Source: a virus (Duplodnaviria > Heunggongvirae > Uroviricota > Caudoviricetes). Taken from it: a DNA stretch of 18,723 nt. The stretch lies in IMG/VR virus record IMGVR_UViG_2778261420_000008; one strand, 5' to 3'. The notes beneath the pieces were generated by a model. That model saw only the letters and a list, made by a program, of their open reading frames with translations. It searched no databases and was not told where the DNA came from. Both the position numbers and the translations under genes were made by a program. How positions within the stretch are numbered: position 1 is the stretch's first letter; the number at the start of each line of letters is the position of its first letter. Below, piece by piece: positions 1-18,723 of this stretch.

Positions 1-330
1 GGCGTAAACCTTACGCCGGACCACCGTTCCGCCGACCAGACTCTGCAGATCTTCCGCCATCCCGGTGATCATGCCGTGCAGGTTAGAGACCGTCAGTGTC
101 GGACGGGCAGCACTGCCCTTGCCGTTCATCTCAAATCCACTCCCCTGAATGGGATAGGCCTGATACTGCCGACTCTGCCAGGTGACAGACTCACCTTTTT
201 CGTTCTGCTCATTACAGAAAAAGTAGCGATCCCCGCCTACCTCGGTCAGGTCGATTTCCCAGAGCACCACGCTGGCCGACTGCTCCGCACGAATGCATTC
301 ATTCAGCGTTTCCTGTTGTATGTCCTGCAT
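1..330 (-). CDS. minor tail protein L (lambda gpL-like); N-terminal 110 codons only, C-terminus lies beyond the window start
   Basis: Manual translation of the minus strand from ATG at 330..328 gives [72 protein letters not shown]..., open to position 1. This closely matches lambda gpL as I recall it. The start overlaps the gpM stop in an ATGA arrangement. Not in the ORF track because it is truncated by the window edge. Confidence 0.85.
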   Translation of the reverse strand, partial: MQDIQQETLNECIRAEQSASVVLWEIDLTEVGGDRYFFCNEQNEKGESVTWQSRQYQAYPIQGSGFEMNGKGSAARPTLTVSNLHGMITGMAEDLQSLVGGTVVRRKVYA

Positions 331-668
331 CAGATCACCACTTCGTCAAACTGACACGAAAAATCGGTATAGGTGATATGTTCTGTCGCTGACCACGTTC
401 GACACACCACTCTGATTTTTCTGTTAATACCCGGCGGGCGCCAAAAAAAAGATTTATAGCCTTCATGCCGGGCTAAAAATTTTTCAAATGAATCACGTTC
501 ATTCGCCTCAACTTTGAAATCACAGGTGAAAACGCGCAGAGAATGATTAAGTCCATTTGGACTTCGTTGCTCATAACCATCGCCAAATCTTACAGTTTTT
601 ATCGATGGTTTATTTTCTGTTTTCATTCCATCCTCTGGTAACCAGTGAAATTCTTCCGTATTAGCCAC
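330..668 (-). CDS. minor tail protein M (lambda gpM-like), 112 aa, GTG start
   Basis: Track ORF 330..668. The protein contains [15 protein letters not shown] and a C-terminal FDEVVI, similar to lambda gpM (VRFGDGYSQRAP..., EFEQVVN) from memory. Start codon at 668..666 is GTG with GGGG 6 nt upstream; N-terminal FHWLPEDGM aligns with lambda FRWKVKPGM, supporting the upstream start. Overlaps the tape measure stop by 8 nt. Confidence 0.85.
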
Positions 669-3600
669 TTAACATTCCCCCATCACGTCGCATATTTAAC
701 AGATTGCCCTGCACCCGCTGATCAACCATCCCCATAAGTGCTTTTATTGCCTGAGGGCCAATCTCTCCATTCTGGCCGTCATTTTGAATAGTGATTTGGT
801 ATACAGGGGCATAGGTAATATCTCCGCCTCCATTACCACTTTTACTATTAATAGCTCTGACACCAAGAGAACCATCGGAAGTTCGTGTTAATGGCATAAT
901 GGCTTCCGGTCCAGCCTCACCAAAAACACCAGCCCCTTTTGCAAAAGCAAAAAATTGCGGGGAATCATAAATACCGTTCGAATACGTGCTCAATGACGGA
1001 GACTCATAAACACCGCCCTTTGCATTCGGAATAAATTTACTAATAGCACTCCCGATAGTTCCTAAAATCCCCCCAGAAGAACTGTTACTAATGCTGTCGA
1101 AAATCCCAGTAATTGAAGCCTTTAATGCTATTCGACTAAGATCCGAAATCACGGAAGTAGCGAAAGAACGAAAATTTGCCTTGCCTGTCGTGACAAAATC
1201 ACCCAGCGCATCGGTCATCCCATCAAACATCTGAGTCGTGGTTGATTTTATCTGCTCACTGATATCCTTAGTGTCATCCAGCCAGTTATTGAATCCCTGG
1301 GAGGCACCACTAACCCAGTCTCCTGCCTGAATATCGAGCTGCTCGTTTTTCTGTCTGACAATTTCTTTTTCCCGTTCCAGAGCATCATTCAGAGCCTGCA
1401 TTTTCTCTTGAAAAACATGATCTGACATTCCACGGGATTTATCTGCATAGTCACGTTCAAGTTGCAGACGCTGATTGTTATATCCATGTTCAATCCGCAG
1501 TAATTCCTGCTGGCGTTGCTGATTTTTATCGCCAACCCCATAACCAGCAATCTGAATATCATACCCCTGCTGACGATTATCAATCGAAGCCTGCAATGAA
1601 TCACGCCATGCTGTTATTTCGGCGGATTCCTTGATTAGCCTGTTATTTTTTTCAATCGCAACATTTTTCTCCATCAACGTGGTTATTTCTTCCCGGTGTA
1701 AGAGAAGCGATTTCTGATCCTGGGTTAATTTCGATGATGGTCGTGACTCTAGGTCGGCAATCCGCTGACGCCACTTAACCAGTTCCTGTTCAGAGGAACT
1801 TAATTTAACGGTCAACTCAGCTTGTGAACTTAGTAACGCATTCTGTTGATTCAGATGATCAATCATTCGTTGGGCTGCATCATCAGAATAATCTTTCGCC
1901 TTTGGTTGCTTTGGATCTTTATAACGCTCATTTATTTGAGCGATAAGATTATTATATTCTTCCTTTGAATACTGATTCTTTAGCTTTTCCAGTTTTGCAA
2001 GTTCACTAGCTCTCTGCTGCTCCCGGGTCTGATATTGTTTTGAAAAGGCATCTGCTCTCTGTCTGAGTTCAATTCCTTCCTGTTGTCGCTTGTTGTAATC
2101 GTTTATTGATGAATTTAGTACGTCCTGAGCAATTTTTTCTGCTTGAAGTACGCCCAATTGCTGCTTTAATCGTGCCAGCCTTTTATTTTGAGCTCCGCCA
2201 TCTCCAATGCCACCTAACCCGAAAACTCCGGATCGGGTATTTTTTTCTATTTCATCAATTTGACGGAGAACATCTGAGATTTTTTGATCAAGGGAGGCCT
2301 CACGGCCAATATCCAGCATGGAATCCCATGCCCATTTTGCGGAGTCTGCGACAGCTTTCCATGCAGTCTCAAGATAACCAAGATTTTCTTTAATCTGGTT
2401 GGTGCGCTGGATCATTGAGGATGAGTATTCTTCTGTCGCAATGCGGGCGGCCTCCTGCTGGTTCCCTTCATCCTGTAGCGCCTTAATCTGGTTATAAGTC
2501 GCAAGTGTCAGAAAATGGTACTGATCATTAAGTTTTGATATGGCACTGACAGGATCCTTTGCAATTTCATTGAAGTCATTAACCAGTTGTTCGGTTGATA
2601 TTCCTGTTACTTCGCTCGTTTTTACTATCGCTGTCGTCACTTGCTCCAGCGAACTGCTCGCTACCTTTCCCGAACGCACAAGCTGATTTAATACTGCCGC
2701 CGCAGCACCAGTTGTCGAATCAGCCGCATTCCCGGCACGTTGAGCTAAATCGCCCAATTGCCCGCTGGTTGTCCCCAACTGATTTCCGGTAAGAATAAGA
2801 GATTTATTAAATTCGTCCTGCTCCTGAGAGCCTTTATAGTAAGCCAGTCCTAAGACCCCAACGGCTGCTGCGGCCAGGGTAAAAGGATTAATTAATCCCA
2901 GCACATAAGAACCTACCCCTTTGATCGCCGGGCCAATCCCACCGAACATCTCTTTTAGCTGGCCGCCCTGCTGCATTAACACCATAAATGGCGACTGACC
3001 AGTGGACAACCCAACAACAATATCCGTCATTTGTGCAGGCAACATGCGCATAGCAAAAGCCGTTTGTTTTGCCGACATTCCGGTTTTGCTTAATTGTGAT
3101 TGAGTAACCTCAAGCTCACTCCGCATAGCACGAAGTTTTCCAGAAAGCTCCTCATACATTTCAGGAGAAAGCATCCCCTTAGCTTTTGCTTCATTGAGCT
3201 GTTTCTGTTGTTCTACCAGACGATTAAAAGCAGTTCCGACAGGATCAAGTTGAGCAATCAGACGTTGCAAAGCAACAACCTGTTCATCATGCGCTTTTGC
3301 TGCTTCTCGCTCTGCCTGAGCCTCTCCGGTAAGCTCTCGCCGTGTTTCCTGTATTTTTCGGCTATAATTCTCAAACTGAGAACCATTTATTTTCCCGGAT
3401 GCAAACGCAGCATTAAGTTCATCATGCTGTTGTTCAAGATTTCTTAGCGCCGCAGCCAGAGGGTCGATCTTGTCCAGCATTCTTTGAAAGGCCTGAGCCT
3501 GCGCTTCCTGCTGGGCGGCAGCAAGTTTTCCGGCCTTCTCGGCTTCTCTCTGCGCTTGCGCAACCCCGCTCAATTCCTCTGTGGTTTCATTAAGTTTACG

Positions 3601-3894
3601 GACAAGAAATTCATATTCTTCTTTATCAATAAGCCCTTTATCGAAAAATTTCTTTAATTCAGAATAGCGTCGACCGACAGTATCAATTGCGGCACCAACT
3701 GGATCAATAGCTGCTTTTAATTTTGCGAGCGCGTTCTTCTCATCTTCTGTTGCCTTAGTCACTTTCCCTGCGCTATTTGCAGCAGTTTCCCCAGCCTGCG
3801 TCATTTTGACTAATGAGGAGGTCAGATTGTCAGCATTATTTTTCGCTCCAGTGCTATCAATAATTATTGCGAGACGCGAGGTTTGCTCTGCCAT
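661..3894 (-). CDS. tail tape measure protein (lambda gpH-like C-terminal two thirds with an N-terminal repeat extension), 1077 aa
   Basis: Track ORF 661..3894. The segment [43 protein letters not shown] resembles lambda H ([41 protein letters not shown]) from memory; C-terminus [16 protein letters not shown] also resembles lambda H. Long coiled-coil-rich protein directly upstream of gpM and gpL. AGGAG lies 7 nt before the ATG at 3894. Confidence 0.9.
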
Positions 3895-3912
3895 TTATTA
3901 AAACTCCTGACA

Positions 3913-3939
3913 ACAAAAAACCCACCGCGAAGTGGGTTT
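3913..3939 (-). terminator. intrinsic-terminator-like hairpin 22 nt upstream of the tape measure start codon
   Basis: Minus-strand RNA reads GAAACCCAC-UUCGCG-GUGGGUUUUUUGUUGUC: a perfect 8-bp stem (AAACCCAC/GUGGGUUU), 6-nt loop, then a U-rich tract, followed by the AGGAG ribosome-binding site and ATG of the tape measure gene. Confidence 0.45.
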
Positions 3940-4059
3940 CAGGCGACATAATAGTAGATATAGCGATTACGAGGCCACGCAATGCTTTTCTCCAGGAGCA
4001 TCATCGATTTAATTAAAGACACCATCACATCTCTGTAACAGAGTGTACGTAATTAACAA

Positions 4060-4817
4060 CTACACACACTGCTCCTGAAAATACTGGTCATCCAGTGCAA
4101 AGATCACTGCTTCAAATTCATCGCGCTCAATCAATACCGGATGAGTGGCTAAATATTCATTTATCTCTGTCAGAGATAAAGGCAAAGGCACCCCAGCCAT
4201 TCCAGCATAACGTCGGGCACGGGATATTACCGAATAGGCGTACAACAACTCCTTAAGCACCGGGTCTATTTCTGGTTCCGGTATCGGTGGCAACCTGAGT
4301 TTTTCTCGCTTCCATCTTGCCTTTTCCCCCCTTTCTCCCCCGAACTCCGATAACCACCGCTGGGCAGCTATGGCTTTTTTATCGTATCCTGCTTCTGCTG
4401 CTCTTTACCCTGGGCGATGCTGGCTGCTTCTGCAAGGATCTGCCAGTACAACTCTGGATTCTGCTTAAGCAGCGCGATCCCTCGTTCTGCCGTATATTCC
4501 AGTGCAACCTCAACACCATTAACCAGTTCACCAACCCCTTTCCAGTCTTTCAGCAGATAACGAGCGGCATTATCAATGAGTAAATCATCAACAGAATCCA
4601 CCTCGGAAACCTTTGAAATATCAAACTCCTTCGTTCCGACGTGCAAACTGGCATCCATTTTCTCAATGTGGCGACGGATTAATGCATTACGGGAGCGATA
4701 CTGATCGTTATCGCTGCTTGCCACCAACAGTTTTAACCCGTCTACAGGTTTTAAGTCCTTCATTGGCGTAAACCAGCGTTCTCCACCAATGATAATTTTC
4801 TGATTAAGAATAAACAT
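4060..4817 (-). CDS. tail assembly chaperone long form (lambda G-T-like fusion) made by a -1 frameshift at 4374..4380
   Basis: The zero-frame ORF 4368..4817 ends QDTIKKP-stop. The -1 frame is open from the slippery site through ...KKAIAAQRWLSEFGGERGEKARWKREKLRLPPIPEPEIDPVLKELL... to the stop at 4060 (verified codon by codon for 4261..4380). Position between major tail protein and tape measure is the canonical G/GT location. Confidence 0.7.
4368..4817 (-). CDS. tail assembly chaperone short form (gpG-equivalent), 149 aa
   Basis: Track ORF 4368..4829. The preferred start is the ATG at 4817..4815 (MFILNQKIIIGG...) because GAGG lies 7 nt upstream, whereas the track start at 4829 has no ribosome-binding site. 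Ends in the slippery heptamer context. Confidence 0.75.
   Translation of the reverse strand: MFILNQKIIIGGERWFTPMKDLKPVDGLKLLVASSDNDQYRSRNALIRRHIEKMDASLHVGTKEFDISKVSEVDSVDDLLIDNAARYLLKDWKGVGELVNGVEVALEYTAERGIALLKQNPELYWQILAEAASIAQGKEQQKQDTIKKP
4374..4380 (-). promoter_or_regulatory. programmed -1 ribosomal frameshift slippery heptamer A_AAA_AAG
   Basis: Minus-strand codons ...ACG ATA AAA AAG CCA TAG: the heptamer A AAA AAG sits two codons before the zero-frame stop, and the -1 frame continues open for about 105 codons. Same heptamer class as the E. coli dnaX frameshift site. Confidence 0.7.
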
Positions 4818-4877
4818 CCATAACCTCATTCAATGCGTCCCCCTGTAGGGCAGTACCACAGGAGGAATAACGGAAAA

Positions 4878-5840
4878 TCAACTAATCGCCTCAGCACTGG
4901 CTTTTGCGATCACGGCAGCCGGGGAATTTTTTTTTCTGGTTATCGTAGGTGCTTCATCTGCTGCGGTAATGCTCAATTGAACCTGGATAATGTCGCTATT
5001 ACCCCCATCAGGCCATTCACCTGACACCTGAACCTTCGGGAAACTGAAAGTGTATGCCCCCTCTCCATTCGAAAGCGTGAAGCTGAACGGAACTGTTTCT
5101 CCAGTCAGTGTTTTACTCCAGATTTCCCACGCGGCTTTAGACCATGAAAGCGTCACCGTACCGGACGGTGTAAAAGTAGTCGGAATATTTGCTCCTGCAT
5201 AAGGCGAGCCAGTCCCGATACAACGCTGTGTCTGGAGTTTGTTATCGAACTGAATATCAAAACTGTCGATACAAAAACCGTTACCTCCGGCAACACCATT
5301 CAGGCTTACTGCTGAAACCTCCTTAAACGAATAACGTAGCTTTCCTGCACTATCCACAGGTTCGCCTTTGATAAAATTCGTATCATCGGCCTTTGATTCC
5401 CAGTCCAGTCCGGCAAAGGTTACGGTCGCTGTAATATCGCCGTCGTTAGGGATCTGCATTTTCCATGAGCCAACCTGCGCTCCTCTGACGACAGAGGCAA
5501 TTCCGACATCGGACGCATAGGTCGCCAGAGAAAATGTTATTCGCTCATTCCCCATTGTCAGAGAATCGCCTGACCATTCCGCGCCGAAACAGGATGCAAG
5601 AAAATCATCATGTTGACCCCAGCGAAATTTGGTACCAACATCACCGCCGACATCCACAGTGCCAGGCGTCGCCCCCTGAGCCATCCGGGAGCCACCAATC
5701 TCATTATTTTCGCCTTTATTCTGGGTGGGTTTTACTCCCCAGCTTGTGCGTTTTAATAAACTCCAGTCACCACTTGCTGGCGTAGTGCCTGCAACCGTCT
5801 CCCGGATAAATGCCGAGATAACCTTTGCACCTGAACTCAC
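4878..5840 (-). CDS. major tail (tube) protein, 320 aa, GTG start
   Basis: Track ORF 4878..5840. Start codon at 5840..5838 is GTG, preceded by AGGAGG with 5-nt spacing. Lies immediately upstream of the chaperone frameshift gene, the conserved position of the major tail protein in siphophage tail modules. The sequence is not lambda gpV-like. Confidence 0.6.
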   Translation of the reverse strand: MSSGAKVISAFIRETVAGTTPASGDWSLLKRTSWGVKPTQNKGENNEIGGSRMAQGATPGTVDVGGDVGTKFRWGQHDDFLASCFGAEWSGDSLTMGNERITFSLATYASDVGIASVVRGAQVGSWKMQIPNDGDITATVTFAGLDWESKADDTNFIKGEPVDSAGKLRYSFKEVSAVSLNGVAGGNGFCIDSFDIQFDNKLQTQRCIGTGSPYAGANIPTTFTPSGTVTLSWSKAAWEIWSKTLTGETVPFSFTLSNGEGAYTFSFPKVQVSGEWPDGGNSDIIQVQLSITAADEAPTITRKKNSPAAVIAKASAEAIS

Positions 5841-5866
5841 AGGAGCCTCCTATGTCATTAATTGCG

Positions 5867-6259
5867 CTAGAGCGCGCGATATGGAATTTGAAGATTAAGC
5901 TGGAACCAGCCATTCTTTTCGCCAACGGCTATTGAGGAAACAGCCTGGTAACTGAGACGATCGTCATCCTGAAACTCAAACAGTTCCCGCAATTTATCGG
6001 CTGTCTCAGTAATGAGTTTTGAACCAGAACCTGCGGGGACAAATAACTGAATAATGATTATCCCCGTGCGATAAACAATCGGCCCCGCGCCAATTTCATT
6101 AACTCCAGCCTGCCCGGGAATATTACTTAACCGCGCCCAGATTAACTTACCGGAAGGATCGAACGTTGGCGCGTTCGGATACAATACGTCTTTTCCATCA
6201 ATAATCGTCTGTGCCGTCATTCTGGAAATAACCGTATTTCTGATTTCAGTAAACGTCAT
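5867..6259 (-). CDS. tail terminator / tail completion protein (gpU-equivalent by position), 130 aa
   Basis: Track ORF. ATGA start/stop overlap with the upstream gene at 6256..6259. Size and position between the head-tail joining genes and the major tail gene. Function assigned by synteny only. Confidence 0.5.
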   Translation of the reverse strand: MTFTEIRNTVISRMTAQTIIDGKDVLYPNAPTFDPSGKLIWARLSNIPGQAGVNEIGAGPIVYRTGIIIIQLFVPAGSGSKLITETADKLRELFEFQDDDRLSYQAVSSIAVGEKNGWFQLNLQIPYRAL

Positions 6260-6636
6260 TTGTAAGCCTGTAAAACACCATGAAAAGCGTTGGCATACAC
6301 GCCAGTTGGCGCTTGTTGTGAATGACCGTTTTCAAGAGCCTCTGCATAAGGAAGGTTATTCTGGATATAAATAACTCCGTAATTTGCAGCTTTCGAAATA
6401 ACCCCGATCCCACGCTGAACAGCAATCGTACCGTTCGGATCCACGTTATCAGATATACCAAAATCGGGATGCTGTAACGACACCAGGTTGTTATTTCTGA
6501 AACGTCCGGTATCAACCGGAGCAGCAATATCAATAGCAGTAAGAATCTGAATAGCGATGTAGCGAATCTTCAGCCCTACATCTTCCTCAATCATCCCGGC
6601 AAATATTGACGGTTCTATATCCCATGCCTTTGCCAT
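6256..6636 (-). CDS. head-tail joining protein (HK97 gp10-like by size and position), 126 aa
   Basis: Track ORF 6256..6636, translationally coupled to its neighbours. Assignment by synteny and size; family membership is a recollection, not a computed hit. Confidence 0.5.
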   Translation of the reverse strand: MAKAWDIEPSIFAGMIEEDVGLKIRYIAIQILTAIDIAAPVDTGRFRNNNLVSLQHPDFGISDNVDPNGTIAVQRGIGVISKAANYGVIYIQNNLPYAEALENGHSQQAPTGVYANAFHGVLQAYK

Positions 6637-7020
6637 TTACGCTCTCCTTAACTGGATAGAGTAAACTGATGCGGAAGGATCTACACTTGCTGTAATTACC
6701 TCGTATCGTTGTAACTGCCTTGATACAGGATCATAAATCTCAATAATATGGTCGACAGCTGGTTTATCCGTAACCTCGCATACCAGAGCGGTTAATTTAA
6801 GGTCACCATGCAAAATATTAATCCCATCAATTCTGCCCAGCTTATAACGTGTCAACACGCCTCGCCCGGTATAGATTGCGGTGGATTCGCCGCCAGTTTC
6901 CGTCACAGGATCCCAGTGCCGGTGCGTAACGTAAGAACCAGAAAAATCACTCACGGCGTCCGCTAAATCCTCATCAAAAGCAGCGGCAACCTCTGACTGA
7001 ATCTCTTCACGAAGCCCCAT
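6637..7020 (-). CDS. head-tail adaptor / head closure protein, 127 aa
   Basis: Track ORF 6637..7020, packed against neighbours with 0 to 1 nt spacing. Synteny-based call. Confidence 0.5.
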   Translation of the reverse strand: MGLREEIQSEVAAAFDEDLADAVSDFSGSYVTHRHWDPVTETGGESTAIYTGRGVLTRYKLGRIDGINILHGDLKLTALVCEVTDKPAVDHIIEIYDPVSRQLQRYEVITASVDPSASVYSIQLRRA

Positions 7021-7415
7021 TATCCCCCCCTCACAACCCTGACTTGTGAGCGACTAAGTCCGTACGGTTTCAGCAGTGCTATCGCAAGCTGTAAATCGGG
7101 TTCAAGCAATGCAGTGCTGTTTGCTGGCAACTCAGAAAATGATTTCGATACACTGACCCCGTCAGCCGACACGGCTTTACTGATAACAACGCCAGAATCA
7201 TTTTTCTGCTGAAACAACTTACCGAATGAGGCAATTCTGGCTGCATATGCTCCCGCAAGTTTTACCTCTTCCGGAATACGGGATGGGTTAATTTTCAGGT
7301 TGAAGCCATTAAGCCAGGCATTAGCCATTAAAACAGCTTTATTTTTAGCGTTCTCACTCGTCCAGGCGTTCCCAAACGCATTATCAACGTCATCACAGGT
7401 CACGTAAGTGATCAT
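7020..7415 (-). CDS. head-tail connector protein (gp6-like by position), 131 aa
   Basis: Track ORF 7020..7415. GGAG lies 7 nt upstream of the ATG at 7415. First gene of the head-tail joining block after the capsid gene. Confidence 0.5.
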   Translation of the reverse strand: MITYVTCDDVDNAFGNAWTSENAKNKAVLMANAWLNGFNLKINPSRIPEEVKLAGAYAARIASFGKLFQQKNDSGVVISKAVSADGVSVSKSFSELPANSTALLEPDLQLAIALLKPYGLSRSQVRVVRGG

Positions 7416-7418
7416 GTG

Positions 7419-7595
7419 TTACTCCTGAGTTTTCCAGCCCATAGCCTTCCAGTTGTCAACTTCATCAGGATGAACATTAGCGATAGTTGGTGCGCCGGGA
7501 AACATCTGATAATCGGTCACCATAACCACTAACTCAATTTGCGTTTTTTGTGCGGCTTCACGCTGTGCTCTTTGCTCTTTAGTTAATCCGGCCAT
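7419..7595 (-). CDS. small hypothetical protein, 58 aa (not in the ORF track)
   Basis: Manual translation gives MAGLTKEQRAQREAAQKTQIELVVMVTDYQMFPGAPTIANVHPDEVDNWKAMGWKTQE. GGGGGG lies 3 to 4 nt before the ATG, and the stop TAA is 3 nt before the ATG of the next gene (TAACACATG), suggesting translational coupling. Below the track length cut-off. Confidence 0.4.
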   Translation of the reverse strand: MAGLTKEQRAQREAAQKTQIELVVMVTDYQMFPGAPTIANVHPDEVDNWKAMGWKTQE

Positions 7596-7604
7596 ATGCC
7601 CCCC

Positions 7605-7627
7605 ATTAAAAATGGGGCCGAAGCCCC
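7605..7627 (-). terminator. intrinsic terminator immediately after the major capsid gene
   Basis: Minus-strand RNA GGGGC-UUCG-GCCCC (5-bp all-GC stem, UUCG tetraloop) followed by AUUUUUAAU, starting 11 nt after the capsid stop codon at 7638..7640. Confidence 0.5.
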
Positions 7628-7637
7628 GTTTGAATGT

Positions 7638-8777
7638 TTAACCAAGAATCAGACAACCATGTGCCGGCTTCACTGATGAAACACCCCATGCCAGTCCAAC
7701 TTCATAGCGCACCTGGCGATACTGACGATACAGTGCAATCTGGAACGTAATCCCTGAAATCGGGTCCGTAACATTCATTACATCATCAGCATTATCGCCA
7801 CCTTCCGGCATTGCCGGAGTACGGGATGCCAGCAGAAACGCGTTGCGATCAAACGCCATATTTGCCGTAAAGGCCCCAACAACTGTGATGGCAGTATCAT
7901 CGGCCAGATCCTGACGCAGTCCGGGCGCTGCAAGAGTAATCAGATTGCTGGTCGCTGCTGCCACAACATACTGATTCGGATCACCAGCGAACGTAACAAT
8001 CTGACCTGCAGAAATACTCCCCGAACCAGTATCAATGGAAATAAGAACATCGCCTTCTTTTTTCTCTCCATTCACGAGATAACCAGTTGCAGCAACCTTT
8101 GGCGCTCGTTTCACACCTGCCGAACTGTGAATATTGAATCCCTCCAGACGCCCCAACACGCCCTCACGCAGTAGCTGTTCAGTGCCGGATTCATTCACTT
8201 TAAACAATACAGACTGTTTTCCGCGCAAATTAGCAATGGCAGTGGAGCCAAGCACCATCTGCAGATCGGTTGTCGGTGCGCCGTTATCCTCCAGAACCTG
8301 ACGAGCCAGAGCAGCATCAGAAAGATCATCTTTAACACCAAACGGCGTTGTCCCTGCGGTTCCCACGGCGCGGGAAGCACCGAAATACAACGCACCAAGA
8401 TCAGCCTCAACCTCGTTTGCAAGGGCGCGAAAAGCCTGCTTGAACTGATCAGCCAGAATGGTGTTGTAAGTCCCTGAAGGGCCAAGAGCCAGTTGTTCTT
8501 CACCATTCCATTTAACCGGTGCCATTTTGGATTTAGTAATTTTTACATCAACAGTGCCAATATTTTGATCACCGGTATTCGGAGCTGACGGCCCCGGTAC
8601 GATATCTTCGGTTTTCGCCTCAGGCGCAACTGGCGCGGTTACCGTCTGATCTTTTGCTGCGGCGTCAGCTTTTACGTTTTTTGCTACCGCAGGGATAAAA
8701 CCTACCTGCTCACGGGATACAACATCCAGGGCGGTATAAATAGTCGGGATCAACCCGGTCAGGGTATTTCCAGCCAT
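7638..8777 (-). CDS. major capsid protein, 379 aa
   Basis: Track ORF 7638..8870, but the preferred start is the ATG at 8777..8775 (MAGNTLTGLIPTIY...) with AAGGAA 9 nt upstream. The longer track start would overlap the scaffold gene. Lies after portal, minor head and scaffold genes, with a terminator downstream as is typical for a highly expressed capsid gene. Confidence 0.75.
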   Translation of the reverse strand: MAGNTLTGLIPTIYTALDVVSREQVGFIPAVAKNVKADAAAKDQTVTAPVAPEAKTEDIVPGPSAPNTGDQNIGTVDVKITKSKMAPVKWNGEEQLALGPSGTYNTILADQFKQAFRALANEVEADLGALYFGASRAVGTAGTTPFGVKDDLSDAALARQVLEDNGAPTTDLQMVLGSTAIANLRGKQSVLFKVNESGTEQLLREGVLGRLEGFNIHSSAGVKRAPKVAATGYLVNGEKKEGDVLISIDTGSGSISAGQIVTFAGDPNQYVVAAATSNLITLAAPGLRQDLADDTAITVVGAFTANMAFDRNAFLLASRTPAMPEGGDNADDVMNVTDPISGITFQIALYRQYRQVRYEVGLAWGVSSVKPAHGCLILG

Positions 8778-8875
8778 AATTAAATATTCCTTAAAAATTT
8801 GCGTAATTGTGAATAGATGGAGTAATGAGCTATCCAGCCCTGACACCAGCTCCCATCCGGAAGCTGACAAATGTG

Positions 8876-9640
8876 TTAATCAACGATTGTGATACCGTCT
8901 TTCAATGCGTTTTGCTTACCTGCAACATCCAGTGCATCAAAAGCAGAGCGTTTCATCGTTTTCTGACCAATATCATGCTGTGTCGGACGGGAGCCGCCGC
9001 CATTGTTGCCACTGGCTTTCAGGATGTAGTCTTTCTGAGGGTAATTTTCGACAAGGAACTCCAGCGCCTCATCAAACTGCGCCAGTTCGCCAGGCTTCGC
9101 GCGGGAATAAATTTTGTTGCCGGAAGCGTCATAAGCAACGATCTTCCCTTCTTCCACTTTGAATGCCTGCCCGAAGCGGGCTTGTAATAAATCTGCCGGG
9201 ATCGCAATTTTATCGGCAATATATTTTGAACCCGCAAAACTACCGCCAATCATAGAATCGTAAAGCTGCGTCTCCAGCATCTGAGAGCGTTGCTTTTCTT
9301 CATCTAATTGCTGCTGAAAATTTTTCGTAATTTCTGCCTTAACCTGGTCAACCTGTCCCGCATCGATCAGCTTTTTCTGGTCGATTTTTAACAGCATTTC
9401 CAGTGCCTCGATCGCCTTCTTCGGGTCTTCGATAGCGGCAAACTTAGCCAGTTTTTCCTCTGCAGCTTCTTTAGCCAGGCGATGATTTTTTGCCTCGCCA
9501 TTAAGCTCTGTAATTTTTTTTATCGCCAGCGGTGCATCGAAGCCGATTTCTTTACCATCGTCGTGCACATAAACTGGCAGGCCAGCAGTATCAATTTCTG
9601 CGTATTGTTTTCCGTTAATCTCGACCGTTTTCAGTTTCAT
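8876..9640 (-). CDS. capsid scaffolding protein (putative), 254 aa
   Basis: Track ORF 8876..9712; the preferred start is the ATG at 9640..9638 (MKLKTVEINGKQYAEID...). Charged, helix-prone sequence (EEKLAKFAAIEDPKKAIEALEMLLKIDQKK..., EEKQRSQMLETQ) directly upstream of the major capsid gene. Confidence 0.55.
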   Translation of the reverse strand: MKLKTVEINGKQYAEIDTAGLPVYVHDDGKEIGFDAPLAIKKITELNGEAKNHRLAKEAAEEKLAKFAAIEDPKKAIEALEMLLKIDQKKLIDAGQVDQVKAEITKNFQQQLDEEKQRSQMLETQLYDSMIGGSFAGSKYIADKIAIPADLLQARFGQAFKVEEGKIVAYDASGNKIYSRAKPGELAQFDEALEFLVENYPQKDYILKASGNNGGGSRPTQHDIGQKTMKRSAFDALDVAGKQNALKDGITIVD

Positions 9641-9696
9641 ATTAGTACCTGGTTTAAGTCTTCCGACAGTTACGCTGCTCACCATCCGGATCGCAG

Positions 9697-9725
9697 CAAT
9701 AAAAAAGGCCACCCGAAGGTAGCCT
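9697..9725 (-). terminator. intrinsic terminator between the minor head protein gene and the scaffold gene
   Basis: Minus-strand RNA AGGCUACC-UUCG-GGUGGCCU (8-bp stem including one U-G wobble, UUCG tetraloop) followed by UUUUUUAUUG, about 20 nt after the stop at 9745..9747. Confidence 0.6.
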
Positions 9726-9744
9726 GTTGTAATAAATGATTTAT

Positions 9745-10860
9745 TTAAATCCCTGCTTTTCTGAATACCTGTGCATCACGCTCACGGAGTTGCTTCAGCG
9801 TCAGCCATTCGCCTTTATCGGTGTAAAATTCATCTGGCGACATACCGCCATCCCGAATCAGCTTTGCCCGGGTTTCCCCCACAATCTGTTTTTGTCTGGT
9901 GTAAGGCTGACGCAAAAACCATTCCCTGTAGGTTGTATCTCCGGCCACCACGCCATCCATGCTGGCCCGCTCAGCCGGGGAAATATCACGAACATCAATA
10001 CCCAGTTCCTTCGCTGATTTCAGAATGAACGTTTCCGTTGAGCGGCAGCAGAAATGAATTTTTCCCGGCCCATGCAAATAAGGCACACTGTGACCTACAG
10101 GTTTATTATCCAGCGTATATTTGAGGCGATCCCTGATTCGACATTGTGGCGTAGTACGATTATCAAGCGTTGATAACCATTGCTTACCCTTAATCAAATC
10201 ATTATTCGCGCTGGCAAAACTCTCACGGGCAGTAGCAGCAAGATGTCCAACCGCTGTTTTTGCAATGCTGGCCGCATTAGCCCGGCTCATCTGCAATGCA
10301 CCATCCTGAAATCCCTTGCTGACATGTCCCCGAATTTTTCTTGCGATCTGCTCATTGGTATCCCCCAGCAAAAAACCCTGACGCACCGTATTTGTTATGC
10401 GTCTGAGCCGATCCGCCTCAAGATCCAAGGCCCACTCACTGAGCAGTCGTCCCTGGAATGGTCGCGCCATTGCAGCGGCGTAAAGTGCATCAGAAGATAT
10501 ACCAACCAGAGGGTGAACATCAGCAACAAAATCAGGTAGCAGAGAATCAAACAGACTTAACTGATAACCAGCCTCATAAATTGCCAGCTCGTTCAGCTCT
10601 CCGGAGAGACTGGTAAACATGCTGTTAATAGCAGCGCGGTTAACCTCTCTGACACTCGCCAGAAGTGACTCCAGGCGCGTAACGGTAAAACTACCAGGAT
10701 CGAGGCTGTCCAGTGCTACCAGCAGGCGAGCTGTAAGCTCCGCATCGCTGTCATTCAGTATTTTCACCATTCTGGCAGCCACACCAGTGCTATAGCGGGA
10801 TATCCAGACTGCATGAGCAATTGATTCATCACGCAGCCGTTCATTCACGGTTTGCATCAT
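9745..10860 (-). CDS. minor head / head morphogenesis protein (Mu F / SPP1 gp7-like), 371 aa
   Basis: Track ORF. Lies immediately after the portal gene with a 20-nt overlap, the typical position of Mu F/SPP1 gp7-family proteins. Family assignment from recalled sequence character and synteny, not a computed profile hit. Confidence 0.6.
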   Translation of the reverse strand: MMQTVNERLRDESIAHAVWISRYSTGVAARMVKILNDSDAELTARLLVALDSLDPGSFTVTRLESLLASVREVNRAAINSMFTSLSGELNELAIYEAGYQLSLFDSLLPDFVADVHPLVGISSDALYAAAMARPFQGRLLSEWALDLEADRLRRITNTVRQGFLLGDTNEQIARKIRGHVSKGFQDGALQMSRANAASIAKTAVGHLAATARESFASANNDLIKGKQWLSTLDNRTTPQCRIRDRLKYTLDNKPVGHSVPYLHGPGKIHFCCRSTETFILKSAKELGIDVRDISPAERASMDGVVAGDTTYREWFLRQPYTRQKQIVGETRAKLIRDGGMSPDEFYTDKGEWLTLKQLRERDAQVFRKAGI

Positions 10861-12247
10861 TGATTTCCATCAACATTACACTCTGATTTTTTAATTCATC
10901 GATCACATCCTCTGGACGGGAATCCTGATCGATAAATTTCAACGCCTGCAACACCCGAACCGCATCAATCTGACGTATATCACCGCCCTGACGCAATGAC
11001 TGAACAGCCAGCGCGGAGGATGAGTCAAACACCTGGGCAGATACATCCAGTTCAGTGCGCACATCCACATTGCCACCGCAACTCTCTCCGCTCCATTCCG
11101 CCATTATCTGGAGAATATTATCGAGGGCATCTTCGAGGGAGTTCGCCATTGTATAAAGCGGCGAGTGTTCCTGCATCCGCTCTTCATTAGTCTGATCAAC
11201 AGATTTGGTGGATGTATTTTCAGCCCGCAGAAGTTTAGCGCCGGCATGACGCATCTGATTTTCCAGCTTCTCAAGTGATGTTTCGCCAGATTCTATCGCT
11301 GCGCCACTATGTTCAACATATTCGAGGCCATTTTTTGTTCTGTCCTCAAAAATCGTAGCCGTGGATGCACCAACCGTCAGTTCTTCATTCCTGTCCAGCC
11401 CGTAGGCCACCAGCAATGGAACGCGGGCAACATGAAGAATATTGTCCTGCTCGCTCTGGCTTTGCCAGTGCTTAATATTCAGCAAGCCAAGATTAAGCAA
11501 TGGCGGTGTACCACGCATAAACCCTGTTTTCTTCGTATACAGTGTTACCAGAGGAATATCATCACGGCTGGTATTCCATGACTCATGAAGCATCCAGACA
11601 GATTCGCCATTAGTACCTTCGCTGCGTCGATAAATTTCTACTCGACGGGGCATAATATGGCGGATCTGCTCCACCTTCTTCTGCCCGAAATCATCACCAT
11701 CAATAATGATGACCTCTTTTATACGCAAATCAGTGAGAACAACTTTCCCTTTTTCAACTTTCGATTTCCATCCAATAACCTGGCGTGGATTCAGCATCGT
11801 AACGTACGGGCGACCACCGGCCGCGTTTTCATCGGCTTTTGTCCGAATCTCGTTCATATCCGTTCGTGGATAGTCCACCAGCGCATGTGCCACACCATAC
11901 TGAAATGCGAGACTGAAAAATTGCTGCGCCCACACATCCAGTCGGCTCCCCTCCATGTCGATATTTTCTGCATATTCCCTGATTTTTTCCGGCGTTTCCT
12001 CACTCAATACTGTCGGCTCTGCAAATATGCGCCCAATATTTTGTTTGATGCTTTCTTCATACACAGGAAGTAACGTAGCCACAGACAGGCGTTTTTTATA
12101 AGCGTCTTCATCTTCATTAGGCCATTTGGGGAGATAATTTTCCCCCTGCCTGCGCATTTCAAGCGTACCGCCCATCAATGCGTCGTTAATATCCCACGCC
12201 TCCAGCATATCGTTATAGTCGAGGTTGGGTGTTGATATATCAGCCAT
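10841..12247 (-). CDS. portal protein, 468 aa
   Basis: Track ORF. Directly follows the large terminase gene (stop TAA, 2 nt, then ATG), with a size typical of portal proteins. Synteny-based. Confidence 0.7.
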   Translation of the reverse strand: MADISTPNLDYNDMLEAWDINDALMGGTLEMRRQGENYLPKWPNEDEDAYKKRLSVATLLPVYEESIKQNIGRIFAEPTVLSEETPEKIREYAENIDMEGSRLDVWAQQFFSLAFQYGVAHALVDYPRTDMNEIRTKADENAAGGRPYVTMLNPRQVIGWKSKVEKGKVVLTDLRIKEVIIIDGDDFGQKKVEQIRHIMPRRVEIYRRSEGTNGESVWMLHESWNTSRDDIPLVTLYTKKTGFMRGTPPLLNLGLLNIKHWQSQSEQDNILHVARVPLLVAYGLDRNEELTVGASTATIFEDRTKNGLEYVEHSGAAIESGETSLEKLENQMRHAGAKLLRAENTSTKSVDQTNEERMQEHSPLYTMANSLEDALDNILQIMAEWSGESCGGNVDVRTELDVSAQVFDSSSALAVQSLRQGGDIRQIDAVRVLQALKFIDQDSRPEDVIDELKNQSVMLMEINDANRE

Positions 12248-12249
12248 AA

Positions 12250-13551
12250 TTAAATCCGAAGTGATGTGACTCTTCCGGTCGGTTTGACAATAGGGAATTG
12301 CTTAACGATGAAATAACCTCCGGCATCATTCGGGTGATCATTGCCAGATTTTTTATCAGGCTCCCCCTTATCATCCCAGACCTGTTGCTCCAGAGATTCG
12401 GCATATACCGGACAACGCTTCACATTAACTTTATAGCGACGCTCACCATTGGCATTGCAGAACATTGCATTCATTGAGTTAACGCGATCTTTTACTGGCG
12501 GGTTCGAGCTGTTCACCACAACGTTAAAACCTGCCTGCTTAAGCTGGGCTATATCCGTCGTACTTGCGTTACTTGATTTTCTGGAATCTCCGGAAGCATC
12601 TGGATAAATATAAATCTCCCTCACTTTCCGGTAATCATGCCCGTCATACAGCCAGAAGCGTTCTTTAATGAGGCGGATCATATCCGGCGTATCGTAGGCA
12701 TTGATGATTTCAGTTACCGCACATGGAAGCCCCAAACGCAGCACATGGACGATTCCCGCCATCTTTCCAACGTTAAAATCCATCCCAATATAAATCGGCT
12801 CCCCTGGCTGCTCCACTTCTTCGCAATTATTCAGTTTCCGGTCAAACTGATGGTAAACAGTACCACTTGTCAGGTTAGTAAACCGTCCTAGAAGATAGGC
12901 TTTAATCAGCTCTGGAGGGTATGATTCAAGAAGTGAAGGAATGTAATCTGCTGGCAGGTTCTTTTCATTATCGAAAGTAGATGCCTGCACCAGACCATAC
13001 AGTGAGGCCAGCTCTGTTTTTTCACGCACGGCTTTAACAAACTGCTCGTAGACAAATTTGAATCCTTCCGGCGTGGTTGTAACGTCAATACCGTTGCGAA
13101 GTCCATCAATCTTATAACGCATACGCGCAATTATCTTGCGCCACGCCGTTCTGGCTTTTTCCTTCGGCAAAATGTCCAGTTCATCCACCAGCGCATTACC
13201 AATTTTGAAACCGACGATCGTTTGTGGCTTCTCCATCGATCTGCAGATAGTGGTTCCCCGATACTGGCGTCCGTAATAAAAGTGAACCTCTTTATTTCCC
13301 TCATTAATTTTTACGTTCAATCCCCAGTCAGCAGCAACTTCTTCCACTGTAGGGTAAAAAATATCGCGAATTTGGGGATACGTTGGCGCAAAATATCCCT
13401 GATTTATACCTGGATGCTCCCAAATCCCCTTGCATATGCCGCCACACCCAACCCATGTTTTGCCCGAGCCAAAACCAGCAATATAGGCTTTAAATTTATG
13501 GGGCATTGAAAGAAATCGCGCCTGAGGCACATTAAGCGTCGGAGAGATCAT
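12250..13551 (-). CDS. terminase large subunit, 433 aa
   Basis: Track ORF 12250..13560. Walker A motif AGFGSGKTW near the N-terminus and a Walker B-like LVDELD. Preferred start is the ATG at 13551 (MISPTLNV...) because AAGGAG lies 8 nt upstream; the track start at 13560 is GTG with no spacing. Overlaps the small terminase by 20 nt. Confidence 0.85.
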   Translation of the reverse strand: MISPTLNVPQARFLSMPHKFKAYIAGFGSGKTWVGCGGICKGIWEHPGINQGYFAPTYPQIRDIFYPTVEEVAADWGLNVKINEGNKEVHFYYGRQYRGTTICRSMEKPQTIVGFKIGNALVDELDILPKEKARTAWRKIIARMRYKIDGLRNGIDVTTTPEGFKFVYEQFVKAVREKTELASLYGLVQASTFDNEKNLPADYIPSLLESYPPELIKAYLLGRFTNLTSGTVYHQFDRKLNNCEEVEQPGEPIYIGMDFNVGKMAGIVHVLRLGLPCAVTEIINAYDTPDMIRLIKERFWLYDGHDYRKVREIYIYPDASGDSRKSSNASTTDIAQLKQAGFNVVVNSSNPPVKDRVNSMNAMFCNANGERRYKVNVKRCPVYAESLEQQVWDDKGEPDKKSGNDHPNDAGGYFIVKQFPIVKPTGRVTSLRI

Positions 13552-14626
13552 CTTCATCACTCCTTAATCTGGCATCAACCACATTAATATTGATCGCCAC
13601 AGGCTGGGGATGTTCATTATCCTCCACCGTTTCGATCTCTTTGCGCAGCTTCTGGTTCTCTATTCTGCGCCGTTCAATTTCCAGTTCCTGTAGCCGCTTA
13701 TCTGCACATAATGCCCCGCCAGCAGAAAGCAAACGCAACAATTCACGCCGGGCGGCAGCCTTATCCTCCAGCAGGATCTCAACACCGTATTTTCCGAGCT
13801 TTGACCCTGCATATAATTGCCGCGCATCCCCATCAAGCAGTGTGGTATCAGCCATATAAAGCTGTCCTGTTCCCTCACCGCAGCACTTCGGGCAATCAGG
13901 ATTGGGTATGGCGTTATCAACAAAGCCGAGGCCTCCATATTCCGGCTCGGGTTTACCATCTCTGGAGGCCTGTGCCGCAGCCTTATCGAATTCTGCAATA
14001 TCACGCCACTGGTAGAGATGATTCTCGCCCCAGCAATAACGGCAGTTAACACGGCGAAATTGTGCCAACTGATTGGGGTCGGCCTGGACAATGGCCATCA
14101 ACTGGCTCACCAGTAAATCCAGGTCTGCGGTATAGCGTTTCTGGTACTGATTGCGGAAGTAGCTGATAGCACGATAAACCCTGGCATTTCTAAGCATACG
14201 GCTGGCGTTGCTGTTAGCTGTCGCACCTTGCCCCTCATAACCAGCCAGTCGGTATGCCTCTGTCGGCTTTTTCCCCTGAGCAACCAACATGGCGAATTTT
14301 GCCTGCTGGTCAGAAATACCGAATTCATCGGGGCAGAACGAAATTTCTTCCGTGTCCCCCTCAATCAGGAGTGCATCGGATACAGCCTTTTTTTTCTGAG
14401 ATTTTCCGTTCTGCCTTTGCGCAGTCTGCGCAGTTTTTTTTCGCGCACTTTTTTGCGCAGTTTTGCGCATTTCTTTCTGCGCATTTTTCGGAGTTTTTTT
14501 GATGTAACGACGGGCTGTTGCGTAGTTCAGTCCCCTTGCTTCACACCATGCCACCGGAGATATACCGGAGCGGGTGTATTCAGCAATATACTCCTGCTGC
14601 AACGCCCCCCAGTCCGGTCTGCTCAT
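13532..14626 (-). CDS. terminase small subunit (N-terminal HTH-like region, central Terminase_2-like motif, C-terminal Cys-rich putative zinc ribbon), 364 aa
   Basis: Track ORF. The central EAYRLAGYEGQGATANSNASRMLRNARVYRAISYF resembles the small-terminase signature I recall; the C-terminal part carries CRYC...CPKCC. Sits immediately upstream of, and overlapping, the large terminase gene. Contains a lysine-rich low-complexity linker encoded by the TGCGCA repeat cluster. Confidence 0.7.
   Translation of the reverse strand: MSRPDWGALQQEYIAEYTRSGISPVAWCEARGLNYATARRYIKKTPKNAQKEMRKTAQKSARKKTAQTAQRQNGKSQKKKAVSDALLIEGDTEEISFCPDEFGISDQQAKFAMLVAQGKKPTEAYRLAGYEGQGATANSNASRMLRNARVYRAISYFRNQYQKRYTADLDLLVSQLMAIVQADPNQLAQFRRVNCRYCWGENHLYQWRDIAEFDKAAAQASRDGKPEPEYGGLGFVDNAIPNPDCPKCCGEGTGQLYMADTTLLDGDARQLYAGSKLGKYGVEILLEDKAAARRELLRLLSAGGALCADKRLQELEIERRRIENQKLRKEIETVEDNEHPQPVAININVVDARLRSDEDDLSDA
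14418..14483. repeat. cluster of six palindromic TGCGCA-type hexamers (five exact, one CGCGCA), each followed by a T-run, inside the small-terminase coding sequence
   Basis: Exact TGCGCA at 14418, 14427, 14454, 14464 and 14478; CGCGCA at 14442; spacings 9 to 15 bp. On the coding strand it encodes the basic linker KNAQKEMRKTAQKSARKKTAQTAQRQ. Confidence 0.8.
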
Positions 14627-14629
14627 CAG

Positions 14630-14881
14630 TTAGTCCTGATTTTTATCCACCCTGAGTAGTTCGCGCAGAGCAAAGGCATCCCCTTTTCTGGCAAGCTTAA
14701 ACAATGCCGCTCGTAACTCGGCTTCACCTTTCGCTCTGCCCTTACGGATGGCCGCATAAAAATCTGTCATTGCTTCCCGATTTTCTTTCAGTCGGTTCAG
14801 ATCAACATCCAGAACGTCAGCGATTTGTTGTGCAGTCATCCGGCACGCTGCCAGAGACTCGACTTTCGAATACGGAATCAT
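14630..14881 (-). CDS. small hypothetical protein, possible HTH DNA-binding / packaging accessory protein, 83 aa
   Basis: Track ORF. GGGGGTG lies 5 nt before the ATG at 14881, and the stop is 3 nt before the small-terminase ATG. The segment MTAQQIADVLDVDLNRLKE looks like a helix-turn-helix. Overlaps the 3-prime end of the upstream gene by 65 nt in another frame. Confidence 0.5.
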   Translation of the reverse strand: MIPYSKVESLAACRMTAQQIADVLDVDLNRLKENREAMTDFYAAIRKGRAKGEAELRAALFKLARKGDAFALRELLRVDKNQD

Positions 14882-15749
14882 TTGTCACCCCCATTGATAT
14901 GCAGGGTGTCTTCTTCCTGTATTTTTCGTGAAGGATTTTTACTGCAGCGTTGTTCCAGGTGACCTGATGGTGAATGCGTTTATGGCTGGCACCCATCAGT
15001 GAGATTTTTACGCACGACGGCGAATACATGACGGAGTAAAAACTTTTAACGTAGGTTCCGGAATCCAGATACAGCTCGGTCATTCCGCCGCTGTTTTTCT
15101 GCGTCTGTTTCTGCCCTAACTGGACAGCACCGATCGTCATAAACAATTCACCACAGCGACCGAGATTCGTGTACGTATTCACATCCTCGTTAATGCGCCC
15201 CATGAATGAGAACGGTCGATCAACCGAACAGATAAAGCTGTTCATTGCCTTGCGTTTCACCCACGAAGCATGGCCGCCATTGTCACCAAGAAAATCCCCG
15301 CCCTGCGACATAGCGATGGAAAGCGCGGGTATTGATTCGTAATACGCCAGCATTTCAGAAAGGATCGCATCCAGTTTCCTTATCGGGAAATAGGCCTGGT
15401 CATAGTTGCGATCCACCCGAAACTGGAACTCGTGATAATCATCATCGAGCTGAATGAAGTATTTACACCCGACCAGTTTTGCCAGGTCGAAACAGGCATT
15501 ACGGGCGTAAAAAATTGAGCGGCGATCACCAAAATTATCGGCTTCGTCAAAACGACTGGCAATATCGGCTTTGGAAAATACCAGCACCTGTTCACCAAAT
15601 TCAGCCATGTACTGATGCCGTGTCTTATCTTCATCATCAACAACGATAAAAATTTTCCCGGTATAGCCAGCACGACGCAACGTCCGGTAAGTCAGAACTT
15701 TGTCCGGTCGCCCGTGAGTCAGAATAAAGGCGCAAAAATCATCACGCAT
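14817..15749 (-). CDS. soluble GT-A-like (family 2-like) glycosyltransferase-like protein, 310 aa; function unknown
   Basis: Track ORF 14817..15773. Preferred start is the ATG at 15749 (MRDDFCAFILTHGRP...), preceded by GGAGGAGGAGGAGGAA. N-terminal FILTHGRPDKV...GKIFIVVDDED and the later KYFIQLDDDY resemble the two acidic motifs of GT-A glycosyltransferases as I recall them. No long hydrophobic segments. May correspond to the K-12 Rac ydaY remnant (recollection). Confidence 0.55.
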   Translation of the reverse strand: MRDDFCAFILTHGRPDKVLTYRTLRRAGYTGKIFIVVDDEDKTRHQYMAEFGEQVLVFSKADIASRFDEADNFGDRRSIFYARNACFDLAKLVGCKYFIQLDDDYHEFQFRVDRNYDQAYFPIRKLDAILSEMLAYYESIPALSIAMSQGGDFLGDNGGHASWVKRKAMNSFICSVDRPFSFMGRINEDVNTYTNLGRCGELFMTIGAVQLGQKQTQKNSGGMTELYLDSGTYVKSFYSVMYSPSCVKISLMGASHKRIHHQVTWNNAAVKILHEKYRKKTPCISMGVTNDSVFESRVSGSVPDDCTTNR

Positions 15750-16536
15750 ATTCCTCCTCCTCCTCCCCGCCATGCATGATCTCCACCATGCGCTGCGTCA
15801 TTCGGACAAATCCATTTTCAATAGCCTGCTGATAATCAATGATCACCAGCGCCGACTCCTCGAAAAGGCACTGAATTTCAGCGGGGGCATGAGCGTAATA
15901 GTCCGCAATTCTGCTGAAATTAAACACTGTGTGACGTTCTGCCGCACACAGGAGGAATTTCTCAATATCAGGATCAAGGGACGCCGAACGTATCCGGCTG
16001 ATCAGCTCCTGAGTTTTCGTATCGTCGTACAGTTCACTGATATCCGGTTTACCGCCCGACGGCTCATAAACAGGCGTATCAATTTTCGTCGTATACGGCT
16101 CCTCCTCATTTCCTGTACCGGGCAAAACATCCGTCAACAGTTCATCAATTTCTGTCGGGATGAAGCCTGTCAGGGAGACATCAAAATCAGCATTGATTAG
16201 GTCCGACAGCTCCATCCGCAACAGATCTTCATCCCAGCCAGCATTCATCGGCAGGCGATTATCTGCCAGGCGGTACGCCTTTTTCTGCTCATCCGTCAGG
16301 CCAGACAGAACAATGACCGGAACAGAATCCATTTTGAGCATTTCAGCCGCCATAACACGACCGTGACCCGCAATAATTTCGCCCTTTTCGTCAATCAGCA
16401 CCGGATTAGTCCAGCCGAATTGCTTAATACTTTCTACCAGTTGTGCCACCTGCTCAGGGCTGTGCGTCCTGGCGTTGTGCGCATACGGTGACAATTCTTG
16501 TAATGGGCGATAGACTATCTTTAATTTCTCGCTCAT
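15742..16536 (-). CDS. ParB-like nuclease domain (ParB/Srx fold) protein with acidic C-terminal tail, 264 aa
   Basis: Track ORF. N-terminal YRPLQELSPYAHNARTHSPEQVAQLVESIKQFGWTNPVLIDEKGEIIAGHGRVMAA carries the GxGR motif characteristic of the ParB N-terminal domain. AAGG lies 8 nt before the ATG at 16536. C-terminus is GGEEEEEYA. May correspond to K-12 Rac ynaK (recollection). Confidence 0.75.
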   Translation of the reverse strand: MSEKLKIVYRPLQELSPYAHNARTHSPEQVAQLVESIKQFGWTNPVLIDEKGEIIAGHGRVMAAEMLKMDSVPVIVLSGLTDEQKKAYRLADNRLPMNAGWDEDLLRMELSDLINADFDVSLTGFIPTEIDELLTDVLPGTGNEEEPYTTKIDTPVYEPSGGKPDISELYDDTKTQELISRIRSASLDPDIEKFLLCAAERHTVFNFSRIADYYAHAPAEIQCLFEESALVIIDYQQAIENGFVRMTQRMVEIMHGGEEEEEYA

Positions 16537-16550
16537 ACAGCCTTGCTTTA

Positions 16551-16587
16551 TGAATAAAACGCACCCCAGCAGCCAGTGCTACTGGGG
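16551..16587 (-). terminator. intrinsic terminator downstream of trkG
   Basis: Minus-strand RNA CCCCAGUAGC-ACUG-GCUGCUGGGG (10-bp stem with one U-G wobble, 4-nt loop) followed by UGCGUUUUAUUCA, about 90 nt after the trkG stop and directly before the ribosome-binding site of the ParB-like gene. Confidence 0.6.
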
Positions 16588-16673
16588 ACGGAGGGGTTGC
16601 TGGTAAAGTTAGGTATTGGATCAATGAGTGAGTCAACATAATATTAAACTCACAATTATAAATCAGCCATATA

Positions 16674-18131
16674 TTAGGAGCGCCAAAAAAAACCTGAAAA
16701 CAATATAATAACAGGATAAATTTCAAGGCGACCAAGAATCATAGCTATGCACATTAAACATTTTGCAATGTCATTAAGCACTCCGAATGACGATGCAGTA
16801 GCCCCAAAACCTAATCCCATATTATTAATACATGCAGCCACTGTTGCAAATGATGTAAGAAAATCATATCCCATACCATTTAACACCAGTATAAAAAACA
16901 CCGTGAAGAGAGTATAAAGAAAAAAGAAACTCCATACAGACCTCATTACACGATCTGTAACTATCTTCCCTCCTACATTTACACTCAACAACGCTCTGGG
17001 ATGAGAAAGCTGATTTATCTCGTGTTTGCTTTGTTTGAAAAGTATAAGAAATCGAAGTGACTTAATTCCACCACAAGTTGAACCTATACATCCCCCAAAG
17101 AAACTTGACAACAGCAAAAACACTATCGTGTGCGTGGGCCAACTTGCATAATCCTGCGTAGCTAAACCATTATCAGTGAGCATGGAGCTGGCAAGAAAAA
17201 ACGAATGAATAAAACTTCCATGCAAGTCATACATACCTATATGCCAGACCTGGAAAGAGGTAACAATGATCACCCCTAAGGCTATTAACAGAAAGAAACG
17301 AAGTTCAATATCTCTGATTAAAGGTTTTATCGTTTTCCTGCTAATAACAATATACCAAAGAGTGAAGTTGAAAGCCGATAGCAGGGAAAAAGAACCAGCC
17401 ACCAGCTCAACCAAATAGTTATTAAAATATCCGATACTCTCGCTATGAGTTGAGAAACCACCAAGCGAAACTGTGGAAATCCCGTGACAAATAGCATCAA
17501 ACAAAGGCATTCCTGCAAGTCTATAACAGACAATACAAGCAATACCTAATAAAGAATAAGTTATCCACAGTGTCCGTGACGTATCGGCCAGGCGGGGAGT
17601 GAGTTTGTCATCCTTAAATGGCCCCGGCATTTCTGACTGATAAAGCTTTGCACCACCAATACCCAATAATGGCAATACAGCAACCGCCAGAACAATAACT
17701 CCTAAACCACCTATAAAATTTAACTGTGACCGATAGTACAAATATGCCCGAGGTAATGAACTAACATCATCAATTACAGTTGCTCCTGTTGTTGTTATTC
17801 CAGAAACCCCTTCAAACAGAGCATCAATGAACGTTAAATTAAGTTCTGAGTCAATCCATAAAGGGAATGCACTAATAACAGAAAACAAAATCCAAAACAT
17901 TACAATTATAATAAACCCATCACGGGTACGTAATTGAATGCCAGATTTCTTAGTTGTATACCACGCTCCGCCACCAATGCAAAAAAATATAACGAAAGTT
18001 ATAAAGAAAACGAACAGGCTTTTTTCTTTATAAAACAATGCTACAACCATTGGTGGCAACATTGAAAGACTATAGAGCCAAACCAGGAACCCACACATAT
18101 GAGTAACAACTCTTACATGAGATGTATTCAT
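16674..18131 (-). CDS. trkG: TrkH-family potassium uptake protein TrkG, 485 aa
   Basis: Track ORF 16674..18149; the ATG at 18131 gives MNTSHVRVVTHMCGFLVWLYSL..., which I recognise as E. coli TrkG. Strong similarity to TrkH throughout (SGITTTGATV, LYQSEMPGPFKDDK, GGFSTHSESIGYF, FGRLEIYP). The track start at 18149 is TTG and rejected. Visibly AT-rich compared with neighbouring phage genes. Confidence 0.9.
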   Translation of the reverse strand: MNTSHVRVVTHMCGFLVWLYSLSMLPPMVVALFYKEKSLFVFFITFVIFFCIGGGAWYTTKKSGIQLRTRDGFIIIVMFWILFSVISAFPLWIDSELNLTFIDALFEGVSGITTTGATVIDDVSSLPRAYLYYRSQLNFIGGLGVIVLAVAVLPLLGIGGAKLYQSEMPGPFKDDKLTPRLADTSRTLWITYSLLGIACIVCYRLAGMPLFDAICHGISTVSLGGFSTHSESIGYFNNYLVELVAGSFSLLSAFNFTLWYIVISRKTIKPLIRDIELRFFLLIALGVIIVTSFQVWHIGMYDLHGSFIHSFFLASSMLTDNGLATQDYASWPTHTIVFLLLSSFFGGCIGSTCGGIKSLRFLILFKQSKHEINQLSHPRALLSVNVGGKIVTDRVMRSVWSFFFLYTLFTVFFILVLNGMGYDFLTSFATVAACINNMGLGFGATASSFGVLNDIAKCLMCIAMILGRLEIYPVIILFSGFFWRS

Positions 18132-18268
18132 ATCTAAATATTCTTTCAATTATAACCACCTTGCTGCAATATTATGATTATACTGTATAAAATTTAACTC
18201 CTCTTAGATCTTACTTCACTGTTCCTTATGAAACAATCATCAAAATGAATCATATTGTAGTTAAGATT

Positions 18269-18673
18269 TTACTTTAAACACTGCTCGGTTATGTATTGCT
18301 GAGCACCTTCAAGTTGGGCCTGCATCATTACCAGTCGTTCCCGGAGGGTGAAATAATCCCGTTCAGCGGTGTCTGCCAGTCGGGGGGAGGCTGCATTATC
18401 CACGCCGGAGGCGGTGGTGGCTTCACGCACTGACTGACAGACTGCTTTGATGTGCAACCGACGACGACCAGCGGCAACATCATCACGCAGAACATCATTT
18501 TCAGCTTTCGCATCAGCTAACTCCTTCGTGTATTTTGCATCGAGCGCAGCAACATCACGCTGACGCATCTGCATGTCAGTAATTGCCGCGTTCGCCAGCT
18601 TCAGTTCTCTGGCATTTTTGTCGCGCTGTTCTTTGTAGGCGATGGCTGGATTTGCCCCTATATTTCCAGACAC
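18269..18673 (-). pseudogene. rzpR: Rz-type i-spanin lacking its N-terminal transmembrane segment (5-prime truncated, likely pseudogene)
   Basis: Track ORF. The protein from [51 protein letters not shown]... matches lambda Rz from memory, but the frame opens with GTG at 18673 immediately after an in-frame TAA (18677..18679). None of the three frames upstream to the window end encodes a hydrophobic segment. Confidence 0.7.
18328..18513 (-). CDS. rzoR: Rz1-type o-spanin outer-membrane lipoprotein, 61 aa, embedded in the +1 frame of the Rz gene
   Basis: Track [27 protein letters not shown]... has a signal peptide and lipobox (VVGC), followed by the proline-rich [15 protein letters not shown], nearly identical to lambda Rz1 from memory. 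Entirely nested in the Rz reading frame. Confidence 0.85.
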
Positions 18674-18723
18674 CTGTTATCACTTAACCCATTACTGGCC
18701 TGCTGCCGCAGATATTCCCGTGG

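Follow-up and report, generated by a model that had tools for sequence, protein, structure and literature searches.

The window analysed here, the whole stretch of 18,723 nucleotides, reads as the late operon of a full-length lambdoid prophage of the Rac family, the form from which the cryptic Rac prophage of E. coli K-12 would have arisen by deletion. We put the probability of this reading at about 0.9. All genes lie on the minus strand, in the order Rz remnant, Rz1, trkG, ParB-like gene, TAGT gene, small ORF, TerS, TerL, portal, MuF-like gene, scaffold, P22-type coat, small ORF, adaptor, head closure, neck/tail completion, tail terminator, tube, chaperone, tape measure, M and L. The late ORFs (about 20) are all open, uninterrupted and assigned to families, and they are identical to those of many other genomes.

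The cryptic prophage used for comparison was K-12 Rac (rzpR-rzoR-trkG-ynaK-ydaY-ynaA/tmpR-lomR-stfR-tfaR-pinR). Its order from rzpR to ynaA (tmpR) had been given correctly in an earlier note on this DNA, according to the K-12 record, and alignment confirmed that the flanks match Rac genes: window positions 16283–18646 correspond to K-12 1423267–1425630 with 99.70% identity and positions 2960–4719 to K-12 1425629–1427388 with 99.94%. This likeness of 99.7–99.9% covers Rz from codon 30, Rz1, trkG, the 5' end of the ParB-like gene, the 3' end of the chaperone gene, the following spacer and tape-measure codons 1–311. The gene order is alike as well, and the chromosomal neighbourhood of K-12 Rac is shared with relatives of the window. 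K-12 lacks two parts of the window: one reaches from the 3' end of the ParB-like gene through the 5' end of the chaperone gene, the other takes in the remainder of the tape measure together with M and L. The intervals and the genes at their edges are:

4720–16282, no strand: interval missing from K-12 Rac (deletion 1), 11,563 bp, with a 2-nt microhomology 'aa'
1–2959, no strand: the portion of K-12 deletion 2 that falls in the window; this deletion extends from tape-measure codon 312 to lom
4060–4829, minus strand: tail assembly chaperone, in which a programmed -1 frameshift of the G/GT type at the slippery heptamer A AAA AAG (4380–4374) would give a 256-aa fusion
3917–3940, minus strand: terminator-like hairpin (stem of 10 bp, then a T run) within the 165 nt that precede the tape-measure gene
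661–3894, minus strand: tape measure protein, 1077 aa (Pfam TMP_2, TMP_4 and Tape_meas_lam_C; BLASTP against gpH)

The earlier note had placed the K-12 deletion between ydaY and the tape measure. The gap lies instead between ynaK and ydaY, and K-12 is contiguous with the intact form from ydaY through tape-measure codon ~311. Nor is the gene after the ParB-like gene ydaY, as had been supposed, but a TAGT glycosyltransferase gene. ynaK and ydaY are fusion artefacts of the 11.6-kb deletion, which joined ParB codon ~84 to chaperone codon ~37. ynaK corresponds to approximately codons 1–84 of a 264-aa ParB-like family (phrog_620); ydaY is the 3' part of the chaperone gene, namely the 3' three-quarters of its 0-frame ORF (K-12 junction at window position 4719), and its ATG is out of frame. 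The frameshifted chaperone matches phrog_313 over positions 13–246 of 258, whereas the unshifted ORF matches 13–149; since the fusion extends the profile match, the -1 frameshift product is supported. In deletion 2, 8,427 bp long when measured on the intact reference L001, the first 311 tape-measure codons, kept in ynaA/tmpR, are joined to lom; the K-12 match ends at window position 2960. K-12 Rac thus arose from this arrangement by at least three illegitimate deletions, at ydaW/Rz, of 11.6 kb (ynaK/ydaY) and of 8.4 kb (tape measure–lom). Relative to the IS2 in Rz of the window, the K-12 ydaW/Rz deletion lies 67 bp further upstream; K-12 also carries an IS5 in lom. No target-site or att-like features were seen at window positions 4719/4720 and 16282/16283.

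Because the flanks are near-identical and the deletion junctions exact, we regard the window as the undeleted counterpart of K-12 Rac. It could instead stem from another lambdoid prophage that has only the trkG region and the tail genes in common with Rac, through recent recombination, so that K-12 never had the head module. Lambdoid prophages are indeed strongly mosaic, 'Rac-type' prophages vary between strains in their early regions (L001 carries a cargo island and other replication genes), and Rac gene content varies from strain to strain (PMC5700373). However, K-12 keeps both sides of each gap at 99.7–99.9% identity, ynaK and ydaY are out-of-context ParB-like and chaperone fragments joined at a 2-nt microhomology, and tape-measure codons 1–311 are fused to lom. 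Such junction fragments and the tape measure–lom fusion are footprints of deletion and not of independent origin. A different prophage, already disfavoured, is thus very improbable.

The undeleted form is widespread. At least 80% of the window is present in 695 of 5,426 complete E. coli genomes, in many of these 695 with bases 1–18646 at 100%. In related genomes ttcA is the integration site of the Rac-family prophage, and intact relatives adjoin uspF/ompN and carry pinR, tfaR and stfR-type genes. Hence the full-length late region (lysis, head and tail) is the common form in the Rac family of E. coli, and K-12 has only a twice-deleted remnant of it. Deposited "phage" records matching the module are all predicted prophages, one of which takes in host genes.

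The earlier note had described the window as an apparently intact Rac late region with the head and tail genes that K-12 misses. This holds for the uninterrupted packaging-head-neck-tail module, but Rz is broken by an IS2, and 'apparently intact' therefore fits the structural module only. The lysis end comprises:

18647–18723, minus strand: right terminus (last 77 nt) of an IS2-like IS3-family element, 73/77 identical to the end of K-12 IS2A; the alignment stops exactly at the IS terminus
18269–18646, minus strand: Rz (i-spanin) remnant, codons 30–153, 92.7% amino acid identity to lambda Rz residues 30–152
18328–18513, minus strand: Rz1 (o-spanin), K-12 rzoR, a 61-aa ORF embedded in Rz and inside the 99.7% K-12 match
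16674–18131, minus strand: trkG potassium transporter moron (Pfam TrkH, E=5e-145), 99.7% identical to K-12 trkG

A mere cut of Rz by the window edge was considered and rejected, since positions 18647–18723 are the IS2-like right terminus inserted at Rz codon 30. The Rz sequence restarts at this codon directly after the IS end; intact Rz in L001 has 154 aa. In other genomes the 77-nt segment matches only IS3-family copies located elsewhere. The transposase of the element reads in the phage late-gene direction. The GC content of trkG is low (38–40%), with a promoter-like site upstream (18278–18249) and a terminator-like hairpin downstream (16587–16564).

The insertion would remove the i-spanin and would probably be polar on the late transcript, and for these reasons the prophage copy in the source strain is probably impaired. 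Whether this copy is already a decaying, non-functional remnant, its structural genes being passengers yet to be deleted, is evenly balanced in our view. Spanin loss is not always lethal for phage production, as in lambda, which speaks against decay; so do the ~20 open late ORFs, identical in many other genomes, and Q-type antitermination, which may read through the IS. Decay is suggested by the IS2 within Rz at the window edge, by lysis-cassette IS insertions that recur in other genomes, by frequent deletions starting in the TAGT gene, and by the literature, in which more than half of strains are reported to have lost half of Rac.

Where a strain is free of such lesions, the module would assemble a siphovirus whose head is P22-type and whose tail tip is lambda-type, with packaging that would probably be headful. 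The packaging, head, neck and tube genes are:

13532–14626, minus strand: terminase small subunit, unusually long with 364 aa (Pfam Terminase_2; phrog_51, E=6e-75)
12250–13551, minus strand: terminase large subunit, T4-type Terminase_6N/6C (Pfam, E=3.5e-32 and 7.8e-11)
10841–12247, minus strand: portal protein (Pfam DUF4055, E=7e-45)
9745–10857, minus strand: MuF/SPP1-gp7-like minor head protein (Pfam Phage_Mu_F, E=2e-9)
8876–9640, minus strand: scaffolding protein (Pfam DUF6651, E=2e-61; phrog_206 head scaffolding, E=1.5e-22)
7638–8777, minus strand: major capsid protein, P22-coat family (Pfam P22_CoatProtein, E=9e-13; PGAP product name)
5867–7595, minus strand: small ORF (58 aa), head-tail adaptor Ad1, head closure Hc1, neck/tail completion and tail terminator (phrog_1514, phrog_493, phrog_161, phrog_169; Pfam Phage_tail_terminator_5)
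4878–5840, minus strand: tail tube protein (Pfam Phage_tube_2, E=9e-32)

A headful-type lineage of the head module is plausible because of the T4-type TerL, the P22-type coat, the MuF/SPP1-gp7-like protein and the nearest isolated relatives (Kagunavirus, Jerseyvirus, Dhillonvirus). By TerL, the nearest phages are the Pseudomonas phage Medea1 (70%), Kagunavirus (~52%) and Jerseyvirus (~44%). That the head module and the major tail protein are of non-lambda lineage, as the earlier note had proposed, is borne out by BLASTP, in which they have no detectable similarity to lambda proteins, including TerL against lambda A and the tube protein against lambda V.

Full-size, active Rac-like prophages have already been published, and the main finding is in this respect not new. 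More interesting are the ParB-like/TAGT gene pair, which is uncharacterised, and a deletion hotspot inside the TAGT gene. The pair and the ORF behind it are:

15742–16536, minus strand: ParB-like protein, 264 aa (Pfam ParB_N; phrog_620, E=1.5e-90)
14817–15749, minus strand: TAGT-family glycosyltransferase of GT-A fold, 310 aa (Pfam PF20691 TAGT, E=6e-35; phrog_842, E=1.5e-103)
14630–14839, minus strand: small conserved ORF (69–83 aa) between TAGT and TerS (phrog_309 partial match, E=8e-23)

The ParB-like protein has an N-terminal domain of the ParB/Srx nucleotide-binding type and a conserved C-terminal domain without known relatives. Its closest solved relatives are Noc/Spo0J/ParB, and its N-domain is like the N-module found in ParB-methyltransferase fusions (phrog_498; PADLOC MTase_II, E=2.5e-38). 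The K-12 junction at window position 16283 leaves the first ~84 codons as ynaK. The TAGT gene, which overlaps the ParB-like stop by 8 nt, is wholly absent from K-12; its DDD motif is invariant. Adjacency of the two genes is kept in 79 of 80 IMG/VR loci and also in four distant viruses, and the pair directly precedes terminase genes of four unrelated families in viruses of bacteria and archaea. Related loci carry an ORF of ~85 aa at the same position between TAGT and TerS.

Taking ParB-activated phage thymine dioxygenases and ParB-methyltransferase fusions as models, we infer that the two proteins would work jointly as a DNA-directed glycosyltransferase expressed late, the ParB-like protein targeting or activating TAGT. 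Activation of a DNA-modifying enzyme by a ParB-like protein has been demonstrated for the phage thymine dioxygenases (O'Toole et al. 2026, PNAS; PMC13229309). These ParB-like proteins likewise combine an N-terminal nucleotide-binding and a C-terminal domain without an obvious DNA-binding domain, and their genes adjoin an enzyme of a DNA-modification family, often near terminase genes. In the window, however, the partner is a glycosyltransferase and not a dioxygenase, and the likeness is one of architecture and context. With the T2/T6 beta-glucosyl-HMC-alpha-glucosyltransferase and the 5mYOX-associated GT-A DNA glycosyltransferases the window TAGT shares PF20691 membership, the DDD motif and being phage-encoded. 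It differs from them in its ParB-like partner and in having no hydroxymethylcytosine/hydroxymethyluracil pathway, alpha/beta-GT or TET/JBP nearby, and it falls in the 'solitary TAGT' class of undefined function (PMC13216743).

Against DNA modification counts that the phage has no hydroxymethyl-pyrimidine pathway and the known TAGT acceptors are therefore absent. Among 115 neighbours of ParB-like/TAGT loci no TET/JBP dioxygenase was found, and the neighbours include no thymidylate-synthase homologue or other hydroxymethyl-base enzyme; surveys have judged glycosyltransferases without nearby 5mYOX or ThyS less likely to be DNA modifiers. Moreover, GREB1, a relative, is described as glycosylating a protein (PMC7968844). 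The pair could instead serve packaging, the ParB-like protein aiding DNA recognition by terminase, or virion-protein glycosylation, TAGT acting on a structural protein, and its place directly upstream of TerS/TerL across four terminase families would fit this role. We consider such a role rather unlikely, as the ParB N-domain is of the subtype fused to DNA methyltransferases, the TAGT relatives of known function (T2/T6 and JGT) act on DNA (PMC13216743), ParB-like activation of a DNA-modifying enzyme has precedent, and the position before the terminase also suits a post-replicative DNA modifier.

The hotspot lies within the TAGT gene:

15043–15064, minus strand: deletion-junction hotspot at TAGT codons ~238–243, overlapping the 8-bp palindrome TTCCGGAA (15056–15063)

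This region of ~20 bp is the left end common to ~13 independent deletions, whose right ends vary from 4 to 24 kb downstream in the late-gene direction. Sixteen of 22 TAGT fusion proteins break here, where detection is one-sided in that only fusions keeping the TAGT N-terminus are visible. The DNA junctions fall at window positions 15054–15058 with microhomologies of 0–4 nt, and four independent IMG/VR loci likewise end at the hotspot. The small ORF follows after ~170 bp and TerS after ~430 bp, a location where pac sites often occur (P22, SPP1). A recurrent site-specific double-strand break, repaired by microhomology-mediated end joining, would account for the common left end, the variable right ends, the short microhomologies and the location. 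The break might arise at a phage pac site, through packaging toward the head genes that aborts, or at a target of a host or competitor nuclease. This explanation is tentative and, on balance, somewhat doubtful: synonymous-site conservation at the hotspot shows no excess, no Chi site protects the left end, the palindrome TTCCGGAA is the only local feature, and the one-sided detection of fusions also weighs against it.

Published full-size Rac-like prophages include KingRac (46.8 kb at ttcA, particles seen by EM), which replaced K-12 Rac in vivo (PMC6731689; Frazão et al. 2019), those of LT-II ETEC (PMC5917428; Jobling 2016), and Sp10 and CP-933R of O157:H7 (PMC4632033). By their descriptions, they resemble the prophage of the window as ttcA-integrated, Rac-related lambdoid elements of ~47 kb whose head and tail genes are complete. 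The late regions of Rac-like prophages are mosaic; with Escherichia phage Rac-SA53 the window has only 4% of its length in common. For the module of the window, virion production is predicted from its genes. Guernseyvirinae-type phages (Kagunavirus, Jerseyvirus) and Dhillonvirus resemble it in a Terminase_6-type TerL (40–52% full-length), the only protein compared, but they are virulent phages of ~40–45 kb, and the TerL of Medea1 is closer.

With lambda, the window shares the order and logic of lysis, terminase, head, neck, tail shaft, G/GT frameshift, tape measure, M and L. The tail end comprises:

330–668, minus strand: gpM-like minor tail protein (Pfam Phage_min_tail, E=1e-31), 41.9% to lambda M (BLASTP)
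1–352, minus strand: lambda-type segment with the last 22 bp of M and the first 110 gpL codons, 87–90% DNA identity (blastn 87.2%), L being cut by the window end

Mosaicism with lambda, claimed in the earlier note, stands in principle. Rz (92.7%) and L (88.2%) are close at the amino acid level, but M (41.9%) and the tape measure (28%) are not, although the earlier note had counted gpM and the C-terminal part of the tape measure as close. Rz/Rz1 DNA is 92% identical to lambda, Rz/Rz1 and L together 88–93%, while the tape measure and M are homologous. The recombination junction postulated inside the tape-measure gene was not recovered, as this protein is collinear with gpH residues 57–850 at 28% identity (BLASTP) with no identity step (19–42% per 100 residues). 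A sharp DNA mosaic junction lies instead at position ~352, 22 bp before the M stop codon. We place the junction accordingly at the M/L boundary, from where the tail-tip genes become lambda-like. In contrast to lambda, the terminase, portal, scaffold, coat, neck, terminator and tube have no detectable BLASTP similarity, and cos-type Nu1/A, a protease and a decoration protein are absent. The tape measure exceeds that of lambda by 224 aa owing to three N-terminal repeats (tandem, ~80 aa each, within ~270 aa; z=12–19), and the trkG moron and the ParB/TAGT pair are situated between the lysis and packaging genes.

The window is the undeleted form of the Rac late region, which had been the central interpretation of the earlier note. 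All of its substantial ORFs lie on the minus strand in one tightly packed operon, and no packaging, head or tail ORF is interrupted.

Genes of the window in order of transcription, with coordinates where the text refers to them
(-) Rz remnant, lambda-like, with embedded Rz1; first in the direction of transcription
(-) trkG, TrkH family (E=5e-145)
15742-16536 (-) ParB-like protein, 264 aa
14817-15749 (-) glycosyltransferase of the TAGT family (PF20691), 310/318 aa, followed by a small ORF
(-) terminase small subunit, long (364 aa)
(-) terminase large subunit, T4-type (Terminase_6N/6C)
(-) portal (DUF4055), MuF/SPP1-gp7-like minor head protein, scaffold (DUF6651) and P22-family coat protein, in this order
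(-) 58-aa ORF, head-tail adaptor, head-closure protein, neck/tail-completion protein and tail terminator, in this order
(-) tube protein (Phage_tube_2), then the tail assembly chaperone (4368-4829)
(-) tape measure (1077 aa), gpM homologue and gpL homologue (first 110 codons), in this order

The flanks match the cryptic Rac prophage of E. coli K-12. According to BLAST, window 16283-18646 corresponds to K-12 1423267-1425630 (99.70% identity over 2,364 bp) and window 2960-4719 to K-12 1425629-1427388 (99.94% over 1,760 bp), the two blocks being collinear. The K-12 gene order had been stated rightly: the MG1655 record reads rzpR, rzoR, trkG, ynaK, ydaY, ynaA (tmpR), lomR::IS5, stfR, tfaR and pinR. 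The Rac marker genes rzoR, trkG, ynaK, ydaY and tmpR are near-identical and in the same order in the window, which places it in the Rac family. The deletion in K-12, however, had been put between ydaY and the tape-measure remnant, while the BLAST blocks locate it between ynaK and ydaY. K-12 lacks window 4720-16282 (11,563 bp), with a 2-nt microhomology at the junction. Here ynaK consists of codons 1 to ~84 of the ParB-like gene, after which three out-of-frame codons lead to a stop; ydaY starts at an out-of-frame ATG within ynaK and reads on into chaperone codon ~37. A second deletion, of 8,427 bp as measured in L001, the intact reference Rac-type prophage segment of the IS-free E. coli strain LD22-1 (NZ_CP047876), joined tape-measure codon 311/312 (window 2960/2959) bluntly to lom, and a third joined ydaW to Rz codon ~7. 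Judged from these alignments, the K-12 junctions are footprints of loss from a window-like arrangement rather than of an independent origin, and in their exactness they offer a clean example of a prophage turning cryptic.

This result matters mostly for annotation. As read from the joint, ynaK and ydaY are the two stumps of one 11.6-kb deletion and not genes in their own right. In the NCBI annotation of intact prophages the open 264-aa ParB-like gene (window 15742-16536; L001 17111-17368) is labelled as a C-terminally truncated 'ynaK pseudogene', and the chaperone gene (window 4368-4829; L001 28920-29279) is begun at an internal TTG, yielding a 119-aa 'YdaY'. Thus, because of the K-12 names, the NCBI pipeline mislabels intact ParB-like and chaperone genes in hundreds of genomes. 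Of 5,426 complete E. coli genomes, 695 contain at least 80% of the window at a single location, and many of these are 100% identical across window bases 1-18646. The ynaK-ydaY joint of K-12 is shared by 348 genomes, laboratory K-12 derivatives being numerous among them.

The region had been called apparently intact. This holds for the structural module with its open ORFs, but the lysis, packaging, head and tail genes do not form a complete, uninterrupted set, as Rz is split by IS2. Window 18647-18723, the first 77 nt in gene orientation, matches neither K-12 nor most genomes. All 77 of the 77 nt align to an IS2 end at 94.8% identity, and the alignment stops at the last base of K-12 IS2A. The window edge therefore carries the right end of an IS2-like (IS3 family) element, the single element end within the window. 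Since Rz resumes at codon 30 right after this terminus, Rz is insertionally disrupted in the source strain. The IS2-Rz junction as one piece was found at 100% in no complete E. coli genome of the collection. A mosaic junction inside Rz was considered for the 77 nt and rejected, the stretch being the IS2 terminus. Both matches begin at the same window base, and the IS2 site might be taken for the ydaW-Rz junction of K-12; the latter lies 67 bp further upstream (L001 14934 versus 15001 for the IS2 site), which discards this equation. Other genomes, too, repeatedly have IS3-family insertions here, in the adjacent lysozyme gene and in rzpD, which gives the lysis cassette the appearance of a site often hit by IS elements.

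The trkG gene has 38-40% G+C, compared with 45-50% elsewhere in the window, and has a promoter-like site on one side and a strong terminator-like hairpin on the other. Its low G+C and these bracketing elements give it a moron-like look. Scans of the window for Rfam families and tRNAs found none.

The window had also been described as a mosaic with parts close to lambda. At the DNA level only two segments match lambda, Rz/Rz1 (92%) and window 1-352 (87%). Among the proteins the claimed closeness is borne out for Rz (92.7% identity) and L (88.2%), but not for M (41.9%) or the tape measure (28% over 808 residues, collinear with gpH residues 57-850); all other window proteins gave no lambda match in BLASTP. 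Terminase, portal, coat and tube have no BLASTP match to lambda Nu1/A, B, E and V at E<=0.01, and they belong to Pfam families that differ from those of lambda. Hence, the structural module is not lambda-like. The tail tip module is lambda-like, with homologues of gpH, gpM and gpL in order (Tape_meas_lam_C, Phage_min_tail and Phage_tail_L).

A recombination junction had been postulated inside the tape-measure gene. Identity to gpH is flat along the alignment (19-42% per 100 residues), which rules this out. A sharp mosaic junction is seen 22 bp ahead of the M stop codon; at this point DNA identity to lambda rises from ~50% to ~90%. Junctions at gene boundaries are typical of lambdoid phages, and by its position the M/L junction is of this type. 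It remains correct that the N-terminus of the tape measure is without a counterpart in gpH: residues ~1-270 (window 3090-3894) form three tandem repeats of ~80 aa (z = 12-19; the observed score was reached in 0 of 500 shuffles), all three of which are kept in K-12 ynaA. From its 1077 aa the tape measure would give a tail of roughly 160 nm.

At the end of the chaperone ORF a dnaX-type slippery heptamer, A AAA AAG, is located at 4380-4374. The -1 frame is open for ~100 codons and would encode a T-like extension directly ahead of the tape-measure gene. The predicted 256-aa frameshift fusion spans positions 13-246 of the 258 in phrog_313, compared with 13-149 for the unshifted ORF. The heptamer, the open -1 frame and the fuller profile coverage together show that the G/GT mechanism is conserved. 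Between the frameshift product and the tape-measure gene there is an unusual non-coding gap of 165 nt (window 3895-4059), which contains a strong terminator-like hairpin (3917-3940) and has no counterpart in lambda. Hairpins of this kind also occur downstream of the MuF-like gene (9706-9725) and of the coat gene (7614-7627).

Among isolated phages, the large terminase subunit comes closest to that of Pseudomonas phage Medea1 (70%), followed by Kagunavirus (~52%), Jerseyvirus (~44%) and Dhillonvirus (~40%). The module has Terminase_6N/6C domains, a MuF-like protein and a P22-type coat. From these assignments a separate head lineage, probably of the headful type, is plausible.

Directly before the terminase genes, the TAGT gene overlaps the stop codon of the ParB-like gene (window 14817-16536, minus strand). 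Its matches to Pfam TAGT (E=6e-35; 121.5 bits against a cut-off of 27.5) and phrog_842 (E=1.5e-103) assign it to the same family as the T2/T6 beta-glucosyl-HMC-alpha-glucosyltransferase. The aspartates D110-D112 of its DDD motif are invariant in five distant homologues, and a solved relative was not detectable by sequence. Among deposited phages, relatives with 27-46% identity occur in those of Nocardia, Vibrio, Lactobacillus and Porphyromonas and in the haloarchaeal virus HHTV-2. In all four deposited viruses inspected, a ParB-like gene lies directly before the TAGT gene and overlaps it, and in three of the four the terminase genes follow the pair immediately. Carriers of the pair include phages of Lactobacillus and Nocardia as well as HHTV-2. 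At 33-48% identity, conservation extends across the whole of both proteins, including the DDD motif and the distinctive C-terminal domain of the ParB-like protein. The overlap of the ParB-like ORF with the TAGT start recurs in 79 of 80 IMG/VR loci encoding TAGT relatives. The sole exception is a metagenomic viral contig, L084, in which the ParB-like gene lies 3.2 kb upstream; its positions 6016-7734 encode a fusion of the TAGT domain with a class-I SAM methyltransferase domain. At the 3' end of the window gene (14817-14960, codons ~270-305) synonymous-site conservation is 0.57-0.93, compared with a gene average of 0.47. This end overlaps the start of the small ORF, and hence an overlapping coding or regulatory constraint is possible.

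The N-terminal domain of the ParB-like protein is most similar to the N-terminal module of ParB-DNA-methyltransferase fusions, and also to CTPase-type ParB/Noc domains. A DNA thymine dioxygenase has been described that strictly requires a phage ParB-like protein as its activator on double-stranded DNA, and the respective dioxygenase/ParB clusters often include glycosyltransferases and lie near terminases (PMC13229309). The window gene has the make-up of a gene from such a ParB-activated system: an N-terminal NBD and a C-terminal domain, with adjacency and co-conservation across four phyla including an archaeal virus. Fusions of ParB and TAGT, sought as Rosetta-stone evidence, are absent among the best 120 homologues of a family with at least 7,983 matches.

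The surroundings of the pair were surveyed by way of its 115 immediate neighbours at 30 diverse loci. Downstream genes encode terminases of four different Pfam families, and upstream genes are heterogeneous. A TET/JBP dioxygenase (5mYOX), a dCMP/dUMP hydroxymethylase or a primary alpha/beta-GT was found neither in the window nor among these neighbours nor in the annotation of L001. Thus, the pair is not associated with a hydroxymethyl-pyrimidine enzyme or primary alpha/beta-GT of a TAGT glycosylation pathway. 'Solitary' TAGTs are described as functionally undefined (PMC13216743), and in the literature glycosyltransferases that lack a precursor enzyme nearby were put aside as less obviously DNA-directed. 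A role of the pair in protein glycosylation or in packaging is a serious rival. From the ParB kinship and the strict linkage we infer a two-protein, late-expressed, DNA-directed glycosyltransferase.

The TAGT gene is also a recurrent site of breakage. Among its best 120 homologues are 22 E. coli fusion proteins in which an N-terminal TAGT piece, ~93-100% identical to the window, is joined to other sequence; this detection is one-sided, as only fusions keeping the TAGT N-terminus are visible. Sixteen of the 22 break at residues 238-243 (…LYLDS/G/T/YV/K…) and run on into MuF-like, tube, gpI, gpJ, tail-fibre or Tfa sequences, and the other six are scattered. The sixteen represent ~13 distinct events, deletions of 4.2-24.3 kb with a common left endpoint. 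NCBI assembly contigs bear this out with genuine prophage remnants that have left junctions at window 15054-15058, i.e. within 5 bp, with 0-4 nt of microhomology and differing right partners. Four independent IMG/VR loci end within the same ~20 bp. The sole local feature at this hotspot (window 15043-15064) is the palindrome TTCCGGAA.

Several explanations for the common endpoint were considered. A site-specific recombinase is disfavoured, the partner sites being diverse, and compared by eye the hotspot bears a poor resemblance to invertase (gix/cix/hix) or dif-like sites. Protection of the left end by a Chi site was rejected, as there is no Chi nearby. A pac site in the form of a conserved cis element gave no signal, the synonymous sites at the hotspot not being unusually conserved. 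The simplest reading of the junctions is a recurrent site-specific break, which might arise at a pac site through abortive packaging toward the head genes or at the target of a nuclease. The reproducible endpoint suggests that a defined DNA lesion shapes prophage decay.

The pair may be a self-contained DNA glycosylation system that modifies phage DNA in late infection without a hydroxymethyl-pyrimidine precursor pathway, the ParB-like protein being the obligate DNA-loading or activating partner of the TAGT protein. Separately, the hotspot may be a site-specific break, possibly pac, driving a recurrent, one-directional decay of Rac-type prophages. We regard this reading as unlikely, at roughly one chance in four. 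If true, the acceptor chemistry or the role of TAGT would be new, and the system would be carried by about one eighth of complete E. coli genomes as well as by viruses of Proteobacteria, Firmicutes, Actinobacteria and haloarchaea. The very widespread, tightly linked pair at the head of a packaging operon and the reproducible deletion endpoint could matter more than the main result. The ParB-like/TAGT cassette and the deletion hotspot are the parts worth following up.

Beyond the window, intact relatives continue with K, I, J and lom, then a tail fibre gene, tfaR and pinR, as far as uspF/ompN. L001 and a second relative with the same sequence, L005, have pinR-ydfK/ynaE-uspF-ompN on the right side. 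Two other relatives, L092 and L093, carry sitABCD at the right end. In the LD22-1 prophage a cargo block of ~7 kb (L001 2382-9694, outside the window) lies between replication and late-regulation genes; among its products are a BCCT transporter, a DUF2254 protein, a LysR regulator, a gamma-glutamylcyclotransferase, an MFS transporter and a DUF1971 protein.

Of the deposited 'phage' records, ten match the window at 98.3-98.7%. These records, vB_EcoS-666R9 and Salmonella phage SPF_0923 among them, were rejected as proof of virions: they are prophages predicted by PHASTER, and one includes the host genes uspF, ompN and ydbK. The deposited records thus give no demonstration of virion production. 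Phage Rac-SA53 differs from the window, of which it shares only 4%. Particle formation is documented for KingRac, a 46.8-kb prophage at ttcA that replaced the defective Rac of K-12 in the mouse gut (PMC6731689). LT-II toxins are encoded by full-sized Rac-like prophages (PMC5917428), and Sp10 and CP-933R of O157:H7 are Rac-like as well (PMC4632033). Our main finding is correct in outline, ordinary and, in view of these published prophages, not new: full-size relatives of Rac have already been described.

Follow-up and report, generated by a model that had tools for sequence, protein, structure and literature searches.

A conserved A_AAA_AAG slip site at a ydaY-type tail chaperone locus points to a programmed -1 frameshift of the lambda G/G-T type

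Introduction

That long-tailed phages conserve a G/G-T frameshift is well established in textbooks (Levin 1993; Xu 2004; both cited in PMC5009743). The prophage locus considered here raises the question of whether it holds another case. An open reading frame for a tail assembly chaperone (G) ends just past the heptamer AAAAAAG, and a second frame (T), shifted by -1, is open across the same point and continues beyond it. T could be a small gene of its own, the debris of a broken gene, or the second half of a fusion protein made by shifted translation. Based on comparative sequence analysis, we consider the G/T locus very probably to be a programmed -1 ribosomal frameshift of the lambda G/G-T type. 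The original prediction for this DNA had proposed such a shift at A_AAA_AAG, and the observations that support it include the register of the heptamer, its position, the conservation of the site across relatives, and a switch in sequence entropy at this point.

Genomic setting

On the minus strand of the window, by which we mean the whole stretch of 18,723 nt analyzed, lies a structural module typical of siphovirus-type prophages. Gene order, assigned with PHROG and Pfam, is canonical for siphoviruses. Portal, head morphogenesis, scaffold, and major head genes come first, followed by adaptor, head closure, and tail completion genes, and then by the tail terminator, tail tube, G, T, tape measure, and gpM-like genes. 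The tail terminator gene (6259..5867, minus strand; PHROG/Pfam) precedes the tail tube protein gene (4878..5840, minus strand; Pfam Phage_tube_2, E 9e-32; phrog_290), which is the upstream neighbor of G. The downstream neighbor of the pair is the tape measure protein gene (661..3894, minus strand; Pfam TMP_2, TMP_4, and Tape_meas_lam_C; phrog_24), with a gpM-like minor tail protein gene (668..330, minus strand; PHROG/Pfam) after it. The G/T pair is therefore placed between the tube and tape measure genes, the position that defines a G/G-T cassette. Between T and the tape measure gene lie 165 nt, which contain a terminator-like hairpin.

Close relatives of this locus are common. Over the 1.2 kb tested, Salmonella phage SPF_0923 was 100% identical and nine E. 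coli phage records were 97.8%–98.0% identical, and the chaperone segment was found in 1073 out of 5426 complete E. coli genomes. The G family is also present in Salmonella, Klebsiella, Erwinia, and Pseudomonas phages.

The chaperone gene

Gene G (4368..4817, minus strand) encodes a tail assembly chaperone of the 'ydaY' family of Rac-like prophages, with 149 aa followed by TAG at 4370..4368. A mechanical list of open reading frames starts G at ATG 4829 instead of ATG 4817. However, the ATG equivalent to 4829 runs into an in-frame TAG in three relatives (L063, L066, and L068), and for this reason we treat ATG 4817 as the real start of G. The sequence GAGG lies six nt upstream of it.

Calling G a chaperone depends chiefly on its PHROG family and on its place in the gene order. 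G alone strongly matched phrog_313, annotated 'tail assembly chaperone' (profile positions 13–149, 158.7 bits). A local Pfam scan of G returned no match at E up to 0.01; a precomputed table tags G as PF27119, which the local scan did not return. Among NCBIfam models, none matched G, T, or the fusion, and a sequence search of solved structures found none for G or T. The AlphaFold model of G (pLDDT 78.6) matched many tail assembly and tape measure chaperones in a viral structure library, with E-values of 1e-3 to 1e-2 and TM-scores of ~0.45–0.55. As modeled, G has a tail-assembly-chaperone fold, although this structural support is modest on its own. By family or by predicted fold, G belongs with the tail assembly chaperones.

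Anatomy of the overlap

The anatomy of the locus can be read directly from its sequence. The slippery heptamer lies at 4374..4380 on the minus strand. Base 4380 holds the third position of an ATA codon, so the heptamer falls in the register X_XXY_YYZ, as A_AAA_AAG, with AAA (4379..4377) as the P-site codon and AAG (4376..4374) as the A-site codon. Directly after it come CCA and TAG, which places the heptamer one sense codon before the zero-frame stop. The -1 frame is open from 4404, eight codons upstream of the heptamer, until its stop at 4062..4060, which gives 114 codons in all and 104 after the slip. Between the -1 stop at 4407..4405 and the zero-frame TAG, both frames are open for 12 codons (4368..4404, minus strand). 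These details agree with what had been claimed for the locus, namely that the chaperone ORF ends just past the heptamer, that the -1 frame is open to 4060, and that the downstream part is listed only as a separate ORF of 77 aa. This listed ORF has a TTG start and spans 4293..4060. TTG 4293 is also the first start-type codon in the -1 frame, 87 nt downstream of the slip site.

AAAAAAG was not enriched across the window, with eight copies found compared with 6.2 expected. In-register X_XXY_YYZ motifs occurred 28 times in the 5535 codons of the window's genes, and three of these were of the efficient V_VVA_AAG type. Inside the 12-codon overlap, the chance expectation is ~0.06 motifs of any type and ~0.007 of the efficient type. 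The occurrence of a motif here by chance alone is only mildly surprising, and the decisive evidence is comparative.

Predicted products

If ribosomes slip at this site, as we infer, two products would be made from one start. Most ribosomes would begin at ATG 4817, terminate at the zero-frame TAG, and release the 149-aa G. A minority would slip on A_AAA_AAG while tRNA-Lys is bound to both the P-site AAA and the A-site AAG. Both tRNAs would shift backward by one base to pair with AAA_AAA, and decoding would resume at GCC (4374), after which reading in the -1 frame would end at 4060 and yield a 252-aa G-T fusion. The corresponding CDS, as predicted from translation, is complement(join(4060..4374,4374..4817)), covering 4060..4817 on the minus strand (252 aa, ~28 kDa).

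The predicted fusion product reads ...QDTIKKAIAAQRW..., with the junction ...QDTIKK/AIAAQRW.... Since GCC (4374..4372) is the next codon after tandem slippage, two lysines are expected at the junction. The original prediction gave the junction as QDTIKK-KAIAAQRW, which has one lysine too many (three rather than two). The corrected junction peptide is predicted as ...DTIKKAIAAQRW..., within a lysine-rich stretch (...QQKQDTIKKAIAAQRW(LSE)). Our own fusion queries (Pfam, phrog_313, and tblastn) carried three junction lysines instead of two, and their results were unaffected.

The T extension itself comprises 104 codons and a stop in the -1 frame, starting from GCC (4060..4374, minus strand; by translation). 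It consists of a conserved linker (AIAAQRWLSEFGGERGEKARWKREKLRLPPI) followed by a conserved helical core of ~70 aa (PEPEID...ALDD). T matched phrog_1189, a family of unknown function, with an E-value of 1.4e-36. Its match to Pfam PF23812 (Phage_TAC_18) was weak, at 20.6 bits versus a cut-off of 27 (E 4.9e-4), and 14 out of 20 homologs matched this family at E<0.1, the best at 9.4e-6. G and T were modeled separately; a combined MAFFT alignment put short T fragments onto the G half. The AlphaFold model of T was helical (pLDDT 80), and a search of this fold against the PDB returned generic helical matches only, with no informative neighbor. Joining the two halves extended the phrog_313 match to profile positions 13–246 out of 258 (173 bits), such that both halves of the fusion were covered. 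In Pfam, the sole match of the fusion was Phage_TAC_18, below its cut-off.

Conservation of the slip site

Comparison with relatives showed that the slip site is conserved while the zero-frame stop is mobile. The comparison set contained 80 viral contigs, 15 loci from representative bacterial genomes, and annotated phage records. We found the homologous heptamer in 98 related loci, as AAAAAAG (95 loci), GGGAAAG (2), or GGGGAAG (1); a Pantoea locus (L095), read by eye, adds a third GGGAAAG to these 98. The sole exception is the Pectobacterium locus (L093), whose GGGGAAG is not a recognized slip motif, and this copy may be defective. The zero-frame stop fell 1, 7, 25, or 35 sense codons past the slip site across the 98 loci. 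The -1 ORF was intact, at 102–119 codons, in 95 of them and shortened to 41–63 codons in the other three.

The form of the heptamer differs among genera. A_AAA_AAG is carried by Escherichia, Shigella, Citrobacter, Siccibacter, Dryocola, and Scandinavium. The lambda heptamer, G_GGA_AAG, occupies the slip site in Raoultella, Serratia, and Pantoea, relatives at 55%–63% identity. A change from A_AAA_AAG to G_GGA_AAG replaces Lys-Lys with Gly-Lys in the zero frame, and what is conserved is therefore not the protein. In more distant relatives, the homologous place reads GCA_AAG_TAA in Erwinia phage Gungnir39 (55% identity) and GAA_AAG in the Pseudomonas phages phiPSA1 and Aurca01 (~32% identity). 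The A_AAG tetramer is retained in both the Erwinia and the Pseudomonas phage relatives.

These variants bear directly on the explanation that RNA polymerase, rather than the ribosome, slips at this locus and adds an extra A within the run of six. The site here is such a run, and one added A would give the same fusion protein. Efficient slippage by E. coli RNA polymerase, however, needs runs of ~8–9 or more A or T. G_GGA_AAG, GCA_AAG, and GAA_AAG contain no more than three or four A, yet the relatives that carry them keep the same two-frame organization, which makes transcriptional slippage very unlikely. The pattern of variants also fits the rules of tRNA re-pairing, not homopolymer length.

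Among tetramers in E. coli, A_AAG (A_AA.G) ranks first in its tendency to shift, and the best heptamers are C_CC.A_AA.G, G_GG.A_AA.G, and A_AA.A_AA.G (Sharma et al. 2014, PMC4066793). We tentatively suggest, with more doubt than confidence, a broader reading of the series. Throughout the chaperone family, Pseudomonas phages as well as E. coli included, A_AAG, on which tRNA-Lys slips from AAG to AAA, may be the sole nucleotide feature kept at the slip position, with the full heptamer absent in some members. Slippage of a single tRNA, without P-site re-pairing or RNA structure, might be enough to set the G:G-T ratio, and this ratio might be tuned over evolution by gain or loss of the first half of the heptamer. 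The 'ydaY' remnant of E. coli K-12 might likewise hold an intact, unannotated recoding signal together with the T ORF.

Selection on the -1 frame

The frame under protein-level selection was observed to switch at the heptamer. We calculated per-column entropy over 53 distinct sequences, by codon phase around the heptamer. In the 180 nt upstream, entropy was highest at frame-0 third positions (0.79–0.92), compared with 0.15–0.16 at frame -1 third positions and 0.22–0.32 in the remaining phase. In the first 30 nt downstream, this order was changed, with 0.83 at frame -1 third positions, 0.45 at frame-0 third positions, and 0.41 in the remaining phase. The next 30 nt showed a sharper version of the same pattern (0.84, 0.11, and 0.23, respectively). 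Over the remaining 240 nt analyzed downstream, frame -1 third positions stayed the highest of the three phases. Wobble variability thus changes frame at the heptamer, and we conclude that protein-level selection in the -1 frame begins at the slip site.

This result is hard to reconcile with a reading without recoding, in which T is an independent small gene with an internal start (TTG 4293, or an ATG near 4200) and the heptamer is incidental. Such a reading agrees with the public records examined, which give G plus a separate 'hypothetical protein' of 61–77 aa or no T ORF, and with the lack of enrichment of AAAAAAG across the window. Selection in the -1 frame, however, starts 87 nt before TTG 4293, the first possible start codon, and the linker in this interval (KKAIEAQKWLSEFGGE...REKLxLPP) is kept across genera. 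Called starts of T are also inconsistent. Gene callers and annotators give the T ORF at least eight different starts, with lengths from ~60 to 138 aa; GenBank/PGAP calls are 61, 66, or 77 aa, or none; and some called starts cut into the conserved core. The ATG option in particular loses part of this core (PEPEID...ISRxRRYAG). By inspection, no Shine-Dalgarno match was seen before TTG 4293 or the ATG near 4200. Additionally, relatives conserve the register of the heptamer, or of G_GGA_AAG in its place. We therefore consider an independent T gene very improbable. No start codon specific to T is conserved, and coding selection on T sets in at the slip site, as is typical of the extension in a G/G-T pair.

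Least probable of all, to the point that we give it almost no weight, is gene decay, in which G and T once formed one ORF, a frameshift mutation in a cryptic prophage split it, and T is no longer expressed. Many copies do lie in defective prophages, the E. coli K-12 Rac copy is 5'-truncated, and deletion derivatives exist (P0001, a natural counterpart of an in-frame G-T-only gene, and P0123). However, the same split occurs in phage records submitted as complete genomes (Salmonella SPF_0923, Klebsiella, Erwinia, and Pseudomonas) and across Escherichia, Shigella, Citrobacter, Raoultella, Siccibacter, Dryocola, Scandinavium, Serratia, and Pantoea. Purifying selection on the -1 frame continues, and canonical slip motifs have been interchanged; a chance frameshift mutation would not persist in this manner. 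The data run opposite to a picture in which functional phages of this family commonly have the fused form and only dead prophages the split one.

RNA structure, stimulators, and efficiency

The proposed -1 ribosomal frameshifting at this locus does not appear to involve a conserved downstream RNA structure. A search for such a structure had been suggested as a check on the frameshift, and none was found. The 94 nt after the heptamer folded with a z-score of -0.18. The E. coli version has a local hairpin that begins 0 nt after the heptamer, whereas dnaX-type spacing would be 5–9 nt. The RNAalifold consensus for 14 diverged relatives was only -3.6 kcal/mol with 6 pairs. Rfam returned nothing at its gathering threshold, and the sole sub-threshold match was of the terminator hairpin to the 3' end of sroH (E 0.38). 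On the combined z-score, RNAalifold, and Rfam results, we rejected a conserved stimulatory structure downstream of the site. The slip would instead depend on the heptamer itself, at which the shift-prone tRNA-Lys reads AAG.

On the upstream side, 11 out of 14 aligned relatives have an AGGA or AGGAG whose end lies six nt from the heptamer; Siccibacter, Pectobacterium, and Serratia lack it. This element is a possible stimulator, but it coincides with conserved Gln/Lys-Glu/Asp codons and is confounded by them.

For scale, the best V_VVA_AAG heptamers without stimulators reach ~0.3% in an E. coli reporter (PMC4066793), and lambda makes ~1 G-T per 30 G (PMC5009743). Lambda requires both of its products, at a balanced ratio. 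The ratio of the two products here, and the role of T, would follow from analogy with lambda as described in the literature. Many copies of G and few of G-T would coat the tape measure protein, with G and the G part of G-T binding to it. T would recruit the tail tube protein, and the tube would polymerize to the length set by the tape measure. By the same analogy, neither G nor G-T would be expected in the virion.

Annotation and significance

The locus is a new and unannotated member of a well-known frameshift class, and in this sense the finding is not surprising. Among the public annotations examined for ydaY-type G, none joins both ORFs. PGAP names G 'protein YdaY' in E. coli, and in the other records examined it is 'YdaY', 'hypothetical protein', or, in two distant phages, 'putative tail assembly chaperone'. 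Our literature search, judged by titles and abstracts, found no link between ydaY and tail-chaperone frameshifting.

The main value of recognizing the frameshift lies in annotation, and the understanding of phage tail assembly is unchanged by it. With the frameshift recognized, the ydaY family can be assigned a function in tail assembly, as a pair of chaperone proteins, and T ORF models with arbitrary starts are corrected. Additionally, the family offers a natural series of A_AAA_AAG, G_GGA_AAG, and bare A_AAG in one homologous context, which could be used to calibrate frameshift predictors.

Comparison with known systems

The locus shares its organization, but not its sequence, with lambda G/G-T (Levin, Hendrix & Casjens 1993; Xu, Hendrix & Duda 2004, 2013, 2014; reviewed in PMC5009743). 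In both, the pair has the major tail or tube gene on one side and the tape measure gene on the other; the 0 and -1 frames overlap briefly toward the 3' end of G, with a heptamer in register there; and the extension lacks its own start. The lambda-like arrangement originally proposed is thus borne out by the order of tube, G, T, and tape measure genes and by the short overlap with its heptamer. Also as in lambda, no conserved stimulatory structure was detected in the ydaY-family locus. Some ydaY-family members use exactly the lambda heptamer, G_GGA_AAG, and the lambda junction (...SAGKVFD) follows the same slip logic as the ydaY-family junction. The differences are that the heptamer here is A_AAA_AAG, that T adds 104 aa compared with ~140 in lambda, and that T does not overlap the tape measure gene, from which it is 165 nt apart. 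At the protein level, lambda G and T gave no BLASTP alignment with this G and T, and hhalign probabilities were 0.1%–0.2%. The chaperone is accordingly not lambda-like, as had been noted from its sequence. The description of the extension as 'T-like' holds by position, by mechanism, and by homology to the frameshift extension of phage TRS1 (below), but not by homology to lambda T.

The same heptamer is known from a cellular gene. The gamma and tau products of dnaX arise at A_AAA_AAG, and this frameshift depends on the shift-prone tRNA-Lys. It also uses a Shine-Dalgarno-like element upstream of the site and a strong hairpin downstream, its efficiency reaches ~50%, and it yields the shorter product. 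At the ydaY-type locus, the heptamer is identical, but there is no conserved downstream structure and the predicted frameshift product is the longer one.

Among prophage genes, a similar site has been described in E. coli O157 Sakai Sp9. Sharma et al. 2014 list ECs1801 in cluster A_AAA_AAG_25, classified as 'true' (PMC4066793). As here, a prophage chaperone gene flanked by the major tail and tape measure genes has A_AAA_AAG immediately before its TAG. We considered whether the two might be the same family and rejected this, as BLASTP gave no alignment between ECs1801 and this G; ECs1801 belongs to an unrelated family.

An annotated counterpart of T is in Acinetobacter phage vB_AbaS_TRS1 (TRS1_18/TRS1_19), where the T core is 39% identical over fusion residues 171–250 (tblastn). 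RefSeq record NC_031098 annotates the TRS1 frameshift as a two-piece joined CDS, and its G gene contains an in-register G_GGA_AAG. In TRS1, 28 codons separate the slip site from the G stop, compared with one here. The G part of TRS1 is unrelated or very distant, as tblastn matched residues 171–250 only. With the match confined to T, the same type of T apparently occurs on a different G, which suggests that these modules have been shuffled.

Preservation and natural fusion of the T frame

The chaperone gene copy in the Rac prophage of Escherichia coli K-12 is the 119-aa ydaY, a 5'-truncated form that adjoins ynaK. The ydaY region of K-12 EMG2 (L104, 1493..2326) matched the window at 100% from 4719 down to 4000, and because this match spans the slip site and what follows it, the A_AAA_AAG heptamer and the entire T frame are intact in K-12. 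The Rac prophage annotation of this locus was without a T ORF.

Proteins in which T has apparently been joined to other sequence by deletion also occur among related database proteins. One, the E. coli protein NB16F79_39920 (P0001), is 240 aa long and represents a naturally occurring in-frame fusion of G and T, in which G passes into the -1 frame at about residue 131, upstream of the heptamer (about 4433..4389 of the window, minus strand). In the window, GCAGAAGCAG occurs twice in this region (4433..4424 and 4398..4389, minus strand), and the P0001 sequence is consistent with loss of 35 nt between the two repeats, a size that we infer from the P0001 protein and the window DNA. In a further deletion chimera (P0123), the T core is attached to the G N-terminus, and in two other chimeras (P0122 and P0125) it is preceded by unrelated N-terminal sequence.

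Sequence variation at slippery sites and homopolymers

Only one relative, Pectobacterium odoriferum (L093, about 2420..2426), had GGGGAAG at the slip position, read as GTG GGG AAG. This sequence does not conform to the X_XXY_YYZ pattern and lacks the A_AAG tetramer, but the T frame (-1) remains open in full; a close relative from Serratia (L094) has GGGAAAG there. The Pectobacterium copy may have lost its function recently, or slippage there may use an unconventional site. Two other in-register heptamers of the efficient type were found on the minus strand of the window, G_GGA_AAG within the tape measure gene (2671..2665) and A_AAA_AAG within the ORF at 14626..13532 (14393..14387).

Toward its 3' end, about 18 codons upstream of its stop, the window's tail tube gene carries an A9 run (4929..4937, minus strand). 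Among the loci compared, the run was A9 in 35 and A8 in seven, with six of the seven A8 loci sharing the window's own TTCCCCGG context; in others, a G or T comes after A7. The A8 form in E. coli strain 64.1 is marked "frameshifted" by PGAP, and past the run a stop is reached within about 20 codons in all three frames. Possible explanations are sequencing error in the homopolymer, a genuine polymorphism in its length, or transcriptional slippage at the run.

Spacer between T and the tape measure gene

T and the tape measure gene do not overlap in the window, being separated by 165 AT-rich nucleotides (3895..4059, minus strand). This spacer holds a 28-codon ORF (about 4023..3937, minus strand; ATG GTG TCT ... 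GCC TGA) and a terminator-like hairpin (3940..3917, minus strand; GAAACCCAC-TTCG-CGGTGGGTTTT, then TTGTTG), with the tape measure start codon about 20 nt farther downstream. Such a hairpin is odd in mid-operon. The slot ranged from 39 to 485 nt among relatives; in Scandinavium (L097) it likewise has a hairpin, then a T run, and in two loci (L070 and L096) an extra ORF has apparently been inserted. The L096 ORF starts with MKKMIVVAFVVLLAGC, which by sequence resembles a lipoprotein signal. Overall, the spacer looks like a moron insertion slot.

Hairpin at the slip site

The original prediction called for a check for RNA structure downstream of the heptamer. The E. coli version can form a hairpin there (4373..4347, minus strand; CCAUAGCUGCC-CAGC-GGUGGUUAUCGG), but it was not kept in Citrobacter or more distant relatives. 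This hairpin starts directly after the heptamer, whereas known frameshift stimulators lie farther from their slip sites.

Follow-up and report, generated by a model that had tools for sequence, protein, structure and literature searches.

What question does a cluster of near-identical hexamers pose when it lies within the coding sequence of a phage small-terminase gene (terS): has the DNA been preserved there, or the peptide that it encodes? An earlier note had reported five TGCGCA hexamers and one CGCGCA variant within 66 bp of this gene, and had proposed them as a candidate pac site. Both the hexamers and their positions were confirmed exactly in the window, by which we mean the whole 18,723-nucleotide stretch of DNA analysed (Table 1). 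The gene was likewise confirmed as a small-terminase gene by its match to Pfam Terminase_2, and the array occupies codons 48-70 of its 364 codons, inside the gene and within its first 210 nt.

Table 1. Positions of the hexamer array and of the surrounding features in the window.
Feature	Position	Strand	Basis or remark
Candidate pac array, six hexamers	14418..14483	.	T/A runs between hexamers; sequence, DNA-level constraint in homologues, helix-residue covariation
Exact TGCGCA, five copies	14418-14423, 14427-14432, 14454-14459, 14464-14469, 14478-14483
CGCGCA variant, one copy	14442-14447		TGCGCG on the coding strand
terS, small terminase, 364 aa	13532..14626	-	phrog_51, E 6e-75; relatives annotated 'terminase small subunit'
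Additional N-terminal TerS domain, residues 1-44, MSRPDWGALQQEYIAEYTRSGISPVAWCEARGLNYATARRYIKK	14495..14626	-	Predicted three-helix, helix-turn-helix-like
Codon 39 (CGT, Arg), putative recognition helix 3	14510..14512	-	Sole residue of the domain that distinguishes TGCGCA-type and TGCGAA-type genes
Lys/Ala/Gln-rich linker, aa 45-100, predicted disordered	14327..14494	-	Array in its first half
Canonical Terminase_2 part, about aa 105-316	13679..14314	-	Includes the usual TerS HTH DNA-binding region, ~aa 105-162
terL, large terminase, 436 aa	12250..13560	-	Terminase_6N 3.5e-32, Terminase_6C 7.8e-11 (Pfam)
ParB-like protein	15742..16536		ParB_N domain

The Terminase_2 (PF03592) match covers residues 122-316 of TerS (E 1.2e-8; 36.1 bits against a gathering cut-off of 26.1), and phrog_641 matches at residues 105-162. 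Sequence searches against PDB chains returned only a weak match for TerS, to the Pam5 small terminase (21di, aa 108-163), and no match for TerL, the presumed nuclease and motor recruited by TerS. The terL gene shares 29 bases with the end of terS and is followed on the minus strand by genes for a DUF4055 portal, a Mu F-like protein, a DUF6651 scaffold and a P22-type coat; upstream of terS lie an 83-aa ORF and genes for a TAGT-family glycosyltransferase and a ParB_N protein, and then trkG. This layout is that of an intact Rac-type E. coli prophage, and the 5' 301 bp of terS are present in 882 of 5,426 complete E. coli genomes.

The starts of successive hexamers in the window array are 9, 15, 12, 10 and 14 bp apart. 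Over the 18.7-kb window the frequency of TGCGCA is unremarkable, with 11 occurrences against 7.0 expected from shuffles (11 or more were reached in 17 of 200 shuffles of the window). The expectation per 66 bp is ~0.025, from which the Poisson probability of at least five is ~8e-11, and, once every window position is taken into account, the probability of finding five in 66 bp is ~1e-6. The array, with these five copies, is the sole dense hexamer cluster nearby, and across 66 loci (3-kb) the hexamer density is 27.8 per kb in the array zone versus 0.71 per kb elsewhere. A run of three to nine T on the plus strand begins within one base after five of the six hexamers, as had been observed at the outset; these runs are A-runs on the coding (minus) strand, mostly Lys codons. 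As the linker favours AAA over AAG only modestly (69% vs 57%), the T-runs are largely a consequence of these codons. A role for them in DNA bending is possible but unsupported.

Five of the window sites are read in the frame xxT GCG CAx/CGx, giving N-A-Q, T-A-Q, S-A-R, T-A-Q and T-A-Q, and the sixth, A TGC GCA, is read in another frame as ATG CGC AAA (M-R-K); the coding strand runs AAT-GCG-CAG ... ATG-CGC-AAA ... ACT-GCG-CAA ... AGT-GCG-CGA ... ACT-GCG-CAG-ACT-GCG-CAA. Homologues were collected from E. coli and Salmonella phages at 94% identity, from Klebsiella prophages at ~38% protein identity and from Yersinia, Providencia and other phages, together with 80 species-level genome loci found by a profile of the first 44 TerS residues. 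A dense array of a short word occupies the same position in the gene throughout this collection. The 77 intact homologues, nearly every one of them from a different species, comprise the window, loci from species-level genomes and five phage records; for each gene we generated 1000 synonymous versions of its 50-residue linker using the pooled codon usage of these genes. The recoded linkers contained a mean of 0.54 motifs, compared with 5.0 in the natural sequences, and for every gene the observed number was reached in no more than 2 of the 1000 simulations. The R-type hexamers, those of the TGCGCA type, are spread over all three reading frames: xxT GCG CAx, which encodes X-Ala-Gln, accounts for 237, xTG CGC Axx (Leu/Val/Met-Arg) for 67 and TGC GCA (Cys-Ala) for 18, and Klebsiella genes use all three frames within a single array.

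The synonymous positions of the hexamers behave accordingly in a gap-free alignment of 17 species-level genes, where third-codon-position entropy is 0.065 bits inside the hexamers and 0.95 outside (Mann-Whitney p = 1.3e-5, an inexact value, as are the other p-values, since the species-level genes share ancestry and are not independent; the motif was picked after the data had been seen). In the strongly conserved N-terminal domain third positions are free to vary. Among close E. coli relatives, 14% of the columns within hexamers are variable compared with 29% in the rest of the linker, a difference that is not significant (p = 0.085), and single hexamers flip between these relatives to TGTGCA, TGCACA or, at the fourth site, the TGCGCG of the window itself. 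The earlier note had suggested asking whether homologues keep the protein linker while their hexamers vary freely at synonymous sites; they do not, and the third positions are frozen. What maintains the hexamers is selection at the level of the DNA.

The protein domain encoded immediately upstream of the array is an addition to the canonical TerS. An AlphaFold2 model, built from a 48-sequence alignment, predicts helices at residues 6-20, 24-31 and 35-42 with pLDDT values of 76-90, falling to about 51-60 over the linker (residues 45-100). When residues 1-44 were searched alone against Pfam, no family, Nu1 included, scored above threshold, and one homologue gave a sub-threshold match to HTH_29. 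A Foldseek search of the domain model against the PDB returned nothing significant (best E = 1.0), and the list of non-significant matches is rich in helix-turn-helix proteins, including Aca1, sigma region 4 and DeoR. We therefore describe the domain as HTH-like rather than as a proven HTH. It is found in prophages across the Enterobacterales, where it heads TerS proteins with different cores and is also joined to alternative C-terminal tails. A search of a 5.8-billion protein set with the profile of the domain returned only fragments of 39-77 residues, many of them frameshifted in A-runs, and these were used for alignment and not for architecture. A profile that also spans part of the linker and the Terminase_2 core is matched by 333 clusters at 50% identity, indicating a family of modest size; among the matches listed, most begin at residue 1, and the proteins are 45-440 residues long.

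The array keeps a fixed place relative to this domain. In 47 of 61 distinct arrays it starts at nucleotide 138 of the gene (1-based), right after the codons for ...ARRYIKK; it spans ~70 bp, and its spacings of 7-16 bp are mostly 7, 9, 12, 14 or 16 bp, with no helical phasing among them. The array also comes and goes with the domain. In phage pPE4, which shares the core at 79% protein identity (~91% at the DNA level), the N-terminal domain is unrelated, there is no TGCGCA array, and its position is occupied by GTTTCCAC/GTGGAAAC repeats. In Rac-SA53 the domain has been deleted (the gene is annotated as a 'fusion of two genes by deletion') and two intact hexamers are left. A scan of viral contigs found 122 clusters of three TGCGCA, 71 of which adjoin the N-domain and 13 of which are tandem repeats; the remainder are miscellaneous or cut by contig ends, and the scan gave no convincing case of a satellite with the array that lacks the terS N-domain. 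These comparisons suggest that the array is tied to the HTH-like N-terminal domain of TerS, as a packaging recognition site requires.

A single residue of the domain separates the genes by the word that they carry. Residue 39 is predicted to be position 5 of helix 3. Genes with Arg39 (n=72) have a mean of 4.8 TGCGCA and practically no TGCGAA, while those with Lys39 (n=14) have three to seven TGCGAA/TTCGCA and no TGCGCA; only four Arg-type genes fall below three hexamers, and all four are truncated pseudogenes. The Lys-type word, TGCGAA(T), is found in both orientations and frequently forms the palindrome TGCGAATTCGCA, which suggests that duplex DNA is what is recognized. No other column of the N-domain has disjoint residues in the two types. 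The similarity of Lys-type to Arg-type domains (up to 98%) equals that among the Lys-type domains, a neighbour-joining tree built from the remainder of the N-domain requires about nine changes between Arg and Lys, and both types are present on three different TerS cores. Codon 39 is ~20 nt from the array, and linkage could contribute to the association; codons 35-38 and 41-43 are not class-specific, which favours function over linkage without proving it. The near-invariance of the motif across ~80 species, together with its covariation with one helix residue, points to base-specific reading.

The same design recurs in a second, unrelated TerS N-terminal domain (Pfam HTH_50-like, ...SHTAINKRAKKEGW...). 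Here the repeats are typically three direct 8-mers, often with one inverted copy, ~45-100 nt after the helix-coding part, and the 8-mer is present at least three times in 49 of 63 distinct loci. The word GGTTTCCA accompanies the helix SHTAINKRAK, the word GGTAACCA accompanies [NS]HATILKRAN, and GGTTAACA, GGTACGCA, GGTTCGCA and GGTTGCCA are found with other helices. This family would support the idea of a portable cassette made of a reader and its sites, and is better treated as a lead than as a finished analysis.

Our comparisons establish that the array is constrained as DNA, sits at a fixed position 3' of the domain-coding part, covaries with residue 39 and is independent of the TerS core. 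We consider it probable that the extra HTH-like domain of TerS binds to the hexamers of this cluster, and that they form the recognition part of a pac site. The proposal of the earlier note is strengthened in two respects, the constraint on the DNA and the tie to the N-domain; TerS binding and its stoichiometry, cleavage, and headful packaging with its direction are inferences. In such a mechanism, a TerS oligomer or ring built via the Terminase_2 core would display several N-domains on basic tethers of ~55 residues, and each N-domain would read one 6-7-bp word (TGCGCA), with Arg39 and Arg40 of helix 3 placed in the major groove. Five to six words within ~70 bp would provide avidity as well as uniqueness, and the site would be unique because there is no other such cluster nearby. 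The irregular spacing would suit flexible tethers more than a rigid dimer. Bound TerS may then position TerL for a first cut nearby, after which DNA would be packaged by the headful, in the probable direction of terL and the head genes (descending window coordinates).

Headful packaging is suggested by the Terminase_6-type TerL, its relatives and the type of head module. The Mu F-like protein, P22-type coat and DUF4055 portal encoded in the window make up a module of the kind usual in pac phages. The relatives of TerL at 39-52% identity are Kagunavirus/Jerseyvirus-like siphophages, and for phages of this subfamily (e.g. Shashou) their authors predicted headful packaging. It is rather unlikely that the array instead serves a phage with defined ends (cos or direct terminal repeats) as a TerS-binding site that acts as a cosB-like anchor. 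The constraint and covariation described above bear on recognition only and not on how ends are formed, and lambda-like phages do use repeated TerS sites, R1-R3, with covariation between recognition helix and site (PMC4669245). Against such an anchor stand the Terminase_6N/6C type of TerL, the headful prediction for the subfamily of its relatives, the head module, and the lack of both an HNH gene and a cos-type TerL in the window.

We regard as improbable the alternative that the array is an operator for terS or the late operon, bound by the N-domain or by another regulator, acting for example through autoregulation or as a transcriptional roadblock and unrelated to packaging specificity. Typical operators include clusters of short repeats to which HTH proteins bind, and the site lies at the beginning of a gene that it might regulate. 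However, every full-length member of the family carries the N-domain as part of TerS, the short matches being frameshifted fragments, and the module is swapped among TerS cores only. The second, unrelated N-domain family has the same layout, and no case for a dedicated regulator emerged; binding of its own DNA is the defined role of TerS.

That another protein binds the hexamers, either a host factor or the ParB-like protein encoded two genes upstream, is very improbable. ParB proteins bind repeated sites, and the ParB_N-domain gene is only 1.1 kb upstream of terS; nevertheless, the Klebsiella, Yersinia, Providencia and PHB10 relatives have the array without any ParB-like gene and carry lysis genes or unrelated small ORFs upstream, a gene context that rules out the ParB-like protein as the binder, and the type of motif tracks residue 39 of TerS. 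Finally, it is scarcely credible that the hexamers are a mere by-product of a KTAQ-type linker rich in Lys, Ala and Gln (17% Ala, 17% Lys, 12% Gln) with ordinary codon usage, which the earlier note had raised and which we reject as a sufficient explanation, or that they are an mRNA-level element: five of the six window sites do encode X-Ala-Gln/Arg, but recoding leaves a tenfold deficit of motifs, sites in three frames encode AQ, LR/VR/MR and CA, the free synonymous variation that a by-product predicts failed to appear at the frozen third positions, the peptide differs between the types (TAQ vs SAN) while each DNA motif is kept, and the motif is found in both orientations, which speaks against a signal in the mRNA.

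With binding by the TerS N-domain as the preferred reading, a broader proposition can be framed, on which we are evenly divided: that many temperate-phage TerS proteins carry a portable specificity cassette, consisting of an N-terminal HTH-like domain and its own linker-encoded sites, which are exchanged together among cores, with Arg39 or Lys39 switching the word and the second family following the same rule. If this were true, pac sites and packaging-specificity classes would be predictable from sequence alone, as would which prophages and satellites mobilise each other's DNA or that of the host. The pairing of Arg39 with TGCGCA and of Lys39 with TGCGAA on interchangeable cores amounts to a natural experiment in terminase-DNA specificity. 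In an element this common among E. coli genomes, the pac site and its orientation bear on the prediction of lateral and generalised transduction, and knowledge of the pac site also bears on the design of packaging signals for phage-based delivery.

We found no prior description of TGCGCA or TGCGAAT arrays in terS in the open-access literature, and the locus may be compared with four known systems. The array lies where a pac site would be expected, in or next to terS. The pac site of P1, with which the earlier note drew a parallel, also consists of repeated hexamers in a small-terminase gene, pacA. The P1 hexamers, TGATCA/G, contain GATC and are under Dam control, and they form two blocks that flank the cut, with an IHF site. 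GATC is absent from positions 14418-14483, and neither TGCGCA nor TGCGAA contains it; as P1 works through GATC and Dam methylation, the parallel is formal and superficial only. P22 is comparable in setting, as a temperate enterobacterial phage with the P22-type coat and a pac site inside its small-terminase coding sequence (gene 3). Its pac is a single asymmetric 22-bp site, in contrast to the repeat array here, and gp3 belongs to another TerS family. In the best-studied pac systems (SPP1/SF6, P22, Sf6), binding by the isolated DNA-binding domains is weak and shows little preference for sequence.

The TerS of SPP1/SF6, G1P, belongs to the same family as the protein described here, Terminase_2, and in both cases repeats are found around the 5' end of terS. 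Next to the R sites of lambda cosB, the SPP1 pac boxes are the nearest known parallel. The SPP1/SF6 pac (pacL, pacC and pacR, with boxes A, B and C) covers the region in which terS begins, and both direct repeats and A/T runs among G/C steps occur in it (PMC4737164). The isolated DNA-binding domain of SF6 has almost no preference for the pac box repeats, and DNA shape and wrapping have been credited instead (PMC4737164). As these repeats are not read base-specifically by the isolated domain, repeats near terS are not automatically binding sites. The TerS described here differs from G1P in having an additional N-terminal domain, for which base-specific reading is suggested.

The closest working analogue is lambda cosB, whose three R sites are bound by gpNu1 through its N-terminal winged HTH (PMC4669245). 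Located next to cosN and upstream of terS, cosB functions in cos cutting, whereas the sites here are inside the gene and belong to a presumed headful phage; the R sites of cosB are three in number, ~16 bp long and accompanied by an IHF site, compared with five to nine sites of 6-7 bp here. The lambda TerS is of the Nu1 family, while a Terminase_2 core is combined here with a Terminase_6-type TerL; the locus thus has neither R sites upstream of terS beside a cosN nor a gpNu1-family TerS. What the two systems have in common is a set of short repeats read by an N-terminal HTH of TerS, putatively so in the present case. Lambda, 21 and N15 fall into specificity classes with matched changes in recognition helix and site (PMC4669245), and the pairing of Arg39 with TGCGCA and of Lys39 with TGCGAA suggests classes of the same kind here.

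A type of small terminase (TerS) of about 330 residues, found in Klebsiella, Enterobacter, Citrobacter and others, carries an additional small cluster of three TGCGCA hexamers approximately 170-210 bp 3' of the main TGCGCA array. This second cluster encodes the peptide P[NH]VAQAIAQQQKAS..R and is absent from the terS of the window. The main array and the second cluster may constitute a two-part site.

Many database entries of the TerS family sharing the N-terminal domain of the window's protein are fragments of 44-77 residues, consisting of this domain and a frameshifted linker (among proteins P0121-P0240), and the terS genes of several species-level loci are truncated inside the array (L101, L112, L117, L159 and L165). 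The A7-A9 runs between the hexamers appear liable to frameshifts or sequencing errors. The terS of Escherichia phage Rac-SA53, annotated as 'gpOterS; fusion of two genes by deletion', has had its N-terminal domain replaced through a deletion fusion. What is left of its array is in decay: two hexamers are still intact, alongside TTCGCA, TGCGCT and TGCCCA.

In the window, terS overlaps the large terminase gene, terL, by 29 bases in a different frame. In E. coli relatives, one TerS N-terminal domain and core is found with either of two alternative C-terminal tails, which presumably match different TerL partners.

The 83-residue ORF directly upstream of terS has no Pfam family; it matches positions 145-218 of the 319-residue phrog_309 'terminase small subunit' (E 8e-23). 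Further upstream, a glycosyltransferase gene of the TET-associated type (PF20691; phrog_842 'beta-glucosyl-HMC-alpha-glucosyltransferase', E 1.5e-103) overlaps a ynaK-like ParB_N-domain gene next to trkG, an organization suggestive of a DNA-modification module in the Rac-type prophage. In the part of the window that was examined, neither a TET nor a methyltransferase gene was found.

Coordinates of the features in the window and in the loci compared (L-numbers)
Feature	Location	Strand	Remark
terS/terL overlap	window 13532-13560		
A/T runs	window 14380-14388 and 14433-14441		
83-aa ORF	window 14630-14881	-	
Glycosyltransferase and ParB_N-domain genes	window 14817-16536	-	
Second TGCGCA cluster	L006-L009, L104, L120-L122, L136, L140, L147		gene nt ~348-398
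Rac-SA53 terS	L003:1450-2478		
HTH_50-like TerS loci	L004:1330-1650; L173-L175; L296-L375		match start 901 in most of L296-L375

Another family of small terminases, with an N-terminal helix-turn-helix similar to Pfam HTH_50 and unrelated to the N-terminal domain of the window's TerS, also possesses its own repeat array, located a short way 3' of the helix-coding segment. These arrays usually contain three direct 8-mers, often with one inverted copy, and at least three copies of one 8-mer are present in 49 of the 63 distinct loci. The repeat word varies with the helix sequence, the forms being GGTTTCCA, GGTAACCA, GGTTAACA, GGTACGCA, GGTTCGCA and GGTTGCCA.

Follow-up and report, generated by a model that had tools for sequence, protein, structure and literature searches.

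A ParB-like protein and a TAGT-family glycosyltransferase encoded as a conserved phage gene pair: a candidate for ParB-assisted glycosylation of DNA

Glycosylated DNA is a classic counter-defence of phages and has until now been associated with hydroxymethylated pyrimidines; the bases of unmodified DNA offer no hydroxyl acceptor. The beta-glucosyl-HMC-alpha-glucosyltransferase of phages T2 and T6, which adds a second glucose onto DNA, is an enzyme of the TAGT family, and the 5hmC glycosyltransferases of metavirome phages are likewise of the TAGT/GT-A type (Burke 2021; Pyle 2024). The acceptor of all these enzymes is hmC or its glucoside, which either a dCMP hydroxymethylase or a methylase together with a Tet-like dioxygenase supplies. 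The same glycosyltransferase domain family, to which the transferase described below belongs as well, is found in GREB1, a large protein of eukaryotes whose O-GlcNAcylation target is a transcription factor. ParB-type proteins, for their part, have been connected with phage DNA modification in two ways: phage thymine dioxygenases need a ParB-like activator in order to act on double-stranded DNA (O'Toole et al., PNAS 2026), and phage DNA methyltransferases with a fused ParB domain are enriched in prophages (Kaljevic et al. 2025). In the former study the ParB-dependent dioxygenases go together with kinases and amino-acid transferases, and the glycosyltransferases with a ParB-independent subclass. 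The discussion of ParB genes that adjoin DNA-modification genes and terminases goes back, as cited by Burke 2021, to Iyer et al. 2013. The literature searched yielded neither an experiment on the TAGT/ParB-like subfamily treated here nor a paper that addresses the pair. The preliminary description of this DNA could name no described system of such a composition; that there is none is not supported, given the TAGT family in Pfam, the discussion of ParB, modification and terminase neighbourhoods, and the activator of ParB type described in 2026 for a phage DNA dioxygenase.

The pair was studied in a window of 18,723 nucleotides (the whole stretch of DNA analysed) from a virus of the Caudoviricetes, a Rac-like prophage of E. 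coli, where it lies on the minus strand between trkG and the terminase genes, with the following features:

16564..16587, minus strand: terminator-like hairpin past trkG, 28 nt upstream of the partner ATG
15742..16536, minus strand: gene of the ParB-like partner, 264 aa, with an N-terminal domain of ParB-CTPase fold, a linker predicted to be disordered and a family-specific C-terminal domain
16132..16536, minus strand: ParB N-terminal domain of nucleotide-binding type, residues 1-135, with N21-x-R23, G57-H-G-R60 and D92-N93
16060..16095, minus strand: linker motif Y148-T-T-K-I-D-T-P155-V-Y157-E-P, invariant and predicted to be disordered
15772..16029, minus strand: helical domain at the C-terminus of the partner (residues ca. 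170-255), which always adjoins the transferase
15751..15768, minus strand: Shine-Dalgarno run GGGGAGGAGGAGGAGGAA serving the transferase gene, read from the sequence
15742..15749, minus strand: 8-nt overlap ATGCGTGA, with the transferase start within the partner stop, read from the sequence
14817..15749, minus strand: gene of the predicted TAGT-family GT-A glycosyltransferase, 310 aa
14630..14881, minus strand: gene of a small-terminase-like HTH protein, 83 aa
13532..14626, minus strand: terminase small subunit (context), Pfam Terminase_2, PHROG 51
12250..13560, minus strand: terminase large subunit (context), Pfam Terminase_6N and Terminase_6C

The layout of three minus-strand genes with overlaps of 8 nt and 65 nt, the last of them (83 aa) stopping 3 nt ahead of the ATG of the terminase small subunit at 14626, is as had been described. 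Immediately before the 8-nt overlap the codons of the partner's poly-Glu tail form a strong Shine-Dalgarno run (GGAGGAGGAGGAGGAA), and the overlap implies translational coupling of partner and transferase. Gene overlaps of 8 to 26 nt are found also in loci L002, L003 and L005, in HHTV-2 and in phage phi jlb1. The transferase starts with MRDDF, common to 16/16 aligned homologs; a longer reading of 318 aa from position 15773 was ruled out, as every aligned homolog begins with these residues. The MIPY start of the 83-aa ORF is kept in its homologs, and for this reason the 65-nt overlap with the transferase gene is taken as real and the 69-aa start given in RefSeq as too short. This overlap is limited to the E. 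coli lineage, in which the transferase has a C-terminal extension of about 22 aa that is absent from its relatives. The hairpin past trkG consists of a 10-bp stem, 7 of whose pairs are G-C, with a T-rich tail behind it, and the G+C content of trkG is 37.8% versus 48-50% for the pair. Homologs of the transferase and of the partner hold 45-80% identity across bacterial phyla, and judged from this conservation both ORFs are real genes and not chance ORFs.

The 310-aa protein is, on the strength of its profile match and predicted structure, a soluble glycosyltransferase of GT-A fold whose acidic motifs are conserved. In profile searches it matched Pfam TAGT (TET-associated glycosyltransferase, PF20691) over positions 4-205 of 205 (E 6e-35; 121.5 bits against a curated cut-off of 27.5) and PHROG 842 (E 1.5e-103); NCBIfam gave no informative match, and none of the PADLOC defence models was matched. 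The AF2 model, built on a 17-sequence alignment, presents a GT-A fold with confidence for residues 1-215 and has low confidence in the C-terminal 95 residues; submitted to Foldseek it retrieved SpsA, other GT-A chains and TAGT proteins of phages. These results uphold the earlier assignment as GT-A-like, made from the motifs FILTHGRP (at residue 8), FIVVDDED (at 34) and FIQLDDDY (at 98). Over 57 sequences, R14, D38, D41, D102-D104, Y105, N187 and D189 were each found in at least 97%; among these, R14, D102-D104 and D189 correspond to the Arg, DDD and ED residues with a catalytic or nucleotide-sugar-binding role in the family. The transferase is basic (median pI 8.7) and without a membrane segment, its highest Kyte-Doolittle 19-residue mean being 1.08. 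No Gtr genes occur near the pair, so that the difference noted before from the membrane-bound O-antigen-converting glucosyltransferases stands; Gtr-type glucosylation employs a membrane-embedded transferase with a flippase and a bactoprenol-transferase, whereas the present enzyme has no hydrophobic segment. Some E. coli copies of the transferase are listed in RefSeq as 'GREB1-related protein'.

The N-terminal domain of the partner had been recognised as ParB-like from its GxGR motif, and this proved correct: it matches Pfam ParB_N (PF02195; E 1.2e-6, 28.9 bits versus a cut-off of 26.3), and the motif reads GHGR at residue 57. The whole protein matches PHROG 620 (E 1.5e-90). With its AF2 model (17-sequence alignment; confident over residues 1-135, pLDDT below 50 over 137-170, C-terminal domain of low confidence) Foldseek returned Noc, ParB-CTP, KorB and PadC at E 1e-6 to 1e-5. 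The partner thus resembles the partition proteins ParB, Noc and KorB in the fold of its N-domain and in part of the nucleotide-binding residues, the column counts over sequences from many phyla being 55/57 for N21, 56/57 for G57, 47/57 for R60 and 55/57 for N93. It differs from them in having no HTH, ParA partner or parS-type context (no ParA gene was seen in any neighbourhood inspected), and it falls far below the cut-offs of the NCBIfam partition models (TIGR00180, 38.5 bits versus 58.45). Set against box I (Q/R), box II (GERRxR) and box III (EN) of the ParB CTPases, N21-x-R23, G57-H-G-R60 and D92-N93 are mostly conserved; box II reads GHGR instead of GERR, with the Glu and the first Arg replaced by His/Asn and a variable residue, which makes CTP binding or hydrolysis by the partner uncertain. 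Profile searches gave no recognisable DNA-binding domain and no HTH Pfam match, and in the AF2 model no more than two helices separate the N-domain from the linker. The protein is acidic (median pI 4.6) and without a membrane segment (highest Kyte-Doolittle 19-residue mean 1.25). Its linker has the family-wide consensus Y-[TS]-x-K-I-x-x-P-x-Y, with Y148, P155 and Y157 in 57/57 sequences, T/S149 in 56/57 and K151 in 46/57. The C-terminal domain matched 1,195 representative clusters at E<=1e-3, in which it nearly always stands at the C-terminus of proteins of ca. 260 aa. In the Vibrio jumbo phage pv27, locus L170 and several MAG loci, the gene immediately upstream of the transferase encodes a partner reduced to the linker and C-terminal domain; a fused ParB-TAGT protein was found neither in the loci examined nor among the best 150 representative matches.

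The conserved unit is one of two genes, transferase and partner. A partner homolog stands beside or near the transferase in 70/70 informative loci (species representatives with sufficient upstream sequence), adjacent in 66 and nearby in the remaining 4, and in the loci examined it never occurs without the transferase; the pairwise distances of the two proteins are only moderately correlated (r 0.55). The pair is spread over phages of many bacterial phyla, cultured phages among them, and one archaeal (haloarchaeal) virus. Matches were present in 1,610 of the 5,426 complete E. coli genomes, and in 866 of these the region is near-complete (at least 80% of it); E. coli DSM 103246 and CI5 are examples of strains whose Rac-like prophage has the pair intact. 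In most loci the pair lies immediately upstream of terminase genes, and in jumbo phages it is part of replication modules with no terminase nearby and a partner without the ParB domain; both contexts are DNA-centred. The idea that the pair might always accompany one type of terminase is contradicted by the neighbourhood survey, since the large terminases downstream belong to at least four Pfam families (Terminase_6N, Terminase_3, GpA and TerL_ATPase). Some loci hold additional tailoring genes (a second TAGT, a TAGT-methyltransferase fusion, a radical SAM enzyme, a sugar epimerase/dehydratase), which are typical of hypermodification clusters. Clustering of the neighbour ORFs from at least 80 loci gave no conserved third partner, as no gene recurred in more than 19 loci; the neighbours that did recur were limited to genes for terminase, portal, methylase, SSB and replication.

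The view of a three-gene module has to be given up on this basis as well as on the nature of the 83-aa protein, a small-terminase-like HTH protein present in some lineages only. It matches positions 145-218 of 319 of PHROG 309 'terminase small subunit' (E 8e-23) and is homologous to the N-terminal part of proteins of 123-139 aa encoded directly after the transferase in other phages, and its gene is confined to enterobacterial and a few other lineages. It is a packaging gene that stands outside the conserved pair even though it overlaps the transferase gene.

Compared with the characterised phage TAGT/GT-A DNA glycosyltransferases, the transferase shares the Pfam family, the GT-A fold, the R...DDD...ED residues, solubility, a phage origin and, in some loci, the company of sugar-tailoring genes. 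It departs from them in its third motif (EDV versus EDY/F), in the obligate ParB-like or C-terminal-domain partner of its subfamily, not reported for the characterised enzymes, and in the lack of an accompanying acceptor-making enzyme. The annotation of the whole Rac-like prophage contains neither a Tet/JBP dioxygenase nor a thymidylate-synthase-like hydroxymethylase nor a DNA methylase, and the same is true of the complete 38-kb phage phi jlb1. Within 5 kb upstream of the pair in 51 loci, 138 ORFs matched 88 Pfam families, and no hydroxylase, whether Tet/JBP or 2OG oxygenase, no thymidylate-synthase-like or other hydroxymethylase and no methylase was among the 25 of these 88 that were listed, divergent dioxygenases being able to escape Pfam. 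The partner, in turn, agrees by description with the ParB activators of O'Toole et al. 2026, since both are orphan ParB-like proteins with a domain of nucleotide-binding type, an unstructured linker, a C-terminal domain and no HTH; in both cases the gene adjoins that of an enzyme which modifies (in the present case, putatively) DNA after replication, and often lies near terminase genes. Here, however, the client enzyme is a glycosyltransferase instead of a 5-methylpyrimidine dioxygenase, and no dioxygenase was found beside the pair. The N-domain also corresponds to the N-terminus of phage DNA methyltransferases fused to a ParB domain (PHROG 498, E 1e-50; PADLOC MTase_II positions 13-151, E 2.5e-38), but in those proteins ParB and enzyme form one polypeptide, whereas here they are encoded by two overlapping genes and the partner has a linker and C-terminal domain of its own.

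Our main reading, to which we give about an even chance (roughly 0.5), is that the pair serves a late-expressed, ParB-assisted, post-replicative glycosylation of phage DNA, whatever the acceptor. The transferase, a basic protein, would be bound by the partner through its linker and C-terminal domain, and the ParB domain would bring the enzyme to double-stranded phage DNA or keep it there, perhaps with the help of a nucleotide, by analogy with the activator of the thymine dioxygenases and with the phage DNA methyltransferases that carry a fused ParB domain. To judge from its family, the transferase would then pass a sugar from a nucleotide-sugar to the DNA. From position and coupling, both seen in the sequence, the pair heads the late packaging operon as a translationally coupled unit, which suggests that replicated DNA would be modified just before or during packaging; the virion DNA may in this way be shielded from restriction in the next host. 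Membership in TAGT, the GT-A fold, the ParB/Noc/KorB fold of the partner, its layout in common with the dioxygenase activators, the match of its N-domain to phage DNA methyltransferases, the linkage in 70/70 loci, the two DNA-centred contexts, the basic character of the transferase and the tailoring genes all speak for DNA glycosylation, and so does the conservation of the R...DDD...ED residues known from DNA-modifying phage GT-A enzymes. Against it count the lack of a hydroxymethyl-forming enzyme, the acidic partner without a recognisable DNA-binding domain, the protein substrate of GREB1, the GHGR box II and the low confidence of both structure models in their C-terminal parts. The DNA-directed activity proposed in the preliminary description is supported only in part: the characterised phage members of the family do act on DNA and a ParB-like partner fits, but the usual acceptor-making enzyme is absent. 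A more specific form, in which the sugar is put directly on a canonical base, the backbone or DNA ends with the assistance of ParB and without prior hydroxymethylation, would amount to a kind of modification not yet described, occurring in temperate phages of many phyla, a haloarchaeal virus and Rac-like prophages; we regard it as doubtful. If DNA is modified by the pair, temperate coliphages would carry an overlooked DNA modification with a bearing on restriction, CRISPR, sequencing and phage therapy, and glycosyltransferases would be the second enzyme class, after the dioxygenases, to depend on a ParB-type partner.

As the analogy of GREB1 shows, family membership alone leaves the acceptor unfixed, and the transferase may act on protein and not on DNA. 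The most obvious target would then be the Tyr/Thr residues of the partner's linker, in a glycogenin-like or GREB1-like manner, another phage or host protein being a possible acceptor too. The animal TAGT-domain protein GREB1 O-GlcNAcylates ER-alpha, the most conserved feature of the partner is a hydroxyl-rich motif (Y148, T/S149, Y157) in a segment predicted to be disordered, and the hydroxylated base missing here would no longer be needed; the pair would be the bacterial-virus counterpart of GREB1. We nevertheless think protein O-glycosylation rather unlikely, as all characterised phage members of the family have DNA-linked acceptors, a DNA target is suggested by the ParB domain and by either genomic context, and a docking peptide explains the invariant linear motif equally well. 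The absence of a hydroxylase would be accounted for also if the pair acted on the hydroxymethylated or glucosyl-hydroxymethylated DNA of others, such as a superinfecting T-even-like phage, to the protection or competitive advantage of the prophage. Glucosyl-hmC DNA is indeed the acceptor of the T2/T6 family member, and Pyle et al. float the idea of prophage transferases that hypermodify invading genomes. Such a role is improbable, however, because the pair stands first in the late packaging operon, behind a terminator-like hairpin that parts it from the lysogenically expressed trkG, so that expression in lysogens is not to be expected, and because the same cassette is found in lytic jumbo phages and in hosts without known hmC phages.

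Two further explanations set the transferase activity aside. A packaging accessory, with the ParB-like protein binding or nicking the packaging site in aid of the terminase, a task that HNH proteins have with HK97-type terminases, and the transferase incidental, had been suggested beforehand and accords with the terminase genes directly downstream in most loci. We consider this highly improbable: an accessory of HNH type would be expected to go with one terminase type and to depend on it functionally, whereas the pair keeps its 45-80% identity while the large terminase varies among at least four unrelated families, it lies far from any terminase in the replication modules of jumbo phages, where the partner has no ParB domain, and the partner never goes without the transferase in the loci examined. 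That the pair is a decayed, functionless leftover of a three-gene dioxygenase-ParB-transferase cluster we find scarcely credible. Dioxygenase clusters do often include transferase, ParB and terminase genes, and the pair was lost from the Rac prophage of K-12 with no known consequence; yet about 50 residues of the transferase and 23 of the partner are near-invariant over the 57 sequences from many phyla, the ORFs are intact and their overlaps conserved, the 866 E. coli genomes mentioned above keep at least 80% of the region, and the 2026 study links ParB-dependent dioxygenases to kinases and amino-acid transferases and not to glycosyltransferases.

The Rac prophage of E. coli K-12 lacks the part of the window from 4720 to 16282. 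Both ynaK and ydaY had been taken for remnants of the present region, and for only one of them is this right. Descent of ydaY from the transferase was ruled out, since it derives from an ORF at 4368-4829 that is flanked by the genes for tail tube and tape measure, while ynaK corresponds to the first ca. 84 codons of the ParB-like gene.

The pair of genes heading the packaging genes of this Rac-like E. coli prophage consists of a ParB-like partner gene and a transferase gene, and reading of the ORFs gives the following arrangement:

15742..16536, minus strand: ParB-like partner gene (264 aa)
14817..15749, minus strand: transferase gene (310 aa), with the start MRDDF
14630..14881, minus strand: small HTH gene (83 aa), with the start MIPY
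14626, minus strand: start of the terminase small subunit

The MRDDF start is common to 16 of 16 aligned transferase homologs and the MIPY start to all relatives of the 83-aa protein; the overlaps of 8 nt and 65 nt and the gap of 3 nt are therefore real, and the positions of the three ORFs in the preliminary description are exact. The transferase ATG sits within ATGCGTGA, and directly 5' of it lies GGGGAGGAGGAGGAGGAA, which encodes the poly-Glu tail of the partner. By the nucleotide sequence, translation of the transferase is coupled to that of its partner. The 65-nt overlap with the 83-aa gene is due solely to ca. 22 additional C-terminal residues in the E. coli transferase. Inside the transferase gene there is a promoter-like site (15534-15562, minus strand; TTGCCA, 17-nt spacer, GATAAT; 10 of 12 matches); such sites are rarer across the region than in shuffled controls, and this one may be due to chance.

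The 310-aa protein is a GT-A glycosyltransferase of the TET-associated (TAGT) family with its catalytic residues conserved. In profile searches it scores 121.5 bits against Pfam PF20691 (cut-off 27.5) and matches PHROG 842 with an E-value of 1.5e-103. Its AF2 model, built from a shallow alignment and unreliable in the C-terminal part, has a confident GT-A fold over residues 1-215 that resembles SpsA-type GT-A chains in the PDB and phage TAGT proteins in BFVD. Residues R14, D38, D41, D102-D104, Y105, N187, and D189 are conserved to at least 97% in 57 sequences from many phyla, and correspond to the R...DDD...ED signature of phage GT-A enzymes that glycosylate 5hmC in DNA (Pyle et al., 2024). 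The likeness to the beta-glucosyl-HMC-alpha-glucosyltransferase of T2 and T6 is one of common Pfam family, this enzyme being assigned to PF20691 as well.

The partner comprises an N-terminal domain of ParB-CTPase fold, a linker predicted to be disordered, and a helical C-terminal domain (AF2 model, again from a shallow alignment and unreliable C-terminally). The ParB fold is established by matches to Pfam ParB_N and PHROG 620 and by structural hits (Foldseek) to Noc, CTP-bound ParB, KorB, and PadC; the domain likewise gives matches to the N-terminal region of phage DNA methyltransferases (PHROG 498, PADLOC MTase_II). Box II reads GHGR, whereas ParB CTPases have GERR; N21, G57, and N93 are near invariant, and 47 of the 57 sequences have R60. 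Conservation is highest in the linker motif Y148-[TS]-x-K-I-x-x-P155-x-Y157, with Y148, P155, and Y157 each present in 57 of 57. The preliminary description had already recognized the ParB-like domain and, from acidic motifs, a likeness to GT-A glycosyltransferases; profiles, folds, and structure matches bear out both, the quoted motifs are present, the aspartates D38, D41, and D102-D104 prove conserved, and a search for hydrophobic segments found none in either protein, as it had stated for the transferase.

Relatives of the pair were sought in GTDB (one genome per species) and IMG/VR. Transferases of 45-80% identity occur in Proteobacteria, Bacteroidota, Firmicutes, Verrucomicrobiota, Kiritimatiellia, Acidobacteriota, Actinobacteriota, candidate phyla radiation bacteria, and others, and on more than 584 viral contigs. 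Their linkage to the partner is obligate: in the 70 of 79 species-representative loci whose sequence reaches 850 nt or more beyond the transferase on its upstream side, a full-length partner lies directly upstream in 59, an adjoining partner reduced to linker and C-terminal domain in 7 (one, from Shigella, looks like a broken gene), and a partner standing apart, with one inserted gene or a short gap between the two, in 4, the insert being a second TAGT gene in two; none of the 70 lacks a partner. No partner-transferase fusion was found in the compared loci or the best 150 representative cluster matches. Among cultured viruses, the pair is carried by the Lactobacillus phages phi jlb1, c5, LL-Ku, phiLdb, and others, and by the Nocardia phage NTR1. 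Beyond the bacterial phyla the cassette extends to one archaeal virus, Haloarcula hispanica tailed virus 2 (HHTV-2), whose genes 21 and 22 form an overlapping pair (L167:5196-6858) 2.9 kb upstream of the large terminase, with a transferase 43% identical to that of E. coli.

In Vibrio jumbo phages such as pv27 (L169:4459-5888) and a metagenomic contig (L170:6001-7376) the protein directly 5' of the transferase is a linker plus C-terminal domain of 124-139 aa without ParB domain. Since such partners still adjoin the transferase, the constant unit is transferase plus linker/C-terminal domain, and the ParB domain is a usual but not obligatory N-terminal addition. The linker plus C-terminal-domain family numbers ca. 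1,200 representative clusters at 50% identity, and in almost all of them it forms the C-terminus of ParB-type proteins of ca. 260 aa. Two further loci (L171:373-2042 and L172:916-2585) show the partner as two overlapping ORFs ahead of the transferase, one for the ParB N-domain (141 aa) and one for linker plus C-terminal domain (147 aa); either the gene is truly split or its reading frame is broken by a frameshift.

The genomic context of the pair is late or that of a replication module. Among the first two large ORFs past the pair, in 62 loci with enough downstream sequence, the large-terminase families are Terminase_6N (25), Terminase_3 (14), GpA (4-5), and TerL_ATPase (2), and five portal families were also matched. 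The pair thus heads packaging operons of phages with unrelated packaging enzymes, which argues against a specific tie to the terminase and favours an autonomous late-expressed cassette. In the large phages (pv27, L170) it lies amid primase, exonuclease, helicase, and DNA polymerase B genes, with no terminase nearby. Nor does the 83-aa gene belong to a three-gene module, as had been proposed: its product matches the middle of the small-terminase family PHROG 309, resembles the N-terminal HTH part of 123-139-aa proteins 3' of the transferase in other phages, and is limited to some lineages; it goes with the packaging genes. Upstream, the trkG insert (16674-18149; 37.8% G+C against 46.6% for the window) ends in a terminator-like hairpin (16564-16587, minus strand) 28 nt ahead of the partner ATG, so that the pair would be expected to be expressed from an antiterminated late transcript and not from trkG. 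In phi jlb1, 1.4 kb between a late transcriptional activator and the ParB-like gene (L174:11350-12746) hold no ORF above 73 aa and may be a packaging site, RNA genes, or something else.

We consider it about an even chance (ca. 0.5) that the pair performs late, ParB-assisted glycosylation of phage DNA, the acceptor being left unspecified. The linker and C-terminal domain would tether the transferase, which is basic (median pI 8.7), to its acidic partner (median pI 4.6), the ParB domain would recruit or retain the complex on double-stranded DNA, and the product would be glycosylated phage DNA, made before packaging and resisting restriction. A ParB-like activator acts in this way on a subclass of phage thymine dioxygenases (O'Toole et al., 2026), and phage DNA methyltransferases with fused ParB domains are presumably likewise held on double-stranded DNA. 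A protein target, possibly the partner's own invariant Tyr/Thr motif, has a precedent in GREB1 and is a distinctly weaker candidate. That the pair acts on foreign hydroxymethylated DNA seems improbable; a packaging accessory, against which the unrelated enzymes following the pair speak, is very unlikely, and a decayed remnant hardly credible.

For DNA glycosylation by the pair, the origin of the acceptor has to be considered. In every characterized system the sugar is added to a hydroxymethyl pyrimidine, or to a sugar already on one; the hydroxymethyl base itself comes either from a dNMP hydroxymethylase or from the combined action of a methylase and a Tet-like dioxygenase (Pyle et al., 2024; T2/T6 work). 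No genes forming such a base were found in strain DSM 103246 over the whole of its Rac-like prophage, in the entire 38-kb genome of phi jlb1 (where the ORFs left unassigned are too short), or among the 25 families listed of the 88 that Pfam matched in 138 ORFs up to 5 kb upstream in 51 loci; divergent dioxygenases may escape the Pfam profiles. Near the pair, C5 methylases are confined to 12 loci and N6/N4 methylases to 9. Pyle et al. left unexplained that ca. 65% of contigs with GT-A- or GT-B-type transferases had no neighbouring dioxygenase or hydroxymethylase. Some loci do carry tailoring genes, which point to an elaborated glycan and include no obvious hydroxylase: a second TAGT (tandem genes also in L144), an epimerase/dehydratase, and, directly 3' of the transferase in five phage loci of Clostridia type, a radical SAM enzyme of 311-329 aa with CxxxCxxC (L143:9860-10819; L144:9830-10819; L145:2695-3630; L159:2095-3084; L166:9866-10825). 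In a Hyphomonadaceae MAG (L147) the ParB-like gene is followed by tandem TAGT genes (3581-5275 and 5190-6161), of which the first carries, fused at its C-terminus, a SAM-dependent methyltransferase domain (Methyltransf_23/11).

The association of ParB proteins with DNA-modifying enzymes and terminases is a general pattern already in the literature, and both protein families are described, so the earlier remark that no described system of this composition could be named was too strong; for this specific cassette we found no description in the literature searched. What sets it apart is a TAGT firmly linked to a ParB-linker-C-terminal partner, the invariant linker motif, the lack of a hydroxylase, and the occurrence across bacterial phyla and in an archaeal virus. 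Among the thymine dioxygenases, those that depend on ParB are linked to kinase and amino-acid-transferase pathways, whereas glycosyltransferases accompany the ParB-independent subclass (O'Toole et al., 2026); a transferase with a ParB-type partner is therefore a different combination.

In E. coli K-12 MG1655 the Rac prophage has an 11.56-kb deletion (window 4720-16282) that removed the transferase, terminase, portal, head, and tail tube genes, and joins the first ca. 84 codons of the ParB-like gene (16283-16536), known as ynaK, to the ORF that gave ydaY (4368-4829). As had been thought, ynaK is a remnant of the pair; ydaY is not a remnant of the transferase and comes from an ORF that lies between the genes for tail tube and tape measure. 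The 2.2-kb region has matches in 1,610 of 5,426 complete E. coli genomes (at least 80% of the region in 866) and in ten phage records at 98.7-98.9% identity. In RefSeq the transferase goes under 'hypothetical protein' or 'GREB1-related protein'. Where genomes match the window at 100% identity (e.g. NZ_CP019944.1, L001), the intact 264-aa gene is labelled a partial 'ynaK' pseudogene (L001:21780-22037), and the start of the 83-aa gene is placed 14 codons too late (L001:20131-20340). Elsewhere in the window, a 61-aa lipoprotein-like ORF (18328-18513) lies in another frame of a 134-aa Rz-like ORF (18269-18673), a nested lysis pair of the Rz/Rz1 type.

Follow-up and report, generated by a model that had tools for sequence, protein, structure and literature searches.

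[quoted passage not shown] It is located in rac and has a GC content of 38%, compared with 53% for the gene of the chromosomal paralogue TrkH (PMC9898762). K-12 TrkG has TrkA-dependent K+ transport activity, and its Na+ dependence has been linked to residue D327 (PMC9898762). TrkH belongs to the same Pfam family and also catalyzes TrkA-dependent K+ uptake, but shares only ∼41% identity with the Na+-dependent TrkG. Lux reporter activity of the K-12 trkG promoter, a trkG mRNA level similar to that of trkH, and an increase in trkG mRNA in hns and hns stpA mutants, indicating partial repression by H-NS, have been published (PMC9898762). Reporter activity in a prophage-free host has also been reported for the K-12 spacer fragment. 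Genomic SELEX in K-12 identified a constitutive sigma-70 promoter of trkG, bound by the RpoD holoenzyme, and the paper states that trkG entered Rac "together with its promoter". trkG ranks with the best conserved genes of rac, and this holds even for strains in which half of the prophage is gone (PMC5700373).

Other cargo genes are found at comparable positions. The lambdoid morons past Rz (lambda bor, iss) are, like trkG, host-benefit genes located between Rz and terminase and expressed from the repressed prophage, and bor/iss and other small genes occupy the Rz-terminase interval in other E. coli prophages. In the prophages examined, iss, ylcI and a DUF1398 gene lie on the strand opposite to the late operon, whereas trkG is co-oriented with it, so that late transcription has to pass through the gene and a terminator is required if the downstream genes are to be insulated in the lysogen. 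In Rac-like prophages of type II ETEC, the operon for the heat-labile enterotoxin LT-II (Jobling & Holmes 2012, PMC3252337; Jobling 2016, as related in PMC5917428) occupies the same slot as trkG, with lysis genes upstream and the same ParB-like gene downstream. Like trkG, the LT-II operon has a markedly low GC content (28-40%) and runs in the direction of the late operon, but its cargo is an AB5 toxin rather than an ion transporter, and the adjacent lysis cassette consists of holin_8, holin_3_7 and a GH108 endolysin, in place of the S/R/Rz of the trkG prophage. LT-II expression has been proposed to depend on induction, while that of trkG is constitutive.

Here we analyze a window of 18,723 nt (IMG/VR record IMGVR_UViG_2778261420_000008) that carries trkG. 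Because K-12 has lost the Q, holin and lysozyme region as well as the packaging and head genes, how trkG relates to a functioning late operon can be seen only in intact prophages such as that of the window. A first, sequence-only reading interpreted trkG as the K+ transporter cargo of a prophage; this is essentially right, and such cargo of Rac-type E. coli prophages is already published and not novel. The main value of the analysis is thus confirmatory, in that the K-12 trkG story is seen in its intact prophage context. Modest additions are a backbone terminator that trkG-less relatives share in a different structural form, the sharing of the slot with LT-II, and the deletion scar at ynaK/ydaY.

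The trkG locus in an intact Rac-type prophage

Gene order and Pfam matches identify the window as the late region of an intact Rac-type prophage. A full-length relative of this prophage is integrated beside ttcA and carries racR, recET and an annotated gene for the Q antiterminator. The features discussed here are encoded on the minus strand of the window. Rz (i-spanin; 18269..18723; Phage_lysis, PF03245, 1.9e-53) is the last gene of the lysis cassette and is cut by the window end; it contains an embedded Rz1/RzoR ORF (18328-18513), and K-12 rzpR/rzoR map to this Rz region. It is followed by the non-coding trkG 5' spacer of 137 nt (18132..18268), which by the published K-12 work holds the trkG promoter, the trkG CDS (16674..18131), the trkG 3' untranslated region (16588..16673), and an intrinsic-terminator-like element in backbone DNA (16553..16587). 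Next is a full-length ParB_N-domain gene (15742..16536; ParB_N, 1.2e-6; phrog_620, 1.5e-90), preceded by an SD-like AAGG (16544-16541). This gene is the right neighbor of the cargo slot and the first of a ParB-TAGT-TerS-TerL module, and its end overlaps the gene for a TAGT-family glycosyltransferase (14817..15773; PF20691, 6.1e-35; phrog_842, 1.5e-103). The placement of trkG between lysis and packaging genes therefore holds, with Rz upstream and with two DNA-metabolism genes (ParB_N and TAGT) intervening before TerS and TerL. A Rfam scan of 15500-18723 at E <= 1 matched no RNA family (riboswitch or sRNA).

Of 5426 complete E. coli genomes, 1541 contain the trkG cassette with its flanks, and the phage records that contain it are all Rac-like; trkG is nearly invariant (>99% identity) wherever this prophage occurs. 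The K-12 Rac prophage has the same gene, spacer and hairpin as the window, and the same left (rzpR/rzoR) and right (ynaK) neighbors. Between 16500 and 18300, the window differs from K-12 at three bases, none of which is in the spacer or the hairpin, so that the published K-12 work applies directly to the window. The spacer corresponds to K-12 positions 1,423,645-1,423,781 (NC_000913.3), with its distal TATAAT at 1,423,731-1,423,736 and a start site predicted near 1,423,743. The hairpin with its U-tract corresponds to 1,425,326-1,425,360, of which about 1,425,350-1,425,360 matches window positions 16553-16563, 3' of the hairpin.

Base composition and insertion slot

trkG had been read as visibly more AT-rich than the phage genes on either side, and a windowed comparison of GC content and codon usage bears this out, showing that composition across the region is not uniform and that trkG is distinct from the flanking genes. 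The trkG CDS has a GC content of 38.1% and a GC3 of 32.3%, compared with 44.1-52.3% and 37.8-55.1%, respectively, for the 17 other genes of the window, and 71% of its codons end in A or T, compared with 47-63% for individual phage genes. Sliding control windows of 1458 nt outside the cassette (n=1508) have a mean GC content of 47.3% (sd 1.8, minimum 42.2%), and trkG lies below the minimum. A two-change-point likelihood fit delimits the low-GC block at 16604-18297. The cassette thus has the composition, distinct from that of the surrounding phage genes, that is characteristic of a moron, an extra gene unit of a phage genome as defined by Juhala/Hendrix 2000.

The left junction of the cassette lies directly after the Rz stop codon (18271-18269), where the homology to other lambdoid Rz genes ends. 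Replacement of the Rz 3' end by the insertion was considered and rejected, since alignment with other lambdoid Rz genes continues over the C-terminus up to and including the stop codon. The right junction lies at about 16605-16630, within the trkG 3' untranslated region, of which the AT-rich cargo part extends to this point and is followed by backbone-homologous DNA. The cargo part contains a 7-bp stem-loop (GTGAGT..ACTCAC).

Presence and absence at the same position, a further characteristic of morons, is also observed: among IMG/VR loci with a 95-100% identical ParB, most have trkG and 13 do not. These trkG-less relatives have other lysis cassettes, and their slot holds 120-400 nt or a toxin operon, which in relative L187 is the LT-II enterotoxin operon. 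The carriage of this operon by related prophages marks the slot as a hot spot for cargo. A search of the relatives for an empty site, with this Rz directly beside this ParB gene, found none, and tblastn of Rz against the 13 trkG-less loci gave no match; the direction of change in the slot can therefore not be polarized.

The TrkG protein and its homologs

Translation from the ATG at 18131 gives a protein of 485 aa, with a possible 491-aa form from a TTG at 18149. The cation-transport domain is full-length (TrkH, PF02386, 5e-145 over residues 40-483), and the protein scores 415 bits against TIGR00933 (cutoff 331). It matches the E. coli TrkG cluster (4894 members) at 100% identity and lies under the TrkH equivalog cutoff (450 vs 866 bits). 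By its sequence, the protein falls in the TrkG rather than the TrkH paralogue group. D327 is present, and is invariant in 10 aligned homologs of the TrkG clade. In line with the K-12 work, the gene is predicted to encode a Na+-dependent K+ uptake subunit of the Trk system.

In E. fergusonii, Citrobacter, Pectobacterium, Buttiauxella and Morganella, TrkG homologs (62-79% aa identity) lie in ordinary chromosomal settings. This points to capture of trkG by the phage. The nearest non-prophage homologs (E. fergusonii 79%, Citrobacter 77% and Pectobacterium 75% aa identity) all have a higher GC content (42-46%), and alignment of their flanks extends no further than 23 nt before the CDS and 4 nt after it. 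A donor search among the trkG homologs found none with a GC content as low as 38%.

The upstream spacer and the trkG promoter

The AT-rich non-coding stretch with a TATAAT, noted upstream of trkG in the sequence-only reading, has a GC content of 25.5% and contains two such hexamers on the trkG coding strand, a distal one at 18182-18177 (a candidate -10 element) and a proximal one at 18154-18149. In shuffles of the spacer, at least one TATAAT occurs with a probability of 0.29 and at least two with a probability of 0.045, so that a single hexamer is not significant. No recognizable -35 element lies beside either hexamer. A sigma-70 consensus scan called neither of them and found fewer promoter-like matches than in shuffles, and so lends no independent support to a promoter. 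An SD-like AAGGTGG is present at 18162-18156. The proximal TATAAT overlaps the alternative TTG start codon of trkG and its Shine-Dalgarno sequence, and is less likely than the distal hexamer to be the -10 element.

In the diverged trkG copy of E. albertii, the 137-nt spacer is conserved along with the gene. Its distal TATAAT is kept there and in the chromosomal trkG of E. fergusonii, although the surrounding sequence diverges. An own promoter active in the repressed prophage is a further property of morons. The spacer by itself offers only -10 hexamers with no -35, while the K-12 literature on the identical spacer shows promoter-lux activity, RpoD binding in SELEX and constitutive mRNA. Since the K-12 Rac prophage has lost the region of Q, holin and lysozyme, trkG expression in K-12 does not come from late transcription. 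The view that trkG is AT-rich foreign cargo, has a promoter of its own and is active in the lysogen from within a late operon is thus supported, mostly by published K-12 experiments on an identical spacer and hairpin.

The hairpin upstream of the ParB gene

A strong terminator had been placed just before the ribosome-binding site of the gene downstream of trkG, and a hairpin with a T-tract is indeed present there (16587-16553). The hairpin CCCCAGTAGC-ACTG-GCTGCTGGGG (16587-16564) is followed by TGCGTTTTATT. Its stem of 10 bp (7 G-C) encloses a 4-nt loop, and the fold is extended by CGU/GCG and then followed by UUUUAUU, the U-tract being interrupted (UGCGUUUUAUU). It folds at -22.5 kcal/mol (z = -2.9 vs shuffles) and ranks first among all terminator-like sites in the window, with 17 nt between the end of the T-tract and the ATG of the ParB gene (16536). 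The element thus has the form of an intrinsic terminator, with a G+C-rich stem, a short loop and a U-rich tract directly 3'. Termination at the hairpin, and with it a need for terminator-resistant late transcription, is plausible. The supplements of the eLife 2021 3'-end mapping contain no entry for trkG, and no mapped trkG 5' or 3' ends were found in the literature searched. Across ∼82 trkG-carrying loci, there are no variable sites in the 24-nt stem-loop and ∼10 in 127 flanking positions; this invariance is not counted as evidence of constraint, since variable sites are too few for significance.

The 13 trkG-less relatives, whose ParB module is 95-96% identical to that of the window, have a different terminator-like hairpin with a T6 (U6) tract at the homologous place before the ParB ribosome-binding site, and this hairpin shows two compensatory pair changes. 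The prophage with the LT-II operon keeps a long-range form of the backbone hairpin. The homology of the trkG-less relatives to the window starts just upstream of the hairpin, and identity to one of them (L089) climbs from background to 60-75% at about 16610. Because the relatives share the hairpin DNA in this way, the terminator is assigned to the phage backbone and not to the cargo. On the 3' side, the diverged trkG copies of E. albertii and E. fergusonii remain homologous to the window only up to 4 nt past the stop codon, and a scan immediately downstream of the E. albertii copy found no terminator-like site. The description of the cassette as self-contained accordingly stands for the spacer, which travels with trkG (as in E. 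albertii), but not for the terminator, which lies in backbone-homologous DNA and was not imported with the unit. It is conceivable, though improbable, that the ParB gene was ancestrally preceded by a long-range terminator whose distal arm was lost when the cargo inserted, the compact hairpin being rebuilt from the former loop under selection for lysogen silence of the packaging genes.

Proposed expression of trkG in the lysogen and after induction

The explanation that, as a whole, best accounts for the locus, and that we consider probable with good confidence, is that trkG is a cargo cassette with its own promoter, expressed in the lysogen, ending at the hairpin and read through late. The slot, flanked by the lysis cassette on one side and the ParB-TAGT-terminase module on the other, would have received a chromosomal K+ transporter gene of the TrkG clade with ∼137 nt of its own upstream DNA. 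Lysogens would transcribe trkG from its own sigma-70 promoter in the spacer, most likely with 18182-18177 as the -10 element; H-NS and StpA would dampen but not silence this transcription, and TrkG would form a Na+-dependent K+ uptake system with the host TrkA. Transcription in the lysogen, dampening by H-NS/StpA and the partnership with TrkA are shown in the published K-12 work on the identical sequence. The transcript would most likely end at the hairpin and U-tract, and termination there would prevent expression of the ParB, TAGT and packaging genes in lysogens. The cargo would thereby use a hairpin that belongs to the backbone and did not arrive with the imported DNA. Once the prophage is induced, RNA polymerase modified by Q would arrive from upstream of the lysis genes and continue past trkG and the terminator into the packaging and head genes.

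The hairpin could instead be a structural element of the late operon, such as a signal for mRNA stability or processing or an attenuator at a module boundary, with the trkG 3' end set elsewhere, e.g. by Rho or H-NS. Its location in backbone-homologous DNA and the retention of a covarying hairpin with U6 in the trkG-less relatives agree with such a role, as does the presence of three further intergenic hairpins with T-tracts, which follow the MuF, coat and tail genes of the late operon on its coding strand and resemble typical late-operon punctuation. However, the stable stem with its directly adjoining U-rich tract has the canonical form of an intrinsic terminator, which acts on any unmodified polymerase, including those from the trkG promoter; terminator and structural roles are moreover not mutually exclusive, and we consider a purely structural role unlikely.

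A use of trkG by the phage itself, with strong late transcription, K+ uptake aiding lytic development and only secondary expression in the lysogen, would fit its near invariance and its co-orientation with the late genes downstream of Rz, where antiterminated read-through is expected. Against this, K-12 retains trkG as an expressed and functional gene although its Rac prophage is defective and has no late transcription, trkG is among the best conserved rac genes in half-lost prophages (PMC5700373), and related prophages lack trkG and have their slot filled with other cargo, making such a primary lytic role quite improbable. A dual use, in which constitutive, H-NS-dampened expression in the lysogen is joined by strong late co-transcription after induction and K+ uptake raises phage yield, is likewise a long shot. 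Hardly credible at all is a trkG without a promoter of its own, whose expression would depend entirely on read-through from phage promoters further upstream and whose TATAAT hexamers would have arisen by chance in AT-rich DNA. The lack of a -35 and of a consensus-scan call and the occurrence of TATAAT in 29% of shuffles speak for it, but the K-12 promoter-lux activity, RpoD SELEX binding and trkH-like mRNA level were obtained with an identical spacer and no late promoter region, and E. albertii and E. fergusonii have both preserved the distal TATAAT amid divergence.

The deletion in the K-12 Rac prophage

Homology of the window to K-12 ends at 16283. Compared with the intact prophage of the window, the K-12 Rac prophage lacks 11,563 bp (window 4720-16282), from about codon 85 of the ParB gene to a tail gene. 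What K-12 still has of the full-length ParB_N gene is the truncated ynaK, and the ynaK/ydaY junction is the scar of this 11.6-kb deletion of packaging and head genes.

Base composition and gene order

All long ORFs of the window lie on the minus strand. In reading direction they encode Rz (PF03245), TrkG (PF02386, 5e-145), a ParB_N protein and a TAGT-family glycosyltransferase. TerS, TerL, a DUF4055 portal-type protein and a Mu-F-like head protein come next, and the ORFs after these are coat, tail and tape-measure genes according to the annotation of a near-identical phage record. This public record, Escherichia phage vB_EcoS-683R6, makes the whole element visible as a lambdoid prophage adjoining ttcA, with an integrase, recET, racR, replication genes, a Q antiterminator and S/R/Rz lysis genes, followed by trkG and then the packaging and morphogenesis genes. 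It is an intact form of the Rac prophage, and the order rzpR/rzoR-trkG-ynaK is the same in the defective Rac of E. coli K-12.

trkG (16674-18131, minus strand) has 38.1% GC and 32.3% GC3, while the other 17 genes of the window have 44-52% GC, and the lowest value in 1458-nt control windows elsewhere is 42.2%. Codons ending in A or T make up 71% of trkG, compared with 47-63% in each phage gene, and a two-change-point fit places the low-GC block at 16604-18297. trkG is more AT-rich than its neighbours, as the sequence-only reading had proposed.

The ParB_N-domain gene and the overlapping TAGT gene (14817-16536, minus strand) lie directly upstream of terS and may form a DNA-modification or packaging-associated module. 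The TAGT product is variously named TET-associated glycosyltransferase (PF20691), "beta-glucosyl-HMC-alpha-glucosyltransferase" (phrog_842) and "GREB1-related protein" (RefSeq). Between the TAGT gene and terS, an 83-aa ORF (14630-14881, minus strand) matches a terminase small-subunit PHROG only internally (positions 145-218); it may be a piece of terS or encode a small accessory protein that binds DNA.

Upstream spacer, start codon and expression

The AT-rich stretch noticed 5′ of trkG (18132-18268, 137 nt, 25.5% GC) carries two TATAAT hexamers, one distal (18182-18177) and one proximal (18154-18149). In shuffled spacers, one hexamer is expected by chance in 29% and two in 4.5%, and TATAAT occurrence alone is weak evidence for a promoter; neither hexamer has a -35 element or is called by a consensus promoter scan. 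The left limit of the imported DNA is marked by other lambdoid Rz genes, whose alignment with the window includes the Rz stop codon (18271-18269) and ends there. The E. albertii trkG copy (93% amino acid, 84% nucleotide identity) keeps the whole spacer with both hexamers, as well as what is left, in degraded form, of the Rz 3′ end. The chromosomal E. fergusonii trkG, whose upstream region is otherwise unalignable, also has a TATAAT in the place of the distal hexamer. The spacer therefore travels with trkG, and of the two hexamers the distal one is the better candidate for the -10. The proximal hexamer overlaps a TTG at 18149, an alternative start giving a 491-aa product, with AAGGTGG 5′ at 6-nt spacing (18147-18162, minus strand). 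RefSeq annotates an ATG start (485 aa), but the TTG may be the true start because of this spacing, the 491-aa annotation of TrkG homologues in Pectobacterium and other genera, the ATT that replaces the in-frame ATG at the Pectobacterium locus, and the 491 positions of the PHROG profile for phage TrkG.

Between 16500 and 18300 only three bases separate the window from K-12 MG1655 (18012, 16758 and 16595), none of them in the spacer or hairpin, so experiments on K-12 apply to it. The GC contrast (38% vs 53%) and rac location were described by Tanudjaja et al., who also reported increased trkG mRNA in hns and hns stpA mutants, an active trkG promoter-luciferase fusion, trkG mRNA at about the trkH level, and Na+-dependent K+ uptake linked to D327 (PMC9898762). 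D327 is present in the window TrkG and does not vary across an alignment of ten TrkG-clade homologues. Genomic SELEX by Yamamoto et al. placed a constitutive RpoD-holoenzyme promoter at trkG, among the few in any K-12 prophage (PMC5811629), and trkG behaves as a single-gene operon in the H-NS regulon (PMC5797941) and is among the best-conserved rac genes (PMC5700373). The region with the Q, holin and lysozyme genes is missing from K-12 Rac, so its trkG expression cannot be late read-through. The proposal that trkG is expressed in the lysogen from its own promoter is therefore borne out by the published K-12 work on an identical spacer (PMC9898762, PMC5811629).

K-12 Rac matches the window over 16283-18646 and then jumps to 4719-2960. 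The ynaK/ydaY junction is thus the scar of an 11,563-bp deletion (window 4720-16282), which begins at about ParB codon 85, removes the TAGT, terminase, portal and head genes and reaches into a tail gene.

The 3′ hairpin and the cargo site

The terminator-like hairpin noticed before the ribosome-binding site of the next gene is present, and is the top such site of the entire window: CCCCAGTAGC-ACTG-GCTGCTGGGG (16587-16564), then TGCGTTTTATT, with a fold of -22.5 kcal/mol (z = -2.9), ending 17 nt 5′ of the ParB ATG (16536). The E. albertii and E. fergusonii copies are homologous to the window only as far as 4 nt past the trkG stop codon; a scan found no terminator-like site immediately 3′ of E. 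albertii trkG, and no obvious terminator was seen 3′ of the E. fergusonii gene. Of the IMG/VR loci whose ParB gene is 95-100% identical to that of the window, 13 have neither trkG nor its spacer and 3′ region, and also lack the lambda-type Rz. Their identity to the window climbs from background to 60-75% near 16610, in agreement with the compositional change point at 16604, and reaches 85-95% from 16560 on, through the T-tract, ribosome-binding site and ParB gene.

At the homologous place (2918-2990 in loci L113, L155, L164, L174, L185 and L187; window counterpart 16553-16630), these trkG-less relatives have a 13+2-bp long-range stem with a ∼27-nt loop, then U6 before the ParB ribosome-binding site (-23.3 kcal/mol, z = -2.6). 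Six distinct sequences of this stem include two pairs with compensatory double changes and several G-U-compatible single changes. The window keeps sequence homologous to the 3′ arm (GCTGCTGGGG), now partnered by CCCCAGTAGC from part of the former loop, while most of the distal 5′ arm has been replaced close to the cargo junction. Since the trkG-less relatives have their own hairpin and U6 here, a hairpin and U-tract just 5′ of the ParB ribosome-binding site belong to the ParB-terminase module whether or not trkG is present. The compact hairpin looks like a terminator re-formed beside the cargo junction, although the long form may instead be the derived one; ordering the compact and long forms needs an outgroup.

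The observation behind the sequence-only reading is confirmed, and its interpretation is largely right and already in the literature. The sole substantive correction concerns the "self-contained" cassette: the spacer does travel with trkG, but at its 3′ end the cassette uses a terminator belonging to the phage backbone.

The lysis-ParB interval is a cargo site. The trkG-less relatives have another type of lysis cassette (two holins with an M15 or GH108 endolysin), and before their backbone hairpins carry small ORFs only or, in L187 (IMG/VR UViG_2563366820_000003), type II heat-labile enterotoxin genes (1514-2732; Enterotoxin_a 2e-119, LT-IIB 2.9e-57; 28-40% GC) in a slot homologous to window 16605-18268, with the lysis genes on one side and the ParB gene on the other. 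The LT-II operon and trkG are both AT-rich and share this slot, although the lysis cassettes differ in type. This position of LT-II in full-sized Rac-like prophages of type II ETEC, flanked by a phage lysozyme gene and a parB-like gene, has been published (PMC3252337; PMC5917428, citing Jobling 2016). Elsewhere among lambdoid prophages, iss/bor-type genes and other small genes lie between Rz and the terminase genes.

In the lysogen, the trkG transcript would end at 16553-16563, and after induction Q-modified polymerase would read through trkG and the hairpin into the downstream late genes. No mapped RNA ends for trkG were found in a literature search. Three more G+C-rich hairpin/T-tract sites lie in intergenic positions on the coding (minus) strand, after the Mu-F-like gene (9725-9706), after the coat gene (7627-7614) and before the tape-measure gene (3940-3917). 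They fit a late operon dependent on antiterminated polymerase and, with the Q gene of vB_EcoS-683R6, are consistent with Q read-through after induction.

Distribution and origin of trkG

At a coverage of 80% or more, 1541 of 5426 complete E. coli genomes contain the 2-kb stretch around trkG, and the identity is nearly always above 99%; among phage records the stretch is confined to Rac-like ones. Enterobacterales commonly carry TrkG protein homologues (62-79% identity), Buttiauxella and Morganella species among them. Those inspected sit in ordinary chromosomal neighbourhoods in E. fergusonii (between porin genes and a DJ-1-like gene), Citrobacter and Pectobacterium (after pth-ychF), which argues that a TrkG clade exists as a chromosomal gene and that one member was captured by the phage. 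The donor of the Rac trkG was not found among these homologues, whose GC is 42-51%, none being as AT-rich. The copy in E. albertii NBRC 107761 (L008, 5819-7462) has flanking DNA wholly unlike the window on both sides and no ParB gene after it; it looks like a Rac-type insertion that is old and has decayed.

Follow-up and report, generated by a model that had tools for sequence, protein, structure and literature searches.

An Anchorless Rz Frame at the End of a Rac-Type Escherichia coli Prophage Contig Is Best Explained by an IS2-Type Insertion

Results

Spanin Genes at the Right End of the Window

The DNA analyzed here (the window) is the entire draft contig NORX01000062.1 of assembly GCA_002521845.1, with a length of 18,723 bp. 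An Rz-like open reading frame (ORF) of 134 aa is located at its right end on the minus strand (18269–18673, with a GTG start codon at 18671–18673). The translated product matches the Pfam family PF03245 (Bacteriophage Rz lysis protein) with an E-value of 1.9e-53 over profile positions 2–125 of 126. The segment from 18269 to 18646 (minus strand) is the 3′-part of an i-spanin gene and comprises codons 30–154, identical to those of the intact allele WP_001082755.1, and the stop codon. This remnant encodes the complete periplasmic coiled-coil domain without the membrane anchor and is 88% identical to lambda Rz over the whole alignment. The nine codons that open the frame (MSGNIGANP; 18647–18673, minus strand) are derived from an insertion sequence (IS) and lie inside its terminal repeat. 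No Shine–Dalgarno sequence is visible before the GTG codon. An in-frame TAA is found two codons upstream, with a single CAG codon in between.

The N-terminal transmembrane anchor (type II, N-in/C-out) is absent from this ORF. The highest Kyte–Doolittle mean for 19 residues is 0.36 in the window ORF versus 2.49 for residues 4–22 of the intact allele, and a hydrophobic run of transmembrane length is missing from all six reading frames over the final 80 nt of the window. The original prediction had described an Rz-like frame that starts at a GTG after an in-frame stop and lacks the transmembrane segment, with nothing hydrophobic encoded in the last nucleotides, and these descriptions are borne out. 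Judged by its sequence, the window contains part of an Rz gene rather than a functional i-spanin.

The Rz1 o-spanin gene (61 aa; 18328–18513, minus strand) is in the +1 frame of Rz and is contained entirely within 18269–18646. Its product is assigned to PF06085 (Rz1 lipoprotein precursor) with an E-value of 2e-19, and the gene has its own Shine–Dalgarno sequence, AAGGAG, at 18521–18526, 7 nt before the ATG. The gene is complete, as had been claimed. Loci in which Rz is intact encode exactly this protein; RzoR of E. coli K-12 differs from it by one residue, and lambda Rz1 shares 92% identity with it. The lipobox LVVVGC with Cys20 is conserved with lambda Rz1 and K-12 RzoR, and lipidation of this residue is predicted only. 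The proline-rich stretches PPPPP and PPP are conserved with the same two proteins.

Prophage Context

The gene immediately downstream of Rz/Rz1 is the moron trkG (16674–18131, minus strand), which encodes a potassium transporter of 485 aa (PF02386, TrkH; E-value of 5e-145). Two additional genes on the minus strand are located between trkG and the gene for the small terminase: an ORF of 264 aa with a ParB_N domain (15742–16536) and the gene for a PF20691 “TAGT” protein of 310 aa (14817–15749). These two could constitute a DNA-modification module. The PF20691 protein is named “GREB1-related protein” by RefSeq in one related locus and “hypothetical protein” in others. The ParB_N ORF is open for 264 codons, yet identical DNA is annotated by RefSeq as a ynaK pseudogene “missing C-terminus”.

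Positions 1–18646 of the window match many complete E. coli chromosomes without a break and at 100% identity. In the sister loci that were inspected, the gene order is DUF1367, DUF1364, DUF1133, TolA-like genes, essD, rrrD, Rz, trkG, ynaK, terminase, portal, P22-type capsid, and tail. The holin gene essD, the endolysin gene rrrD, an Rz of 154 aa with Rz1 inside, and trkG are contiguous, and the holin and endolysin genes directly precede Rz in the inspected loci with identical DNA. The head and tail genes in the window are identical to those of the uninterrupted sister prophages. The order Rz/Rz1–trkG–ynaK is that of the Rac type, and the Rz part of the window is nearly identical to that of Rac of K-12 (376 of 378 nt). 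On the basis of this gene order and near-identity, the window prophage is classified as a full-length relative of the cryptic K-12 prophage Rac.

An IS2-Type Terminus Adjoins Codon 30 of Rz

The last 77 nt of the window (18647–18723, minus strand) are the right end of an IS2-type insertion sequence of the IS3 family and are identical at 77 of 77 positions to full copies of 1331 bp. This portion contains the last 21 transposase codons and a TAG stop codon (18658–18660), followed by the right terminal inverted repeat, which ends ...GGGGCAAATCCA at position 18647. The same 77 nt align with the right end of the IS in strains MB06173 and NT1N25, ending ...GGAAATATAGGGGCAAATCCA. The matching copies in these two strains are labeled “IS3 family transposase” by RefSeq. 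The full copies that share this end have a length of 1331 bp, contain a frameshifted transposase gene, and are ~96% identical overall to IS2A of K-12. The segment at 18647–18723 is identical to IS2A at 73 of 77 positions, with four differences. Two readings of the 77 nt are available: one frame provides the last 21 residues of the transposase, and another provides the GTG and the eight further codons that open the Rz-like frame. The target duplications at three complete IS copies are 5 bp each: ATTAC in NT1N25, CATAT in MS 119-7, and ATTAC at IS2A of K-12.

The last 574 nt of the window were used as a query against complete E. coli genomes. Hundreds of 100% matches were obtained, all starting at query position 78, and query positions 1–77 were matched only next to genes annotated as “IS3 family transposase”. 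The 77-nt IS end is present in 4,812 of 5,426 complete E. coli genomes, at up to 41 places per genome. In the intact Rz of 154 aa, base 18646 corresponds to the first position of codon A30 (nt 88), and the homology restarts right at the IS terminus. When the alignment with lambda Rz that had been proposed for locating the breakpoint was made, the break was placed between N29 and A30, just past the transmembrane region. The 87 nt that encode the anchor are replaced by the IS end in the window.

The original prediction overlooked the IS terminus in the last 77 nt, as well as the fact that the window equals a full draft contig that breaks off within this repeat. It attributed the missing N-terminus of Rz to gradual decay of the lysis cassette or to a recombination scar left by the acquisition of the trkG moron, an explanation that would account for an Rz frame without an anchor and for a moron directly downstream of it. 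However, the breakpoint falls exactly on the IS2-type terminus, and no point mutations are found in the remaining Rz or in Rz1 relative to the intact alleles. The trkG gene is on the 3′-side of Rz whereas the lesion is on the 5′-side, and trkG is annotated beside a fully intact Rz in sister DNA that is 100% identical, which argues against a scar from the moron. Both proposals are set aside as having almost no chance of being correct.

A scan of positions 18100–18723 for regulatory signals returned two promoter-like sites, with 1.3 expected, and no terminators. Neither of the promoter-like sites is located at the IS–Rz junction, and the scan therefore provides no evidence for an outward IS promoter that drives the remnant. 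This result is consistent with a report that the right end of wild-type IS2 has no detectable promoter activity (PMC12095673).

The Contig Ends

The IS–Rz junction is found at one end of the contig. The other end (positions 1–330) is located in the gene for minor tail protein L (sister locus excerpt 24317–25015), which is common to lambdoid prophages. Since one end is in an IS and the other is in a shared lambdoid tail gene, both are taken to be assembly breaks induced by repeats. A 77-nt overhang at a repeat would be expected if the contig came from a de Bruijn assembler run at k = 77. The N-terminus of Rz, the endolysin gene, and the holin gene are not visible because the contig stops inside the repeat, and their invisibility is not evidence of loss. 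The lack of hydrophobic coding potential in the last 50 nt is likewise a consequence of the contig end.

The 134-aa chimeric protein was found in a single contig only among ~15 billion proteins. The exact IS–Rz junction had no one-piece 100% match in the 5,426 complete E. coli genomes and was absent from the GTDB representative genomes. The peptides expected at the left junction of the IS were predicted for target duplications of 3–7 bp and were looked up in the protein collection. The chimeric peptides of 35, 46, and 47 aa were absent from this collection, and gene callers might skip ORFs this short. The peptides of 30 and 31 aa were present solely as partial proteins at contig ends. Ten such contigs, all from other strains and none from GCA_002521845.1, contain the holin gene, the endolysin gene, and Rz codons 1–30 or 1–31 before they end. 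The ends of these contigs are spread over 7 nt, follow the intact Rz, and contain no IS bases; they look like generic breaks at a repeat boundary. The span of 7 nt is probably the point at which the Rz alleles of co-resident prophages become identical. Many draft assemblies stop at Rz codons 29–31, which often gives rise to database entries for a “partial lysis protein” of 30–31 aa.

The uniqueness of the exact junction to one contig in the collections searched, together with the frequent breaks within a few bases in draft contigs of other strains with no visible IS sequence, would also be expected from an assembly artifact or a subpopulation. The window would then present a minority insertion or a misjoin, and most cells would have an intact Rz. 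This explanation is very improbable, as the junction carries the exact IS terminus, the 77-nt overlap would fit a real junction processed by a de Bruijn assembler at k = 77, and, in other strains, the cassette contains proven copies of the same IS.

Insertions of the Same IS in Other Lysis Cassettes

An IS2-type copy is located in rzpD of a DLP12-like remnant in strain NT1N25 (NZ_CP075484.1, locus excerpt 2682–4449) and in eight other genomes, 3 bp from the insertion site in the window. In strain MB06173 (NZ_CM129884.1, locus excerpt 846–3940), an IS2-type copy is inside rrrD and is nested with an IS3 that removed the left end of the IS2-type element. In strain MS 119-7 (NZ_CP146653.1, locus excerpt 5433–6661), the same IS family is found just upstream of essD. 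The MB06173 and MS 119-7 prophages are otherwise identical to the window. IS insertions in this lysis cassette are recurrent.

The target duplication ATTAC and the bases CTA that follow it are common to the NT1N25 insertion and to IS2A of K-12 in yaiX. Together with the distance of 3 bp between the two Rz sites, this coincidence hints at a target preference, although with so few events it is a curiosity. The choice of target by IS2 has previously been linked to DNA curvature (PMC3299598). A broader proposal is that Rz codons 29–32 are a preferred landing site for IS2-type elements and, with the insertions at rrrD and essD, that the lysis functions of prophages are recurrently and possibly selectively disarmed in E. 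coli while morons such as trkG are kept. This proposal is based on two independent insertions that share their orientation but differ in Rz allele and in prophage, and it is considered doubtful.

Discussion

The best explanation for the anchorless frame is a simple insertion of an IS2-type element in the Rz gene of a Rac-type E. coli prophage, as seen at the end of a contig. The probability of this explanation is estimated at about 85%. In the proposed sequence of events, the element of 1331 bp, oriented like Rz, transposed into this gene between nt 87 and 88 (codons N29 and A30). It would thereby part the N-terminal transmembrane anchor (residues ~4–24) from the periplasmic coiled-coil domain. 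A multicopy IS could not have been resolved by the short-read assembler, and the contig would stop 77 nt into the element for that reason. An accidental GTG in the IS terminal repeat opens the frame, and the window would present only the distal half of a split gene. The insertion appears to be very recent, since the other 18,646 nt are perfectly identical to the sister loci.

The Rz 5′-fragment on the far side of the IS would be found on another contig of the same assembly, with the endolysin and holin genes upstream of it, and it would be followed by a 5-bp target duplication of GCCAT. The predicted left junction is ...GATAACGCCAT joined to TAGACTGGCCCCC, which would create an ORF of 35 aa (MNRV...RDNAIRLAP). 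The predicted end of the partner contig is ...CATTACCGTGATAACGCCAT, followed by the left end of the IS, TAGACTGGCCCCC / TAGACTGGCCCCCTGAATC.

A deletion or rearrangement associated with the IS would produce the same right junction. The DNA beyond the IS would then not be the 5′-end of Rz, and the anchor segment would have been lost or moved, either through a deletion next to the IS that the element itself mediated or through recombination of one IS copy with another, perhaps with loss of the endolysin and holin genes as well. The lysis cassette would in that case be truly crippled, as in Rac of K-12. The left junction is beyond the contig end; the K-12 prophage lost everything upstream of Rz in the same neighborhood, with ydaW fused to Rz at about codon 7; and the nested IS3 and IS2-type insertions in rrrD of MB06173 have damaged the left end of the IS. 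However, the K-12 breakpoint is at another position and is without an IS, all of the complete copies of this IS that were examined are simple insertions flanked by duplications of 5 bp, and the identity of the remaining 18,646 nt to loci with a full cassette (100%) indicates a very recent event. A deletion or rearrangement is therefore considered unlikely.

Simple insertion would have consequences for lysis. Rz is a type II inner-membrane protein that has one transmembrane domain, at the N-terminus, and an artificial transmembrane domain substitutes for it fully. The role of this domain is thus one of anchoring and of export of the periplasmic domain. If the anchorless remnant is made at all, it would be expected to stay in the cytoplasm, since it has no transmembrane segment, and it could not meet and pair with Rz1. 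Rz1 alone, even with its own ribosome-binding site, is not a functional spanin. Loss of spanin function in this prophage is likely from the structure of its genes, and lysis by a prophage without this function would be held up at its final (outer-membrane) step. That particles would be assembled and not efficiently released is a reasonable, conditional prediction from sequence. Berry and co-workers reportedly found in 2012 (work cited in PMC5295617) that lambda spanin mutants still lyse in shaken laboratory cultures without added divalent cations, and the phenotype here may therefore be conditional as well. Late transcription to Rz1, trkG, and the head and tail genes would have to cross the 1.3 kb IS and may be reduced; a polar effect of the IS on the downstream genes is possible.

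Should the insertion prove real and simple, the strain would represent a naturally spanin-null lysogen whose Rac-type prophage otherwise looks undamaged, and it could be used for testing the spanin dependence of release. This dependence is already established for lambda. The insertion would be one more case of an insertion sequence that inactivates a prophage gene, here the gene for the inner-membrane spanin subunit, with little reach beyond the strain. It also serves as a warning that the end of a short-read contig in a repeat can mimic a truncated gene and should not be interpreted as gene decay or as missing lysis genes.

Comparison with Known Systems

All of the parts found here belong to known categories: an Rz/Rz1 spanin of the lambda type, an IS2 element (IS3 family), and a trkG-carrying Rac prophage. 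In its intact form, Rz of this prophage shares 92% identity with lambda Rz, and the architecture of lambda Rz/Rz1 is retained, including the embedded gene in the +1 frame, the transmembrane domain at residues ~4–24, the lipobox Cys20, and the proline-rich region. Unlike lambda Rz, the Rz of the window is interrupted by an IS at codon 30, and its remnant has no anchor and begins with nine IS-encoded residues. The downstream neighbor of Rz is trkG here, whereas it is bor in lambda.

The Rac prophage of K-12 (rzpR, rzoR, trkG, ynaK) is of the same prophage type and has the same gene order, and the 376 of 378 identical positions are in the 3′-part of Rz. An N-terminally damaged Rz with an intact embedded Rz1 beside trkG is found in both prophages. 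The lesion in K-12 is a deletion that fuses ydaW to Rz at about codon 7 without an IS, in contrast to the IS insertion at codon 30 in the window. Descent of the K-12 rzpR lesion from the insertion described here was considered and rejected on the basis of these differences in the position and nature of the K-12 breakpoint. In Rac of K-12 MG1655 (locus excerpt 2253–3145), the Rz homology starts ~140 nt before the annotated start of rzpR, inside the 3′-end of ydaW. The last part of the annotated ydaW is thus derived from Rz and is read in another frame. The annotated K-12 Rac stretch contains no holin, endolysin, terminase, portal, or capsid gene, whereas the window prophage keeps its head and tail genes.

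The element in the window resembles IS2 (IS2A of K-12; 1331 bp, insC/insD) in the length of its full copies, in its terminal sequences, in a transposase expressed by programmed frameshifting, and in its 5-bp duplications. It differs from IS2A in being a variant, with the four differences in the terminal 77 nt, and only these last 77 nt are present in the window. The closest counterpart of the insertion is that in rzpD of NT1N25, where the same IS variant (77/77) is found in the same orientation relative to Rz and splits the anchor from the periplasmic domain. The NT1N25 insertion is in a different Rz allele (AITYKAQ-type) and in a DLP12-like remnant near intD and a tRNA-Arg gene, followed by iss. 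The target duplication is ATTAC in NT1N25 and is predicted to be GCCAT in the window. The NT1N25 rzpD insertion and the window insertion are independent events.
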